This document shows positions 1 to 64,000 of a stretch of DNA of 64,000 nucleotides, one piece after another. Position numbers and translations under genes: made by a program. Below the pieces are notes generated by a model. That model saw nothing but the letters and a program-made list of their open reading frames with translations. It did no database searches and had not been told where the DNA came from. This stretch comes from Longimicrobiales bacterium (GTDB lineage Bacteria > Gemmatimonadota > Gemmatimonadetes > Longimicrobiales > Gaopeijiaceae). Position 1 is the first letter of the stretch. Every line of letters begins with the position of its first letter. Location: the NCBI GenBank assembly GCA_965204735.1, contig OZ242008.1:2976001-3040000 (forward strand), in the 5' to 3' direction.

Positions 1-3000
1 CCCGCAGCGCCACCGCCGCGCCCCACTCCTTGAAGTTCCGGTCCTGGTGGATCAGCAGCATCCGGCCCCGGGCGTCCAGGCTCAGGCCGCTGCCCGCGTG
101 CACCAACCCGAGGTCGGCGCCCGCTTCGGCGCCCATCCCCGTCTCCGCGTCGCCACCGTCGTAGCGACCGCCCACTTCGATGCGCGTCCGCATGGCGATG
201 CTGCCGCTCGTCCACTGCCCCGCCAGCTCGGGCGCCAGCCGCACACGCTGCGCGCCAGCCGTCACCGCCGCCACGTGCACGTCCGACGCGTCCGTCATCA
301 TGCGCACCGCGAAGGCGTCGGCCTTCAGCGCCAAGCCGCCCATCAGCTTCTGGCGCACGCCCAGCGCGCCCATCCGCATCCGCAGGTCGGCGTCGTAGGT
401 CGGAGGACCCGTCTCGCCGACGTTGGCGGCGCCCCGGCCCGCGCCGGCCAAGCCCCAGACGCCGAAGCCGCCCTGGGACGACCAGCTCGCGTAGGGGTAG
501 AGGCTGGTCAGGTGGGCCTTCGTCTTGCCCACGCCGTTGATCCCGCTCTCGTAGTTCGCCGCTACGTCGCTGCGCGAGCCGGCCAAGCCCATCAGGAAGC
601 CCGAGCCGAAGCGGTAGTCCAGGCCCATGTACGCCGAGCGGGTGCGGCCGTCCATGGCGAAGTCGTCTTCGGGGCGGCCCTCGAACTCGCCCACGTTGGC
701 CTGGCCCCACAGCGTCCAGCCCGTCTGGGAGGCCGTCTGCGCCGGGGATGCGCCGGGCGAGCGGCTGGCGGCGTCGGTGCTGGCGTTGGCACCGGCGTTG
801 CCCTGCTCGCCACCCGAGTCGCCGCCGAAGGAGAGCTGGAACGAGCTCCGGGAGCGGAGGTCGCGGCCCGTCAGGGGACTGAAGGCGACGCCGCCGCGGG
901 TGCGCTCGGCGCGGCCCGCGTCCTCTTCCCGCTGGCCCTGGTACGAGCCGCCCAGGCCGAGGGCACCGCCCCCAGCGCCCAAGCCCGCTCCGCCGTCGCC
1001 GAAGAGGATGGTGGCCAAGTCCAGCGTTCCGCCCGGGATGCCGCCAAGTCCCGAACCGGCGGCGCCCGGATGCGTGATCTGGAGCCCCAGCAGCCCCGTT
1101 GCGTTCCGCACGAGCGACTCGAGCCCGCAACGGCCGCCCAAAACGCCCCCGCCCAAGCCCGCGCCCCCTTCGTCCGGGCCAGCGTGGGCCGAGGCCGTGC
1201 TGGTCTGGTCCAACTGGCCCTCCGCACCGCCTTGGCCCATGTCCGCGCCGCTAGCACTAGCCGCACCTCCAGCGTCGGACGCGTGGGCCGAGGCCGTGCC
1301 GCTGGACACACCGCCCGAGCCACGGCCGCCGTCGAACGCGACGCAGCTCAGCGAGCGCCCGCCCAGCTGCATGTGCGAGCGGCCCGGCGGACCCGACGAC
1401 TCCAACCCCAACCGACCGCCGATCGCGTCCACCGTCTCCGTCCCCAGAGACCGTCCGAACGCCGCCAGCGTCAGCTTCAGCGCCCGCGCCCGATCCGCAC
1501 GCGACGCCGACACCGTCACGCTCGCCTGCTGCGTCGCCGTCAGCCCGCCCGCGTCCGTCGCCGTCACCGTCACCACCGCCGCGCCGATCTCCCGCGGCGC
1601 CACCGACAGCCGCCCCGCGCCCGACACCGACGCGGCCGCCACGCTCGGCGACGACGACACCACCACGTAGCTCAGCGCGTCGCCGTCCGGGTCCCGGAAG
1701 TACTCGCCCAGACCCACCTCCCACGGCGCGCCGCCCACCTCCAGCACCGGCGGCGACAGCGAACCCACCGCCTCCGGCCCCTCGTTCACGTCCAGCAGCG
1801 TCACCATGACCGCCGCCTCGGCCGTCAGACCGCCGCCGTCGGTCACACGCACCGCCAGCGCGAACTCCGGTGGACCATCCTCGTAGTCCTCGCCGGCGCC
1901 CACGTAGCGCACCTGTCCGCTCGCACCGTCCACCTGGAACCGACCCGCGTCGCCCTGCGCCAAGCTGTACGTCAGCGCGTCGTCGCGGTCCGGGTCCGTC
2001 GCCTCGACCCGTCCCAGCTCCCGAGGCCCGCGCACGTTCTCCGCCAGCTCGAACGCATATGCAGAGTCCACGAACGCCGGCGCCTCGTTCACGTCCAGCA
2101 GCAGCACCCTCACCTTCGCCACCGCCGCCAACCCCCCACGGTCCGTCGCCACCACCTCGAACTCCCAGCCCTCAGGACCTGTCTCCGCGTCCTCGCCCGT
2201 GCCCACGTACCGCACCACCCCGCTCGACTCGCCCACGTCGAACAGTACCGCGCGCGCGCCGCTCACGCTGTAGACGAGAGTATCGCCCGCGTCCACGTCC
2301 GTCGCCTCGACCGCGCCCAGCTCCACCGGGCCCGCCACGTGCTCCGCCAGCTCCCACTCCCAAATCGACTCCACGAACACCGGGCCCTCGTTCTGGTCCT
2401 CGATCGTCACCACCACTCGCGTCCGCGCTGCCAGGCCGCCTCGGTCTGTCGCCGTCATCTCCAGCTCCCAGCTGCCCGGGCCCGTCTCCGCGTCCTCGCC
2501 TGCGCCCACGTACTGCACCGCACCGCTCGTCGCGTTCACCTTGAACCGCTCGGCGTCGCCTGCCGCCAGCGCATACGACAGCCAGTCGCCGCCGTCCGGG
2601 TCCGTCGCCCGAACCGCGCCCAGCAGCAGCGGACCGCGAGCGTTCTCCGCCAGATCGAAGGCGTACGCAGAGTCGGCGAACGCTGGTCCCTCGTTCACGT
2701 TTGTCAGCGCCACCGCCACTACCGCCTTGGCGCTCGAACCCGCCAGGTCCGTCGCCGTCACCTCCAGCTCCCACGACTTCGGTCCCGCGCCCTCGTAGTC
2801 CTCGCCCGAGCCCACGTACCGCACCGCGCCCGTCGCGCCGTCCACCTCGAAGCGATCGGCGTCGCCCGCCGCCAGCCGGTACGTCAGCGTGTCGCCCTCG
2901 TCCAGGTCCACCGCCTCCGCCACGCCCAGCGCCAGCGGCCCGGCAGCGTTCTCCGCCATGGCGAAGGCGTAGCGCTCGGCCGTGAACACCGGCGCGTCGT

Positions 3001-6000
3001 TCACGTTCACCAGCCGCACCGTCACCGTCGCGTCGCCCGTCCGCTCTCCGTCGTCGGCCGTCGCGCGCACGATCATCACGAACTCCGAACGCGACTCCGC
3101 GTCCTCGCCCGTCCCCACGTACCGCACCTCGCCGGTGCGCGCGTCCACCTCGAAGAGACCCTCGTCGCCCGCCGCCAGAGAGTACGTCACCTCGCCGCCG
3201 AAGGGGTCCGTCGCGCTCACCGTCCCCACCACCACCGGCCCCGCCACATCCTCCGTCAGCTCGAACTCGTACTCCGCGCGACCGAACACCGGGTCCGTGC
3301 CACCCGCCCCGTTCACCTGGTGCTCCTCCAGGTTCTCCATCGCAAGCTCGCCCAGGTCCAGCGCCGCCGCCGTCGTGCCGCCCGCGATCCGCAGCGCAGC
3401 GCCGCCCGTCGCAGTCAGCGCGTCGGCCGGGATGCTGATCCCGTCCTCGTCCCGGTCCGCAGGCTGAACCACGTACTCGAACACCACCGCCGGCGTGCCA
3501 GAACCCGACACGTAGCTCGCCTGACGCACCGCCGTCCCGATCTCGATCGCCAGCTGCGGCGCGCCCACCACCTCCACCGGACGGCTGAACGTCACCGTCA
3601 CACGGATCACGCCGCCGGGACCGTACAGCCCGCTCGCCCCCGGCGTGCTCGTCACCGCCATCCCCATCACCGCCGGAACCGCCTCCGCCGTGCCGTCCAC
3701 CTTGTCGTTCGCTGCCGCCGCGATTGCGTGGCTGCCCAACGCCAGAACCGCCGGACGAACCCCGTCCGCCGTGTTCACGATCGTCGCGCCGTTCAGCGTC
3801 AGCGCCGCAGCTGCCACGCCCACGCCGTCCGCGTCAGCGTCCACGCCGCCCGTCCCGCTCCCGCCACTGCCCGCGCCCTGCACGCGGTACGCGAACGACA
3901 GCGTCGCCGTGCCGCTGCCGCCGACGTAGCTCGCCTGCCGCGTCGTCGTGCCCACCGTCAGCGCCAGCTGCGGCGCGCCCGTCACCGTCACCGCACGGTC
4001 GAACGTCACCTGCACCTCGATCCGCTCGCCCAGGCCGTAGGTGTCGCCGCTCTCCGGCGTGCTCGACACTGCGACGCCCGTCACCGACGCGCCCGCCAGC
4101 GTACCGTCCACCTTGTGGCCGGCAGCAGTGCTCAACGCATGGCTGCCCAGTCCCAGAGCCGCCGCAGTCGTGCCGTCGCGGGCGTCGTTGAGCGTCCCGC
4201 TGTTCAGCGCCAGCGCGCTCGCGCCCACCTCGATCCCGTCCGCGTCCGCGTCCGCAGCCACCACCGTGTAGTGGAACGTCAGCGTGTACGTGCCCGTCCC
4301 GCTCGCGTAGTCCGCCTGCCGCGTCTGCGCGCCCACCGTCAGCGCCACCTGGGGCGTGCCCGTCACGCTCACGCGACGGTTGAACGTCACCTGAACCTCG
4401 ATCTGCTCGCCCCGACCGTACGTCGTCGCCACCGCAGGCGAACTCGTCAGCGACACGCCCGACACCGACGCCGCCGTGAACGTCCCGCCCGCGACCTTGT
4501 GGCCCGCGCTGTTCGTCACCGCGTGGGCGCCCAGCCCCAGAACGGCGTCCACCGCCCCGCCCGCCACGTCGATCATTCCGCCGCTCAGCGCCAACGCGCT
4601 CGCGCCGATGCTCAACCCGTCCGCGTCCACGTCCGCCGTCACCACCACGTACCGGAACACCAACGACGCCGTGCCCGTCCCCGATGCGTAACCCGCCTGC
4701 CGGGTCTGCATCCCGATCGTCAGCGCCAGCTGCGGCGTGCCCGTCACGTCCACTCCCTTGTTGAACGTCACCGTCGCTACCACCGTGTCGCCACGCTCGA
4801 ACGTGTCGCCGATCGGCGGCGACGCGACCGACACCCCGCTCACCCCCGGCGGGCCCTGGGCACCGTCCACACGGTGGCCCGTGCTGTTCGATATCGCGTG
4901 GCTACCCAGCCCCAGGCTCGCAGCCGTCGAACCGTCGCGCGCGTCCGAGATCGTCCCGCCGTTCAGCGCCAGCGCGCTCGCGCCGATGCTGATCCCATCG
5001 GTGTCCGCGTCCGCAGCCGCCACCGTGTAGCGGAACGTCAGCACGCGCCCGCCCGCCGCCACGCTCGTCGCCGAATCGTACGCCGCCTGCCGCGTCTGGC
5101 TCCCGATTGTCAGCGCCAGCTGGGGCGCGCCCGTCACCGTCACGTTGCGGTCGAACGTCACCTCCACCTCAATCTCCTCGCTCAACCCGTACGTGCTCGC
5201 GCCCGCCGGGCTGCTCGTAATCGACACGCCGCTCACCGCCGCCGCCGTGAACGTCCCGCCCGCAACTCGCAACGCGCCGTCATTGCTGATCGCGTGATGC
5301 GCCAAGCTCAGCAAGGCGTCCGTCGTCCCCCCCGCCACGTCGATCGTACCCCCGTTCAGCGCCAGCGCGCTCGCACCCACGCTCAAGCCGTCGGTGTCCG
5401 TGTCCGCCGTCACCACTACGTACCGGAACACCAGCGCCGCCGTCCCCGTCCCCGATGCGTAGCCCGCCTGCCGCGTCTGCCCGCCGATCCCCAGCGCCAG
5501 CTGCGGCGTCCCCGTCACGTCCACCGCCTTGTTGAAGGTCACCGTCGCAACCACCGTGTCGCCGCGCTCGAACGTACCGCCCGGCGGCGCCGTCACCGAC
5601 AAGCCCGCGACCCCCGGCGGCCCCTGGCTGCCGTCCACCTTGTGCGCCGCAGCGTTCGCCACCGCGTTCGACCCCAAGCTCAACGCTGCAGCAGCAGCGC
5701 CCGGACGCACGTCCGCAATCGACCCGCCGTTCAGCGTCAACGCGCTCGCACCTATGCTGATCCCGACCGTGTCCGCGTCCGCCGGACGGACCGCGTACCC
5801 GAACACCAGCGTGTCCACCTTGCTCAAAGCCGAATCGTAGCTCGCTTGCCGCGTCTGCGTCCCGATCGTCAGCGCCAGCCGCGGCGTGCCCGTCACCGCC
5901 ACCGGACGGCTGAACGCCACCTTCACTTCGATCTGCTCGCTCAGCTTGTACGTGCTGTCCGCCGCAGGCGCGCTCGAGATCGTCACCGCGCTCACCGCCG

Positions 6001-9000
6001 GCGTCGTGAACGTCCCGCCCGCAACCTTGTGCCCCGTGCTGTTCGTCACCGCGCTCGCGCCCAGCCCCAGCACAGCGTCCAACGTCCCGCCCGCAACCTT
6101 GATCGTCCCGCCGTTCAGTGCCAACGCGCTCGCCCCGATGCTCAACCCGTCCGCGTCCGCGTCGCCGCTCGCCACCACGTACCGGAACACCAACGTGTCC
6201 GTGCCCGTCCCGCTCGCGTAGCTCGCCTGCCGGGTCGCGCTCCCGATCGTCAGCGCCAGCTGCGGCGTCCCCGTCACGTCCACCGCCGGCGTGAACGCCA
6301 ACGCCACCTCGATCGTCTCGCCCCGCTCGAAGGTGTCGCCCACCGTCGGAGAACTGATCGACACCGCCGTCACCCCCGGCGGACCAATGCTGCCGTCCAC
6401 CTTGTGCAAAGCAGCGTTCGCAACCGCACTCGAACCCAGACCCAAGCTCGCCGCCGCCGTGCCGCCCGCGAGCACGATCGCACCCCCGTTCAGCGCCAAA
6501 GCGCTCGCGCCGATGCTGATCCCGTCCGAATCGCTGTTCGCCGTCACCACCACGTAGCGGAACGTCAGCGTCTGCGTCCCCGAACCGCTCGCGTAGCTCG
6601 CCTGCACAGTGTCGCTGCCGATCTCCAGCGCCAGCTGCGGCGTCCCCGTCACCGCCACCGAACGCTCGAACTCCACCTCCACCTCGATCGCCTCCGTCCG
6701 TCCGTACGTCGAGTCGGCGCCCGCGTCGCTCGATATCGTCACCCCGCTCACCCCCGGCGCCACCTCCTTCGTGCCGTCCACCTGGAACGCCGCCGCGTCC
6801 GCAAAGCTCCACGGCGTCAAAGTCAGCCGCGCGTCCGTCGTCGTGCCCGTCCCACGGATCGTCGCACCGCCCGGCAGCGTCAGCGCGTTCGCCCCGATGC
6901 TGATCCCCGTCGAGTCGCTGTCCGCCCCAACCACCGTGTAGCAGAACACCAAGATGGTACCGCCCCCTGTCGTGCCGCACTGCGCAGCGCTCCGCGTCTG
7001 CGTCCCGATCCCCAGCGCCAGACTCGGCGTCCCCGTCACCGTCACGCCCGTGTTGAACCCGACGCCCACGCGTATCGGGTCGCCGAGACCGTACACGCTG
7101 TCCGTGCTCGCGTAGCTGATCCCGCCGAGCGTCGCCGACAGGAAGAACGCGCTCGTCACGTACGGCACGTCGCCCGCCACCTTGTGCGCCCCGGCGTTCG
7201 AGAACACGTGCGAGCCCAACGCCAAGTCCGCCGCGTCCGACCACAGCCGACCGTCCGCGATCGTGTCCGACGCGCTCACCGCCAGCGCGCCCGCCCCCAC
7301 GCTGATCCCGTCCGCGTCCGCGTCCGTCGCCTGAACCACGTACCGGAACGTCACCCGCGTGAACGTCGCGTCCCTGCGGTTGTACTCCGCCTGGCGCGTC
7401 GAGTCGCCGACCGCCAAAGCCAGACGCGGCGTCCCCGCCACGTACACGCCCCGCACGAACTCCACCTCCACCTCGATCGCCTCGCCCCCCAAGTACGTGT
7501 CGCCCACCGCCGGAGTGCTCGTTATCCTCACGCCCTTCACCACCGGCGTCGTCCGCGTGTTGCCCGCAACCTTGTGCGCCGCGCTGTTCGAAATCGCGTG
7601 AATGCCCAGCCCCAACACCGCGTCCGTCGTCGTCCCCATCCGCCGAATCGTCGACCCGGACGGAGTCTCCAAAGCGTTCGCCCCGATGCTGATCCCGTCC
7701 GCGTCCGCGTTCGTCTGGAACACCGTGTACTCGAACTCCAGCGACGTCGTGCCCGAACCCCTCCGGTACCACGCGTTACGCAAGCTCGACCCGAGCCCGA
7801 CACGCACCCGCGGCGTGCCCGTCACCGTCACCGCAACGGTGAACTCAACCGTCACGACCACCGCGTCGCTCAACTCGAACGTGCTGTCCGTCGGCGCATC
7901 GTTGAGCGACACGCCCGTCACCCGCGGCGGACCCGTGCTGCCGTCCACCTTGTGCGCCGCCGCGTTCGTGATCGCGTGGCTCCCCAAACCCAGGCTCGCG
8001 GGCGTCGCGCCCGGACGCACGTCGTTGATCGACCCGCCGTTCAGCGTCAAGGCGCTCGCGCCGATGCCGATTCCAACCGTGTCCGCGTCGGCAACACCGA
8101 CCGAGTACACGAACACCAGCGTGTCCGCCTTGCTCGTCGCCGACCAATACCTCGCCTGCCGCGTCGCGCTCCCGATCGTCAAAGCCAGCTGTGGCGAGCC
8201 CGTCACCGCGACCGGCCGCGAAAACGCCACCTTCACCTCGATCAACTCCGCCCCCCCGTACGTGCTGTCGCTCGCCGGCGTGCTCGATATCGTCACCGCG
8301 CTCACCGCCGGCGTCGTGGCCGTGCCCGTCACCTTGTGGCTCCCGCTGTTCGTCACCACCACGCTCGCGCCCAGCCCCAGCGTCGCGTCCGCCGTCCGGC
8401 CGGCCGTCTTGATCGTCCCGCCGTTCAGCGTCAACGCGCTCGCGCCGATGCTCAAGCCGTCCGCGTCCGCGTCGCCGCTCGCCACCACGTACCGGAACAT
8501 CAGCGTGTCCGTCCCCGTCCCGCTCGCGTAGCTCGCCTGCCGCGTCGCGCTCCCAATCCCCAGCGCCAGACGCGGTGTGCCGGTCACGTCAACCGCGCGG
8601 TTGAACACCAAACGAACCTCGATCGTCTCGCCCGGCTCAAAGGTATCGCCCACCGTGGGCGAGCTGATTGCTATATCCGTCACCTCCGGCCCCAGGCCGC
8701 CGTTCACCTTGTGCGCCGCCGCATCCGTGACGGCGTGCGAACCCAGCCCCAAGTTCGCCGCCACCGAAGCGTCCCGAGCGTCGTTGATCGTCCCGCCGTT
8801 CAGCCCCAGCGCGCTCGCCCCGATGCTCAAGCCGTTCAAGTCCGCGTCCGCCGCCGCTGCCACGTACCGGAACACCAGCGTGTCTGTCCCCGTGCCGCTC
8901 GCGTAGGACGCCTGCCGCGCCTGCGTCCCCACCGTCAGCGCCAGCTGCGGAGTGCCCGTCACCGTCACATTATGCGTGAACGCCACGGCCACCGCGATCG

Positions 9001-10072
9001 TGTCGCCCTGCATGTACGTGTCGCCCACGACCGGACTGCTCGATATCGCCACGCCGCCCACCGACGCCGGCACGGACACCTTGTGCGCCGCCGCATTCGT
9101 GATCGCGTGCGTGCCCAGGCCGAGCGCTGCGTTCTGCGTCGTGCCCGACCGCCGGATCGTTCCGCTGTTCAGCGCCAGCGCGCTCGACCCGATGCTCAGC
9201 CCGTCCGCGTCCAGGTCCGCGGCCACCACCACGTACCGGAACACTAGCGTGTCCGTCCCCGTGCCGCTCGCGTAGGACGCCTGCCGCGTCTGCGCTCCGA
9301 CCCACAGCGCCAGCCGCGGAGCGCCCGTCACGGCCACCGCCGCGTCGAACACCACCTGTGCCGTGATGGTGTCTCCAGCGCTGTATGTGCTGTCGGCGCC
9401 TGCGCTGCTCGAAATCGCCACCCCGCTCACCGCCGGCGCCGACAACCCCAGGAGGCCGTTCACCTTGTGCGCCGCGGCATTTGTGATCGCGGTCAAAGTA
9501 CGGGTAATGTCCAGTCCTGTATTGCTATTCTCAAGATCGTTGTCCAGCGCGTTCGAGGCGATGCTGATCCCGTCCGCGTCCAGGTCCGGCGCCGCCACGT
9601 GGTACCAATACTCCAACCACCTGAACGGGAAACCACTGCGAGGCGGTCTTCCCCCTGGGCAAGAAGTCCCAGCACAGGCCTTTCTGGTCGTTGTCCCGAT
9701 CGTCAGACTCAACTCCGATTCATTGTCGTTGAAGCTCCAGTCGACGCCGACGCTGAACCACAGTCTTACCTTGATGGTGTCGCCGAACCCGTACGTGTTG
9801 TCCGCCCCCGCCGAGCTGACGATCTTCAGGCTGTCTACCTGACCCTGGGCGCTCAGCGAGGTCGGCGTCGAGGTCCCGAACACCGCCAGCAGGCCGAAGG
9901 CCGCCAGCGTTGTTCTCGCTACCGACATTCGCACCAGCTGGCTGTGCCGGCCCATCCGGTCGCGCCAGCGCGGGAGGCGCCGACTACTCGGCGCGCAGCG
10001 GCCTCGGGCGGAGGTGTCGAAGGAGAAAGGGGGGGGGGGGGGGGGGGGCAATATATGGGTGTAACGGGTCAT
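1..10072 (-). CDS. Giant autotransporter adhesin (3' end outside window): signal peptide, ~17 Ig-like repeats, 5 cadherin repeats, Ig-like domain, C-terminal autotransporter beta-barrel region
   Basis: The minus frame reads the same at both ends and no ORF-track entry terminates in it, so it is open from ATG 10072 to the edge. Signal-like MSVARTTLAAFGLLAVFGTSTPTSLSAQ (alternative starts 9955/9928); cadherin motifs (ATDPD, DVNEAP); barrel-like end LLIHQDRNFKEWGAAVALR. Confidence 0.88.
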   Translation of the reverse strand, partial: MTRYTHILPPPPPPPFSFDTSARGRCAPSSRRLPRWRDRMGRHSQLVRMSVARTTLAAFGLLAVFGTSTPTSLSAQGQVDSLKIVSSAGADNTYGFGDTIKVRLWFSVGVDWSFNDNESELSLTIGTTTRKACAGTSCPGGRPPRSGFPFRWLEYWYHVAAPDLDADGISIASNALDNDLENSNTGLDITRTLTAITNAAAHKVNGLLGLSAPAVSGVAISSSAGADSTYSAGDTITAQVVFDAAVAVTGAPRLALWVGAQTRQASYASGTGTDTLVFRYVVVAADLDADGLSIGSSALALNSGTIRRSGTTQNAALGLGTHAITNAAAHKVSVPASVGGVAISSSPVVGDTYMQGDTIAVAVAFTHNVTVTGTPQLALTVGTQARQASYASGTGTDTLVFRYVAAAADADLNGLSIGASALGLNGGTINDARDASVAANLGLGSHAVTDAAAHKVNGGLGPEVTDIAISSPTVGDTFEPGETIEVRLVFNRAVDVTGTPRLALGIGSATRQASYASGTGTDTLMFRYVVASGDADADGLSIGASALTLNGGTIKTAGRTADATLGLGASVVVTNSGSHKVTGTATTPAVSAVTISSTPASDSTYGGAELIEVKVAFSRPVAVTGSPQLALTIGSATRQARYWSATSKADTLVFVYSVGVADADTVGIGIGASALTLNGGSINDVRPGATPASLGLGSHAITNAAAHKVDGSTGPPRVTGVSLNDAPTDSTFELSDAVVVTVEFTVAVTVTGTPRVRVGLGSSLRNAWYRRGSGTTSLEFEYTVFQTNADADGISIGANALETPSGSTIRRMGTTTDAVLGLGIHAISNSAAHKVAGNTRTTPVVKGVRITSTPAVGDTYLGGEAIEVEVEFVRGVYVAGTPRLALAVGDSTRQAEYNRRDATFTRVTFRYVVQATDADADGISVGAGALAVSASDTIADGRLWSDAADLALGSHVFSNAGAHKVAGDVPYVTSAFFLSATLGGISYASTDSVYGLGDPIRVGVGFNTGVTVTGTPSLALGIGTQTRSAAQCGTTGGGTILVFCYTVVGADSDSTGISIGANALTLPGGATIRGTGTTTDARLTLTPWSFADAAAFQVDGTKEVAPGVSGVTISSDAGADSTYGRTEAIEVEVEFERSVAVTGTPQLALEIGSDTVQASYASGSGTQTLTFRYVVVTANSDSDGISIGASALALNGGAIVLAGGTAAASLGLGSSAVANAALHKVDGSIGPPGVTAVSISSPTVGDTFERGETIEVALAFTPAVDVTGTPQLALTIGSATRQASYASGTGTDTLVFRYVVASGDADADGLSIGASALALNGGTIKVAGGTLDAVLGLGASAVTNSTGHKVAGGTFTTPAVSAVTISSAPAADSTYKLSEQIEVKVAFSRPVAVTGTPRLALTIGTQTRQASYDSALSKVDTLVFGYAVRPADADTVGISIGASALTLNGGSIADVRPGAAAAALSLGSNAVANAAAHKVDGSQGPPGVAGLSVTAPPGGTFERGDTVVATVTFNKAVDVTGTPQLALGIGGQTRQAGYASGTGTAALVFRYVVVTADTDTDGLSVGASALALNGGTIDVAGGTTDALLSLAHHAISNDGALRVAGGTFTAAAVSGVSITSSPAGASTYGLSEEIEVEVTFDRNVTVTGAPQLALTIGSQTRQAAYDSATSVAAGGRVLTFRYTVAAADADTDGISIGASALALNGGTISDARDGSTAASLGLGSHAISNSTGHRVDGAQGPPGVSGVSVASPPIGDTFERGDTVVATVTFNKGVDVTGTPQLALTIGMQTRQAGYASGTGTASLVFRYVVVTADVDADGLSIGASALALSGGMIDVAGGAVDAVLGLGAHAVTNSAGHKVAGGTFTAASVSGVSLTSSPAVATTYGRGEQIEVQVTFNRRVSVTGTPQVALTVGAQTRQADYASGTGTYTLTFHYTVVAADADADGIEVGASALALNSGTLNDARDGTTAAALGLGSHALSTAAGHKVDGTLAGASVTGVAVSSTPESGDTYGLGERIEVQVTFDRAVTVTGAPQLALTVGTTTRQASYVGGSGTATLSFAYRVQGAGSGGSGTGGVDADADGVGVAAAALTLNGATIVNTADGVRPAVLALGSHAIAAAANDKVDGTAEAVPAVMGMAVTSTPGASGLYGPGGVIRVTVTFSRPVEVVGAPQLAIEIGTAVRQASYVSGSGTPAVVFEYVVQPADRDEDGISIPADALTATGGAALRIAGGTTAAALDLGELAMENLEEHQVNGAGGTDPVFGRAEYEFELTEDVAGPVVVGTVSATDPFGGEVTYSLAAGDEGLFEVDARTGEVRYVGTGEDAESRSEFVMIVRATADDGERTGDATVTVRLVNVNDAPVFTAERYAFAMAENAAGPLALGVAEAVDLDEGDTLTYRLAAGDADRFEVDGATGAVRYVGSGEDYEGAGPKSWELEVTATDLAGSSAKAVVAVALTNVNEGPAFADSAYAFDLAENARGPLLLGAVRATDPDGGDWLSYALAAGDAERFKVNATSGAVQYVGAGEDAETGPGSWELEMTATDRGGLAARTRVVVTIEDQNEGPVFVESIWEWELAEHVAGPVELGAVEATDVDAGDTLVYSVSGARAVLFDVGESSGVVRYVGTGEDAETGPEGWEFEVVATDRGGLAAVAKVRVLLLDVNEAPAFVDSAYAFELAENVRGPRELGRVEATDPDRDDALTYSLAQGDAGRFQVDGASGQVRYVGAGEDYEDGPPEFALAVRVTDGGGLTAEAAVMVTLLDVNEGPEAVGSLSPPVLEVGGAPWEVGLGEYFRDPDGDALSYVVVSSSPSVAAASVSGAGRLSVAPREIGAAVVTVTATDAGGLTATQQASVTVSASRADRARALKLTLAAFGRSLGTETVDAIGGRLGLESSGPPGRSHMQLGGRSLSCVAFDGGRGSGGVSSGTASAHASDAGGAASASGADMGQGGAEGQLDQTSTASAHAGPDEGGAGLGGGVLGGRCGLESLVRNATGLLGLQITHPGAAGSGLGGIPGGTLDLATILFGDGGAGLGAGGGALGLGGSYQGQREEDAGRAERTRGGVAFSPLTGRDLRSRSSFQLSFGGDSGGEQGNAGANASTDAASRSPGASPAQTASQTGWTLWGQANVGEFEGRPEDDFAMDGRTRSAYMGLDYRFGSGFLMGLAGSRSDVAANYESGINGVGKTKAHLTSLYPYASWSSQGGFGVWGLAGAGRGAANVGETGPPTYDADLRMRMGALGVRQKLMGGLALKADAFAVRMMTDASDVHVAAVTAGAQRVRLAPELAGQWTSGSIAMRTRIEVGGRYDGGDAETGMGAEAGADLGLVHAGSGLSLDARGRMLLIHQDRNFKEWGAAVALR
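1780..3295 (-). repeat. Five cadherin-like repeats
   Basis: PxF..Y.FxLxEN..GP...G.V.AxDxD....YSL....F.V...G.VRYVGxGED unit repeated 5 times. Confidence 0.85.
3310..9840 (-). repeat. ~17 tandem ~380-bp (~127-aa) Ig-like repeats
   Basis: Recurring VTGTPQLALTIG...QASYASGxGTDTLVFRY...DADGLSIGASALxLNGG...HKV unit every ~380 bp. Confidence 0.85.
10029..10048. repeat. G20 homopolymer (C20 on the adhesin coding strand)
   Basis: 20 consecutive G; encodes poly-Pro in frame after ATG 10072. Confidence 0.95.
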
Positions 10073-10214
10073 GACTTCGCGCCAAGGGGGCGGGGATAGT
10101 AGGGAACCGGAGCACGGCGGCGAGACCAGCAGGTCAAAGATGTCACGCCCGACAACAGGCGCGCAAGGCCTGAGGTGAAGACAGCCCTGTCATTTCGCAG
10201 GGCTTGGACACCCA

Positions 10215-11549
10215 TCAGTTCAGGATCACTTGGCTGCGGCGGGTTCCCACCGAAACCATTGCGATGGGAGCGCCGGCCAGCTCCTCGATGCGGTCCAGGT
10301 AGGCGCGGGCGTTGGGCGGAAGGTCCGCTCGGCGACGAGCGCCGCTGGTGGGCGACAGCCATCCCGGCAAGGTCTCGTACACCGGCTCGGCGCGGTCCAG
10401 GTCGGCGGCGACCGGCGGGAAGGCGTTGCTGGCCCGACCGTCCAGACGGTATCCGGTGGCGATCTTCAGCCGCGGAAGCGTGTCCAGCACGTCCAGCTTG
10501 GTGACGGCGATCCCCGTCAGTCCGTTGACCCGCGCCGCGTAGCGCGCCACCACCGCGTCGAACCAGCCGCAGCGGCGGGGCCGGCCGGTCGTCGCTCCGA
10601 ACTCGGCGCCCAGGCGGCGGACGCGGGCGTCCATCTCGTCGTCGAAGGCCGTCGGGAGCGGACCGTTGCCGACCCGAGTGGCGTACGCCTTGACGACTCC
10701 GATCACCGCGCCGACCGATGTCGGTCCGATCCCGACCCCGGCGGCGGCGGCACCGGCGGTCGTGCTGGACGACGTGACGAACGGGTAGGTGCCGTGGTCC
10801 ACGTCCAGCGCCGTGCCCTGAGCGCCTTCCAGCAGGACCTCCTTGCCGGCAGCCAATGCGTCGGCGATCTCGTCCCCCACGTCGGTCGCGACCTCCGCCA
10901 AGCGCTCCCGGATCGTGCCGGGACCGCCCTGCGCGCCGTCCGCCCGAACCAGCTCCGGGTCGGCTCCCAGCGCGCGCAGCCGGCTTCGCGCCCACTCCGC
11001 GCTGGCCGCCACCGCCTCGCGCGCCCGTCGTGGGTCCAGCAGGTCGCCCACCCGCACGCCCCGCCGCCCGGCCTTGTCCTCGTAGGCGGGACCGATCCCG
11101 CGCCCCGTGGTGCCGATCTTGCAGCCCGCGACCCGCTCCGCCTCTTCGTCCAGCACCTTGTGGTGGGGCAGGACCACGTGGGCGCGCGCGCTCACGCCGA
11201 TCCGGCCCCGAGGGTCCACGCCGCGCTCCGCCAAGCTGTCGTACTCGGCAAAGAACTGCGCCAAGTCGACCACGACCCCGTTGCCCAGCAGGCACCGCTT
11301 GCCCGGATGGAGGATCCCCGACGGAATCTGGTGCAGCACGAACTCGCGGTCCCCCGTGTGGACGGTGTGTCCCGCGTTGGCGCCTCCCTGGTAGCGCGCC
11401 ACCACGTCGGCGTCCGCCGCCAGCACGTCCACGACCTTGCCCTTTCCCTCGTCGCCCCACTGGCAACCCACGACGACGGTGCACCCGCCGCCGGCCCCGG
11501 CCGCCCCGACGCCCCCCGTCGCCCGCCAGTCCCGGAGCGCTATGGACAT
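10215..11549 (-). CDS. purA: Adenylosuccinate synthetase
   Basis: QWGDEGKGK, RYQGGANAGHT, IGTTGRGIGP, GTYPFVTSS, TTGRPRRCGW motifs. Confidence 0.97.
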   Translation of the reverse strand: MSIALRDWRATGGVGAAGAGGGCTVVVGCQWGDEGKGKVVDVLAADADVVARYQGGANAGHTVHTGDREFVLHQIPSGILHPGKRCLLGNGVVVDLAQFFAEYDSLAERGVDPRGRIGVSARAHVVLPHHKVLDEEAERVAGCKIGTTGRGIGPAYEDKAGRRGVRVGDLLDPRRAREAVAASAEWARSRLRALGADPELVRADGAQGGPGTIRERLAEVATDVGDEIADALAAGKEVLLEGAQGTALDVDHGTYPFVTSSSTTAGAAAAGVGIGPTSVGAVIGVVKAYATRVGNGPLPTAFDDEMDARVRRLGAEFGATTGRPRRCGWFDAVVARYAARVNGLTGIAVTKLDVLDTLPRLKIATGYRLDGRASNAFPPVAADLDRAEPVYETLPGWLSPTSGARRRADLPPNARAYLDRIEELAGAPIAMVSVGTRRSQVILN

Positions 11550-12451
11550 GCACGCACGGGCTGAAGCAGGCCCGCCGCCGCCAGCAGCGCGGCCACCTCG
11601 TCCCGCCGACCCTCGGGCAACGCGCGCAAGGGCGGCCGCGGCGCCCCCCCGGCCCAGCCCAGCAGGTCCAGCGCGCACTTCACCCCGGCCACGCCCATCC
11701 CGCCGACCACCTTGTCGTGCAGAGGCGCGATCCGCTCCTGCATCGCTCCGGCCCCCGCCGCGTCCCCCGCCGCGAAGCGGGAGTGGACCAGCGCGGACTC
11801 CCGAGGCGCCAAGTTGGCCACGCCCAGGATGCCCCCGGCGGCGCCCGCCTCCAGCGCGGCGTAGAGGATGCTCCCGCTCCCCACCAGCACCTGAAAGCCC
11901 GGCCGGGCCACGGTCAGCAGCTCGCCCACCAGCTCGAGCTTGCCCCGGGAGTCCTTGATCCCGACGATCTTCTCGTGGACCGAGAGCTCGGCCACCAAGC
12001 CAGACGGAAAGTCCAGCGTCGCGAAGCGGGTCGGGACTTGGTAGACGATCACCGGCACGGGCGCGGCGTCCGCGACCGCCAAGTAGTGGTCCCGCACGAC
12101 GGCAGGAGTCATGGCGGGCCGGTAGAAGGCGGGCGGCTGCACCAGAAGGGCGTCGCAACCCAGGTCCGCCGCCTTCCGCGACAGGCGCACCGTGGCCCGC
12201 CGGGACTCGGCCCCGGCGCCCGCCACCAGGAGCAGCTCGTCGGGCGCCGTGTCCCGAACGGCCTCCCACGTGGCGCACCGCTCGTCCTCGTCCAGGAGGA
12301 CGGCCTCGCCCGTGGAGCCGCCGACCACGAAGCCGCGCACCCCCGTCGCCGACCACTTCTCGACGTTGGCCCGAAGGCCCGCCAAGTCCACTTCGCCGGT
12401 GGCCCGGTCGAAGGGAGTGACGACGGGGATCATGACGCCGCCGATGTTCAC
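11540..12451 (-). CDS. Dihydrodipicolinate synthase-family aldolase (HOGA-like)
   Basis: PVVTPF, GSTGE, GIKDS motifs; GTG start abuts the trpS stop. Confidence 0.9.
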   Translation of the reverse strand: MNIGGVMIPVVTPFDRATGEVDLAGLRANVEKWSATGVRGFVVGGSTGEAVLLDEDERCATWEAVRDTAPDELLLVAGAGAESRRATVRLSRKAADLGCDALLVQPPAFYRPAMTPAVVRDHYLAVADAAPVPVIVYQVPTRFATLDFPSGLVAELSVHEKIVGIKDSRGKLELVGELLTVARPGFQVLVGSGSILYAALEAGAAGGILGVANLAPRESALVHSRFAAGDAAGAGAMQERIAPLHDKVVGGMGVAGVKCALDLLGWAGGAPRPPLRALPEGRRDEVAALLAAAGLLQPVRACP

Positions 12452-13584
12452 TAGACAAGCTCCGGAGTGGGTCCAGGGGGCAGCATTCCGGTCTTCTCCC
12501 GCACGAGGGCCAGGGTCTCTCCCGCCATGGCTCTGGCCCGCCCAGCCATTGCGTGGATCACTTCGTCCAAGTCCTTCTCCCGTCGCAGGACGGCCGCCCG
12601 GCGCTCGCGCATCTCGCTGGTCAGGGCCACGAGCGCGTCGGCGGTCCGGCCCTTGAGGTCGACGTAGCGGAGGGCGCCTGCGAAGTAGTCCCGCCGCATC
12701 TGGTCCGCGTCGTCCTGGAAGCCGCACGCCCCCAGGATCGCCAGCAGGTTCTCGACCCCGGGGCTCGCCTGGCCGCCGGCGGCAGGAGCGCCCGAATCGG
12801 TCACAGCCGACCGTATCTTGCGGCGCACCGATTCCTCCTCCTCGAAGAGTCCGACGTAGTGCTTCGGTCCCAGGCTCTTGCTCATCTTCTTGGTCGGGTC
12901 CGCGGGCGACAGCAGCTTGGGGACCGGAGTGTGAAGGGTCTCGGGCTCGGGAAAGACCCGGCCGAAGCGGGCGTTGAAGCGCCGCGCCAGTCCCCGGCTC
13001 ATCTCGAGGTGCTGGGACTGGTCGCGGCCCACCGGCACGCAGTCGGCCCTGTAGGCCAAGATGTCCGCCGCCTGCAGGACCGGGTAGAAGAGCAGGCCCG
13101 CCGGCACGAAACTCCCGTCGTCGTGGCTCGCCCCGCCGCCGTCGTCGCGGCGCCTCGAGCCGGGGCCGTCGTCGTCGCCGGGCCGCCCGCCCGCCCGCCC
13201 ATTGCGCCGCCCGCCGCCCTCGCCGCCTCGCAGCAGGCTCGACTTCTCCTTGAACTGGGTCATCCGTCCCAGGTCGCCCGCCGAAGCCAGCGTCGCCAGC
13301 ACCCAGCACAGCTCCGTGTGCTCCGGCACAGTGGACTGGACGAAGACGGTGGCGCGCTCCGGATCGACCCCGCACGCCAGCAGTGCCGCGAACATGTCCT
13401 TGGTGGAGTGCCGCAGCTCCCGCGGGTCGTATGCGACCGTCATCGCGTGCAGGTCCACCACGCAGTAGACGGCCTCGCATTCGTCCTGGAGGCGGACCCA
13501 GTTCTTCACGGCGCCGAAGTAGTTGCCGATCGTCATCACGGCCGTCGGCTGGATGCCGGAGAATACGCGCTTGGGCGTTGCCAT
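12451..13584 (-). CDS. trpS: Tryptophanyl-tRNA synthetase
   Basis: FSGIQPT, TIGN, YPVLQAADIL, VPVGRDQ, KMSKS. Confidence 0.96.
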   Translation of the reverse strand: MATPKRVFSGIQPTAVMTIGNYFGAVKNWVRLQDECEAVYCVVDLHAMTVAYDPRELRHSTKDMFAALLACGVDPERATVFVQSTVPEHTELCWVLATLASAGDLGRMTQFKEKSSLLRGGEGGGRRNGRAGGRPGDDDGPGSRRRDDGGGASHDDGSFVPAGLLFYPVLQAADILAYRADCVPVGRDQSQHLEMSRGLARRFNARFGRVFPEPETLHTPVPKLLSPADPTKKMSKSLGPKHYVGLFEEEESVRRKIRSAVTDSGAPAAGGQASPGVENLLAILGACGFQDDADQMRRDYFAGALRYVDLKGRTADALVALTSEMRERRAAVLRREKDLDEVIHAMAGRARAMAGETLALVREKTGMLPPGPTPELV

Positions 13585-13796
13585 GGCTGAGTGGGGCGCT
13601 CTTGCGGGACTGTGCGGATTGCGGGCTGGGCCCCGGAGCGGAGCGGAGGAAGGGAGGGCGTCTGGGCCGGGAGCGACGCTGCCGCCGGCGACGCCGCCTT
13701 TAATGTAGCGAGTCTTCCGTCTGTTCCGACGGCAGCGCCCGGCAAGCGAGCGGCCGGCGCAGGAGACGGGTCGCCGACCGCTCGCAAGGGCCGTGC

Positions 13797-14288
13797 TCAG
13801 GCCGGGTCGTTCACCCGCGACTGGTCGTCGTCGAGGTCGTCGTCCGCTTCCGGCTGCACGGGACACGCCGCGCGCCAGCTGCCCGGCGCCTGGCTCGGAT
13901 GGTAGAGGACGAAGACGCCCCCGTTGCGGCAGGCGTCGTGCCGAAGCGCGCGGGCCATGCACCGCCGGAAGGCGTCCAGCTCGAGGCGGTTCGTCGCGTC
14001 CTCGACCGCGCAGACGGCCGCGCTCCCCTCGGGATCGTCCTGGGGCCTCGCGCCCTCGCCCAGGTCCTGGATCCTGTAGGACCGGTCGCTGCCGGCGAAG
14101 ACGACCTGGACCGGGCCGCCCTTCGACTCGGCGGCGGCGAAGATCGTCGTCCAGGGGTTGGTGGTCTCGGTGAGCTCGCGGGGCTCGTCCGCGAGCTTGG
14201 TGGGCGCGGCGTCGTCGTCGCAGGCGACGGCCACGAGGGCCAGCGCCAGCGTGGCGAAGGCCGCCCTGATGGATGCGGCTGCTTTCAT
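13797..14288 (-). CDS. Hypothetical lipoprotein
   Basis: MK...LALALVAVA-C lipobox; Cys-containing 163-aa product. Confidence 0.7.
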   Translation of the reverse strand: MKAAASIRAAFATLALALVAVACDDDAAPTKLADEPRELTETTNPWTTIFAAAESKGGPVQVVFAGSDRSYRIQDLGEGARPQDDPEGSAAVCAVEDATNRLELDAFRRCMARALRHDACRNGGVFVLYHPSQAPGSWRAACPVQPEADDDLDDDQSRVNDPA

Positions 14289-14385
14289 GATTGCTCCTCG
14301 CGATCGGTCCCGACCGCTGCGGCTCGCCGTCGGTGGCGCGCCCGCGTCCGGGTCTGTACCGATCCAATACACCGGGATTCCGAAA

Positions 14386-14462
14386 GGGTTCCATCGGGGT
14401 CCGTGAAGGGTTCCATCGAGTCGGAGCAAGGGGTTCCATCGGGTCGGAGCGGGGGTCCTTCG
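14386..14462. repeat. Direct repeats GGGTTCCATCG x3 (+1 degenerate), 22-23 bp period, in a divergent intergenic region
   Basis: Copies at 14386, 14408, 14431 and a degenerate copy at ~14453. Confidence 0.75.
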
Positions 14463-14490
14463 CAGGCGCCGGCCGGCTACATTTCCCAGC

Positions 14491-15381
14491 ATGGCTTCCT
14501 GCGTGGCGACCACGACCGACTTGCTGGCGACCGCCGAGGACGCGGCCCGAGCGGCGACGGAGGTCCACCGGGACGCGGCGCGCGACCGGAGTCGGCTGCG
14601 GGTGGGCTCGAAGACCGGCCACAGCGACTTCGTGTCGGAGGTGGACATGGCGGCCCAGAGCGCGGCGCTGGCGGTGATCGGCGCGCGCCACCCGACTCAC
14701 GGGCTCATGGCGGAGGAGGACGGCGGCGCCAGGCCGGGCGCCCCGGGCAACGAGCGCCTCTGGCTGGTGGACCCGTTGGACGGCACCACCAACTTCCTCC
14801 ACGGACACCCGTTCTACTCTGCGTCGGTGGCAGTGTGGGACCGGGATGGACCATTGGCCGGCGCGGTCCGCGCCCATGCGCTGGGAAGGTCGTGGACCGC
14901 CGCGCGGGGCGAAGGCGCCTTCGAGAACGGCGAACCGATCCAGACCAGCCGCACGGAAGACTTGGCCGCCTTCCTGCTGGGCGCCGGGTTCCCCTTCAAG
15001 TTCCCGGCGCTGATCGAGCCGTTCCTGGCCGCCCTGGAGCAAGCTCTGCGCCGCACCTCCGGCGTTCGCCGAACGGGCGCGGCCTCGCTGGACTTCGCCT
15101 ACGTCGCCAGCGGCCGACTGGACGGCTATTGGGAGGACCGGCTGTGCGCCTGGGACTTCGGCGCGGGAGCCCTCCTCGTCACGGAGGCCGGCGGCGCGGT
15201 CGGCCGGATCGAAGGCGGCCCCCTCGCGGCGGCGCACGGCTCGGTCCTCGCGGCCAACTCGGCCCGGTCGCTGGAGCGGCTGCGGGAGCTGGTGGCGGGC
15301 CGGCCCCGGCCCCTTGGACCGGTCGAACCCCCGGAGTCGGCCGGGCCGATCCCGCTGGCGGGGCCGAAGCCCGCGGAGTAG
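14491..15381 (+). CDS. Inositol monophosphatase family protein (SuhB-like)
   Basis: WLVDPLDGTTNF, WDFGAG; start could be GTG 14503. Confidence 0.93.
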   Translation: MASCVATTTDLLATAEDAARAATEVHRDAARDRSRLRVGSKTGHSDFVSEVDMAAQSAALAVIGARHPTHGLMAEEDGGARPGAPGNERLWLVDPLDGTTNFLHGHPFYSASVAVWDRDGPLAGAVRAHALGRSWTAARGEGAFENGEPIQTSRTEDLAAFLLGAGFPFKFPALIEPFLAALEQALRRTSGVRRTGAASLDFAYVASGRLDGYWEDRLCAWDFGAGALLVTEAGGAVGRIEGGPLAAAHGSVLAANSARSLERLRELVAGRPRPLGPVEPPESAGPIPLAGPKPAE

Positions 15382-15390
15382 CCTGGGTCC

Positions 15391-15942
15391 ATGGCCTCTT
15401 CCCGGATGGTCCCACTCGGTTCCCCGGCGCCCGAGTTCGCGGCGGTTCACACGATCGAGTTCGCCGACACCGACGCTGCCGGACTCCTACACTTCTCCGC
15501 CTACTTCCGTCTGATGGAAGCCACCGAGCACGCCTTCTACAGGTCGCTGGGCGGCACCGGCTTCGCCGAGGACGGAGGGGCAAGGCGCGGAATGCCACGA
15601 GTTTCGGCCTCGTGCGACTTTCTGCGGCCCGTCCGCTTCGAGGACGAAGTGGAGGTGCTCTTGCGGGTGCGGAAGGCCGGCGAGCGAAAGGTCGGCTACG
15701 AGTTCGAGTTTCGGGTGCGCCCCGACCCGACGCCGGCGGCAACAGGGTCCATGATCGTCGTCCACGCGCAACGAAGCGGCGACGGGCGGTTCACGTCGGC
15801 GCCGCTGCCGCCGTTCCTGCGTGACGCCATCGCGCCTCACGGCGGGGACGACGCCGGTCCAGCAGCCCAAGCGACCGCAGCCGGCCAGGCCCCGCCCCCG
15901 TCCCCAGCCCAGTCAACCGCCTTGCCGGAGAACCCTCCATGA
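15391..15942 (+). CDS. Acyl-CoA thioesterase (4HBT/hotdog fold)
   Basis: EFADTDAAGLLHFSAYFR motif. Confidence 0.88.
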   Translation: MASSRMVPLGSPAPEFAAVHTIEFADTDAAGLLHFSAYFRLMEATEHAFYRSLGGTGFAEDGGARRGMPRVSASCDFLRPVRFEDEVEVLLRVRKAGERKVGYEFEFRVRPDPTPAATGSMIVVHAQRSGDGRFTSAPLPPFLRDAIAPHGGDDAGPAAQATAAGQAPPPSPAQSTALPENPP

Positions 15943-17219
15943 CGCCCGGAAACCGCTTCGCCCTCTTCGTTCGTTCCGTCGGCGGCGCCGGGGCCAGAGC
16001 CGTCGCGGCCGTTTCGGGCGCCGCGGCTGCATTGGCCGTTGCGGGCGCCGTGGCCTTCGCGGCCCTCTCCGTCCCCTTGGCGGGGGCTTCCGCCGCGCTG
16101 CTTCCCCAGGACGCGACGATCTCCCGGGCCGCCCCGGCCGACGCGGGCATGTCGGCGGCCGTGCTCGACGGCGGAGTCGGGCTCTACCGAGAGGCCGTGG
16201 ACCGGGGCGACCTGGTCGGCGCGGTGCTCCTGGTCGCCAAGGACGGGAAGGTCGTCCTCCACGAAGCGGTGGGGTGGCGCGACAAGGCCCGGCGACTCCC
16301 GATGGAACCCAACACCATGTTCCGCATGGCGTCCAACACGAAGCCGCCGGTGGCCACCGCGATCGCCATGCTGGTGGAGGACGGCAAGCTCCGATACGAC
16401 GACCTGGTGCGCGAGCACATGTCCAGCTGGGACAACTACCGGGCGGGCTTCGTCAACGTCGGCCACCTCCTTTCCCACTCGAGCGGCCTGCGGATACCCA
16501 CGCTCTTCCTTCAACCGTACATGGCGCCGTCCGCCGAGCATCCGGACGCTCCGACGCTCCAGCTGGAGGCTGCCCGCTTCGGCGCGGTCGGCGCCGAGGC
16601 GACGCCCGGAACCACGTACAGCTACAACAACCCGGGCTACAACACGCTGGGCGCCTTGGTGGAGATCGCGTCCGGCCAGCCGCTGGAGGAGTACCTGGAC
16701 GGGGAGTTGTACACGCCCCTGGGAATGCACGACAGCTACCACCACGAGGTGGCCGAGAAGTTGGACGGCAAGCTCGACCGGATGTCGGTCGTCTACTACC
16801 AGCGCGGCGACGACGGCGAGTGGGCGCCCGGCTGGACCCCGGGCGACCCTCCCCAGGTCCCCTTCGTCCGCGCCTCGGGCGGCATGATCTCGACCGCCCG
16901 CGACTACGCGGCCTTCTGCCAGATGTTCCTCAACGGCGGCGTCTACGACGGCAAGCGGATCGTCTCGGAGGAAGCGGTCGCGCTGACGACCTCGCCCAAG
17001 ATCAGGACGAACCCCGGCGCCGCGGGCGCGCCTTCCTACTACGGCTACGGCTGGTCCGTGTCGGAGGACGGCGTGTTCTCCCACTCGGGCTCCGACGGCA
17101 CGGCCGCCTTCGTGGACCCATCGCGCAATCTGATCGTGCTCGTGTTCACCCAGACCCCCCGGGGCGACAACCCCTTGGCCCGCTTCCGGGCGGTCGTGGA
17201 CGCGGCGATCGAGGGGTAG
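15939..17219 (+). CDS. Secreted serine hydrolase, beta-lactamase family
   Basis: FRMASNTK (SxxK), LLSHSSG, YSYNN, HSG; hydrophobic leader. Confidence 0.92.
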   Translation: MTPGNRFALFVRSVGGAGARAVAAVSGAAAALAVAGAVAFAALSVPLAGASAALLPQDATISRAAPADAGMSAAVLDGGVGLYREAVDRGDLVGAVLLVAKDGKVVLHEAVGWRDKARRLPMEPNTMFRMASNTKPPVATAIAMLVEDGKLRYDDLVREHMSSWDNYRAGFVNVGHLLSHSSGLRIPTLFLQPYMAPSAEHPDAPTLQLEAARFGAVGAEATPGTTYSYNNPGYNTLGALVEIASGQPLEEYLDGELYTPLGMHDSYHHEVAEKLDGKLDRMSVVYYQRGDDGEWAPGWTPGDPPQVPFVRASGGMISTARDYAAFCQMFLNGGVYDGKRIVSEEAVALTTSPKIRTNPGAAGAPSYYGYGWSVSEDGVFSHSGSDGTAAFVDPSRNLIVLVFTQTPRGDNPLARFRAVVDAAIEG

Positions 17220-17255
17220 GCTGCATCGTCCGAGTTCCTACTACGGCCGGCATCG

Positions 17256-17780
17256 TCAACGCTTCAAGCGCGGATAGCTTCGACACGTCTCCCGCAGGGA
17301 AGCAGGAGCCGGCTCGCGCAGCTTCTGGTCGACATGGCACATGCGGTACAGCGCATCGGCCAGCGGTCTGCAATCGTTTTCACGAGGCAACTTCGGGTAT
17401 CTCGTTCTCTCGTCGACGTCGGTGCCAGCGAGATACCCGAACCACGTCTCGATGTTCCGTCGCGGTACGACGAAGAGGAGTTTGTCCTCCTGCGTCGGTG
17501 GGGCGACGCTCTGCTCTCGGCATTCGCGGACGAGCTGGTTCCGGCGGTTCTCCGTTGGACCGGAATCGGCGTCGATCATCACCACAAGGAAGGCGTGCTG
17601 GCGCTTGCGCACCGCCGTCAACTGCGTCGGAAAGCTTTTCCTTACCCACTGTTCGCCCGAGCCGCTCCTCGGACAGTGCAACGAAGCGACTTGCCGAGAA
17701 GTAAAGTTGCGCTTGGACAGAAAACGACGCGCAAACACGCCCATTTGACGGTCCTCGCACAGCACGACAATGCGAATCAA
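17256..17780 (-). CDS. TOPRIM-like (DUF4276-type) partner of AAA ATPase
   Basis: IVVLCED, VMIDAD, RNIETWF; TTG start overlaps the ATPase stop. Confidence 0.65.
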   Translation of the reverse strand: MIRIVVLCEDRQMGVFARRFLSKRNFTSRQVASLHCPRSGSGEQWVRKSFPTQLTAVRKRQHAFLVVMIDADSGPTENRRNQLVRECREQSVAPPTQEDKLLFVVPRRNIETWFGYLAGTDVDERTRYPKLPRENDCRPLADALYRMCHVDQKLREPAPASLRETCRSYPRLKR

Positions 17781-18892
17781 GGCTTCCGGTCCCACCCCCG
17801 AGCGATCAACTCCGACACCAGCAATGCGTCGTTGGAGGCTTCGGGCTGGTCCCTTACCCGTACAGGACCGTCGCCGTCTCGATAGAACCACTTGGCGTTC
17901 CCGTCGGCCAAGTAGTCGATCGTGGCAGGGTGATGCGAGATGACGACAGCCTGTTCCAACGTCTCTCCCAGAGCTTCCGACACGCTTGCGGCCCACGGCC
18001 GTACTTCTGTCAATGAAAGGTAGTTGTCAGGTTCGTCTACAAACAACGACATCTTCCGGTCCCCGGCAAGGTAGAGCAGCGAATACAGCGCGATCAAAGA
18101 TCGTTGCCCGTCCGAAAGCTGATGGAATGCATACCGTCTCTGGTCTCTTCCACGGCCCGATTCGCCGAAGACAGCCCGCAGGGCGCGAGCTTTCTCGCCA
18201 GACACGGCGAGGACCAGGGCATCGAAGCCAGGCAGAATCTCGGCGAGTTCCCTGAACAACCTTGCGACCCCGCCCATGTTCTCCTGTGCGGTGTGCCTGT
18301 ACCACCCGACGAAGTTGCGCATGGTGGAGTCGAGAAACTCGTCTTCCGAACGACTCTCGGACTCGAAGAGCACCGGACATGGATTCACAATCACGACATT
18401 GGCGAGTTCGCGCTTGAAGCGCGACAGCTTCTTGTTGTCCGGCCGTTCATACAGATATCCCACCCCGGACTGCGTCCAGTCGAAGGGATAACGCGGTCCC
18501 TCCGTGTGGTCGTCGCGATACAGCTGGGCCTCGCCGGCTTCGAACTTGAACAGGGGCTGGCCGTTGCAAGCAAGAGTCTCCGCGTCGATTCGCATCTTCC
18601 CGAGATCCTGACGATGACCGATTGTTAGAGCGTACTGGTACTCGGCAGCGTCGAGCGTCAAGTCCAGGGCGATTGATTGTCGGCTGGCGGTTTGTTGCAG
18701 CGAGAGATCGTCTTGGGAAAACACCTCTTCCAGCTTTCTCTTGCCGACTACCAGCTGCTGAACCTTCCGCAGCACGTCGAAGACGGTGCTCTTTCCGGTG
18801 CCGTTGCCTCCCAGAAAGATGGACGCCTCGCCCAACGACACTTCGAAGTTCGTGAGGCAGCGGAAGTTGTCTACGTAGATTCGCGTGATCAC
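17777..18892 (-). CDS. AAA_21/ABC-type ATPase
   Basis: GGNGTGKS Walker A, LSDGQ signature, FVDEPD, SHH. Confidence 0.9.
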   Translation of the reverse strand: MITRIYVDNFRCLTNFEVSLGEASIFLGGNGTGKSTVFDVLRKVQQLVVGKRKLEEVFSQDDLSLQQTASRQSIALDLTLDAAEYQYALTIGHRQDLGKMRIDAETLACNGQPLFKFEAGEAQLYRDDHTEGPRYPFDWTQSGVGYLYERPDNKKLSRFKRELANVVIVNPCPVLFESESRSEDEFLDSTMRNFVGWYRHTAQENMGGVARLFRELAEILPGFDALVLAVSGEKARALRAVFGESGRGRDQRRYAFHQLSDGQRSLIALYSLLYLAGDRKMSLFVDEPDNYLSLTEVRPWAASVSEALGETLEQAVVISHHPATIDYLADGNAKWFYRDGDGPVRVRDQPEASNDALLVSELIARGWDRKP

Positions 18893-19016
18893 GGTTGCCG
18901 TCCTCGGATGCGTCGTTCCCTTGCTTCGACCAGCGGATTGAAGACCACACGGGACCAATGTGGAAGATGGGAGAAGCGGGAGCACAGCGCAAGGCCGCGA
19001 TTGTCGCCGACCGTGG

Positions 19017-20795
19017 TCACTGGGCGAGAGCTCCGGGGGCGTAGTCCAGCACGCTGCACGCGCCGATCACCTCTCGGAACCGGACGGCGACCGTGGCCCC
19101 GCGGGCGTCGGTCATCTCGAGGGACTCGCCGAGCTGGAAGTGAACTGGCTGGGCGGCACCGCCGTTGACGGCCACGTTGTCGGCGTAGACGTAGAGGCGG
19201 TCGAAGCTGTCGCGGATGGGGTTCAGCCTGCCGCGCAGCCCGGGCACGTGGCCGGTTTGGTTGGGGAAGATCACGGAACCGCCGTCGGGGACGGGACGCA
19301 TTTGCACCTCCGCCGCCAGCCTGGCGCCGTCGTCCGGCCGGCAGTCGGACACGACTTGGGCAGCGAGGCCGGGGGCGGCGCAGAACACGGTCATCGGCAG
19401 CTTGGCGTACAGCTCGAAGTCGGCGTGGCCGAAGGCGTCGGTGCGCGCCTCCCGGAACGTCTTGTTGGGGTAGATCATGAGGACGTGAACGTCGCGGAGG
19501 GGTTGGCCGGTGCCAGCGTGGACGACCGCGACCCGGACGCGCACGCCGTCGGGCACGGGCGGGCTGGCGGCCGGGAGGACCAGCTTCAGCTCCCGGTCGC
19601 CGACAACCTCGAAGAGCGGCTTGCGCCCGGCCAGCGCAAACGTCTCGTCCTCGATCACGCCCACGCCCACGCCCTCGCCCCGCCGCTCGATGAAGTACAG
19701 CCGCCCGCCGGCGCCCGCCACGTCTCCGACCCGACACTGGCCCAGTCGCGACGCCAGCAGCTCGTTTCGCGTGAACTGACTCGTTCGCAAGTCCTCCACG
19801 CTCATGGAGTTGCCAAGGGCGCCGGGCGAGTAGAGCTCCAGCCGGTCGTCGAAGACAAACAGGCGCGTCTTGGAGCCGGAAACGGCGTAGTCGCGGTGGA
19901 CCAGGGCGTTGACCAGGGCTTCGAAGACGGCGCGGTCGCTGAACTGGGGCACGTCGCGACGGGCCGGCTCCTTGCGGGCGGCGACTCGGCGGTTGCGCTC
20001 GACGAACCGCACTGCGTCGCGAATCTGCTGGTCGAGGGGCCCCGCAATGTCCTGCGCGTCCAGCTGCCGGTCCCCGTCCATGCGGTCGCCGGCGTAGCAG
20101 ACCGCCTGAATGAAGGCGCTCGGCAACCAATCGCGGGGGTCCCGGCTGGCCAAGAGCACGCCTCCCACCGTCGCGCGGACCACCCCTTGGGCGTCCTCCT
20201 TGACGAACTTGAGCTTGCTCAACGCGATCTCGTCGGCGTCGCCCGTCCGCGAGCTGGCGTACCGACGCCAAAGCTTGGGGTCCAGAGTGGCTGCGCCGGT
20301 GCCGGCGACCACCTGGGTGTCCGTCGACTCGGCGTCCGAGCGGTCGCGCGCCTGAAGCAGCCGCCGGATCTCGGCCGGCCCCATGGGCCGCTTGCTGTTT
20401 CCCCGCCGCCGGAAGAATCCGCCCGGCGAACGGTGCACGGCGCGGCCCGCCGGAACCTCCACCACCAGCACCCCGTGGTCGGGCTGCTCGGGCGTCGGGA
20501 CTCGGTGAAGGCTGAAGTCCAGTGGCGGGTCGATGCTGTCGGTGCAGAGCTCGGTCACGAAGTCGGCGACCGCGTCCATCTGGTCCGGGCGAAGCGGCTG
20601 GGAGTTGCGCTGGTCGGTAACGCCGAAGACCAGGCGGCCGCCCGGGGAGTTGGCCAGCGCCGCCAGCTCGTCGGCCACGGCGGCCCGCTTCGGGGACGAC
20701 ACGCGAGCCGCCTTGAAGCGGACCTCCTTGAACTCGAGCTCCGAGTCTTCGCCGAGGCGGACCTGACGCCAGAAGTGCGCCGCGTCAATGGGCAC
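19017..20795 (-). CDS. AlbA_2 (Schlafen-like) + HATPase_c_4 protein with extra C-terminal beta domain
   Basis: GEDSELEFK, ALANSPGGRLVFGV, EALVNALVHRDY, RLELYSPG, ERRGEG. Confidence 0.88.
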   Translation of the reverse strand: MPIDAAHFWRQVRLGEDSELEFKEVRFKAARVSSPKRAAVADELAALANSPGGRLVFGVTDQRNSQPLRPDQMDAVADFVTELCTDSIDPPLDFSLHRVPTPEQPDHGVLVVEVPAGRAVHRSPGGFFRRRGNSKRPMGPAEIRRLLQARDRSDAESTDTQVVAGTGAATLDPKLWRRYASSRTGDADEIALSKLKFVKEDAQGVVRATVGGVLLASRDPRDWLPSAFIQAVCYAGDRMDGDRQLDAQDIAGPLDQQIRDAVRFVERNRRVAARKEPARRDVPQFSDRAVFEALVNALVHRDYAVSGSKTRLFVFDDRLELYSPGALGNSMSVEDLRTSQFTRNELLASRLGQCRVGDVAGAGGRLYFIERRGEGVGVGVIEDETFALAGRKPLFEVVGDRELKLVLPAASPPVPDGVRVRVAVVHAGTGQPLRDVHVLMIYPNKTFREARTDAFGHADFELYAKLPMTVFCAAPGLAAQVVSDCRPDDGARLAAEVQMRPVPDGGSVIFPNQTGHVPGLRGRLNPIRDSFDRLYVYADNVAVNGGAAQPVHFQLGESLEMTDARGATVAVRFREVIGACSVLDYAPGALAQ

Positions 20796-20819
20796 GGCGG
20801 CCTCCGGCAGCCGGGGACC

Positions 20820-21743
20820 TCACGAACGTTCGGCCTCCTGCCGCTTCCGCCAGTACCGGGCCAGTCCCCACCACGAGTCCGGGAAGCCGGAGGCGACCGC
20901 GTAGCTGTCGAGCATCTCGTCGGACATTTGCGGCCTGAGCTCGGCGCGCAGGCGGTCGGCAAACGCCCGGGCCTTGTCGGCGTCGGAGGCTTCGTCCTCC
21001 AGCGATTCGCGGACCCGCTCCGCCCACACAGCCAGCCGGGCCTTCAGATCGGCGAAGTGCGCTGCCGGGTCCTCGTGCACGCCGAAGTGGGCGGTGACGA
21101 CGCGCCTGGGCCGCCACGCCGTCATCCGTTCGATGCTGTCGTTCCACGCCTCCACGTCGATGTCGGGCGGCGGCGTCACGGGGAGCGTCGGACCGGCGCC
21201 GATGCGCACGCCGCCCGCGTCGCCGGCCCAAAGCGTGCCAGCCGCCTCCTCGTAGTAGGCCACGTGGTGCTTGGCGTGGCCGGGGACGTAGGCGACCTCC
21301 AGGCGCCGGCCTCCCACCTCCACCGCGTCGCCCTGGTCGACTTCGCGCAACGCACTCTCCGGGACGGGAACGACCCGCCCCCACAGCGTCTCCATGGCGT
21401 CGCCGTAGATGCGGGTCGCCGACGCCACCAGGCGCGACGGGTCCACCATGTGGGGCGCGCCCCGGGGATGGACGTACACCTTCACCTCGGGCACCTCCTC
21501 CACGATCGCTCCCGTGGCGACTGCGTGGTCCAGGTGAATGTGCGTGAGCAACACGGCGCGCACGTCGCGGAGTTCGGCGCCCAGCTCGGCCAAGCGCACA
21601 CGAAGCGTGGGCAGGCGCGCCTCCGGCCCCGGGTCCACGACCGCCACGCCGCGTTGGCCGTCCAGCTTGAGCACGCCCACGCCGATCACCGACGGGCGAC
21701 CCTCCTGGTGCAGGTCGGCGATTGCCGTCCCGTCGTCGATCAT
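20820..21743 (-). CDS. MBL-fold metallo-hydrolase
   Basis: VDPGP, THIHLDH, PGHAKHH, AGD. Confidence 0.9.
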   Translation of the reverse strand: MIDDGTAIADLHQEGRPSVIGVGVLKLDGQRGVAVVDPGPEARLPTLRVRLAELGAELRDVRAVLLTHIHLDHAVATGAIVEEVPEVKVYVHPRGAPHMVDPSRLVASATRIYGDAMETLWGRVVPVPESALREVDQGDAVEVGGRRLEVAYVPGHAKHHVAYYEEAAGTLWAGDAGGVRIGAGPTLPVTPPPDIDVEAWNDSIERMTAWRPRRVVTAHFGVHEDPAAHFADLKARLAVWAERVRESLEDEASDADKARAFADRLRAELRPQMSDEMLDSYAVASGFPDSWWGLARYWRKRQEAERS

Positions 21744-21802
21744 TTGCACGGGAGGATGCGGAGCAGAGGGCGATCGCGATCCGGCGCCGCCCTTCGCGCG
21801 GG

Positions 21803-23986
21803 TCACTGGGCCGCCGGCCCCTTGTGCGTTCCCCACTTCTCGAACCACTTGCGCAAGTAGAGCTGGGTGCGCATGAAGTTTGACGGCCGGGAGCTGGTGC
21901 CGTGCCACTCGCCTTGGAAGCGGATCATGACGGTGGGCACGCCCACGTAGTGCAGGGCTTGGTAGAACTCCTCGGTTTGGCCCATGGGCGTGCGCAAGTC
22001 CATCTCGCCCGTCAGCAGCATCGTCGGCGTCTTCACGTTGCCCACGTAGAAGATCGAGGAGCGGTCGATCCACTCGGCCGGGTCCTCCCAGAACGGCTTC
22101 TCGAACGTGCGCATGTAGCTGGTGGCGTCCGACGTGCCCATCGCCGACATCCAGTTGACGATGGGACAGTTTGCCGACGCCGCCGCGAACCGGTCCGTGT
22201 TGCCCACGATGTAGCTGGTCAAGATGCCGCCGCCGGAGCAGCCGTAGACGAACAAGTTGTCCTCGTCCACGTAGCCGCGGGACAGCATTTCGTCCACGCC
22301 GTTCATCAAGTCGGGAAAGTCGGCGCCCGGGTAGTCGTGGTTGATGGCGTTGGCGAAGGCGGTTCCGTAGCCCGTGCTGCCCCTGGGATTGGTGTACAAG
22401 ACCACGTACCCGTTGGCCGCATGCTCCTGGAACGCAAAGTTGAAGCTGCCGTTGTACATCGCATGGGGTCCGCCGTGGATCACCAGCATCATCGGATACT
22501 TGCGCGACGGGTCGAAGTCGGGCGGCTTCACGATCCACCCCTGCACGCGGAACCCCCCGTCCGAGTCGTACCACACTTCCTCGACTTCGCCCAGCTGCGC
22601 ATGCTCCAGGGCGTCGGCGTTGACGTCGGTCAGACGTGCGGCGCTGCCGGGGTCGGCGAGGCTGAAGCGGTAGACGTCGCCCGGCTCGTGGGCGCTGGAA
22701 ACGATTCCCACGGCCGTTCCGTCGCTCGAGAACGACGACAACGAGAACATGTGCTTGCCCTCGGTCAGCTGCGTCACGCCCCCGTCCACCGACACGAAGT
22801 GAAGCTGCCGGTAGCCGTCCCGGCTGGCGCTGAAGTAGAGGCCGCTGCCGTCGGGCGCCCACGTCATGGCGCCGGTCTGGCGGTCGTAGTCGCCGGAGAC
22901 GACGCGCGAGCCCGATCCGTCCCGGTTCATGACGTATATCTTGCGGTTTCGATAGGTGTCGCGGTGCGCGTCAATGCCCGTGTAGGCGATCAGGGAACCG
23001 TCGGGGGACGGGACGGGACCCGAGTCCTCGCCCCGCCGGCTGGTCAGCCGCCGGACGTCGCCGGTCGCCGCCGAGACGGCGTATATCTCCGATTCTTGCC
23101 AGTGCTCGGGCCGGTCCGCCTCGTCGTCGCGGAAGGAGGTGAAGTAGAGTTCGCTTCCGTCGGGGCTCCAGCGGGGAGCCGAGTGGTTCCACGCGCCGCG
23201 GGTCAGCTGGCGCGGGGTCCCGCCGTCCGCCGGCACGACGAACACGTGGGCGTACCCCGTGTCCACGTAGCCTGCCCGGTCCCGCTTGTACGCCGCGCGC
23301 TCCACGACCTTCGGCGCCGCCGTCCACTCCGCGCCTTCGGGCCGCGAGGGCAGCTCCACGCCGGCGAACTCGGCCTTGTCGTTCACCCGGCTGGTGAAGG
23401 CGATCCACTTGCCGTCGGGCGACCAGCGGGGGTTCGACGGGCCGTTCTGCAAGCGCGTGACCTGGGTCGTCGCGCCTTCCGCATCCATCCACCGCACGAA
23501 GAGCTGGGAGCCTTCGGGCTCGCCGGGGGCGGTGAAGAGGATGCGGGTGCCGTCGGGCGACCACCGGGCGCCGCCTCCGTCGGTCAGCCGGCGGTCCCGG
23601 GCGCCGTCGGCGTTCATGATCCGCAGCGACGACCTGCGACGGTCGCCGACCTTGTCGATCCAGCCCCGGGTGTACACGATCCGCTTCCCGTCCGGCGAGA
23701 TGCGCGGGTCGGACACGGTCTCCATCTCCAGGTACTGGGACAGCGCAAGGGGCTGACGGGACGATTCGGCGCGGGCGGGCGCGTCGTTCTGGCCAGGGAC
23801 CGGGGAAGCCGCGAGGGCCGAGGGCGCGTGGGCCGGGGACGCCGGGGACGCGAGGGCCGGGAACGCGAGGGCCGAGGACGCCGGGGACGCGAGGGCCGGG
23901 GGCGCCACGAGGGCCGAGGAAGCCGCGAGGGCCAGGGCGACCACGGCGGCTGGACGGGCAACGACGGACGGGCGGGCGGTGCTCAT
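21803..23986 (-). CDS. S9 family peptidase with PD40 beta-propeller
   Basis: WSPDG repeats, IHGGPH, NPRGSTGYG, GCSGG nucleophile, D-L-R, WHG. Confidence 0.93.
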   Translation of the reverse strand: MSTARPSVVARPAAVVALALAASSALVAPPALASPASSALAFPALASPASPAHAPSALAASPVPGQNDAPARAESSRQPLALSQYLEMETVSDPRISPDGKRIVYTRGWIDKVGDRRRSSLRIMNADGARDRRLTDGGGARWSPDGTRILFTAPGEPEGSQLFVRWMDAEGATTQVTRLQNGPSNPRWSPDGKWIAFTSRVNDKAEFAGVELPSRPEGAEWTAAPKVVERAAYKRDRAGYVDTGYAHVFVVPADGGTPRQLTRGAWNHSAPRWSPDGSELYFTSFRDDEADRPEHWQESEIYAVSAATGDVRRLTSRRGEDSGPVPSPDGSLIAYTGIDAHRDTYRNRKIYVMNRDGSGSRVVSGDYDRQTGAMTWAPDGSGLYFSASRDGYRQLHFVSVDGGVTQLTEGKHMFSLSSFSSDGTAVGIVSSAHEPGDVYRFSLADPGSAARLTDVNADALEHAQLGEVEEVWYDSDGGFRVQGWIVKPPDFDPSRKYPMMLVIHGGPHAMYNGSFNFAFQEHAANGYVVLYTNPRGSTGYGTAFANAINHDYPGADFPDLMNGVDEMLSRGYVDEDNLFVYGCSGGGILTSYIVGNTDRFAAASANCPIVNWMSAMGTSDATSYMRTFEKPFWEDPAEWIDRSSIFYVGNVKTPTMLLTGEMDLRTPMGQTEEFYQALHYVGVPTVMIRFQGEWHGTSSRPSNFMRTQLYLRKWFEKWGTHKGPAAQ

Positions 23987-25527
23987 GGCTGCTCCTGCTG
24001 GCTTGAGTTTTCGGCGGATGCGGCGGCGCTCGGGCGGCCGGCTCCCAAGGCGCTGGTGATCGCCTGACCGGGGAAGACTCCTTCGACTATTGCGCCGTCC
24101 CGCACCACCGGCACGCCTCCCACCAGCACGTGGACGAAGCCTTGGGAAGGCGTGTCGGGCGCGTCGTAGTCGGCGCGGTCGATGACGGTTCCGGCGTCGA
24201 AGACCGCGATGTCGGCGTCGGCCCCCACCTGCACGCGACCCTTGCGGGCCATCTCCGGGGCGGCGCCTTCGACCCGACGGGCCGGCAGCAGGGTCATCTT
24301 CGCAATCGCGTCCATGAGAGAGAGCGAGCCCCGGTCGCGAGAGTAGCGTCCGAGAATCCGCGCGAAGGTGCCTGCGCCCCGGGGATGGACGGCCACGTGG
24401 AGGAAGGGGATCCCGTCGCTGGCGGCAATCACGTCGGGCTGAGCCGTGATCCATTCGTTGGTCTCCTCGTTGCGCCCGTGGATGACCACCCATCCGCCCT
24501 GCTCCCTGTACTCGCGGAAGGTCCGGGCGTCCAGCCGCTCGGCCCGGCCCGGCCACTGGAGCCGCCTGTACTGGGCGTCGTCGAGCCCCTCCCACGAGTC
24601 GAAGAGGGCGGACTCGATGAAGGTGGACGACGCGGTGTAGGGGTACGCCTCGGTGGTCACGTCCACGCCCCGTTCACGGGCGCCCCGGATCATGCCCAGC
24701 GCTTCGCGGGCTTCTTCGTCGGCGCTGGAGTTGAGGTGCACGACGTGAAGCGACGCCCCGGTGGACGCGGCGTTGGCGATCACTTCCTGAAACGGGTCCA
24801 GCGCGCCGTTGTCCCCAGCCGCCCGCAGGTGGACGTAGGCCGGCACGCCCTGGGCCGCGGCCGACGCGAACAGGTCGAAGACCTCCGACCGCGACGCCCC
24901 CGGCGTGTACGTGATCCCGAAGCCGTAGCCCAGCCCCCCTTCCGCCACGCCCGCCTCCATGAGCGCGGCGAGCTCCGCGACCCGCTCCCGTTCCAGCGTC
25001 TCGTAGATGATCTCGGAGCCGAACGAAGCATTGCTCTGCCCCGGCGGCTGCGTCGGCTGATGACCGGACTCGATTCCCGCCAGCAGCTTCGCCCGAGCCC
25101 CGGGGTGGCTGACCGTCGCGCCGTAGTTGAGGAGCGCCCGACCTTCTCGCGACGCCAGCCAGGCGGCCACGGGGTAGACGCCGACCTCCATCTCCAGGGC
25201 GGTGGTTACGCCGTCCAGCGCTTGCAGGCGGTTGCTGACCGAATCCTGCCCGTGGGCGTGAAGGTCGATGAAGCCGGGCGCCACGACCAGGCCCGTCGCG
25301 TCCAGCGTGTCCCGTCCAGCTATTGCCTCTTCGCCGAGAGCGACGACGGCGCCGTCCCGGATGCCGACGTTGCGAGGCGCGTCGAGCCCGGTCTCCGGGT
25401 CCATGACGCGGCCGCCCAGGATCACGAGATCATGCGGCGAGGAGCAGGCGGCTGCGGCCAGGGCAACGGCGAAGGCGGCGAAGGTGCGACGGCGATGGGC
25501 CAAGAAGGTGCGACGGCGATGGGCCAA
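23983..25527 (-). CDS. N-acyl-D-amino-acid deacylase-like amidohydrolase, probable lipoprotein
   Basis: PGFIDLHAH, HPRGAGTF, GADADIAVFD; AAAA-C lipobox; start uncertain (25527 or 25503). Confidence 0.85.
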   Translation of the reverse strand: MAHRRRTFLAHRRRTFAAFAVALAAAACSSPHDLVILGGRVMDPETGLDAPRNVGIRDGAVVALGEEAIAGRDTLDATGLVVAPGFIDLHAHGQDSVSNRLQALDGVTTALEMEVGVYPVAAWLASREGRALLNYGATVSHPGARAKLLAGIESGHQPTQPPGQSNASFGSEIIYETLERERVAELAALMEAGVAEGGLGYGFGITYTPGASRSEVFDLFASAAAQGVPAYVHLRAAGDNGALDPFQEVIANAASTGASLHVVHLNSSADEEAREALGMIRGARERGVDVTTEAYPYTASSTFIESALFDSWEGLDDAQYRRLQWPGRAERLDARTFREYREQGGWVVIHGRNEETNEWITAQPDVIAASDGIPFLHVAVHPRGAGTFARILGRYSRDRGSLSLMDAIAKMTLLPARRVEGAAPEMARKGRVQVGADADIAVFDAGTVIDRADYDAPDTPSQGFVHVLVGGVPVVRDGAIVEGVFPGQAITSALGAGRPSAAASAENSSQQEQP

Positions 25528-25756
25528 GGTGGCGGCTCCTGTGGGGGTACTTTGGATCGGGGCTTGGGCACAGCGGGCCAGCGGTGCGAGGCGCGAGCGG
25601 TTGGCCGGCGCCCGCCTTCCCTCCCAGAATCCATTGACGTGGCGAAGAAGGCAAGTTGCCAGGAGGCGCTTCGAGATGTCGCCGAACCGAAGGGACCCGG
25701 AGACCGCGAGCCGGTCGGGGGACGACACGATCCACGACCTGCCGTCGGGCCTGTCC

Positions 25757-26668
25757 ATGCTCCCATGGGAGCTCCCGCGCGTCTTTCTCGGGATGGACGG
25801 GGCCAAGGCGACCCACGCCGAGGCCGGCACGTGGATCCTGCCGGTGCCCTACGAAGCCACCGCCAGCTGGGGAACGGACACGCGCCGCGGCCCCCAGGCG
25901 ATCATCGACGCTTCCCGCTACGTGGAGCTGTACGACCAGGAGCTGGGCCGCGACCCGTCCGAGGGGGGCGTCTACACCTTCCCGGCGCTGGAGCTGGAAC
26001 GGGGCGCGGCAGACCGAGCCATGGCCGAGCTGGAGCGGGCGTTCGGCCTCGTTCTCGACGCCGCCGCGGGTCGGCGCGTGATCATGCTCGGCGGCGAGCA
26101 CTCGGTGTCGGCACCGGCGATCCTGGCCCACGCGGCTCGCTGCGACGGGCGCCTCGCCGTCCTCCAGCTGGACGCCCACCTCGACCTGCGGGACACCTTC
26201 GACGGCACTCCCTACTCCCACGCTTGCGCGATGGGCCGCGTGGTCGACGTGGTCGATCTGGTCTCGGTGGGCGTCCGGGGGATCGGCGCGGAGGAGTGGA
26301 GGGTCGTGCAGGAGCGCGACAACGTGGCTGCTTTCACGGGCGAAGCCATGGCCGAAGACGACGGCTGGATGGACCACGCGCTGGAGGCGCTGGGCGATCC
26401 AGTCTACCTCACCTTCGACGTGGACTTCTTCGATCCGTCGCTGGCGCCTTCGACGGGCACACCCGAGCCCGGCGGCGGCAACTGGCGCCAGACCACCAAC
26501 TTCCTGCGGCGGGTGTTCGCGGAGCGCCGGGTCGTCGGGGCCGACGTGGTGGAGCACGCGCCCATTCCTGGCCTTGCCGCGCCCGACTTCCTGGTGGCGA
26601 AGCTGATCTACAAGATCATCGGCTACTGGACCGATGCGGACGCGCGGCCGATCCGTCCGCCAGCATGA
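25757..26668 (+). CDS. speB: Agmatinase
   Basis: GGEHS, DAHLD, DVDFFDPS, STGTPEPGG; start may be 25676. Confidence 0.9.
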   Translation: MLPWELPRVFLGMDGAKATHAEAGTWILPVPYEATASWGTDTRRGPQAIIDASRYVELYDQELGRDPSEGGVYTFPALELERGAADRAMAELERAFGLVLDAAAGRRVIMLGGEHSVSAPAILAHAARCDGRLAVLQLDAHLDLRDTFDGTPYSHACAMGRVVDVVDLVSVGVRGIGAEEWRVVQERDNVAAFTGEAMAEDDGWMDHALEALGDPVYLTFDVDFFDPSLAPSTGTPEPGGGNWRQTTNFLRRVFAERRVVGADVVEHAPIPGLAAPDFLVAKLIYKIIGYWTDADARPIRPPA

Positions 26669-26801
26669 AGCCCGCCGGCAACGCGGAAGCCGCCGGCAAC
26701 GCGATGGAAGCCGGGCTCGACCTCGGAGATCAGTCGTCTGGCACAAGTCGCCCAGGCTGTTACTTTGGAGTTTCGTTTTTCGGCCCACCGACCCTGGAGC
26801 A

Positions 26802-28001
26802 GTGCTCGTGACTGGACTCGCCGTTGCCGTACCGGTGGCAGCCCTCGCGGCCTTGGGCGCCGTCCGATCCGCCGGCCAAGAAGTCGTCGAACTTCCTGCC
26901 GAAGACCGACCACTGGACGGGGCCTTTGAGGAGGTCTACCGAATCGGCTCCTTCGGCGGAGAGGAATGGGAGACCTTCGGCAGCGTCGCTGGCATGACTT
27001 TCGACGAAGCCGGGAACCTGTACGTCGTGGACGGTCAGGCGTCGCGGATCGTAGTTGTGGATCGAGAGGGCGGCTTGGTCCGGACGGTGGGGAACGCCGG
27101 GGAAGGACCGGGCGAGTTCGGCGACGGGCCGCCAGTGACGGCCGTCGGGCGCGACGGTCGTGTGGTCGCCTTCGAGATCATGCGACGCGCATTCCAGATA
27201 TTCGGCCCGGACGGCGTGTTCGAGCGGTCCGTTCGCGTCGGCGGAACCGGGTACGTGATCGTCCCGGCATTGCAGTCCTTCCCCGGGGGCGGCGTTCTCA
27301 GCGTCCGCGAGGTCGGCGCCATGTCGGGGCAGCCCGACGGAGCCGAGTCTGCATCGAGGCGGAGCCGGTTCGTCGAGCGGTTTCTGCTGGACGGCGACGA
27401 GGCCGTGCGCGACACGTTGGCCGAGGCGTGGCGTCCCGAAGGAGGCTTGGCGCTGGCGCCCGGACTCTACGCGGGAGCCTTGCCGGACGGCGTGGCCTTC
27501 TCGGATTCCTCCGCCTACGCCGTGAAGGTCGCGACGTTGGGCGGCGACGTGTTCCGGGTTCTGACCCGACCACTGCGCCCGGTCCCCGTGACCGACCGGA
27601 TACGGGACGCGGAACGCGCTCGTCAAATGGGCAGGGTCGGGGAGATCGACGAAGACGCCGAAAGGACCGGCGGGGATCGGGGCGCCATGGTGGCGCAGAT
27701 GGCCGAATTCATGCGTCGGCGGGTGGAGTCGCTGGAGTTCTATCCCGAGTTTCCCGTCGTCCAGGGACTGAAGACAAGCTGGACCGGCATGATCTGGGTC
27801 CACCGCAGCGGCGAGCTTCCCGGCCAGGACGGTCCGATCGACGTCCTGGGTGCGGAGGGTCGCTACGTCGGCACCTTCGCGATCGGCACGACCGCCATGC
27901 CCCGCGCGTTCGGCCCGGACGGCCTGGCCGCCTTTGTCGACAAGGACGAGTTCGACGTTCCCGTCGTGGTGGTGAAACGGCTGCCGTCCGCGGTGCGCTA
28001 A
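26802..28001 (+). CDS. Secreted 6-bladed beta-propeller protein
   Basis: GNLYVVD, GEGPGEF motifs; hydrophobic N-terminus; start approximate. Confidence 0.8.
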   Translation: MLVTGLAVAVPVAALAALGAVRSAGQEVVELPAEDRPLDGAFEEVYRIGSFGGEEWETFGSVAGMTFDEAGNLYVVDGQASRIVVVDREGGLVRTVGNAGEGPGEFGDGPPVTAVGRDGRVVAFEIMRRAFQIFGPDGVFERSVRVGGTGYVIVPALQSFPGGGVLSVREVGAMSGQPDGAESASRRSRFVERFLLDGDEAVRDTLAEAWRPEGGLALAPGLYAGALPDGVAFSDSSAYAVKVATLGGDVFRVLTRPLRPVPVTDRIRDAERARQMGRVGEIDEDAERTGGDRGAMVAQMAEFMRRRVESLEFYPEFPVVQGLKTSWTGMIWVHRSGELPGQDGPIDVLGAEGRYVGTFAIGTTAMPRAFGPDGLAAFVDKDEFDVPVVVVKRLPSAVR

Positions 28002-28026
28002 GCTAAGTGGAAGCGACCACGCCCTC

Positions 28027-31000
28027 GTGCAGATGACCGTCCCCACCATATTCGAGACCTGCGTCCCGCGAAGCGACGTCATGGCCGGAGTGGCCGACGC
28101 CGAGTTCGCGGCCGACCTGGCCCAGGTGCTCTCCGCCACCGGCAGCGCCGACTACCGCGATCCCGCTCGCTTCTTCGCCAACACGTACCCCACGCGAGGG
28201 CTCAAGAGCCTGCTCGACAACGTGTGCCGACGCCTGTCGGGGGTCGGGGGCGACGTGGCCGCCATCTTCCGCCTGGACACGTCCTACGGCGGCGGCAAGA
28301 CCCACGGGCTCATTGCGCTGGCCCATGCGGCGGGCGGCCTCGAAGGCGTGGCGAACCCCGGCGAGTTCGTGGACCCCGCCGTTCTTCCCAAGGAGCCCGT
28401 CCGCGTCGCGGCCTTCGACGGCGAGAACGCCGACCCGGCCAACGGGCGCGCGTTGGGGGACGGCGTGCTGGCCCACACCCCTTGGGGCGAGATCGCGTAC
28501 GCACTGGCCGGGCACGCCGGGTACGAACGGGTGCGCAAGAGCGACAAGGGCCGCGTTGCGCCCGGGGCCGACACCTTGCGGGAACTCTTCGGCGGCCGGC
28601 CCGCCCTGGTGCTGCTGGACGAGCTCTCCGTCTACCTGCGCAAGGTGCAGGAAGCGGAAGGCGGCCAGGACCAGCTGACGGCATTCCTCACGTCGCTCTT
28701 CAAGGCCGTCGAGAGCACCCCCAACGTCGCCTTGGTGTACACGCTGGCGGTGGGCAAGGGCGGCAAGGGCACCGACGCCTACGCCGACGAGAACAGCTTC
28801 ATCGCCGACCGAATGCAGGAAGCCGAGAAGGTGTCCGCCCGCAAGGCGACCCTTCTCAACCCCACGGAGCAGGACGAGACGGTCCACGTCCTGCGCCGAC
28901 GCCTCTTCAAGTCCATCGACGAAAGCCGGGCCGCCGAAGTCGCGTCCGCCTACGCGGCCCTGTGGAAGGTCCACGCCGATTCCCTCGCCCCCGACGCCTC
29001 GCGCCCGGAGACGCGGCAAGCGCTCGTCGACGGCTACCCCTTCCACCCCGAAGTCCTGGAGACCCTCACCGACAAGACGGCCACGCTGGAGACCTTCCAG
29101 CGCGTCCGGGGAATGCTGCGGCTGCTGGCCCGGACGATCCACCACCTCTGGGAGACCCGCCCCGACGACGCCACCGCGATTCACGTCCACCACGTCGATC
29201 CGGGCCGCGAGTCCATCCGGCAAGAGATCGTCACGCGCCTGGGCCAGACCCAGTACGTGCCCGCCATCGACGCCGACGTGTCCAGCGGCAACGCCGACAA
29301 GAAGTCGCTCGCCCAGCAGATCGACGCCGACCATCACCGGGGACTGCCTCCTTACGCCGAGTACGCGGCGCGCACGATCTTCCTGCACACGCTGGCGTAC
29401 AACGAACCGCTGAAGGGAGTGTCTCCGCCCGAACTGCGCTACTCGGCGCTCGGCCCTGCGACGGACTTGAGCTTCATCGAAGACGCCCGCAAGAAGTTCG
29501 TCGCCGAGTCGGCCTACCTGGACGACCGGCCCGGCGCGCCGATGCGCTTCCTGGCGGAGGCCAACCTTACGCAGATCGTCCGCCGCGAGGAGCGCAACGT
29601 GGACGCGGAAGAGGTGCGCGCCCAGCTGAACGCCGGCATCCGCACGATCTTCGAGGGCAAGACCCTGGAGGCCGTGTGCTTCCCCGGCGGCCCCCACGAC
29701 GTGGCCGACGAAGCGGGCGAAAGCCGTCCCAAGCTGGTGGTCGTCTCGTACGACGCCGTGGCGCTCGAAGGGACCGTGGACCTTGTGCCCCACCTGATCG
29801 AACGAATCTACTCGCGCAAGGGCTCGGACGGCTCGGCGCTCCGCCTCTTCCGCAACAACGTCGTCTTCGTGGCGGCGGACGAGTCCCGTCGCGAGGAGAT
29901 GCGGGACAGGGTGCGGCGGCGGCTGGCGTTGCGGGAGCTCAAGAAGCCGGAGCGGCTGAAAGCGCTGGCGGACCACCAGCAGACCAAGGTGCAGGAGTGG
30001 GCTCGGCGCTCGGAAACGGACGAGGCCGTGTCGATACAGCAATGCTACCGCCACGTCTTCTACCCCTCGCGCAACAAGGTCGGCGAGAGCACGGTCGATC
30101 TGGCGCACACGGCCATTGACGCGCCCTCGACCTCCGAAAAGCCGGGCGCGGGGCAGCAGCAGGTCGTCCGCGTGCTCCAGGACTTGGTCAAGCTGCGGCT
30201 GGCCGACGACGAGCCCGACTCTCCGGCGTACGTGCGGGACCGGACCCCGCTTCGCAAGGGGGAGATGACGACCCGCGCGCTTCGCAGCGAGTTCCGGCGC
30301 GACCCGTCGCTGCCCATCCTGGTGGGCGACGACGTCTTCGTGCAGGGCGTGCGAAACGGGGTCGAGCAGGGCGAATACGTGTACCGGAGCGGGGAGCTGC
30401 TCTACGGCCCGGGCGACCCGTCGGCGACGATTCGGATCGACGAGCAGTCGGTAGTGCTCACGATGGCCTACGCAAAGAACAAGGGCGTGTGGCCCAGGCC
30501 GGAGCCAGAAGGAGGCGGGGATCAAGAGGCCGAGGAGGGCGCGCCGGGGACCGAGCCCCCGCCCACCGACCGGGACGGCGCTGCGGAGGGCGGCGACGGG
30601 CAGTCGGTCGTCGGCCCGTTCGAGGTCGAGGCCCCCTTCCGCGAGGCGATCGTCCGCGTGTGGGAGAAAGCGCGCGGCCGGGGGTGCCGGCGGATCGAGA
30701 AGCTGGTCGTCCGCGTGTTCGAGGCGGACGAGGCGCTCCGCGTCATGAGCGTCGTGGGCTCGTTGCCGGGCGCGGCCAAGACGGTCAAGCTGCAGGGAGG
30801 CTACGAGACCCGCGACGGAGGCTCGCTGGAGTTGGAGTTCGCCGGGTCGATCGAGGACGCCGATCCGGTGAAGGAGTTCCTCCACTCCCAGATGCGGGCG
30901 GCCGCGAGCACCAGCCTCGAGGTCCGCTACGAGCTCGCCTTCGAGGACGGCTTGACGACCGACGAGGACGGCCCGAAGATGATCATGGAGCGGCTGTCCC

Positions 31001-31053
31001 GGTTCGTGAGCGGATCGACGGCCGTGTCGGCTACCGGAACGGAGGAGGGCTGA
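28027..31053 (+). CDS. DUF499 AAA+ ATPase of a restriction-like defence system
   Basis: EFAADL, FFANTYPT, YGGGKTH Walker A, LLDE Walker B, YPFHP, FQRVRGMLR. Confidence 0.9.
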   Translation: MQMTVPTIFETCVPRSDVMAGVADAEFAADLAQVLSATGSADYRDPARFFANTYPTRGLKSLLDNVCRRLSGVGGDVAAIFRLDTSYGGGKTHGLIALAHAAGGLEGVANPGEFVDPAVLPKEPVRVAAFDGENADPANGRALGDGVLAHTPWGEIAYALAGHAGYERVRKSDKGRVAPGADTLRELFGGRPALVLLDELSVYLRKVQEAEGGQDQLTAFLTSLFKAVESTPNVALVYTLAVGKGGKGTDAYADENSFIADRMQEAEKVSARKATLLNPTEQDETVHVLRRRLFKSIDESRAAEVASAYAALWKVHADSLAPDASRPETRQALVDGYPFHPEVLETLTDKTATLETFQRVRGMLRLLARTIHHLWETRPDDATAIHVHHVDPGRESIRQEIVTRLGQTQYVPAIDADVSSGNADKKSLAQQIDADHHRGLPPYAEYAARTIFLHTLAYNEPLKGVSPPELRYSALGPATDLSFIEDARKKFVAESAYLDDRPGAPMRFLAEANLTQIVRREERNVDAEEVRAQLNAGIRTIFEGKTLEAVCFPGGPHDVADEAGESRPKLVVVSYDAVALEGTVDLVPHLIERIYSRKGSDGSALRLFRNNVVFVAADESRREEMRDRVRRRLALRELKKPERLKALADHQQTKVQEWARRSETDEAVSIQQCYRHVFYPSRNKVGESTVDLAHTAIDAPSTSEKPGAGQQQVVRVLQDLVKLRLADDEPDSPAYVRDRTPLRKGEMTTRALRSEFRRDPSLPILVGDDVFVQGVRNGVEQGEYVYRSGELLYGPGDPSATIRIDEQSVVLTMAYAKNKGVWPRPEPEGGGDQEAEEGAPGTEPPPTDRDGAAEGGDGQSVVGPFEVEAPFREAIVRVWEKARGRGCRRIEKLVVRVFEADEALRVMSVVGSLPGAAKTVKLQGGYETRDGGSLELEFAGSIEDADPVKEFLHSQMRAAASTSLEVRYELAFEDGLTTDEDGPKMIMERLSRFVSGSTAVSATGTEEG

Positions 31054-31054
31054 C

Positions 31055-31537
31055 GTGGCAAGACCAAGCCGAACTTCCCCTGCCGCCTTCCCCTTGTCCG
31101 CGCCCCAGTACGAGCTTCGGACGCGCAGCCGCGGACCGGCCCTCGCCGAGTACGAGATCTGGCAGCTTCCAGCGCCCGCCACGCCCCACGTGACCCGTCC
31201 CGTGCGAATCGCCGGGCTCCGCGGCCGCAACCTGGACCTGGTCGAGCACCGCGTCCTCCGCCGCTTGTCCCGCGGCGGCGTCAAGCTCCTCTCCCGAACG
31301 ACCCGCGAACCCCGCGCCTACCCCCTCTCCGAAGACTTGGCCCTCTCGATCGGCCTCCTCTTCCGCTGCCTGGCGCCGATGCGCCACCGCGACCGGATGA
31401 TCGCCGTCGCGGAAGGCGTGGACGCCATGGAGCGCGAAGAGGCCGGCTACTGGCTGGGCATGGCGATGCACCGTCGGAACCCCAGGCGCGTGCTGATGGC
31501 GCTGCGGTGCCTGCTGACGGAAGCGGGGCGGAAGTAG
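31055..31537 (+). CDS. Small DUF499-associated protein (DUF3780-like position)
   Basis: Starts 1 bp after the DUF499 stop; MEREEAGYW...ALRCLL motif. Confidence 0.75.
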   Translation: MARPSRTSPAAFPLSAPQYELRTRSRGPALAEYEIWQLPAPATPHVTRPVRIAGLRGRNLDLVEHRVLRRLSRGGVKLLSRTTREPRAYPLSEDLALSIGLLFRCLAPMRHRDRMIAVAEGVDAMEREEAGYWLGMAMHRRNPRRVLMALRCLLTEAGRK

Positions 31538-31735
31538 CGGCGATGCGGATTGAGCCGGACCAGAAGCAGCGCGGTGCTCGCGTTCGCCAGCTGGAATCGG
31601 AAACTTCTACCGACGTTCATTCCGCAAGGAGCGACACAGATTTTGTGGCACTGCAAGAATGGGAGGGATATGTGATCGCGGCTCTTCCCCTGTTTCGGTG
31701 GGTGCCGTAGGATGGACGGGAGGACGGCGTGACTT

Positions 31736-32989
31736 TTGGAGCGAGGAGAGCGAATGGAGATGCGGGAGTGGGTGGAGCGGCTGATGGGGCTGGGGCCGGA
31801 GTGGCGGATCGAGCGCGTGGACGAGGATTCGGAGCGCCAGGAGGCGCGGGTGACGCTGGCGCGCAGGGCTGGCTCGCCGTTGCGGTGCCCGGAGTGCGGG
31901 CGGACGTGTCCGGGCTACGACGTGCGGCGCCGGGAGTGGCGCGGGCTGGACGCATGGGGACACAAGACGTTCGTGGTCTACGACGTGCCGCGGGTGGAGT
32001 GTCCGGAGCACGGGGTGACGACGACGCGGGTGCCGTGGGCGGAGGGGCGGTCGAGGTACACGGCGGCGTTCGAGTCGCTGGTGATCGGCTGGTTGCGCGA
32101 GGCGAGCGTGCTTGCGGTGTCGCGGCGGCTGCGCTTGAGCTGGACGGCGGTCGCTGGGATCATGGAGCGTGCGGTGCGCCGGGGTTTGGCGCGTCGCGAG
32201 ATGCGGGCGCCGCGGCGGCTGAGCGTGGACGAGACGTCGTTCAAGCGGGGCCACAAGTACGTGACGGTGGTGTCGGACTCGGAGACGAAGGACGTGCTGC
32301 ACGTGGCGCCGGGCCGTAGCCGCGAAGCGCTGGAGGCGTTCTACCGCACGATGGGCGAGCGGCGGCTGGCGGCGGTCGAGAGCGTGTCGATGGACATGTG
32401 GCGGCCCTACGTGGCGGCGACGGAGGCGTGGGTTGCCGACGCGCGCAGCAAGACGGCGTTCGACCGCTTTCACGTGGCCAAGCATCTGGGCGACGCGGTG
32501 GACAAGGTGCGGCGCGCCGAGCACAAGGAGCTGAAGGCGCGGGGCAATGCCGTGCTGGCGGGCACGCGGTACCAGTGGCTCCGGGGCGCCGGCAAGAAGA
32601 CGCACGCCGAGAAGCTGGCGTTCGCCGAGTTGCGCAAGAGCGTCGAGCGCACGTCCCAGGCCTGGGCGCTCAAGGAAGCGGCGTCGAAGCTGTGGCGATA
32701 TCGCAGCCGGGGCTGGGCGCACTCGGCGTGGTTGCGCTGGCTGCAATGGGCGTCGGCCTCCGGGCTCGAGCCGGTCGAGAAGGCGGCGGCGATGGTCCGG
32801 ACGCACCTGTGGGGCATCGTCAACGCCGTCGTGCTCGATGCCACCAACGGCCCGGCCGAGGGCGTCAACAGCCGCATCCAAGCGATCAAGGCCCGGTGCC
32901 GCGGCTTCCGCAACCAGGACCGCTTCGCCGCGGCCATTCTCTTCCACCTCGGCGGTCTCGACCTCTGTCCGCGCCCCGCCCAGCACTGA
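31736..32989 (+). CDS. ISL3 transposase
   Basis: CPECG zinc finger, SVDE, SMDM, DRFHV, TNGPAEGVNSRIQ, RGFRN. Confidence 0.95.
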   Translation: MERGERMEMREWVERLMGLGPEWRIERVDEDSERQEARVTLARRAGSPLRCPECGRTCPGYDVRRREWRGLDAWGHKTFVVYDVPRVECPEHGVTTTRVPWAEGRSRYTAAFESLVIGWLREASVLAVSRRLRLSWTAVAGIMERAVRRGLARREMRAPRRLSVDETSFKRGHKYVTVVSDSETKDVLHVAPGRSREALEAFYRTMGERRLAAVESVSMDMWRPYVAATEAWVADARSKTAFDRFHVAKHLGDAVDKVRRAEHKELKARGNAVLAGTRYQWLRGAGKKTHAEKLAFAELRKSVERTSQAWALKEAASKLWRYRSRGWAHSAWLRWLQWASASGLEPVEKAAAMVRTHLWGIVNAVVLDATNGPAEGVNSRIQAIKARCRGFRNQDRFAAAILFHLGGLDLCPRPAQH

Positions 32990-33047
32990 CCCGCCGTGCC
33001 CCGTGCCACCTCCGCTCCGTCCAGGTTCCATGTCCCTCCCCACGACA

Positions 33048-34096
33048 TGTCGTACCAATTTAGAAATGTCCGGTCTTACCAAGATAGAAATGTCCTCTTT
33101 CGGGCGATGTTCGGCGGGAGTCGAACTCGTGCCCGGGAGGAGGAGCGAATGGAGTTGAGCTTGAAGGAGCGGGACCGGATCTCGGTGTTGAGGCAGGTGA
33201 GCGAAGGCGTGCTGGCGGCGACCGAACGTCACTTCCGGCGCGTGCGCCGCCGGTTCGAGGCGGCGGGCGACGAGGTGGTCGTGCACGGGCTCCGGGGTCG
33301 GAGGTCGAACCAGTCGCTGCCGTCGGAGACGCGGGGGCGGGTGCTGGCCATGGCCAGGACCCCGACTACGCCGCCTTCGGCGCCACGCTGCTGGCGGAGC
33401 GCGTCGAGCTGAAGCTCCCCCGTCGTCGTCGAACGGCGTCTCTCGGGCGAGCTGCGCTTCCGGCATCGCGGCTGCTACCTGACGCCCAAGGCCTTGGGAT
33501 CGGTCCGGTCCGCGACGCCCAAGCCGGCGTCCGCGCCCGCGACGGCCAAGCCCAGGCCCAAGCCGCCGAAGCCGGGAAGGAATCACCCGTGGAGCAAGCA
33601 CTTCAGCGCCAGCGTGGCTCAGGCCGTGGCCAAGCGGGAACACCGCGCCGCCCACTCCAACGGGACCGGTCCCGAGCAGTGCAGGGCCTCGTCCTGAGCC
33701 CGCAGGCGGGGACGGCGGGTCGCACTCCCCTTCCCGCAAAGGTCGGGCGTGACCGCGGTGTCGGCATCCGTGCCTCCGAGGCTTGCCGGCGCTGCGCAGG
33801 TCGCTCGGCGCACCACGACCGTCCGAGCTGGCAAGCTCAGTGCGAACTGCAAGCCATCGGGGCAGCAGTGTCCAGGCCCGTCCGCGTTGGCGTCCATCCG
33901 GCCAGAGCTTGGCCACGGCGACGATCTCGACTCGCCAGGCCGCCGCTGGCCTTGAAGCGCCCGGACCAGGGCGCCCGGCGCCGTACAGCCCAGGCTTGCT
34001 GGAGCCGCGCGTCCTGCGCCCAACACCTGGCCCTCGGCCTCAGGAAGAACCCATCGTTCACACCACCAGGGGGGACATTTCTACTTTGGCTTGACA
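33048..34096 (+). mobile_element. IS1202-like (ISNCY) element, internally deleted
   Basis: TGTC..CCAA..TAGAAATGTCC inverted ends, motif doubled at the left end; 17-bp flanking repeat TGTCCCTCCCCAC(G/C)ACA at 33031 and 34097. Confidence 0.85.
33149..33697 (+). pseudogene. IS1202-like transposase remnant
   Basis: MELSLKERDRISVLRQV...HGLRGRRSN N-terminus and KP..NHPW C-terminus in different frames; DDE core missing. Confidence 0.8.
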
Positions 34097-34611
34097 TGTC
34101 CCTCCCCACCACATCAGGCGAAGAGCCGTGATCGCAATCAATGATGACGACTTCGAGGCACGCCTGTTGGACCTGACGGCGAATGCGAAGCGTGAGGAGG
34201 AAGAAGCGACCATACCGTTTAGCGCGGTTTCCGAGAAAGATCGGGACGAGATGCGGCTGGGCAGCATCTTCCATTGGTCCATCGGATACAATAAGACGAC
34301 CTGGAACAGGACGCGACGGACGATATCGCAAATCGTCTTCCGCGATACGCCCGTTCTGACGCAGAGAGATATGGACGAGGCCTGGGAATGGGCACTCGAA
34401 ACTCGGCGGCTGCTCGGGCTTGACCCTCCCGATCGGCCTGCTGTTCCACTGCCAAGCCCCGATGCGACACCCGACCGTGCGACCGACTGAATTGGGTGTT
34501 CTCTATTGGAACTGATGTCCGTTCCGACACATTGACAACCCGCCGGCGGCAGACGGGAGAGTTCTGTGTGAACGGATCAAGCTCAGTCCGTAACGGAATC
34601 GACACATCATC

Positions 34612-35889
34612 ATGATCCGTCGAATCCAGGCACTGAACTACCGTTGCCTCCGGTACGTCGATCTGTCGCTGGATCGGTTCCATGTGCTGGTGGGACCCAA
34701 CGCCAGCGGCAAGAGTACGCTGTTCGACGTGATGGCGTTCATGGGCGACGTGATTCGCGAAGGCGTTGGCGCAGCCACGGAGAGGCGAACGGAGAACTTT
34801 CAAGACTTGGTTTGGAAAAGGCCGAAGCGCAACATGAGTTTCGAGCTGGCCTTCGAGATCAACGTGCCCGACGACATCAAGGAGAAGCTGCCCCCGGAGA
34901 AGGACGATCGCGTCTTTCGCTACGAGATCGCGATTCGAGAGTCCGACAACGGATGGAAAATCGATTCCGAGCGCGGGCTGTTGATGCCGGAACCCTACAG
35001 GCCGCGTTCCGTGGCTCCCTCGCAGGTGTCTCGTTTCCCCGATCCGCCTCTACCTCCAGGCACAATCCTAGCTGGGGGCGCCCGCCCCGGTCGTCGTACG
35101 ATTTTGAGCAAGTCCCCCGAGGGGACGGACAGTTTCAGTATCGAGACTTCGGACGACCCAGGCAAAAGTTGGGCTACGAGCATAGCCTTCGGCCCAAAGC
35201 ACTCGGCGCTTCGCAACCTGCCAGAGTCACCCGACAAGTTTCCCATGGCCTCCTACGTAAAGTCTTTGGTGGGTGGTGGCATTGATTTCTTGTTTCTCGA
35301 CAGCAAGAAGATGCGCCTGCCGAGCCCTCCACACTCGAATCGCGAACGGTTGTCTTCTGACGGCCATAACCTGCATCGACTTATTGATGTCATGAGGAAA
35401 ACGGACGCGGAGGTCTATCGGGAATGGCTTGAACATGTCCAGACCGTCCTGGAAGACCTCTACGATATTCGAATCGTGGACCAAGAATACAACCGTAGCG
35501 TGTACCTAACCCTTGCCTACGATACCGGCTTGGAGGTTCCGTCGTGGATGGTGTCCGACGGCACCCTGCGATTTCTTGCGATGACCCTGATTCCATACCT
35601 GTCGCAGGATGGTCAAGTGTATTTGCTGGAAGAACCCGAGAACGGGATACATCCACTGGCGCTGGACGCTGTGTACTCGTCCTTGTCATCGGCGTACGAG
35701 TCGCAGGTACTGGTAGCCACGCATTCTCCTTCCTTCTTGTCCCTGGCGTCTCCAGAGGACATTCTTTGTTTTGCGAGGAGCGACGAAGGCGCAACCGGTA
35801 TCGTCAGGGGCAACGACCATCCGATGCTCAAAGAATGGCCAGAAGGCACCGACACCCGGTTGGTATTTGCCGACGGCGTGATCGGATGA
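34612..35889 (+). CDS. AAA_21-type ATPase (resembles MADS Mad3 type)
   Basis: GPNASGKS, VSDGT, LEEPENG, ATHS; the Mad3 likeness is recalled, not searched. Confidence 0.85.
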   Translation: MIRRIQALNYRCLRYVDLSLDRFHVLVGPNASGKSTLFDVMAFMGDVIREGVGAATERRTENFQDLVWKRPKRNMSFELAFEINVPDDIKEKLPPEKDDRVFRYEIAIRESDNGWKIDSERGLLMPEPYRPRSVAPSQVSRFPDPPLPPGTILAGGARPGRRTILSKSPEGTDSFSIETSDDPGKSWATSIAFGPKHSALRNLPESPDKFPMASYVKSLVGGGIDFLFLDSKKMRLPSPPHSNRERLSSDGHNLHRLIDVMRKTDAEVYREWLEHVQTVLEDLYDIRIVDQEYNRSVYLTLAYDTGLEVPSWMVSDGTLRFLAMTLIPYLSQDGQVYLLEEPENGIHPLALDAVYSSLSSAYESQVLVATHSPSFLSLASPEDILCFARSDEGATGIVRGNDHPMLKEWPEGTDTRLVFADGVIG

Positions 35890-36129
35890 CCGATCCGTTA
35901 TGTCCGCGTCCCAGCATGTCGGTTGGCCGGGCTAACGGCCAGCTGGCGAGAATCCCGGCCAACGGATTTCGTACCCCTGAAATGTCCAGACGACTGTCCC
36001 ATCTGGCAAGCCGATCATGTCCCGACGTCGCCCTTGCGCGGCACTTGACGGGGGGGCTACGATTCGTTCGTGGTCGTTGGTGTGCTTCTGCGAGGGCAAC
36101 GTCTTGTTCCGAACCGGAGGGAGTAGCAG

Positions 36130-36407
36130 TGGACCAGACGCGGGGTGACCAGCAACCAGCCTTGAATCGCGGCCTGCTTTGCGCCCAGTGCGGAGCGCGA
36201 ACGGTCTTCACCGGTGGGCCCGACGACCGTCGCTCCAGCCGAAGTCCGCAACAGCAGGAGGAACACGGGATGAGCCGAGCCGACTTCGCCCGTGCCACGG
36301 GGCTGGGCGAGGCGACAATCGCGGGCTGGGAAGACGGGCTTCTGGTTCCGAACATCGCCGACGAGTGCGATCTGCGGCTCGTCTGTCTTCCGGTTGCTTC
36401 GGCATGA
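36130..36407 (+). pseudogene. MqsA-like Zn-finger/HTH antitoxin remnant
   Basis: CAQC followed by GMSRADFARATGLGEATIAGWEDG HTH; too short for an intact gene. Confidence 0.55.
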
Positions 36408-37150
36408 GCGTCACAGCCGCCATGAAGATCATACTCGCCAAGAGGAGCGGAAACAGGTGCGCACGGCCAGGTTGCCAAGTGGTGCTGGCACAGCCGTCCG
36501 AGGCGGAGTCCGCGCTGAGCATTGGGGAAGCCGCCCACATTTCGGGTGCCCGGGCGGGCTCCGCTCGCTACGACTCAAAGATGACGGAACAAGAGCGGAA
36601 CCACGTTGACAACCTGCTGTACCTGTGCAGGAACTGTCACGCGATCATCGATCGCGACGTCGAGTCCTATTCCATTGAGCGCCTCCGCCGGATCAAGACC
36701 GAACACGAAGCCAACGTCCAAGCGGCGATGGACACTAAATTTGCGACCGTGGGGTTCCCCGAGCTGCGGGAAGTGGCCGAGCACTTTTCTTCGGCATCTC
36801 CGATGCCGACCGATTCATCTCTTGATCTGCTGTCGCCTGACGCCAAGATCAAGAAGAACGATCTCGGCCCCGGCTCCCGAAACATGATCACGATGGGACT
36901 CGCCCTCTCATCTACGATTCGCCGGTTCGTCAGCGAGATGGAGTCGAGCGATCCCGACTGGCCCGCCCGCCTCAAGAACGGCTTCGGGTCCGAATACCTT
37001 CGGCTGAGAAAGGACGGACACAGGGGAGACGAACTGTTCGAGCTCATGAGCGCCTATTCCATGCTTGGCTTCCACCAGCCTTGCCACCTGTGCGCCGCAA
37101 TAGCCGTATTGGTGTACATGTTCGAAGCCTGCGAGGTGTTCGAGCGTTGA
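36404..37150 (+). CDS. HNH endonuclease effector with ABC-three-component CTD (LmuA-like)
   Basis: RSGNRCARPGC, GEAAHI, NLLYLCRNCH..ID; C-terminal YMFEACEVFE. Confidence 0.88.
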   Translation: MSVTAAMKIILAKRSGNRCARPGCQVVLAQPSEAESALSIGEAAHISGARAGSARYDSKMTEQERNHVDNLLYLCRNCHAIIDRDVESYSIERLRRIKTEHEANVQAAMDTKFATVGFPELREVAEHFSSASPMPTDSSLDLLSPDAKIKKNDLGPGSRNMITMGLALSSTIRRFVSEMESSDPDWPARLKNGFGSEYLRLRKDGHRGDELFELMSAYSMLGFHQPCHLCAAIAVLVYMFEACEVFER

Positions 37151-37371
37151 TCTTGCCGACCAAGCACGTCTCGGAGGCTAGGTCCTTGCTGGCGGCCGGT
37201 GCCCTGTTGCTCCATCGACTCGATCAGCCGCGGACCGTAACCGAGCTTTGGGAAGCTGTGAGAGGCGAGGAGATCGCCTCCTTCGACCGCTTCGTCCTAG
37301 CGGCGGAGATGCTGTACGCACTCGGCGCCGTGGATTTTCGCGACGGACTTCTGGAGAAGCACCGGCGATGA
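37147..37371 (+). CDS. ABC-three-component middle component (LmuC-like)
   Basis: ILPTKH...SLL..G...LW...FDRFVLA..LYALG; overlaps both neighbours. Confidence 0.85.
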   Translation: MILPTKHVSEARSLLAAGALLLHRLDQPRTVTELWEAVRGEEIASFDRFVLAAEMLYALGAVDFRDGLLEKHRR

Positions 37372-39110
37372 TTCATCGGATCGCCGCCAACCGCCCGTCG
37401 TTTCGGGCCGTGGAGTTCGGGGCCGGTCTCAACATCGTCCTCGCGGACCGGACCGAGGCGGCGACCGACAAGGACACGAGGAACGGACTGGGCAAGTCCA
37501 CCTTGATCGACATCATCGATTTCTGCTTGGGCACTCGAGTGCGAAAGGGCGAGGGGCTGGTCATCGACGCGCTTGCCGGGTGGGAGTTTACGCTTGAGTT
37601 CTCATTGGGCCAGGAGCGATTCGCGGCGACGCGGGCGGTGGACAGACCGACCAAGTTCAAGGTCGTCTACCATGGATCGACCGCAACCCCACCATTGGCC
37701 ACCCTGTTCGGCGACGGCCTTTACAGACAAGCCGAATGGCGCGGCCTGCTCAGCAAACGCATGTTCAGCTTGAACGGCGACGAGAGTCGCAAGTACGGCC
37801 CCTCGTATCGCAGCTTGCTTTCTTACTTTGTTCGTCGGGGCGGAGCAGCCTACTTGGACCCGTTTCGCCATCACGACAAACAGCAGCCGTGGAATCGGCA
37901 GGTGAACGTCGCGTACTTGCTGGGCCTGCACTGGAAGACCGCATCGCAGCAGCAGGCGCTCAAGGATAAGGAGAAGTCGGTGAAGCAGCTTGAACAGGCC
38001 GCCGACGCCGCGAACGAACTTGAAGGCAGCACCACAATCGGCGCGATGGAGGCAACAAGGGTGCTTCTGAAGAACCGCCTGGCCGCCGAACGGAAGGCGT
38101 TGGACGACTTCAGGGTGCACCCTCAGTACGCATCGATCCAGCAGGAAGCGGACCGGTTGACGGCCGAGATCCACGAACTGACCGACGCAAACGTCAAGGA
38201 CCAAATGATGCTCCGACGATATCGCGAATCCGTGGACGACAAGGAAAAACCGCCGACTGTGCCAGTCACCCGCTTGTACGAAGAAGTCGGTGTCGTGTTC
38301 TCGGACGCCGTTCGTCGCAAGCTTGCCGATACGAAGCGGTTTCGCGAGCAAATCATAGCAAACAGAAGAGAGTTTCTTGCGACGGAGATCAAGAGACTGG
38401 GGGAGCGAATTGCCGCACGTGAACGCGAGATCAAGGCACTGAGCGACGAGCGGGCAGAACACCTTGATATCTTGAAGACCCACGGCGCGTTGGAAGAGAT
38501 GACCCGGCTTCAAGAACGAGTCGTCGGCATTCGTGAGAAGCTGGAGAGAGTGACGACCGCGATCGGCCAGCGCAGGACGCTGGAGGCCAAGAAGCGCGAG
38601 ATCAAGATGCAAAGAGGCGACCTGGAACAAGTCGCCCAGCGAGCCCACGAGGAGCGCAGGGCCGTATGGAGCCGCGCCATTGCACTGTTCAACGAGAACT
38701 CGCAAAGGCTGTACGAAGCGCCTGGAGAGCTGATCATCGACGTGGGAGACAACGGCTTTTCATACGATGTGGAGATCGACAAGAGCGGAAGCGACGGCGT
38801 GGACAAGATGAAGATATTCTGCTTCGACCTGATGCTGCTTCAGTCCAGACCGGAGCACCAGGGGATCGACTTTCTGATTCACGACAGCACCATCTTCGAC
38901 GGCGTGGACTCGCGGCAGCGGGCACGCGCCCTGGAGCGGGCGAACGCCGTCGGCGACCGTTTGGGCAAGCAGTACATCTGTACCTTCAACTCTGACATGG
39001 TGCCCCGCGACGACTTCAGCCACGACTTCGACTTCGACCACCACGTCAAGCTCCATCTCACGGACGACGACCCATCGGGCAGCCTGCTGGGCTTCTCGTT
39101 CAACCGATGA
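37368..39110 (+). CDS. DUF2326 SMC-like ABC ATPase (LmuB-like)
   Basis: RNGLGKST, long coiled coil, KIFCFDL, FLIHDS, DGVD. Confidence 0.9.
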   Translation: MIHRIAANRPSFRAVEFGAGLNIVLADRTEAATDKDTRNGLGKSTLIDIIDFCLGTRVRKGEGLVIDALAGWEFTLEFSLGQERFAATRAVDRPTKFKVVYHGSTATPPLATLFGDGLYRQAEWRGLLSKRMFSLNGDESRKYGPSYRSLLSYFVRRGGAAYLDPFRHHDKQQPWNRQVNVAYLLGLHWKTASQQQALKDKEKSVKQLEQAADAANELEGSTTIGAMEATRVLLKNRLAAERKALDDFRVHPQYASIQQEADRLTAEIHELTDANVKDQMMLRRYRESVDDKEKPPTVPVTRLYEEVGVVFSDAVRRKLADTKRFREQIIANRREFLATEIKRLGERIAAREREIKALSDERAEHLDILKTHGALEEMTRLQERVVGIREKLERVTTAIGQRRTLEAKKREIKMQRGDLEQVAQRAHEERRAVWSRAIALFNENSQRLYEAPGELIIDVGDNGFSYDVEIDKSGSDGVDKMKIFCFDLMLLQSRPEHQGIDFLIHDSTIFDGVDSRQRARALERANAVGDRLGKQYICTFNSDMVPRDDFSHDFDFDHHVKLHLTDDDPSGSLLGFSFNR

Positions 39111-39140
39111 CTCTCCACTTCCTTACCACTCCAGGGCCCC

Positions 39141-39715
39141 GGCAGGCAGAGACTCCGACTCGGCCCGGACCGACCACAAACAAGGACCCGCTCGACGGTC
39201 CGCTACGAGCTCTCCTCCGAGGACGGCTTGACGACAGACGAGGACGGCCCGAAAATGATCATGGAGCGGCTGTCCCGGTTCGTGAGCGGATCGACGGCCG
39301 TATCGGCTACCGGAACGGAAGAGGGCTGACGTGACAAGACCAAGCCGAACTTCCCCTGCGGCCTTCCCCTTGTCCGCGCCCCAGTACGAGCTTCGGACGC
39401 GCAGCCGCGGACCGGGCGTTCTCCGCCGCTTCGCCCGTGGCGGCGTGCGGTGCCTGCTGGCGGAAGCGGGACGGAAGTAGGGCGATGCGGATCGAGCCGA
39501 GGTACGTAGCGTGGCCGTACGCCTGTCCGGCGAGTTCAATCCCCAGGAACTCACCCTACTTGGTTCGCGCAACGCGACCTGCTGCCACGTGACATGACGG
39601 ACGCCACCGAGGTGGAGGAGCGAGGCGGCAGAATCTGGTTCACGACCGACTGGCTCCGGTTTTGGGCAGATTCGGAAGGATTAGCACGCATGCCACATCA
39701 CCAGTTGTCACCCTA
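39141..39715 (+). repeat. Degenerate copy of DUF499 3' end + small gene + starts of the 43624 and 44304 genes
   Basis: Matches 30920-31560 and 43288-44330 with internal deletions. Confidence 0.88.
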
Positions 39716-39748
39716 TCGAAGCTTACTCAGCCACTTGGTGGAGGGAAT

Positions 39749-40237
39749 ATGAGCACACGACAGACGCTCGGACGCTGGATCAAGGTGAAGCCCGACAGCT
39801 ACGTGGAACCGACTGAAGATGTAGAACCTGGGGTATTCGTTTCTCCCTATGACATCCCTAACCGGATTCGAGTAGGCTACGACAAGGGCCTCGGCCGATT
39901 CGTGGCGGAGTTTCACTATATGGTAGATGAGAAGTATCGACGCCTATCTGGCGATGGAGTTCGCTATCGTCTGGGCAAGCATTCCGGCCGCATCATAGGC
40001 GTGGAGACCGATCGTCAGGATGGGCAGATGTCCGTACGGATCAAGGAGAACGAAGACGCCTATCAAGCGATACTGGAGGCGATGGGGAACGTCGGTACCG
40101 TAGCGGGCAACATGGCAAGGGGGCGAGAGAATCATGTGGTGGCGAAGAGGGTTCTCGAAGACTACCAAGACGTCATCGTTCAAGACATGCTGGCTGTTGC
40201 CAGTGACACGGTGACCGATAGAGTGCCGGGGAGATGA
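39749..40237 (+). CDS. Hypothetical protein (162 aa)
   Basis: GGAGGG RBS, stop overlaps the MTase start; no motif recognised. Confidence 0.7.
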
Positions 40238-43207
40238 ATGACCGTCGGCTGATCGAGGAGTGGTTGCCGATCGCGGAGCTGAGCGAGGAGTCCACCCGCG
40301 AGCGCCGATCCATGACCGCGTTGCCGCCCGTGTACTACCTGCATGTGTGGTGGGCGCGACGGCCCTTGGTGGCGTCGAGAGCCGCCGTGCTGGGGGCATT
40401 GCTGCCCGCGGACGCGGACCGAAAGCGGTTTCTGCACGTGCTGGGCATTCACGGGGACCCAGTGACGGTCCGACGCCGCATCGACGCGGCCAAGCGAAAC
40501 GGAGAAGACCTCGGCCCGAATCCGTATGGCTACAAGCGGGCCTTCTCGTACTCGCCGGCGGGTGTCGATCTTGAGTGGATCGGCGATAGTAGTAGTAGCG
40601 TGTCTGTCAAGGGCGGCCTGGATAAGGTCCGGGTACTTGATCCTACAGCAGGTGGTGGCAGTATTCCCGTGGAGGCTGTCCGTGTCGGCTGCCGCCCGCT
40701 TGCGAATGACCTCAATCCCGTGGCGGCGATGTTGCTGGACGCTACGGTGAACTGGCCGCTCACGCATGGGAGTCGAATACAAGAGGAATTTGCCGGGCTG
40801 GGCGCAGAGTTTGTCGAGCGTACTGAGACAAGGTATGAAGGAGTGTTTCCGCTGGAATCGGATGGGATTCGAGTCGTAGCATATTGTTGGGCCCACACGG
40901 TCCGTTGTCCGTACTGCAACGGTGTGGTACCGCTGTCGCCAAACTGGCGTCTTGCGAAGGGTGGCATGGGCGTGAGGCTGGTCCCGCGGATGGGAGACGG
41001 TCCGGGCTCCAATGATCGGCGTTGCGAGTTCGAGATCGTCAGCACGGTGGCGGAGCAGTCGGCGGGCACGGTGGGTCGCGGGACGGCCAACTGTCCGTAC
41101 CGGGACTGCGGTCGAGTGATCGACGGTGACGAGATCAAGTTGCAGGCGCAGGAAGGGGAGATGGGCCACCAGGCTGTACGCCGTCGTGTACAAGAAGCGC
41201 GTGCCCCGAATCCTGAAGTCGGGAAAACGCGGCAAGGACAGGTGGGTGCGCGGCTACCGCGCTCCGCGCCCGTCGGACGACAACAGCCAGGAGATTGAGC
41301 GTCTACTGGCGGAGAAGCTGCCGGAGTGGGAGGCGCTGGACATCGTGCCGAGCGAGAGGATACCGGACGGCAACAAGACGACGGAGCCGCTGCGGTACGG
41401 CATGCCTTACTGGCGGGACATGTTCTCCCCGCGCCAGCTGTTCTGCCACTGCACCAGCGTCGAGGTCTTCCGCGAGATGCTCAAGGCTGATCGCAATGAC
41501 CGGCGAATGACCGGGGTGCGGAAGGCGGCATACGGATACTTGGCTATCGCTCTGGACACGTTGCTGAATTTCAACAGTCGAGCGACTCGATGGGTGTCAA
41601 CGACAGGCAGAATCACCTCGACCTTCGATCGACACAATTTTGCATTCGTATGGTCGTATGCAGAGATGGCCCCGGTCGTAACCGGCATCGGCTACGACTG
41701 GGCGATCAAGAAAACCGCCAAGTGCATCGGCGAACTCGTCGCGCTGATTCATTCCCCGGCGGACGACAACAACGGCCCGATCTTCAACGACGATTCGGGC
41801 GAATCCCCTCCACCCAAACCCGTCATCACCTGCAAGTCCGCCGACAACCTGGACCACATCGCCGACGGCGAGATCGACGCTGTCGTCATGGACCCGCCGT
41901 ACTACGACAACGTCATGTACGCCGAGCTGTCCGACTTCTTCTACGTCTGGCTCAAGCGGACCGCCGGCTACGTCTTCCCCGAACTCTTCCGCCGCCAGTT
42001 GACCGACAAGGACAACGAGGCCGTCGCAAACCCGGCGCGCTGGAAGGGCGAGAAGGGCGCCAAGGCCCGCGCCGGCAAGGACTACCAGGAGCGCATGGCG
42101 GCGATCTTCCAGGAATGCCGTCGCGTGCTCAAGCCCGACGGAATCATGCCGCTTATGTTCACCCACAAGGCCACCGGGGCGTGGGACGCGCTCACGGTGG
42201 GGCTAATGGAGGCGGGCTTCAGGATCACGGCGTCGTGGCCGATCAACACGGAGGCGCCGGGCAGCCTGCACATCAAGGACAAGGCGGCGGCGAACAGCAC
42301 AGTCTTCCTTGTATGCCGCCCGCGAACCGGCGATGAAGAGAAGGAATCGGACGACGTTTACTGGGAGGATGTGGAGCCCGAGGTCGCACGTGCCGTCCGC
42401 AAGCGCATCCCCCAGTTCAAGGAGGCGAACATCCGGGGCGTGGACCTGTACTTGGCGTCGTTTGGGCCGGCGCTGGAAGAGTTCTCGCGCCACTGGCCGC
42501 TCCGGCGCGGAACGCCCCGACAGCGGACGCGGGCCCAGAAGCGTCGCCGGCAGTCCGAGCTCTTCCAAGAGAAGGAGGACCCCTACGCCGCGACGCCGGA
42601 GGACGCACTGGAGGTCGCACGCCGCGAGGTGAAGCGCTGGCGGCTGGAAGAGCTGACCCGCGTCAGGGCGGGCGACGACATGGACGCTCGGACGGCGTTC
42701 TTCGTGCTGGCGTGGGACGCCTTCCGGGCGCCGCGCTTTCCCTACGACGAGGCGTTGAAACTGGCGCGCGCGGTGGGCGTGGACCTGGACAAGGAAGTCG
42801 TGGGTCGGACGGCGGCGAAGGTCGGGGCGAACTTGGTGCTGTGGGACAGCGCGGAGCGGGCGGCAAAGGGCAGCCTGGGGCCGGCGGACGGATCGACGGG
42901 CATGATCGACGTGCTGTACCGGACGGCTCATCTGGGGCGTATCCGTTCGCTCGACGCGGCTCGGGAGTACTTGGAGAACGTCGGGCTGCACAAGGAGCCG
43001 CGCTTCCTGGCGGCATTGAAGGCGCTGCTGGAGGTGCTGCCGATGCCGAAATCGGTCACCAAGTTCGACTTGCCGAAGGGGCTGGCGGCGGCGGGGAGCG
43101 ACTTCGAGGTGCTGGAGAACCTTCGGCGGCTGGCGTTCGGGGAGCAGGTGGCCGAGCCGGCGCAGCTCAAGCTGTGGCGCGACGAAGAAGGGGACGACGC
43201 GACCTGA
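40234..43207 (+). pseudogene. DUF1156 adenine methyltransferase, allele 1, +1 frameshift at ~41172
   Basis: [38 protein letters not shown] versus CACCAGCTGTAC in allele 2. Confidence 0.88.
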
Positions 43208-43209
43208 CG

Positions 43210-43280
43210 ATGCTGTCGGACCGGAAGTGGGAGCTGGCCTACACCACGGACGACGGCCCACTGGCCGAGAGCTTCTACTA
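43210..43280 (+). pseudogene. 5' stub of the PLD-SNF2 helicase gene
   Basis: MLSDRKWELAYTTDDGPLAE matches 48951 onward, then breaks off. Confidence 0.85.
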
Positions 43281-43287
43281 CATCCTC

Positions 43288-43640
43288 GGCAGGCAGAGGC
43301 TCCGACTCGCCCCGGACCGAGTTCGCCTCCGAGGCCGGCTTGACGACGGACGAGGACGGCCCGAAAATGATCATGGAGCGGCTGTCCCGGTTCGTGACCG
43401 GATCGACGGCCGTGTCGGCTACCGGAACGGAGGAGGGCTGACGTGGCAAGACCAACCCGAACTTTCCCTGCCGCCTTCCCTTTGCCGTCGTGGAAAGGCG
43501 CGGACGCCATGGAGCGCGAAGAGGCGAGCTGCTGGCTGGGCACGGCGATGCGCCGTCGGAACCCCGGGCGGGTGCTGATGGCGCTGCGGTGCCTGCTGAC
43601 GGAAGCGGGACGGAAGTAGGGCGATGCGGATCGAGCCGAG
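43288..43640 (+). repeat. Third copy of the DUF499-end/small-gene junction (internally deleted)
   Basis: ATGATCATGGAGCGGCTGTCCCGGTTCG...GGGCTGACGTGGCAAGACC...GGAAGTAG shared with 30979-31537. Confidence 0.88.
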
Positions 43641-44298
43641 GTACAGCAGCGTGATCGTACGCCTGTTCGGCCAGTTCGATCCCCAGGAACTCACACCTAC
43701 GTGGTTCGCACAACACGACCTGCTGCCACGTGACATGACGGACGCCGCCGAGGTGGTAGAGGGAAGCGGCAGCATCTTGTTCACGACCGACTGGCTCAGG
43801 TTTTGGGCAGATTCGGAGAGCATGAATGCCGAAACCCCGCAGGCACCCTACATCCAAGCGTTCGACCTCGTCAACAGGGCCTTCCGCGAGCACCTGTTTC
43901 GCACAACTCGCCTGACTGCATTTGCGATTAGCCGCAACGCTATCTTCTTCCCGTCGGATGTCGAAGTGTTTGATCGGATAGCAAGAACGCTCGTGACGTT
44001 TGACGAACATCCTGTCATTGACACCGACGGAGCGAACAGCCGTGACGGCGACGCGCCGGGTTCAGTGGTTGTAATGCAGGAAAACCAAGACGATATCGCG
44101 TTGCTGCACTTGCGTCGCACCACTGATCCGTTCATGATCGGCGTCGAATTCACCGAGAAGCACGCAAGCGAGTGCAATGATCCCGGAGAGAGCAAGGACT
44201 TGGTTCAAATGTTGGGAAGACGTTTCGACGACTTCGTCTTACGTGCCGACAAGGCAATCGAGCGAACAATGTCGTCTGGCACTCGCGAGAAGGATTAG
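43624..44298 (+). CDS. Hypothetical protein (GxFxP..TP.WF motif)
   Basis: 224-aa ORF, tightly packed; deleted paralog at ~39485-39690. Confidence 0.75.
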   Translation: MRIEPRYSSVIVRLFGQFDPQELTPTWFAQHDLLPRDMTDAAEVVEGSGSILFTTDWLRFWADSESMNAETPQAPYIQAFDLVNRAFREHLFRTTRLTAFAISRNAIFFPSDVEVFDRIARTLVTFDEHPVIDTDGANSRDGDAPGSVVVMQENQDDIALLHLRRTTDPFMIGVEFTEKHASECNDPGESKDLVQMLGRRFDDFVLRADKAIERTMSSGTREKD

Positions 44299-44303
44299 CA
44301 CGC

Positions 44304-44816
44304 ATGCCACGTCACCAGTTGTCACCCCATCAAGACATGCGCCTGGAAATGTTGCCATCTGTAGCGCTCGCATCGCCTCCACCCGGCACAGATACACTCA
44401 AGCGCTTGGCCGATGGAGTCCACATTACCGACGATGTTCACCCCACGCCGGTAACTGGCAAGTCGCCGCAGATCGCGTTGCCAATAGTAGTGATAGTGCC
44501 ACTTCAAGAATGGGAGGGCTATGTGGCGGAGATCGGTGATGCAGATTTCACGGTGGCCCTCGTGGATATCACTCGCGGCGACAAGCACGTAAGCGAAACG
44601 GCCGTAATTCCACTCAAGGAATTGTCCCAGAAGGATGCGGCCGACTTGTCGCTAGGCCAGATTTTTCGTTGGGTAATCGGATATGAGTACTCGATGTCCG
44701 GCGAGAAGACGACAGTGTCGCACATCGTGTTCCGTGATCTGCCGAGGCTGACCGACGAAGACATGGAAGAGGCTCGAAAGTGGGCCCGGGAGTATAGCGA
44801 TTGGCTCGCATCGTGA
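44304..44816 (+). CDS. LQEWEGYV-family protein, possible S1/OB fold
   Basis: Paralogous to the IS-split gene (QEWEGYV, LG.IF.W.IGY, S.IVFRD.P). Confidence 0.8.
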   Translation: MPRHQLSPHQDMRLEMLPSVALASPPPGTDTLKRLADGVHITDDVHPTPVTGKSPQIALPIVVIVPLQEWEGYVAEIGDADFTVALVDITRGDKHVSETAVIPLKELSQKDAADLSLGQIFRWVIGYEYSMSGEKTTVSHIVFRDLPRLTDEDMEEARKWAREYSDWLAS

Positions 44817-45931
44817 GGAAGCTGCATGAGCCACCGAAATCGACCGACATTGAACTCACAGTAATCGGGCCCGGCTACGGTGAGAGCATCCTGGTCCATG
44901 TTGGCGAAGGAAGATGGATTATCGTGGACTCATGTATCGATCGCGAAACGGGCAGGCCCCGAGCGCTGACTTATCTTGAAGGCATCGAAGTCGATCCATC
45001 CACCTCTGTTGCACTGGTCGTAGCAACCCACTGGCATGACGACCACATAGCCGGAATGGAACAGCTCGCGACCGTATGCCGCAAGGCGGCTTTCTGCTGC
45101 CCCGCCGCTTTGCTCGATGAGGAATGTCGAACGATCATCGCTGCACTGAAGGGACAGCCTGTGACACCTGCCAGCTCGAATGTGAGCGCGATATTTGCGA
45201 CGTTGACGGCGCTGCTTGCGAGGAATTCCCATCCCTGTTTTGCCATCGCCGATCGTCGTGTCTTTCTGCACGGGAAGTGCGAAGTATGGACTTTGTCGCC
45301 CAGCGACGGTGCATTTCTGGGCTCCATCAGGTCCCTGAAGGGCGCGTCGCCCGCCGACACGCGACGTGGAGTGCGACTGCCTGCCTTGTCGCCCAACCGG
45401 GCATCGGCAGTGTTGTGGATTGAAGTTGAAGGTGTGGCCCTCCTGCTCGGCGCCGATCTGCCGAAAGCCGGCTGGAAGGACATATTGGAAAGCCGGACTC
45501 GACCCCTAGGCCGTGCGTCCGTAGTCAAAGTGCCGCATCATGGGTCTCAAGACGCCTTTGAGCCACGAGTGTGGAACGAGATGACGACGACACAGCCGGT
45601 GGCGGTCGTGACGCCGTCCGCCAAAGGAATGAGCCCTCCGCCAACGGCAGAAGACCTCACGAGAATACTGCTCAAGACGAAAGACGCCTACATCACCGCC
45701 GAGCCTCGAAGTCAACAGACGCCAACCAAGCTGCACCACGAAGTCGACAGGGTGCTTCGACAGAAGGTGATCAAGAGGGACTCGGTCGGCAAGCCGGGGA
45801 TTGTACGACTGAGAAGGAGCATCGGTTCAGAACAGGACTGGACGGTAGAAAGATTCGGAGGCGCATGTAGCGTCGGCCGCTACGTGACCGTAACAGCAGA
45901 TGGCGACGCCAACGGAGCCGATACATCGTGA
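44813..45931 (+). CDS. ComEC/Rec2-like MBL-fold hydrolase (putative nuclease)
   Basis: GYGESILV, IVDSC, THWHDDH, LLGAD, KVPHHGS; GTGA overlap with the upstream gene. Confidence 0.85.
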   Translation: MRKLHEPPKSTDIELTVIGPGYGESILVHVGEGRWIIVDSCIDRETGRPRALTYLEGIEVDPSTSVALVVATHWHDDHIAGMEQLATVCRKAAFCCPAALLDEECRTIIAALKGQPVTPASSNVSAIFATLTALLARNSHPCFAIADRRVFLHGKCEVWTLSPSDGAFLGSIRSLKGASPADTRRGVRLPALSPNRASAVLWIEVEGVALLLGADLPKAGWKDILESRTRPLGRASVVKVPHHGSQDAFEPRVWNEMTTTQPVAVVTPSAKGMSPPPTAEDLTRILLKTKDAYITAEPRSQQTPTKLHHEVDRVLRQKVIKRDSVGKPGIVRLRRSIGSEQDWTVERFGGACSVGRYVTVTADGDANGADTS

Positions 45932-45992
45932 TCCGCCAAGTGCAGGCCCTGAGGTGCTGGAGACACGAAGGCGATCGCTGCGGCCTTGGACC

Positions 45993-48948
45993 ATGAGTGA
46001 CCGTCGGCTGATCGAGGAGTGGATGCCGATCGCGGAGATCGGGATCGAGGGTACCCGCGAGCGGACCCCGATGACGCCGTTTCCGGCGCCGAATCGGCTT
46101 CACGTGTGGTGGGCGCGTCGGCCTTTGGTGGCGTCAAGAGCTGCCGTGCTGGGGGCGTTGCTGCCAGCGGACGCGGATCGGGAACGGTTTCTGCACGTGC
46201 TTGGGATTCATGGGGACCCGGTGGCTGCCAAGGGGCGTATCGCCGTCGCGACGCGGGCTGGAAAACGGCTTGGTGCGGACGCGTACGGATACATACGTGC
46301 CTTTCGATACACGCCGTCTGTGGAAGAAGCGGATTGGTTGGCCGACTCGATTGGCAGCGACACCACGGTGCTTGATCCGACGGCAGGCGGTGGAGCCGTC
46401 CCTTTTGAAGCAATGCGGCTCGGATTTATTACGACATACGCCAACGATCTCAACCCTGTTGCTGCTCTCATCGGACGGGCGACGGTTGAATGGCCAGCGA
46501 CGTTACTAGGGCCGGAGATTCGTAAGCCATTCTTGGAACTTGGAACAAGGCTAGTCAACGAAATCCGACGGCGTCTCGTTGGCGTGTTTCCCGACGAGCC
46601 GCTCGACGATGTTCGACCGGACGGGTACGTCTGGGCCCACACTGTCCGTTGCCCGTACTGCAATGGCGTGGTGCCTTTGTCTCCGAACTGGCGTCTGACG
46701 CCGGACGGGACGGGCGTGAAGCTGCAGCCACACCTGGGAGACGGGCTGGGCTCCGACGATCGTCGCTGCGAGTTCCAGATCGTGGAGTCGGCCAACGAGC
46801 AGTCGGCGGGCACGGTGAGTCGCGGGAACGCCAACTGTCCCTATCCAGACTGCGGTCGGGTGGTCGACGGCGACGAGATCAAGCTGCAGGCGCGGGAAGG
46901 GGAGATGGGCCACCAGCTGTACGCCGTCGTGTGCAAAAAGCGCGTGCGGAAGATGCTGAAGTCGGGAAAGCGGGGCAAGGACAGGTGGGTGCGCGGCTAC
47001 CGCGCTCCGTGCCCGTCGGACGACAACGGCGATGAGATTGAGCGGCTGCTGGCGGAGAAGCTGCCGGAGTGGGAGGCGCTGGACATCGTGCCGAGCGAGA
47101 GGATACCGGACGGCAACAAGACGACAGAGCCGCTGCGGTACGGCATGCCTTACTGGCGAGACATGTTCTCCTCACGCCAGCTGCTGTGCCACGGTACCAG
47201 CATCGAGGTCTTCCGCGAGATGCTTTTGGCCGACCAGAACGTCGGAAGGCTTACCGAGCTCCGCAAGGCGGCATACGGATACTTGGCGCTAGCGATGGAC
47301 AAGGTAGTGGCCTACAACTCGCGAATGTCCTCGTGGCATGCAGGCCGGGAGGTGATCGCAAGTGTGTTTTCACAGCACGACTTTTCATTCAAGTGGTCTT
47401 ACGCCGAGATGGCACCGCTCGTCACCGGCATTGGCTACGACTGGGCGAATCGGGAGACAGCCAAGTGCATCGGCGAGCTCGCGGCACTGATTCGTCCCCA
47501 GACGGACGAAGACAACGGCCCGATCTTCAACAACGATTCCGACGAGTCCCTCCCGCCCAAGCCCGTCATCACCTGCAAGTCCGCCGACAACCTGGACCAC
47601 ATCGCCGACGGCGAGATCGACGCCGTCGTCATGGACCCGCCGTACTACGACAACGTCATGTACGCCGAGCTGTCCGACTTCTTCTACGTCTGGCTCAAGC
47701 GGACCGCCGGCTACGTCTTCCCCGAACTCTTCCGCCGCCGGCTGACCGACAAGGACAACGAGGCCGTCGCGAACCCGGCCCGCTGGAAGGGCGAGAAGGG
47801 CGCCAAGGCGCGCGCCGGCAAGGACTACCAGGAACCGCATGGCGGCGATCTTCCAGGAGTGTCGTCGCGTGCTCAAGCCCGACGGGATCATGACGCTCAT
47901 GTTCACCCACAAGGCCACCGGGGCGTGGGACGCCCTCACGGTGGGGCTGATGGAGGCGGGCTTCAGGATCACGGCGTCGTGGCCGATCAACACGGAGGCG
48001 CCGGGCAGCCTGCACATCAAGGACAAGGCGGCGGCGAACAGCACGGTCTTCCTTGTATGCCGTCCGCGAACCGGCGAAGAGAAGGAATCGGACACCATCT
48101 ACTGGGAGGACGTGGAGCCCGAAGTGGCGCGTGCCGTCCGCAAGCGCATCCCCCAGTTCAAGGAGGCGAACATCCGGGGCGTGGACCTGTACTTGGCGTC
48201 GTTTGGACCGGCGCTGGAGGAGTTCTCGCGCCACTGGCCGCTCCGGCGCGGAACGCCCCGACAGCGGACGCGGGCCCAGAAGCGTCGCCGCCAGCAGGAG
48301 CTCTTCGACGAGAAGGAGGACCTCTACGCCGCGACGCCGGAGGACGCGCTGGAGGTCGCGCGCCGCGAGGTGAAGCGGTGGCGGCTGGAGCAGCTGACCC
48401 GCGTCAGGGCGGGCGACGACATGGACGCTCGGACGGCGTTCTTCGTGCTGGCGTGGGACGCCTTCCGGGCGCCGCGCTTTCCCTACGACGAGGCGTTGAA
48501 GCTGGCGCGCGCGGTGGGCGTGGACCTGGACAAGGAGGTCGTTGGTCGGACGGCGGCGAAGGTCGGGGCGAACTTGGTGCTGTGGGACAGCGCCGAGCGT
48601 GCGGCGAAGGGCAGCCTGGGGCCGGCGGACGGCTCGACGGGCATGATCGACGTGCTGTACCGGGCGGCCCATCTGGGGCGCCTCCGTTCGCTGGACGCGG
48701 CTCGGGAGTACTTGGAGAACGTCGGGTTGCACAAGGAGCCGCGCTTCCTGGCGGCGTTGAAGGCGCTGCTGGAGGTGCTGCCGATGCCGAAATCGGTCAC
48801 CAAGTTCGACTTGCCGAAGGGGCTGGCGGCGGCGGGGAGCGACTTCGAGGTGCTGGAGAACCTTCGGCGGCTGGCGTTCGGCGAGCAGGTGGCCGAGCCG
48901 GCGCAGCTCAAGCTGTGGCGCGACGAAGAAGGGGACGACGCGACCTGA
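45993..48948 (+). pseudogene. DUF1156 adenine methyltransferase, allele 2, +1 frameshift at ~47835
   Basis: Same motifs as allele 1; CAGGAACCGCATG versus CAGGAGCGCATG in allele 1. Confidence 0.88.
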
Positions 48949-48950
48949 CG

Positions 48951-51900
48951 ATGCTGTCGGACCGGAAGTGGGAGCTGGCCTACACCACGGACGACGGCCC
49001 ACTGGCCGAGTGCTTCTACGTGCCCGCCCTCCGGCACGCCGTTCGCTACGACCGGCTGACCGGATACTTCAACGCTGGCGCGCTGACCCTGGCGGCGCGG
49101 GGCATCGAAGGGCTGGTGCGCAACAATGGCGTCATGCGCATGATCGTCGGGTGCACGCTGGAACAGGAGGAGATCGGGGCGATCCAAAGGGGCGACCAGC
49201 TGCGCAACGCTGTCGAGCAGCGTCTGGCCAGCATCCCCCTTGCGCCCGACCCAAACGAGACCGACGCCCTGGAGCTGCTGGCGTGGATGGTCGCGCGCAA
49301 GCACCTGGAGGTGAAAGTCGCAGTGCCGTGCGACGCCGGCGCCCGCCGTCCCATACCAAACGGCGCCATCTTCCACGAGAAGACCGGCGTGGTCGAGGAC
49401 CGGGCGGGGGACCGAGTCGCCTGGACCGGCAGTCTGAACGAGACCCCCAGCGGCTGGCAGTACAACTGGGAGCGCATCCAAGTCTACACCAGCTGGCGCG
49501 ACGGGGAACGCGTTGCAGGCCTCGAGGCCGACTTCGACAAGCTGTGGAACGACCAAGCCCGACGGGCGACCGTGCTGACCTTGCCCGAAGCGGTTCGCCG
49601 GGACCTGCTGCGCTTCCTTCCCAAGGACGACAAGCCGCCCGCCCGCCTTCAAGAGCGCGAGGAGACGACCCGCCCCGGGCTGGGATCGGATTCCGGCTTG
49701 CCGCCCGGCCTGGAGGGCACGATCAGAGAGCCATCCCCGCCGACCTACGGCGACGCCGACGCCGACAAGCGCGTCTTCCGCGACCGCGTGTGGTCGTTCA
49801 TCAAGCAGGCGCCGGCGATGGCGGGAGGCGGAGGGCGCGTGGGCGAAGCGACGGCGGCGGTCGAGCCGTGGCCACATCAGGCCCGGGCCTTCCGCCGCAT
49901 GTACGACGGCTGGCCGCCCAGGCTCCTCGTCGCGGACGAGGTGGGGCTGGGCAAGACGATTCAGGCGGGGATGCTGCTGCGGCAGGCTTGGCTGTCGGGG
50001 CGCGCCAAGCGGATCCTCGTGCTGGCGCCGAAGGCCGTGCTGCGCCAGTGGCAGGTCGAGCTCTACGAGAAGTTCAACCTCAACTGGCCCATCTACGACA
50101 AGGGCGAGATGACTTGGCACCCGTCGCCCGCCTTGCGGGGCCGCCACGTCCGGCCCGCGGCCAGCGACCGTTGGCACCAGGAGCCCGTGGTGATCGCGTC
50201 CAGCTACCTGATGCGCCGAAGCGACCGTCGGCAAGCGCTTCTGGAGGACGCCGAGCCGTGGGACTTGATCGTCCTCGACGAGGCCCATCACGCCCGACGC
50301 CGGGGCGCGGCGGGCGCGTCCGACGGCGCTCCCAACACCCTTCTGCGGCTCATGGAGGGGCTGAAGGACCGCACGAAGGGCCTCGTCCTGCTGACGGCCA
50401 CGCCGATGCAGGTCCGTCCCGGCGAGCTCTGGGACCTTCTGCAACTGCTGGGGCTGCCGCCCGAGTGGACACCGGCCGAGTTCGTCGAGTTCTTCGAGCA
50501 CGCCCAGCGGGCGGACCCCACGCCCGCCGCCTTCGAGAGGATGGCGCGGCTCTTCCAAGCGACGGAGCGGCGCTACGGGGCCATGGCGCCAGCCCAGCTT
50601 GCCCGGGCGCTCGAGGGGCTCTCCCGCCTTCAGGCCCGGAAGGTGGTGCGCGCACTGCGGGACCGGGCCGAGACGCCTCGTCGCCAGCTGTCGGGAGCGC
50701 AGCGCGAAGCGGCCCTCCGGCTGATGCGGGTGAACACGCCCGTGCGGCGCCTCGTGTCCCGGCACACGCGGGAGCTTCTTCGCGAGTACCACCGGCGCGG
50801 CCTGCTGGCGACGCGCATCGCCGACCGCGATGTGGACGACCGCTTCGTCCAGATGAGCGCCGACGAGCGCGAACTGTACGAGGCGGTGGAGGAGTACATC
50901 GCCACGACGTACAACCAAGCGTCGGAAGAGGAGCGGCGGGCCGTCGGATTCGTCATGACGATCTACCGGCGGCGGCTGGCCAGCAGCTTCCGGGCGTTGC
51001 GCCGCACGTTGGAGCGGCGCGTCGGGGGCGAGGGCGGGCCGAGCGGGGACACAGCGGGCGGAACCGGCGGCACTGCAGGCGGCGTGGACGCCGATCCCTC
51101 GCTCGCCGAAGCCACCCTGGCCGAGGACGTGTCCGACGACGAGGTGGCCGACGACCCCGCCTTGGACGAGGACGCGGTGGCCAAGGCGCTGCGGGAATCC
51201 CTTCGCGCCGAAGAAGCGGAGGACGTGCGACGGCTCCTCGACCAGATCGCCCGGCTTCCGCCCGACAGCAAGCTTGCGGCCCTGAAGGACGCACTGGACG
51301 ACCTGCGCGAGCGCGGACACCGCCAAGTCATGGTCTTCACGCAGTACACCGACACCATGGACTTCCTGCGGGAAGAGCTGGCCGGGGACGCGGGAGCCCT
51401 GGAGGCCGGAACTGCGCGGGACGCCGGCTCCGCCCCAGCAAGCGCCGGCTCCGCCCCCACAAGCGCTGGCTCCGCCCCAACAAGTGCCGGCTCCGCCCCC
51501 AAGCTCATGTGCTACTCGGGCCGGGGCGGCGAAGTGCCCGGCACGGACGGCTGGCGGCCCGTGGACCGCGACACCGTCAAGCGACGCTTTCGAGACGGCC
51601 AGGCCGACGTGCTGCTGTGCACCGAGGCGGCGGCAGAAGGGCTCAACTTCCAGTTCTGCGGCGCCCTGGTGAACTACGACATGCCATGGAACCCGATGCG
51701 GGTCGAGCAGCGCATCGGCCGGATCGACCGCGTGGGCCAGCAGCACCCGACGATACGCATCGTGAACCTTCACTACGCGGACACCGTCGAGACCGACATC
51801 TACCGGGTGCTGCGGGAGCGCATCGGGCTCTTCGCCAAGATGGTGGGCCGGCTGCAGCCGATCTTGGCGCGGTTGCCGGGGACGATCACGCGGGCCGTGC

Positions 51901-52337
51901 TCTCGGGCGAAGGCGGGAGCGCGGCGGGCCGCCGGGAGACCGCCAAGGCCGTGGAGGCGCAGGCCAGCGAAGCCGAAGGCGGGTTCGACATCGACGCGGC
52001 GCTGGACGAGGTGTTGGACGACGACGCCCGCCCCGAGCCCCTCGTCACCATGACCGACCTGGACCGGGTGATCGGCTCGCCCGACCTGCTCGCGCCCGAC
52101 ACGCGGGTCCAGCCCCTGGGCAACCGCGAGTACGGCTTCACCCCGCCCGGGTCCACCGAGCCGGTGCGCGTCACCACCGACCCCGACCATCACCGCGACC
52201 ACCCCGACAGCGTGGAGCTGTGGTCGCCCGGCAACCGCCTCTTTCGGGCGCCGGAGGGCGTGAACGACCAGCGCCGCGACTGGCCCCCGGACGCCGCTCT
52301 GAAGGACATCCTGGACGGCCGACCCGGGTCGTCGTGA
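48951..52337 (+). CDS. PLD-nuclease-like + SNF2 helicase
   Basis: FHEK...D...GSLNET; ADEVGLGKT, DEAHH, LTATP, EGLN, QRIGRIDR. Confidence 0.92.
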   Translation: MLSDRKWELAYTTDDGPLAECFYVPALRHAVRYDRLTGYFNAGALTLAARGIEGLVRNNGVMRMIVGCTLEQEEIGAIQRGDQLRNAVEQRLASIPLAPDPNETDALELLAWMVARKHLEVKVAVPCDAGARRPIPNGAIFHEKTGVVEDRAGDRVAWTGSLNETPSGWQYNWERIQVYTSWRDGERVAGLEADFDKLWNDQARRATVLTLPEAVRRDLLRFLPKDDKPPARLQEREETTRPGLGSDSGLPPGLEGTIREPSPPTYGDADADKRVFRDRVWSFIKQAPAMAGGGGRVGEATAAVEPWPHQARAFRRMYDGWPPRLLVADEVGLGKTIQAGMLLRQAWLSGRAKRILVLAPKAVLRQWQVELYEKFNLNWPIYDKGEMTWHPSPALRGRHVRPAASDRWHQEPVVIASSYLMRRSDRRQALLEDAEPWDLIVLDEAHHARRRGAAGASDGAPNTLLRLMEGLKDRTKGLVLLTATPMQVRPGELWDLLQLLGLPPEWTPAEFVEFFEHAQRADPTPAAFERMARLFQATERRYGAMAPAQLARALEGLSRLQARKVVRALRDRAETPRRQLSGAQREAALRLMRVNTPVRRLVSRHTRELLREYHRRGLLATRIADRDVDDRFVQMSADERELYEAVEEYIATTYNQASEEERRAVGFVMTIYRRRLASSFRALRRTLERRVGGEGGPSGDTAGGTGGTAGGVDADPSLAEATLAEDVSDDEVADDPALDEDAVAKALRESLRAEEAEDVRRLLDQIARLPPDSKLAALKDALDDLRERGHRQVMVFTQYTDTMDFLREELAGDAGALEAGTARDAGSAPASAGSAPTSAGSAPTSAGSAPKLMCYSGRGGEVPGTDGWRPVDRDTVKRRFRDGQADVLLCTEAAAEGLNFQFCGALVNYDMPWNPMRVEQRIGRIDRVGQQHPTIRIVNLHYADTVETDIYRVLRERIGLFAKMVGRLQPILARLPGTITRAVLSGEGGSAAGRRETAKAVEAQASEAEGGFDIDAALDEVLDDDARPEPLVTMTDLDRVIGSPDLLAPDTRVQPLGNREYGFTPPGSTEPVRVTTDPDHHRDHPDSVELWSPGNRLFRAPEGVNDQRRDWPPDAALKDILDGRPGSS
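51423..51500 (+). repeat. 21-bp tandem repeat x~4 (AGSAPxS) within the helicase
   Basis: GCCGGCTCCGCCCCnnCAAGC units. Confidence 0.9.
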
Positions 52338-52463
52338 AGCAAGCATCCGCACGTCGCCCTTTCGCGCTTGAATCCGCTCCCCCGCTCTCGTAGCTTGCAC
52401 TTCCCAGAGGCGGAGAGACCGTCTTCCGCCCGATCAGCGGCTTCGCCTGTCCCTGGGGGAACG

Positions 52464-54302
52464 ATGAGGTCGATCTTCAAGATGTCCGGGCCGGCCTGGC
52501 CGCCCATCGCGGCGCTGGTCCTCCTGGGAATGCTGCAAGGTTCGCCGTCGGCGTCGGAACCGGCGGCGCCCGCTTCCTTCGAATGGGCCGAACGCACGCT
52601 GGCCTCGCTCACCGTTCGCGAGAAGGCGGGACAGCTCGTCATGCCCTGGCTGATGGGCGACTTCGTGGGCGCGGGCGACGAGGGCGACCTGAAGACGCTG
52701 GAGTGGGTCGAGGAGCTGGGCGTCGGGGGCGTGATCATGTCGATCGGCTCGCCCACGGAAGTCGCGGCCAAGCTGAACCACTTGCAGAGCCGCTCCAAGG
52801 TGCCCCTCCTGGTCGCGGCCGACCTGGAGACCGGGGCCGGCTACAGGCTTCGGGGCGCCATGTACATGCCCGGCTCCACCGAGCTCGGGGGCGCAACCGA
52901 CTTTCCTTCGCTCATGGCCGTGGGCGCAGCCGGCGACGCGGAGCTGGCCTACGAGATGGGACGGATCACGGCCGTCGAGGCCCGGGCAGTGGGGATTCAC
53001 GTTCCCTTCGCCCCGGTGCTGGACGTGAACGTCAACCCCGAGAACCCGATCATCAACGTGCGCTCCTTCGGCGAGGACCCGGAGCGCGTGGCCGAGCTGG
53101 GCGCCGCCTTCGTGCGCGGCGTGCAGGAACACGGGACCGTTGCCGTGGGCAAGCACTTTCCAGGCCACGGAGACACCGACGTGGACTCCCACCTGGACCT
53201 TCCCGTGATCCGCCACGACCGGGCGCGGCTGGACTCGGTGGAGCTCCGCCCCTTCCAAGCGGCCTTCGACGCGGGGCTGGGGGGCGTGATGACCGCGCAC
53301 ATATCGATGCCGTCCCTCACGGGAGGACGGGAGCCGTCCACCCTTTCGCGCCCCGTGCTCACCGACCTGCTGCGCAACGAGATGGGCTTCGGCGGGCTCG
53401 TCTTCACCGACGCCATGGACATGCGGGCGATCACCCGAGGCTGGGGCGGAGCGGAAGCGGCGCTTCGGGCGCTCCAGGCAGGGGCCGACGTGATCCTCAT
53501 GCCCCCTTCGCCGGCAGATGCGATCGACGCCGTGGTCCGGGCGGTCGGGTCGGGCCGGCTGACGGAGGAGCGGCTGGACGCGTCGGTGCGGCGCATCCTC
53601 CAGGCCAAGGAGGCGCTGGGGCTGGACGCAAAGCGCCTTGTGCCGATCGAGGACGTGCGCAGGCTGGTCGGCGTGCCCGCTCACGCGGAGGCCGCTGCCG
53701 AGGTGGCCCGGCGCTCGATCACCGTCCTCAAGAACGGGCGCAACCTGTTGCCGTTGGCCGGAACCCGCCGGGCTCGCGTAATGTCCGTCACCTACCGGCG
53801 CCGGTCGGACGTGCTGTCGGGCCGCTACTTCAACCGTCGGCTCCGAGAGACCTATCCAAGGCTGGCCACCGCATACCTGCACGCCGACACCCCCGCCGAC
53901 GTGTACGAGTCCCTTGCCGGCCGAGGAAGACGCCAGGCGCTGGTGATCGTGAGCCTGTACGTGAACGCGGTCGCCTCCCCGGACGAAGCAGCCCTGCCCG
54001 AGGAGACGACGGAGTTCATCGAGCAGCTGGCACGCAGCGGCGTGCCCCACGTCGTCGTCTCCTTCGGCAATCCATACCTGATCTCCGAGTTCCCGGACGC
54101 GCGCGCCTACGTGCTGGCGTGGAGCGGCTCCGAGGCCAGCCAGACGGCCGCCGCCGGAGCACTTCTCGGGGACTTTGCCGTGTCGGGCAAGACGCCGACG
54201 GCGCTTCCGCCCCTGTACAAGATCGGCGACGGAATCGAACTGCACGCCAAGTCGGGCGGCCGATTCCCCGCGGCCGCGCGCCCGGCCCAGGAGATGCAGT
54301 AG
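52464..54302 (+). CDS. GH3 beta-N-acetylhexosaminidase-like glycoside hydrolase, secreted
   Basis: APVLDVN, RSFGED, KHFPGHGDT..DSH, FTDAM. Confidence 0.93.
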   Translation: MRSIFKMSGPAWPPIAALVLLGMLQGSPSASEPAAPASFEWAERTLASLTVREKAGQLVMPWLMGDFVGAGDEGDLKTLEWVEELGVGGVIMSIGSPTEVAAKLNHLQSRSKVPLLVAADLETGAGYRLRGAMYMPGSTELGGATDFPSLMAVGAAGDAELAYEMGRITAVEARAVGIHVPFAPVLDVNVNPENPIINVRSFGEDPERVAELGAAFVRGVQEHGTVAVGKHFPGHGDTDVDSHLDLPVIRHDRARLDSVELRPFQAAFDAGLGGVMTAHISMPSLTGGREPSTLSRPVLTDLLRNEMGFGGLVFTDAMDMRAITRGWGGAEAALRALQAGADVILMPPSPADAIDAVVRAVGSGRLTEERLDASVRRILQAKEALGLDAKRLVPIEDVRRLVGVPAHAEAAAEVARRSITVLKNGRNLLPLAGTRRARVMSVTYRRRSDVLSGRYFNRRLRETYPRLATAYLHADTPADVYESLAGRGRRQALVIVSLYVNAVASPDEAALPEETTEFIEQLARSGVPHVVVSFGNPYLISEFPDARAYVLAWSGSEASQTAAAGALLGDFAVSGKTPTALPPLYKIGDGIELHAKSGGRFPAAARPAQEMQ

Positions 54303-54356
54303 GCGTGCGCCGCTTCGGCGCCGAGATCCCGGTCCGGGGAATGTGACCTCGTCCGG

Positions 54357-55028
54357 ATGTGTCGCCTGCTTTGCGTCGAGGCTTCCGGCGGCTTCGACAT
54401 GGAGGAGCACTTCGCAGCCTTTGCGGCGATTGCGCAGCACAGCGTCGAATACCAGGGACACGGCTGGGGATGCGCTTGGCGCGAGGACGGCCGGTGGCGC
54501 ACGCATCACAGCATCAAGCCCGTCTGGGAAGACGCCTTCCGTCCCCCGGGCCGAACGACCTTGCTGCTGGCCCACGCCCGGAGCGCGTTTCGCAACGAAG
54601 GGATCCGTGTCGACAACAACATGCCCTTCCACCAAGGGGAACGCTTCTTCGCCTTCAACGGCGAGATGCACGGGGTTCGCATCCGAGAGAGCGGCCGGAT
54701 CGGCGCAGAGAAGGTGTTCAACTTTGTGCAGCGCTTCGACCGGGGGGACTTGCGCCTTGCGCTGGAACGCGGGTTGGGCGCGATCGAACGACGCACCCGC
54801 TACTTGCGCGCGATGAACGTCGTGCTGGCCGAGCCGTCGCAAGTATGCTTCGCCAGCCGCTTCAACGAGTCGCCCGAGTACTTCCAGATGCAGCGCTGCA
54901 CGGTGGGCGGCGCGCGGATCGTGTCTTCGGAACGCTATCCGCCGCCCTTCCTGCCGGGGGCCGGATGGACGCCGGTGCCGAACGGCGAGGTCGGCGGCTG
55001 GGCGGTCGCACCGCCCGGGGAACGGTAG
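54357..55028 (+). CDS. Class II glutamine amidotransferase-like (Ntn) protein
   Basis: MCRLL, GWG, LAHARSA, FNG. Confidence 0.8.
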   Translation: MCRLLCVEASGGFDMEEHFAAFAAIAQHSVEYQGHGWGCAWREDGRWRTHHSIKPVWEDAFRPPGRTTLLLAHARSAFRNEGIRVDNNMPFHQGERFFAFNGEMHGVRIRESGRIGAEKVFNFVQRFDRGDLRLALERGLGAIERRTRYLRAMNVVLAEPSQVCFASRFNESPEYFQMQRCTVGGARIVSSERYPPPFLPGAGWTPVPNGEVGGWAVAPPGER

Positions 55029-55038
55029 GCGCGCAGCC

Positions 55039-56184
55039 ATGGATATCCGCGTCGACCCGGACATCCGCAAGGCGGCAACGCTGCCCGGCGCGCTGTACCA
55101 CTCCGCCGAAGCGTACGAGCTGCAGCGAGAACGCGTGTTCGCGCGGGCCTGGCATTTCGTCGCCGACCTGAACCGGTTGAAGGCGCCCGGCCACGTCCTG
55201 CCGCTCGAGCTGCTCCCGGGCTGCCTGGACGAGCCGGTCGTCGTCGTTCGGGGTGCCCAGGGCACGGTGCGCTGCCTGTCGAACGTGTGCACCCACCGCG
55301 GCGCGATCGTCGTGGAGGGCGAAGGCCACGTCAACACCTTGAAGTGCCGCTACCACGGCCGCCGCTTCAACCTGGACGGCTCGTTCCGCTCCATGCCCGA
55401 GTTCGACGGCGTGGAAGGCTTCCCGTGCCCCGCCGACGACCTGCCGCGCCTGGCGACCGGCACGTGGGGACCGTTCCTCTTCGCCAGCCTCGACCCCTTG
55501 CCCGCTTGTCCCTTCGACGAATGGATCGCGCCGGTCGCCGAGCGGTGCGGCTGGATGCCCCTGGACCAGATGCGCTTCGACGCCGACGGCGCGCGGGAGT
55601 ACCTGATCGACGCCAACTGGGCGCTGTACTGCGACAACTACCTGGAGGAGTTCCACATCCCCCACGTCCACGGCGCCAGCTTGGCCGGCCTGGACTACGG
55701 CGCCTACCGAACCGAGCGCTTCGCGTGGTCGAACCTCCAGTTCGGCGTGGGCCGGTCCGGGGAGCCGGCGTTCGAGCTCCCGGACCAGCACCCGGACGCG
55801 GGCGAGTCGATGGCGGCGTACTACTTCTGGCTCTTCCCGAACCTGATGCTGAACTTCTATCCGTGGGGCGTCTCCGTGAACGTCGTGGCCCCCTTGGGCA
55901 AAGACCGGACCCGAGTGTCGTTCCTGCCCTTCGTGTGGGACGAGTCGCTCCGCGGTCGAGGCGTGGGCGGCGACCTGCACCGAGTCGAGATGGAGGACGA
56001 AGAGGTCGTCGAGTCCCAGCACAGGGGGCTCGCCTCCCGACTCTACCGCCGAGGCCGCTTCTCTCCCCGCCGCGAAGTCGGCACGCACCACTTCCACAGC
56101 CTGCTGGCGAAGGCGATGGGCGCGGACAACGCGGACAACCGATCCCGTCGCCCGAGTCGCGGAACGTCTACGGCGACTCCTTGA
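55039..56184 (+). CDS. Rieske oxygenase alpha subunit (choline monooxygenase-like)
   Basis: CTHRG...CRYHG; NW...DNYLEEFHIPHVH. Confidence 0.9.
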   Translation: MDIRVDPDIRKAATLPGALYHSAEAYELQRERVFARAWHFVADLNRLKAPGHVLPLELLPGCLDEPVVVVRGAQGTVRCLSNVCTHRGAIVVEGEGHVNTLKCRYHGRRFNLDGSFRSMPEFDGVEGFPCPADDLPRLATGTWGPFLFASLDPLPACPFDEWIAPVAERCGWMPLDQMRFDADGAREYLIDANWALYCDNYLEEFHIPHVHGASLAGLDYGAYRTERFAWSNLQFGVGRSGEPAFELPDQHPDAGESMAAYYFWLFPNLMLNFYPWGVSVNVVAPLGKDRTRVSFLPFVWDESLRGRGVGGDLHRVEMEDEEVVESQHRGLASRLYRRGRFSPRREVGTHHFHSLLAKAMGADNADNRSRRPSRGTSTATP

Positions 56185-58309
56185 AGCGCATCGCCCAGAG
56201 GCCCGAGTTGATGTCGGCGAACCAGACGAGGTTCTTGTGGGGCATCACGCTCCAGGCGCCGGGCGAGTTGGGGATGAAGCCCACCGGGTCGAAGGCCTTG
56301 TAGACGGCGATCTCGCGGCCCTGCGTGTACAAGTTGCCCATGAGCTCGCCGGAGACGTCGACGAGCCTCATTCCGCCCTCGTAGTACGCTTGGTAGAGGA
56401 TGTCGTCCTCGACCCAGATGTTGTGCGTGCCGAACTCGGACACTTCGTAGCGCGCCACCATCCTGGGGTTCTCGGGGTCGTCGAAGTCGACGACCTGGAT
56501 GTAGCCCCAGCTCGCCCTGGGATATCCGCCCCTCCCGGTGGCCGGATCGTACTTCTGACGGTAGTCGGGACCGATGCCCTCCCACGCCATTCCTTCTCGG
56601 GTGAGTATCTCGTCGCCGATGAAGAGGTAGAACTTCCCGGCGGACTCGGACACGTAGGGGAAGACGGCGTGAGTGGCGCCCGTGGGAACCGGAAGGGTGC
56701 TGATCAGGACCGGGGCGTCTATTGCGCCGCCCCAGCGTCCGTTGCCCACGTCCACGGCCACCACGCCCGCGCCCCACTCGGCGGAGTAGGCGATGCCGTC
56801 GTGGACCCACACGTCGTGGACCCCGGCGTCGGGGTGGTCGTACTCGGAGACGTACTTGGGGTCGTAGATGTCGCGCACGTCCAGGATCACGTACTTGTCG
56901 CCGTTGGAGAGGGCGAAGAGGTGGTCGTTCGTGGGGAACGCGTTGTGCACGCCGCCCGTCAGCCCCTCCGTGTACTCCGCGGCGATCTTGGGGTGGGCCG
57001 GGTCCGCCAAGTCCAGGATCACCACGCCGTTGCGGCGGTTGGAAGCGCCTTCGCGGGTCAGCGACGCGTAGCGGCCGTCGGGGGACACCTTCACGTCGTT
57101 GACGGAGCGCGCATCGACCTGGATGGAGTCGGTCTTGATCACGTTTTCGGGGTCGGTCACGTCGAAGACGAAGCCGTGTCCGTCCGACTGCTTGGCGCCC
57201 ACCAGGGCGTAGTCGCGGCCGTCCACGCCCTCGAAGACCCAGAAGTCGGTGCTGTACACCCGCTCCTGGCGCCCCCGCCCCACCACGTCCATGGAGCGGA
57301 CCACCTTGCGGGGCACGACCTCGAAGGTGCGGACGGCGCGCAAGGGGCCGGAGCGGGCCACGACCGTGAACTCGCCCGGCACGTCGGCGACGAACTTGCC
57401 GCCGTCGATCTGGCCCGGCGCGGGCGGCGCAACGATCCCCTGGGACGGCTCGTAGCGGTGGCTCCACAGGACCGGCGCCTCCGTCCACTCGGCGCCCGCC
57501 GCATCGCGCACCACGGCGCGGAACGTCTGGACGTCGCCCGTGCGGACCTCCTGGTCGCCCTCGGCGCCGCCCTCGATCGAGATCGCGGCGCCGGGGAACG
57601 CCGCCACCACCTGCTCCAACCCGCCGGTCGCGCCCTCGAAGGCGGCCTGGACGCGCACCGGACCTGGCTCCCGCCCCGTCACGCGACCGAAAGCGTCCAC
57701 CTCGGCCCTGGCCGGGTCGCTGACGCTCCACGCGAACTCGGCGCCGGGGCGGCGCGTGCCGTCGGCGTGCAGGGCCACGGCCGCGTGAGAAGTGACGGCG
57801 CCCGCGTACACCGCTCCGGCGCCGGTCACCGCCACCCGCGCCACGGGCGGCCAATCCACCACCACCGGGATCGCCAGCCGGAGCAGCCGCCCGCCGGGCC
57901 CGGGCCGGACGGTCGCGACCACGATCTCGTACTCGCCCACCGCCAGCGCCGTGACCTCGGTCCCGTCGAGCGACAGCCCCTGCCTGGGCGCCGCCACCCG
58001 CAGCGGCTCGTCCACGACCCTGCCCTGCCCGTCCAGCAGGCGAACCGCGAACTCGGCGCGGGCGCCCCGCTCGACGACCAAGCTGGTCGGCTCGGCCTCG
58101 ATCCGTACGGCGGTCTGGGGCGCAGAGGAGGCTCCGGCAAGGGGCGCGGAAGCCGCAGACGCGCCCAGCCCCGCAAGAGCGGCGACCGCCGCAACGAAGA
58201 CCCCGACGCGCGCCGACACGGCCGGCAGCGCTCGGCGCGACGTGCCGGGGCAAGACGACGACATTGGCGACGCCGAGGCGCTGGCTACCCGTCCGACCAA
58301 CCTCTTCAC
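56168..58309 (-). CDS. Ig-like + LVIVD-repeat secreted protein
   Basis: VVILDLADPAHP, VILDVRDIYDP, IQVVDFDDPENP, HNIWV...YYEGG. Confidence 0.85.
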   Translation of the reverse strand: MKRLVGRVASASASPMSSSCPGTSRRALPAVSARVGVFVAAVAALAGLGASAASAPLAGASSAPQTAVRIEAEPTSLVVERGARAEFAVRLLDGQGRVVDEPLRVAAPRQGLSLDGTEVTALAVGEYEIVVATVRPGPGGRLLRLAIPVVVDWPPVARVAVTGAGAVYAGAVTSHAAVALHADGTRRPGAEFAWSVSDPARAEVDAFGRVTGREPGPVRVQAAFEGATGGLEQVVAAFPGAAISIEGGAEGDQEVRTGDVQTFRAVVRDAAGAEWTEAPVLWSHRYEPSQGIVAPPAPGQIDGGKFVADVPGEFTVVARSGPLRAVRTFEVVPRKVVRSMDVVGRGRQERVYSTDFWVFEGVDGRDYALVGAKQSDGHGFVFDVTDPENVIKTDSIQVDARSVNDVKVSPDGRYASLTREGASNRRNGVVILDLADPAHPKIAAEYTEGLTGGVHNAFPTNDHLFALSNGDKYVILDVRDIYDPKYVSEYDHPDAGVHDVWVHDGIAYSAEWGAGVVAVDVGNGRWGGAIDAPVLISTLPVPTGATHAVFPYVSESAGKFYLFIGDEILTREGMAWEGIGPDYRQKYDPATGRGGYPRASWGYIQVVDFDDPENPRMVARYEVSEFGTHNIWVEDDILYQAYYEGGMRLVDVSGELMGNLYTQGREIAVYKAFDPVGFIPNSPGAWSVMPHKNLVWFADINSGLWAMRFKESP

Positions 58310-61300
58310 CGCCTGATCACGCGACTCACGCGCCCTCCCTTGTCGATCACCACCACGGGACCTCGGATCACATCCTCCCCCAGCTCCACGACGGAACGCG
58401 GCGGCCCCCGCAGCGTTGCCGATGCGCTGGGCAATGAGTACGCATCGGCGGCGCCCACGTCAACTTGGTAGCCCATGTCCGCCAGGGACTGGATCGTCAC
58501 CGCGCTGAGGGGACTCGACCGGCCCGGGCTCAGGAACGGGTTCATCAGCTCCGATCCGAAGACGCCGTGGCGCCAGTGCGAATCGTTCGATCCCGCCCCG
58601 GCCCCGTTCTCGACGGGCACCTTGGCTCCCGAGTAGCTCGACCCTCCCGCGGCGTCGAAGGCGGCTATGGCCAACGGCCCGTCGAAGTGGGTGTCGGCGC
58701 CCGGCGTTTCGTTCGCGGAGTTCCGGAGGAAGCCGAAGAGCTCCCACAGCAGACCGATGCCCAGCGTGTGGCCCATTTCGTGGAGCACCACGGAGTGCAG
58801 GCTCGCGTTGTGCAGGTCGCTCGGGTCGTAGTCCATCATCGCCAGCGCCGCCAAGTGCGAGCCTTCGCGCACCGCGCAAACTCCGGCACGGGCCAAGACG
58901 CCGCCCTCGCCGTCGATGTCGTCGGCAACCGCCAAGACCAGCAGATCGTCGAGGAGGAGGGCGTAGTGTCGTGTGTGGCCGAAGCAAGTGAGCTCGCCTT
59001 CCAGCAGGACCTCCGGCAGGTCGCCCGTGACGACGCCCTCCCAGCGACGGGCCGCGCGCCAAAACACCTCTTGGTGCGACGACAGCCCCGCGGCGAAGAG
59101 GATGTCGAAGTCGAACGCTCCCGCCCGGGGGGCTCCGATGACGTCCGCCTCGAAGTGGTGGGAGGCCGCCTCGCCCGACGGGTCCGTGGCCGTGACCGTC
59201 ACCACGGTCCCGCCTCCGCCCGTCGCCGTCAGCACGATCTGCCCGCCGTCCGCTTCGGCGCTCACCACGCCTTCGTCGACCGCCGAGGCCGAGTAGACCA
59301 GGGTCGGATCGTCGTCCGCGAAGTACTGCGCCGCGTCCCAGCGAACGATTGGCCCGCCCAGCTGCATCACGTGATCCAGAATGGCCCCGCGAAGCGTGGG
59401 CGCCTCGTTGCCGAGCTTGGCGAAGAGGCTCAGGGAAGGCCCGACGCGCAGCTCCAGCCCCGAGAAGCCCTCGGGCGGGTCGGGCGCCTCCTCCACTCCG
59501 ACCAGAGTCGGCTCTCGACTGCCTGCGGCCCGGGTCACAAGCACTTCGGCGCTCCGGCTGCGGCCCGCTGGAACCGCCAGCGGCGCGGGCGAGGGCGACC
59601 CGTTCTCGACCGACGCGTCCACGGCGACCTCGAAGGGCGCGCCCCCCTCCACCTTCAACACGATGCTGGCCGGCCCGGGCGCCAGCAGGTTCGTCGCGTC
59701 GGTCCGCTCCAGCTCCAGCTCCAGAGGGAACGGCGCCCCCGGGTTGTCGTCGAGGCGAACCTCCGTCAGCCGGGTCAAGCCCTCGAAGAACCCCGACGGC
59801 AGCTCGGCCAGCCGGTTCCCCTCCAAGCGCAACGTCGAAAGCCCCTCCAGCTCCTGGAAGACCCCTGGGAGCAGCGAAGCGATCCGGTTTCGCTCCAGGC
59901 CGACGTGGGCGACGTTGGGCGCTCCGGCGAAGAAGCTGTCGGGCAAGGCTTCGATCTCGTTGCCTCCGAAGCGAGCGTCCTCGACCTGGTGGGCGTCCGC
60001 CAAGAGGCGCGCCGGCAGCCGGACCAACGCGTTGCCGCCCACGTCGATCCGTCGGAGCCTGCCCAGTCCGGCAAGGGCGCCCTCGGCCAGCTCGGCGATC
60101 GCGTTCTGCGACAGGTCCAGCTCCTCCAGGGCGTCCAGCCCTCCGAAGACGCCTTCCGGCAGCGACTCGAGCCGGTTCTCGCCCAGGTCGAGGACCCGAA
60201 GGACCGCAAGCCCTCCGAAGACGCCTTCGGGCAACGAATCGAGCCGGTTCCCGCCCAGGTCGAGAACCCGAAGGGCCGCAAGTCCGTCGAAGTCCCCGAC
60301 CTTCAAGGTCGTCGGCCGGCGGGCGTCGCCGGGATCTGGCCCGCGCACGCGCAGCTCGCCGATCTCCCGCAGGTCGTCGTCGGCCACCGAAGCGCAGCCG
60401 TCGCTCGCTTCCACCGACAGGACGATCTCGTCCCTTACCCGAGGCGTGCGGTCGCATACGCCTTCCAGAATCGTCGCCGTCGCCGAGAGAGCGTCGCCGA
60501 GCCGATAGTCGTCGGCTTCGTCGGTGGCGTCCAGCGTCACGACGACGACCTCCCGCGTCGGCTCGATCCGATCGTCGTCCACGACGGCGATGCGAACGAC
60601 GCTCGTCGCTTGGCCCGCAGGGATCTCCGTCGTGCCTTGGAAACCGCCGGCGTAGTCCGCCGTGTCCGCGTCGGCGGTCGAGTCGTCGTCGTCGGGAGCC
60701 AGGGAGTAGGCCACCGAGATCGGCGACTGGGGCGCAGGCGAAACCGCGATCGCCAGATCGATCTCCGCTCCCTCGGGCGCGGCAGCTTCGGAAACGCTCA
60801 GCGACACCACGGGAAACGGCTCCGCCGTCGCTGCGACCTGGGCCGACGGCCCCTCCGCCACGGCCGCGGTCAGCGCCTGGACGCCGTCGACCTCCGCCAG
60901 CGTCCACGTGGCTGCGACCACGCCGGCGCTGTCGCTGACGGCGGCGGCCGGGTCAACCGTCCCGTCGCCCGCAAAGGACACCTCGACGCCCTCCACCGGC
61001 GATCCCCCGGCATCGGCGACCCGGACGACCACGGGTTCGGGCAGCGCCCGGCCGGGCCGCCCCTTCTGTCCGTCGCCCGACACCGCCTCCACCGACGCGG
61101 GACGCTGGCGCACCGTCGCCGTCGCCGAGTCGCTCAGCCCCTCGAGAGACGCGACCACCGTCGCCGTGCCGTTCGACACCGCCACGACCACGCCGTCGGC
61201 GCCCGCCTCGACCACTTGCCGGTCGCTGCTGGACCAGGCGACGGTCCCCGGGTACGCCGCGCCGTACTGGTCGGTGATCGTCGCAGCGAGAGCGGCGGTC

Positions 61301-61524
61301 GCGCCCAGGTGCCCCAGAACCACGGAATCCGGCGCCACCGTCAAGGCAACGGGGCGGGCCGGCTCGGGCTCGGGCGGAGGCGGAGGCGCAGTGGAATCCC
61401 CCCCGCAGGCGGCCATGGCCAGCGCCGCCAGCAAGCCGGCGGCCGTCGTCGGCGCCGGAGTCCGGGCGAGCGGCCAAGCCGCCCTGCGCCCCGAAGTCAA
61501 CATGGGCAGAGCGTCAGACGTCAT
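58306..61524 (-). CDS. Lipoprotein: Ig-like, Calx-beta, leucine-rich repeats, leishmanolysin-like M8 peptidase
   Basis: MAA-C lipobox; LxxLDLxxNxLxSLPEGVF repeats; HEMGHTLG, DSHW, ELM; start 61524 or 61503. Confidence 0.88.
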   Translation of the reverse strand: MTSDALPMLTSGRRAAWPLARTPAPTTAAGLLAALAMAACGGDSTAPPPPPEPEPARPVALTVAPDSVVLGHLGATAALAATITDQYGAAYPGTVAWSSSDRQVVEAGADGVVVAVSNGTATVVASLEGLSDSATATVRQRPASVEAVSGDGQKGRPGRALPEPVVVRVADAGGSPVEGVEVSFAGDGTVDPAAAVSDSAGVVAATWTLAEVDGVQALTAAVAEGPSAQVAATAEPFPVVSLSVSEAAAPEGAEIDLAIAVSPAPQSPISVAYSLAPDDDDSTADADTADYAGGFQGTTEIPAGQATSVVRIAVVDDDRIEPTREVVVVTLDATDEADDYRLGDALSATATILEGVCDRTPRVRDEIVLSVEASDGCASVADDDLREIGELRVRGPDPGDARRPTTLKVGDFDGLAALRVLDLGGNRLDSLPEGVFGGLAVLRVLDLGENRLESLPEGVFGGLDALEELDLSQNAIAELAEGALAGLGRLRRIDVGGNALVRLPARLLADAHQVEDARFGGNEIEALPDSFFAGAPNVAHVGLERNRIASLLPGVFQELEGLSTLRLEGNRLAELPSGFFEGLTRLTEVRLDDNPGAPFPLELELERTDATNLLAPGPASIVLKVEGGAPFEVAVDASVENGSPSPAPLAVPAGRSRSAEVLVTRAAGSREPTLVGVEEAPDPPEGFSGLELRVGPSLSLFAKLGNEAPTLRGAILDHVMQLGGPIVRWDAAQYFADDDPTLVYSASAVDEGVVSAEADGGQIVLTATGGGGTVVTVTATDPSGEAASHHFEADVIGAPRAGAFDFDILFAAGLSSHQEVFWRAARRWEGVVTGDLPEVLLEGELTCFGHTRHYALLLDDLLVLAVADDIDGEGGVLARAGVCAVREGSHLAALAMMDYDPSDLHNASLHSVVLHEMGHTLGIGLLWELFGFLRNSANETPGADTHFDGPLAIAAFDAAGGSSYSGAKVPVENGAGAGSNDSHWRHGVFGSELMNPFLSPGRSSPLSAVTIQSLADMGYQVDVGAADAYSLPSASATLRGPPRSVVELGEDVIRGPVVVIDKGGRVSRVIRR

Positions 61525-61618
61525 CAGTGGTCGGCGGTTGAGATCGGTCGGTCGTCGATCCGTGGCCCCCAACATACCGGCCCGCGAAGGCGCCAAGCAA
61601 GCCCGGCGCTAGTCGAAG

Positions 61619-61652
61619 CGATATGTCGAAACTATATTACGATAGTATCGTA
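61619..61652. promoter_or_regulatory. Putative PadR-family operator(s)
   Basis: Palindrome TACGATA-G-TATCGTA (61638-61652) and CGATATGTCG (61619-61628) in an AT-rich divergent region. Confidence 0.55.
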
Positions 61653-61743
61653 TTGATGAACATGCATCGCGGTCCACGCGCGCCTGAGCGCCCCGCAAAC
61701 GCACGCTGCGCGCCCCGCAACCCACGCAAAGGAGACTCGGAGA

Positions 61744-62403
61744 ATGCGAATCGACGACTACCTGGACTTGGACGCGGTCTTCGCGCCCTTCGGCTACCCG
61801 CGCCGCCGGCAGCGACGGCGGCAGGCCCGTCGCAGATTCGGCCGCGGCGGCCTCAAGCTCGCCATCCTCGCCCTGGTGGAGGAGCGGCCCATGCACGGCT
61901 ACGAAGTCATGCAGGTCCTCTCGAAGCGGTCCGGCGGCCTCTACCGGCCCAGTCCCGGCTCCGTCTACCCGACGCTCCAGCTGCTGGACGACCAGGGGTT
62001 CGTGACCGTCGAGGCCCAAGACGGCAAGAAGGTCTACACGATCACCGACGCCGGCCGCGAGCACCTGGACCGCAACCGCGACGCCGTGGAGCGCATCTTC
62101 GGGCGCGCGTCGGAGTCCACCGGAGCCGACCGGGCCGACGACGCCTGCGGGAGCGCCCACTCGTCGGTCGCCGGCGCCGCCGACCTTGCCCGCTACGTGG
62201 CGCGCTTGGGTCAGACGACGCTCCAGGGCTGCTTCCGATGGGCCGGGGACGAGCGCTTCGTCTCGGATGCCAAGAACGTCCTGGACCGGGCGCTGGAGGA
62301 GCTGGACGCGGCGTGGGACCAAGCCCGCGAGCGGAGCCGCGCCCACCGTGCCGGCGACGGCGACGACGCTCGCAAGGACGGGGCCCAGGCCGGCGGCGAG
62401 TAG
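61744..62403 (+). CDS. PadR family transcriptional regulator
   Basis: PMHGYE, PSPGSVYPTL, KKVYTITDAG. Confidence 0.93.
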   Translation: MRIDDYLDLDAVFAPFGYPRRRQRRRQARRRFGRGGLKLAILALVEERPMHGYEVMQVLSKRSGGLYRPSPGSVYPTLQLLDDQGFVTVEAQDGKKVYTITDAGREHLDRNRDAVERIFGRASESTGADRADDACGSAHSSVAGAADLARYVARLGQTTLQGCFRWAGDERFVSDAKNVLDRALEELDAAWDQARERSRAHRAGDGDDARKDGAQAGGE

Positions 62404-62428
62404 GACCCGGCAGGCGGCCCGGCCGCCG

Positions 62429-63265
62429 CTACCGCCCCGGTCGCCATATCCGGCGCAGGTAGCGGTCCGGCGCCTGCAGGAAGTCCCGTAGCAGCTGCAC
62501 CGTCTCCAGCGCCTCGTACTCCACTCGAGCCAGCGGCGCCGAGTCGAAGGAGTAGATCGTCGCGCCGGGCAAGGCCATGAGCACGGGAGAGTGAGTGGCG
62601 ATCACGAACTGGCCGCCCTGCTCCACCATCTCGCTCATCATGGCGACGAAGCCGAGCTGGCTCTGGGGCGAGAGAGCGGCTTCGGGCTCGTCCAGCAGGT
62701 ACACGCCTCCGGGCACGAAGCGCGAGCGGAAGAGGCGAAGGAAGCTCTCGCCGTGGGAGGCGGCGTCCAGGTCGTCTCCGTAGCGGGAGCGCATGGCGGA
62801 GAGCGATCCGGCGGCGGGTCCCTTGGCGAGCTGCTTCGCCAGCTGGGAGCGTCCTTCGTACTCCCGGTCCACCTGGGCGATCCGCTCCTCCATCTCCCTG
62901 CGAAGCGTCCGCAGTCGGCGGGCGAAGCCGAAGAAGTCCTCGGCCCGCAGGAAGAAGCCGCGGTGAGTGCGCCGGCGCCAGACCAGCGTCAGCGTGCGGG
63001 CCAGGCGCTGCTGCAGAACCAGGGACCCGTCGTCGCCCGCCTCGGCGCTTCCGACCGTGGGCAGCTTGGCCGCCAGCGCCGTCGCCTCCAGCAACGTGGA
63101 CTTGCCGGACCCGTTCTCGCCGGCGAAGATGGTCACTTCGCTCGGAAAAACGACTTCGGCAGCGCCCGCCAGCGCAGGAACGTCGAAGGGAAACCCCGAG
63201 CTCCACTCGACTGGAGGCTCGCCGAACCGCACGGCGGAAAGACTCGGAAAGGTTCGTTCACGCAT
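62429..63265 (-). CDS. Predicted ABC/AAA ATPase (COG3910-like)
   Basis: GENGSGKS, SHGESF, LLDEPE, ATHSP; start approximate. Confidence 0.88.
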   Translation of the reverse strand: MRERTFPSLSAVRFGEPPVEWSSGFPFDVPALAGAAEVVFPSEVTIFAGENGSGKSTLLEATALAAKLPTVGSAEAGDDGSLVLQQRLARTLTLVWRRRTHRGFFLRAEDFFGFARRLRTLRREMEERIAQVDREYEGRSQLAKQLAKGPAAGSLSAMRSRYGDDLDAASHGESFLRLFRSRFVPGGVYLLDEPEAALSPQSQLGFVAMMSEMVEQGGQFVIATHSPVLMALPGATIYSFDSAPLARVEYEALETVQLLRDFLQAPDRYLRRIWRPGR

Positions 63266-64000
63266 GGGATCTCGACAGGCAGGCTCTCTCGACCGACGGG
63301 CGCTGGAAGTCGCGCCCCGCCGACCGGCGAAAGCGTTTCCGAAGCCCCGCGTCCACCGGCGTCGGCCGGCGGTCCGGGCCGTCGTCCTCGCCGCCCTCCT
63401 TGCCGGGCCGCCCTTGGGCGCTTCCGCTCGGCAGCCCGAAGTCGACGCGCCCTCGGAGGACCGCTGGACGCCCGCGCTCAGCATGAAGTACTCGCAGATC
63501 TCGGGCGTGGCGATCTCCCGGGACGGCGCCCACGTCGCCTACGTGGTCCGCGACCCCCTCATGGAGGGCGAGAAGTCCGAGTACGTGAGCCACGTCTGGG
63601 TGGCGGCCGGCGACGGCAACTGGAACCGGCAGTTCACCAGGGGCGCCAAGTCGGCGTCCAGCCCGGCGTTCTCTCCCGACGGCGAGTGGCTGGCCTTCAC
63701 GACTTCGCGTTCGGGCAAGAACCAGATATGGGCGATCGCGCTGGCCGGCGGCGAGGCCCGTCGGCTCACCGACGCCAAGGCCGGCGTGGGCGCCTACCGC
63801 TGGTCGCCGGACGGCCGCTCCCTGGCCTTCGTCATGCGCGACCCGCCGACCGACGAGGAGGAGAAGGCGGAGAAGGAGAAGCGCGACGTGGTTCTGGTGG
63901 ACCGGAACTTCAAGTACGGCCACCTCTACGTCGTCGCCTTCGACCCCGTGGCCACCGAGCCTGCCGAGGCGGCGCGCGTCACGGAGGGCGACTTTCACGT
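63264..64000 (+). CDS. S9 peptidase-like PD40 propeller protein (partial, runs off window)
   Basis: Not in the ORF track; reads ...AVVLAALLAG...EDRWTPALSMKY...FSPDGEWLAF...WSPDGRSLAF; start uncertain. Confidence 0.8.
   Translation, partial: MGSRQAGSLDRRALEVAPRRPAKAFPKPRVHRRRPAVRAVVLAALLAGPPLGASARQPEVDAPSEDRWTPALSMKYSQISGVAISRDGAHVAYVVRDPLMEGEKSEYVSHVWVAAGDGNWNRQFTRGAKSASSPAFSPDGEWLAFTTSRSGKNQIWAIALAGGEARRLTDAKAGVGAYRWSPDGRSLAFVMRDPPTDEEEKAEKEKRDVVLVDRNFKYGHLYVVAFDPVATEPAEAARVTEGDFH

Follow-up and report, generated by a model that had tools for sequence, protein, structure and literature searches.

Cassette units bordered by eroded core-gene pieces in a MANTIS-like restriction operon of a Longimicrobiales bacterium

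The closest described counterpart of the locus analyzed here is MANTIS (Gao_RL or Gao_29; a Type-2, DUF499-centred BREX-related system; bioRxiv 10.64898/2026.09.23.753747, PMC12839542), with which it shares the gene order DUF499 ATPase, small protein, DUF1156 N6-methylase and PLD-SNF2 helicase. Defence cassettes embedded in Hma, BREX, DISARM and RM operons have already been published (Payne et al. 2024, 10.1101/2024.01.29.577857; auxiliary effectors, PMC12839542), and our locus likewise carries defence-type cargo inside a DNA-modification operon. The survey of Payne et al. (2024), in whose text the word 'recombination' is absent, was restricted to Hma loci free of pseudogenes, with single-copy core genes and no more than three embedded genes in any gap; because of these filters, stacked arrays marked by scars fall outside its scope. 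A further parallel is offered by T6SS effector-immunity and Rhs/CDI orphan arrays, which, according to Kirchberger et al. (2017, PMC5361080), are integrase-free, contain leftover pieces of displaced genes and are proposed to arise by homology-facilitated illegitimate recombination—a process described there as rare. Our locus likewise has no integrase nearby and contains leftover gene pieces. However, the T6SS and Rhs/CDI arrays keep immunity genes behind one toxin, whereas the locus stacks whole multi-gene defence cassettes in a restriction-like operon, has scars from both flanks and carries a second methylase allele along. Our literature search, with subscription papers and preprint supplements outside its scope, found no report of scar-marked stacking in MANTIS/BREX-related operons, and the literature found does not deal with how embedded defence cassettes enter and build up when no integrase is present.

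Restriction core and its relation to MANTIS

The window analyzed, a 64,000-nucleotide stretch of contig OZ242008.1, contains the four-gene scaffold DUF499, small gene, DUF1156 and PLD-SNF2, as identified by Pfam and PADLOC profile searches (Table 1). These domain and profile matches bear out the restriction-like (Gao_RL/MANTIS-type) architecture assigned in a preliminary description of this DNA, with the small gene being DUF7680 and not DUF3780. The DUF499 ATPase is the first gene of the operon, as MANTIS (Type-2 BR) requires, and scored 328 bits on HmaC and 141 bits on DUF499 in PADLOC; because its score against NF042962 (211 bits) lies far under the 1200 cut-off, the protein appears to belong to a distant subfamily. 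Unlike the stand-alone DUF3780 protein MtsB of MANTIS, the small gene product, of the same position and size class, had no PADLOC match at all and no DUF3780 match in Pfam, and PF12635 found nothing at the locus. The DUF1156 N6-adenine methylase (PF06634) resembles that of MANTIS in its GGG and DPPY motifs and in the variability of its central target-recognition region, and an N-terminal HKD/PLD nuclease is fused to the SNF2 helicase (best PADLOC match, PLD_Helicase; HEK motif). This N-terminal PLD domain, together with the fourth, small gene, places the locus outside Hma (Type-1 BR), which comprises three genes and a helicase with a C-terminal REase and without PLD. Hma profiles give higher scores for the ATPase and the methylase than Gao_29 profiles do, and the locus also departs from MANTIS in having two methylase alleles—both frameshifted—and in the ~14.5 kb that separate the small gene from the last methylase.

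The two methylase copies match over 2.4 kb (40888-43278 versus 46632-49019, 90% by self-BLAST). Their 5' ~700 bp are 50-76% alike, allele 2 resembling genome G061 (74-87%) and allele 3 resembling genome G002 (79-88%), and identity between their 3' halves is 92-99%, stretches of more than 100 bp matching exactly. The differences between the 3' halves lie mostly at silent sites (38.5 synonymous versus 13.5 nonsynonymous), which argues that both were working genes while diverging. Because both are now frameshifted, the allele-2 lesion being seen in contigs of two studies, the restriction core is presumably inactive today, and the MANTIS activities (hemimethylation of a 6-bp site and phage restriction) are predicted to be lost. 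A 2145-aa ORF (45900-52337) was also considered as a true methylase-nuclease-helicase fusion and rejected: one frameshift in allele 3 creates the apparent fusion, a product that calls for caution among annotators.

Table 1. Features of the locus; coordinates are positions within the window.
Feature	Coordinates	Strand	Evidence or remark
mtsA-like DUF499 AAA+ ATPase, intact, 1008-aa ORF, Walker A GGGKTH	28027..31053	+	PF04465, E 3e-39
Arm A1, intact; reference for the junction (3' end of mtsA, mtsB, beginning of cargo)	30916..31557	+	self-BLAST, alignment
Small gene in mtsB position, DUF7680, intact, 160 aa	31055..31537	+	PF24728, E 1.5e-41
Cargo 1a, WEG family gene (QEWEG motif), starts MRIEP, split by ISL3	31543..34490	+	3' part 75% aa to G061 allele
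ISL3 element; transposase 31736-32989	31680..34127	+	8-bp target duplication GTGATCGC (31672-31679, 34128-34135)
Second IS, internally deleted, nested in ISL3 right end	33048..34096	+	17-bp near-perfect direct repeat flanks
Vestigial fourth unit	34419..34555	+	mtsB piece (34419-34477), G002-type WEG piece, MBL-gene start (13 bp)
Cargo 1b, MAD3-like ABC ATPase, intact	34612..35889	+	NF047739, 419.8 bits (cut-off 420)
Cargo 1c, ABC three-component cassette: HNH-CTD10 nuclease, MC6, DUF2326 (PADLOC PDC-M68A/B)	36404..39110	+	79% nt to G061
Block X, 37 bp, left edge of unit 2	39137..39173	+	second copy 43284-43320
Arm A2, mtsA 3' end and mtsB with two deletions	39191..39499	+	alignment
Dead K1 cargo gene copy (indels, ~470-bp deletion), then WEG gene start	39485..39717	+	self-BLAST
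Cargo 2, 162-aa hypothetical gene	39749..40237	+	homologues in G003 and L099 operons
mtsC-like DUF1156 methylase allele 2, 5' part G061-type, extra base near 41172 (codon ~313)	40234..43207	+	lesion in contigs of two studies
mtsD start stub 3' of allele 2	43210..43279	+	helicase-gene remnant
Arm A3, mtsA 3' end and mtsB with one ~306-bp deletion	43318..43638 (with block X, 43284..43638)	+	alignment
Cargo 3, K1 (224 aa, starts MRIEP), WEG (170 aa), MBL-fold hydrolase	43624..45931	+	Pfam, relatives
MAD3 gene-start stub, 36 bp, directly 5' of allele 3	45917..45952	+	86% to G061 MAD3 start
mtsC-like methylase allele 3, G002-type in its 5' part, target-recognition loop differs from allele 2, one base inserted near 47835 (codon ~614)	45993..48948	+	
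mtsD-like PLD nuclease-SNF2 helicase, open frame, HEK, GLGKT and DEAH motifs	48951..52337	+	PLDc_2, SNF2, Helicase_C

Cassette units and their borders

The variable slot of the operon holds three cassette units and the vestige of a fourth, each flanked by eroded core-gene pieces. Self-BLAST and alignment confirmed the junction that had been reported to occur three times, made up of the mtsA (DUF499) 3' end, small-gene pieces and an ATG-MRIEP start. The three copies, or arms, are 92-96% alike (96% over 225 bp, E 4e-100; 94.6% over 167 bp, E 1e-69), and BLAST detected no further copy in the 4.14-Mb genome. A1 alone is intact; the mtsB deletions of A2 and A3 are private to each, with 1-4 bp homologies and no common site at the deletion junctions, and exact runs of 45-57 bp persist between arms. 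Substitutions in the arms look near-neutral judging by pN/pS, which amounts to 0.2-0.8 for the arm pieces (small samples of 2-10 changes per piece), 0.88 for the dead cargo gene and 0.11 for the methylase 3' halves. Mutually, the arms differ by 11-13 in ~220 bp, versus 15-22 when compared with G002 or G061. Moreover, block X precedes both A2 and A3; its source was not found in the own genome, in 9 relative loci or in 160 related loci, and 400 other genomes of the order yielded chance-level matches only. MRIEP was rejected as a designed junction motif: it is the conserved N-terminus of cargo family K1, and its exact-codon pattern lies closely 3' of mtsB in only 3 of 80 genome loci.

Among the cargo, one cassette matches the PDC-M68 pair and one ATPase matches HEC-01A/MAD3, the partner of the MAD3-like ATPase (mad4-like in G061) having shrunk to a start stub. 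The ISL3 element that splits cargo 1a has two additional copies in the genome, and the nested element, which we take to be IS1202-like, has about a dozen longer ones elsewhere. In the vestigial fourth unit, 32 bp of the WEG piece (34499-34530) match the G002 WEG gene exactly, with the pieces ordered as in G002. The statement that each junction copy is followed by different cargo stands in part only, as A2 and A3 run into the same gene, K1 (91% over 233 bp), internally deleted in the A2 copy. K1, WEG and MBL are all present in 14 of 80 related genome loci. No useful match for the K1 and WEG families was found in Pfam, PADLOC, NCBIfam or PDB sequences, the Atlas yielded hypothetical clusters only, and no Pfam domain occurred on K1 homologues among the 120 matches listed of 598.

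Integron arrays hold serial cassettes at one chromosomal site, and the locus is like them in this respect. A comparison with integrons is also made by Kirchberger et al. (2017). Unlike integrons, the locus has no tRNA site and, among the flanking ORFs scanned, no integrase or other site-specific recombinase; two tyrosine recombinases (PF00589, genome search) lie more than 0.5 Mb away. The claim that no integrase is involved is supported near the locus. There is no uniform attachment site per cassette either; the borders are decaying gene pieces, eroded and differing in length. The genome contains recA and comEC matches with intact frames.

Relatives, scars and routes of assembly

Close relatives have one slot without a repeated arm, and one copy was found in ten relatives of the family; the cargo between the small gene and DUF1156 varies among relatives. 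With A to D standing for mtsA to mtsD, the order is A-B-WEG-MAD3-...-HNH-DUF2326-C in G061 and L097 (methylase 5' type as in allele 2) and A-B-K1-WEG-MBL-C-D in G002 (5' type as in allele 3), and cargo 1 and cargo 3 are each found in relatives as single-slot operons. The window therefore joins two alleles that exist alone elsewhere, and the earlier view that cassettes from different alleles are stacked here is upheld by the matches of allele 2 to G061 and of allele 3 to G002.

Scars, i.e., short same-strand pieces of mtsB or of the first ~60 mtsC codons, were also detected in other lineages, in 12 of the 68 co-linear slots longer than 300 bp, versus 0 of 75 in a reversed-sequence control. This count leaves out seven loci with a divergent mtsC/mtsD upstream, loci with split or truncated main genes (L106, L117, L131, L146), a repeat family internal to mtsC (L050, L051, L057, L075, L079) and weak matches in L125 (minus strand) and L127 (mtsD). 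Scar polarity is fixed, with the mtsB piece before the cassette and the methylase start after it: 8 of 9 mtsB scars sit 11-137 bp 5' of an ORF start, and all four mtsC-start scars tested sit 6-40 bp 3' of an ORF stop. Ten of 14 scars match the gene of another locus better than their own, the other four matching their own locus best. Scars were also present outside the slot, in 4 of 64 upstream regions, but in none of 32 slots of a metagenome set consisting of short contigs and mostly empty slots. Foreign neighbour-gene leftovers are natively juxtaposed to each cassette, as in arrays formed by homology-facilitated illegitimate recombination.

On balance, we consider it probable that cassettes arrive with the ends of their old neighbours and stack by homology-anchored illegitimate recombination, the arms being decaying scars. 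In the recombination route that we infer, with its order of events, its donors and a defence role for the cargo, the incoming DNA would be another allele of the same operon, paired by RecA at one conserved core gene acting as the anchor, and its other end would be joined by short chance homology (one-sided recombination, with one homologous and one illegitimate joint). The new cassette would bring along part of the gene next to which it formerly lay, the resident cassette would stay, and the redundant core pieces would then shrink via small deletions. The same route was proposed for T6SS and Rhs arrays by Kirchberger et al. (2017, PMC5361080). The donors of arms 2 and 3 were presumably close strains, and because block X is common to both, these arms probably descend from one earlier junction.

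Several findings run against one-sided stacking. The arms are closer to each other than to G002 or G061, and together with the likeness of the methylase 3' halves this is a pattern that local duplication or gene conversion would equally give. Also against it stand the scars outside the slot, the four scars that match their own locus best, the lack of scars in the metagenome set, the rarity ascribed to homology-facilitated illegitimate recombination, the few changes behind the pN/pS values of the arms and the fact that among the matches listed no contig covers the locus in full. Units 2 and 3, moreover, both have block X, an arm, K1 and mtsC, as would result if the stretch between the mtsA end and the mtsD start had undergone an intrachromosomal tandem duplication, one copy had then exchanged alleles by ordinary two-sided replacement and the redundant parts had eroded, with no need for foreign DNA to integrate one-sidedly; the similar silent divergence (~0.1) of K1 and the methylase 3' halves fits the same scenario. 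We nevertheless regard it as unlikely. The 5' part of allele 2 matches the G061 operon, which has cargo 1 directly upstream, and given this linkage the arm and cargo of unit 2 look inserted between linked partners; in addition, the fourth vestige is G002-type, and in other genomes the scars mostly find their best match in a foreign gene.

The preliminary description had taken the conserved arms for recombination landing pads. In the full form of this model, selection would maintain the arms, and RecA would use them to gain, lose or rearrange cassettes and to exchange methylase alleles in a population. The exact runs still shared between arms, the recurrence of scars in different lineages at the same two gene ends and a joint of 39138 to 47621 in run X13, a hint of a shorter variant, speak for this model; in runs X9 and X11, contigs cover cargo 3 about twice as deeply as they do cargo 1 and 2, a weak hint of shorter variants, but depth sums other organisms too. 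The model is nonetheless improbable: the arms lose sequence by different short-homology deletions and gain nonsynonymous changes, a crossover in their mtsA part would delete mtsB, scars in other loci are 68-98% identical to their own genes and of varied lengths, and relatives carry a single copy. The arms are likely decaying scars of stacking with residual homology, rather than maintained docking sites. Least probable of all, and highly so, is a chimeric assembly of co-occurring strains. The genome is metagenome-assembled, related strains occur in the same runs, depth is uneven across units, and among the matches listed no contig spans the array and the joins 38803-39576 and 42235-43425 are unbridged. 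However, assembly joins do not make eroded arms with private deletions, and similar scars exist in 12 other loci. Furthermore, in a contig comparison covering 4 of the 14 runs found, contigs without differences cross the K1 deletion and the allele-2 frameshift (X9, 39576-41260) and the allele-2 frameshift again (X12, 40172-41335), and a further one (X12, 43425-46097) runs through the A3 deletion as far as cargo 3, X12 being of another study than X9 and covering units 2 and 3 at depth 2-3. Run labels such as 'sponge metagenome' give no evidence on habitat.

Significance of scar-marked cassette arrays

For the favoured route, one-sided stacking of cassettes, the fixed polarity of the scars means that comparing sequences is enough to test the recombination mechanism. 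Such loci are lost in standard pipelines, which filter out pseudogenes and core genes present in duplicate. K1-WEG-MBL, as a recurrent and unannotated three-gene cassette, is a candidate anti-phage system. A much broader, tentative reading, which we hold to be possible though rather unlikely, is that the small-gene/methylase slot of MANTIS-like operons works as a cassette array without an integrase, common to the bacterial phyla of one habitat, in which core-gene ends would act as universal handles for circulating cassettes that stack in tandem and bring new methylase specificities along. The leftover arms would then let a population expand or collapse the array by RecA, the scars would record the order and donor of each acquisition, and K1-WEG-MBL may represent an undescribed defence system travelling on this route.

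Repeated junctions in a MANTIS-like operon

Self-BLAST and alignment confirmed that the junction seen in the preliminary description occurs three times, each copy (arms A1, A2 and A3) comprising the 3'-terminal ~120-135 bp of the DUF499 ATPase gene, small-gene pieces and an ATG-MRIEP start. Identity between arms is 92-96%, with E-values as low as 4e-100, and BLAST found no further copy in the whole 4.14-Mb genome. A1 is the sole whole arm: in A2 the small gene survives as three pieces and in A3 as two, their deletions are unlike each other and have 1-4 bp of homology at the deletion junctions, and a 37-bp sequence (block X)—with no source found in this genome or in the other genomes searched—lies upstream of both. 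MRIEP, initially read as a junction element, is instead the N-terminus of the K1 protein family, and the idea that different cargo follows each copy fails for A2 and A3, which both enter K1 (91% over 233 bp; the unit-2 K1 is dead).

Profile searches matched a DUF499 ATPase, a DUF7680 small protein, a DUF1156 methylase and a PLD-SNF2 helicase. This gene order is that of the restriction-like (Gao_RL-type) architecture proposed earlier, renamed MANTIS (bioRxiv 10.64898/2026.09.23.753747) and classed as Type-2 BR (PMC12839542); however, the DUF3780 protein that defines MANTIS had no match at the locus, and we therefore term the operon MANTIS-like, naming mtsA to mtsD by position. The two methylase genes are 50-76% alike over their first ~700 bp and 92-99% alike in their 3' halves, with unlike central target-recognition regions (alleles 2 and 3); the 3' halves, at a pN/pS of 0.11, have by this measure diverged under purifying selection. 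Each gene carries one extra base, that of allele 3 giving rise to an apparent 2145-aa ORF. Since MtsC is reported to be required in MANTIS for both methylation and restriction (bioRxiv 10.64898/2026.09.23.753747), the two frameshifts lead us to predict an inactive restriction core, while mtsA, the small gene and mtsD keep open frames. The dead K1 (pN/pS 0.88) and the arm pieces (0.2-0.8, from few sites) look to be evolving near neutrally.

Features of the locus and its surroundings (window positions)
Feature	Position	Description
Arm A1	30916-31557	self-BLAST, alignment
Arm A2	39191-39499	self-BLAST, alignment
Arm A3	43318-43638	self-BLAST, alignment
Unit 1		WEG-family gene interrupted by ISL3 with 8-bp target duplication; MAD3-like ATPase; HNH-MC6-DUF2326 cassette (PDC-M68 match)
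ISL3	31680-34127	deleted second IS inside right end
Vestigial fourth unit	34419-34555	small-gene piece, 32-bp exact match to WEG of G002 (a related locus), 13-bp MBL start, in G002's order
Unit 2		dead K1, 162-aa gene, methylase allele 2, 70-bp mtsD stub
Allele-2 extra base	near 41172	codon ~313
Unit 3		K1, WEG, MBL hydrolase, MAD3 start stub, methylase allele 3, mtsD
K1, WEG, MBL-fold hydrolase trio	43624-45931	also in L098, L104, L110, L115, L117, L120, L121, L127, L130, L136, L146, L154, L162, L176
Allele-3 extra base	near 47835	codon ~614, past DPPY, ahead of later motifs
Repeat region, minus strand	1774-9717	~5 repeats of ~303 nt and ~16 of ~380 nt; probably encodes a large repetitive surface protein
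Low-GC stretch upstream of operon	17000-20795	Schlafen/AlbA_2-HATPase_c_4 gene (19017-20795, minus); WEG homologue at the matching place in G003
ORF, minus strand	58306-61596	LRR, Ig-like, metallopeptidase domains; 84-bp tandem duplication (60137-60292)
ATPase gene, minus strand	62429-63484	further AAA_21 type, close to window end

The fourth unit, of which little is left, sits between the unit-1 cargo genes. Two other genome copies of the ISL3 match it at 97% over the whole length, which suggests that the ISL3 and the IS inside it transposed together. Among the related genome loci (best 80 of 357), 14 of 80 carry the K1-WEG-MBL trio, against 0 of 80 metagenome loci; no family match was found for K1 or WEG, and the trio is a candidate undescribed defence system.

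Assembly support

Six studies yielded fourteen runs with part of 36600-46500; four of these runs were compared with the window, all as contigs. X9 (possibly the source run) has contigs identical to the window over 34501-37152, 37123-38803 and 39576-41260, as has X12 (another study) over 40172-41335 and 43425-46097; the allele-2 frameshift, K1 deletion and A3 deletion are therefore real. X9 is the one run backing the allele-3 lesion (depth 189, no contig without the extra base), whereas X11 and X12 have contigs lacking that base, divergent in sequence at least in X12. Among the contigs listed from the four runs none spans the whole locus, and two joins are unbridged among the matches listed. 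Depth over cargo 3 is ~2x that over cargo 1 and 2 (X9, X11), and X13 holds a joint 39138-47621—together a hint of shorter variants, although other organisms may be the source.

Cargo and scars in related operons

The closest homologous loci are assigned to Longimicrobiales. Full-length small-protein matches occur in 3 of 60 relatives, one copy each; arm DNA strongly matched 10 of 200 family genomes, none of the ten with repeated arms. Comparison across relatives established that content of the slot (the mtsB-to-mtsC interval) varies: G002 has one slot with K1-WEG-MBL and an allele-3-type methylase start, G003 decayed pieces, G008 an ATPase-HNH pair, and G061 (L097) WEG-MAD3-mad4-like-PDC-M28-HNH-DUF2326 followed directly by an allele-2-type methylase. 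The window thus strings together alleles found singly in G002 and G061.

With the small protein as query (best 80 of 357 genome loci), the slot was closed in 50 loci, 44 of these slots exceeding 500 bp, as did 13 of 57 closed slots among 80 metagenome loci. Scars, short same-strand pieces of mtsB or the mtsC start, occur in 12 of 68 co-linear genome slots >300 bp from the same best 80 (L104, L109, L113, L121, L127, L130, L143, L147, L148, L151, L165, L176), a sample that, as labelled, spans several phyla and is non-independent, several genomes supplying more than one locus. The reversed-sequence control gave 0/75, upstream regions 4/64 (three from loci with in-slot scars too) and metagenome slots 0/32. 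Eight of nine mtsB scars lie 11-137 bp ahead of an ORF start, all four mtsC scars tested lie 6-40 bp past an ORF stop, and for 10 of 14 scars the better match lies in another locus rather than in their own.

Other arrangements were also observed. L176 (3970-19917) holds a more complex stack of small-gene scar, K1-WEG-MBL, full small gene and ATPase-HNH, with several methylase-start scars and helicase-start scars; in L050 (12728-17367; also L051, L057, L075, L079) a ~90-bp element is present in three copies within the methylase gene and in one within the slot; and methylase and helicase lie divergently from ATPase and small gene in L128, L135, L149, L152, L156, L161, L163 and six metagenome loci.

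Possible routes of cassette stacking

We propose that one-sided (homology-facilitated illegitimate) recombination would add cassettes to the slot, each still carrying a fragment of an old neighbour gene, either the upstream one on its 5' side or the downstream one on its 3' side; this route predicts neighbour-gene pieces such as those observed beside cassettes. The same route has been proposed for the growth of T6SS and Rhs arrays (PMC5361080), which the window array resembles. The genome contains recA and comEC, and a genome search placed no tyrosine recombinase close to the operon, consistent with the suggestion of integrase-free growth. Two-sided homologous recombination between core genes accounts for cargo swaps but fails for cargo addition.

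The arms resemble one another more than G002 or G061, and A2 and A3 have four sites and one indel in common against A1, which points to a close strain or this chromosome as the arm source; units 2 and 3 may also have arisen by tandem duplication plus allele replacement. That the arms are conserved and maintained as recombination landing pads, as first suggested, is unlikely: exact runs of 45-57 bp persist between them, but the arms are being lost.

Cargo embedded in such operons has already been published by Payne et al., a study that left out any locus in which a core gene was duplicated or disrupted, and we found no report of scar-marked stacking in such operons in the literature searched. 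The feature is real and its parts are known; the proposed mechanism is of a known kind, and its setting is new.
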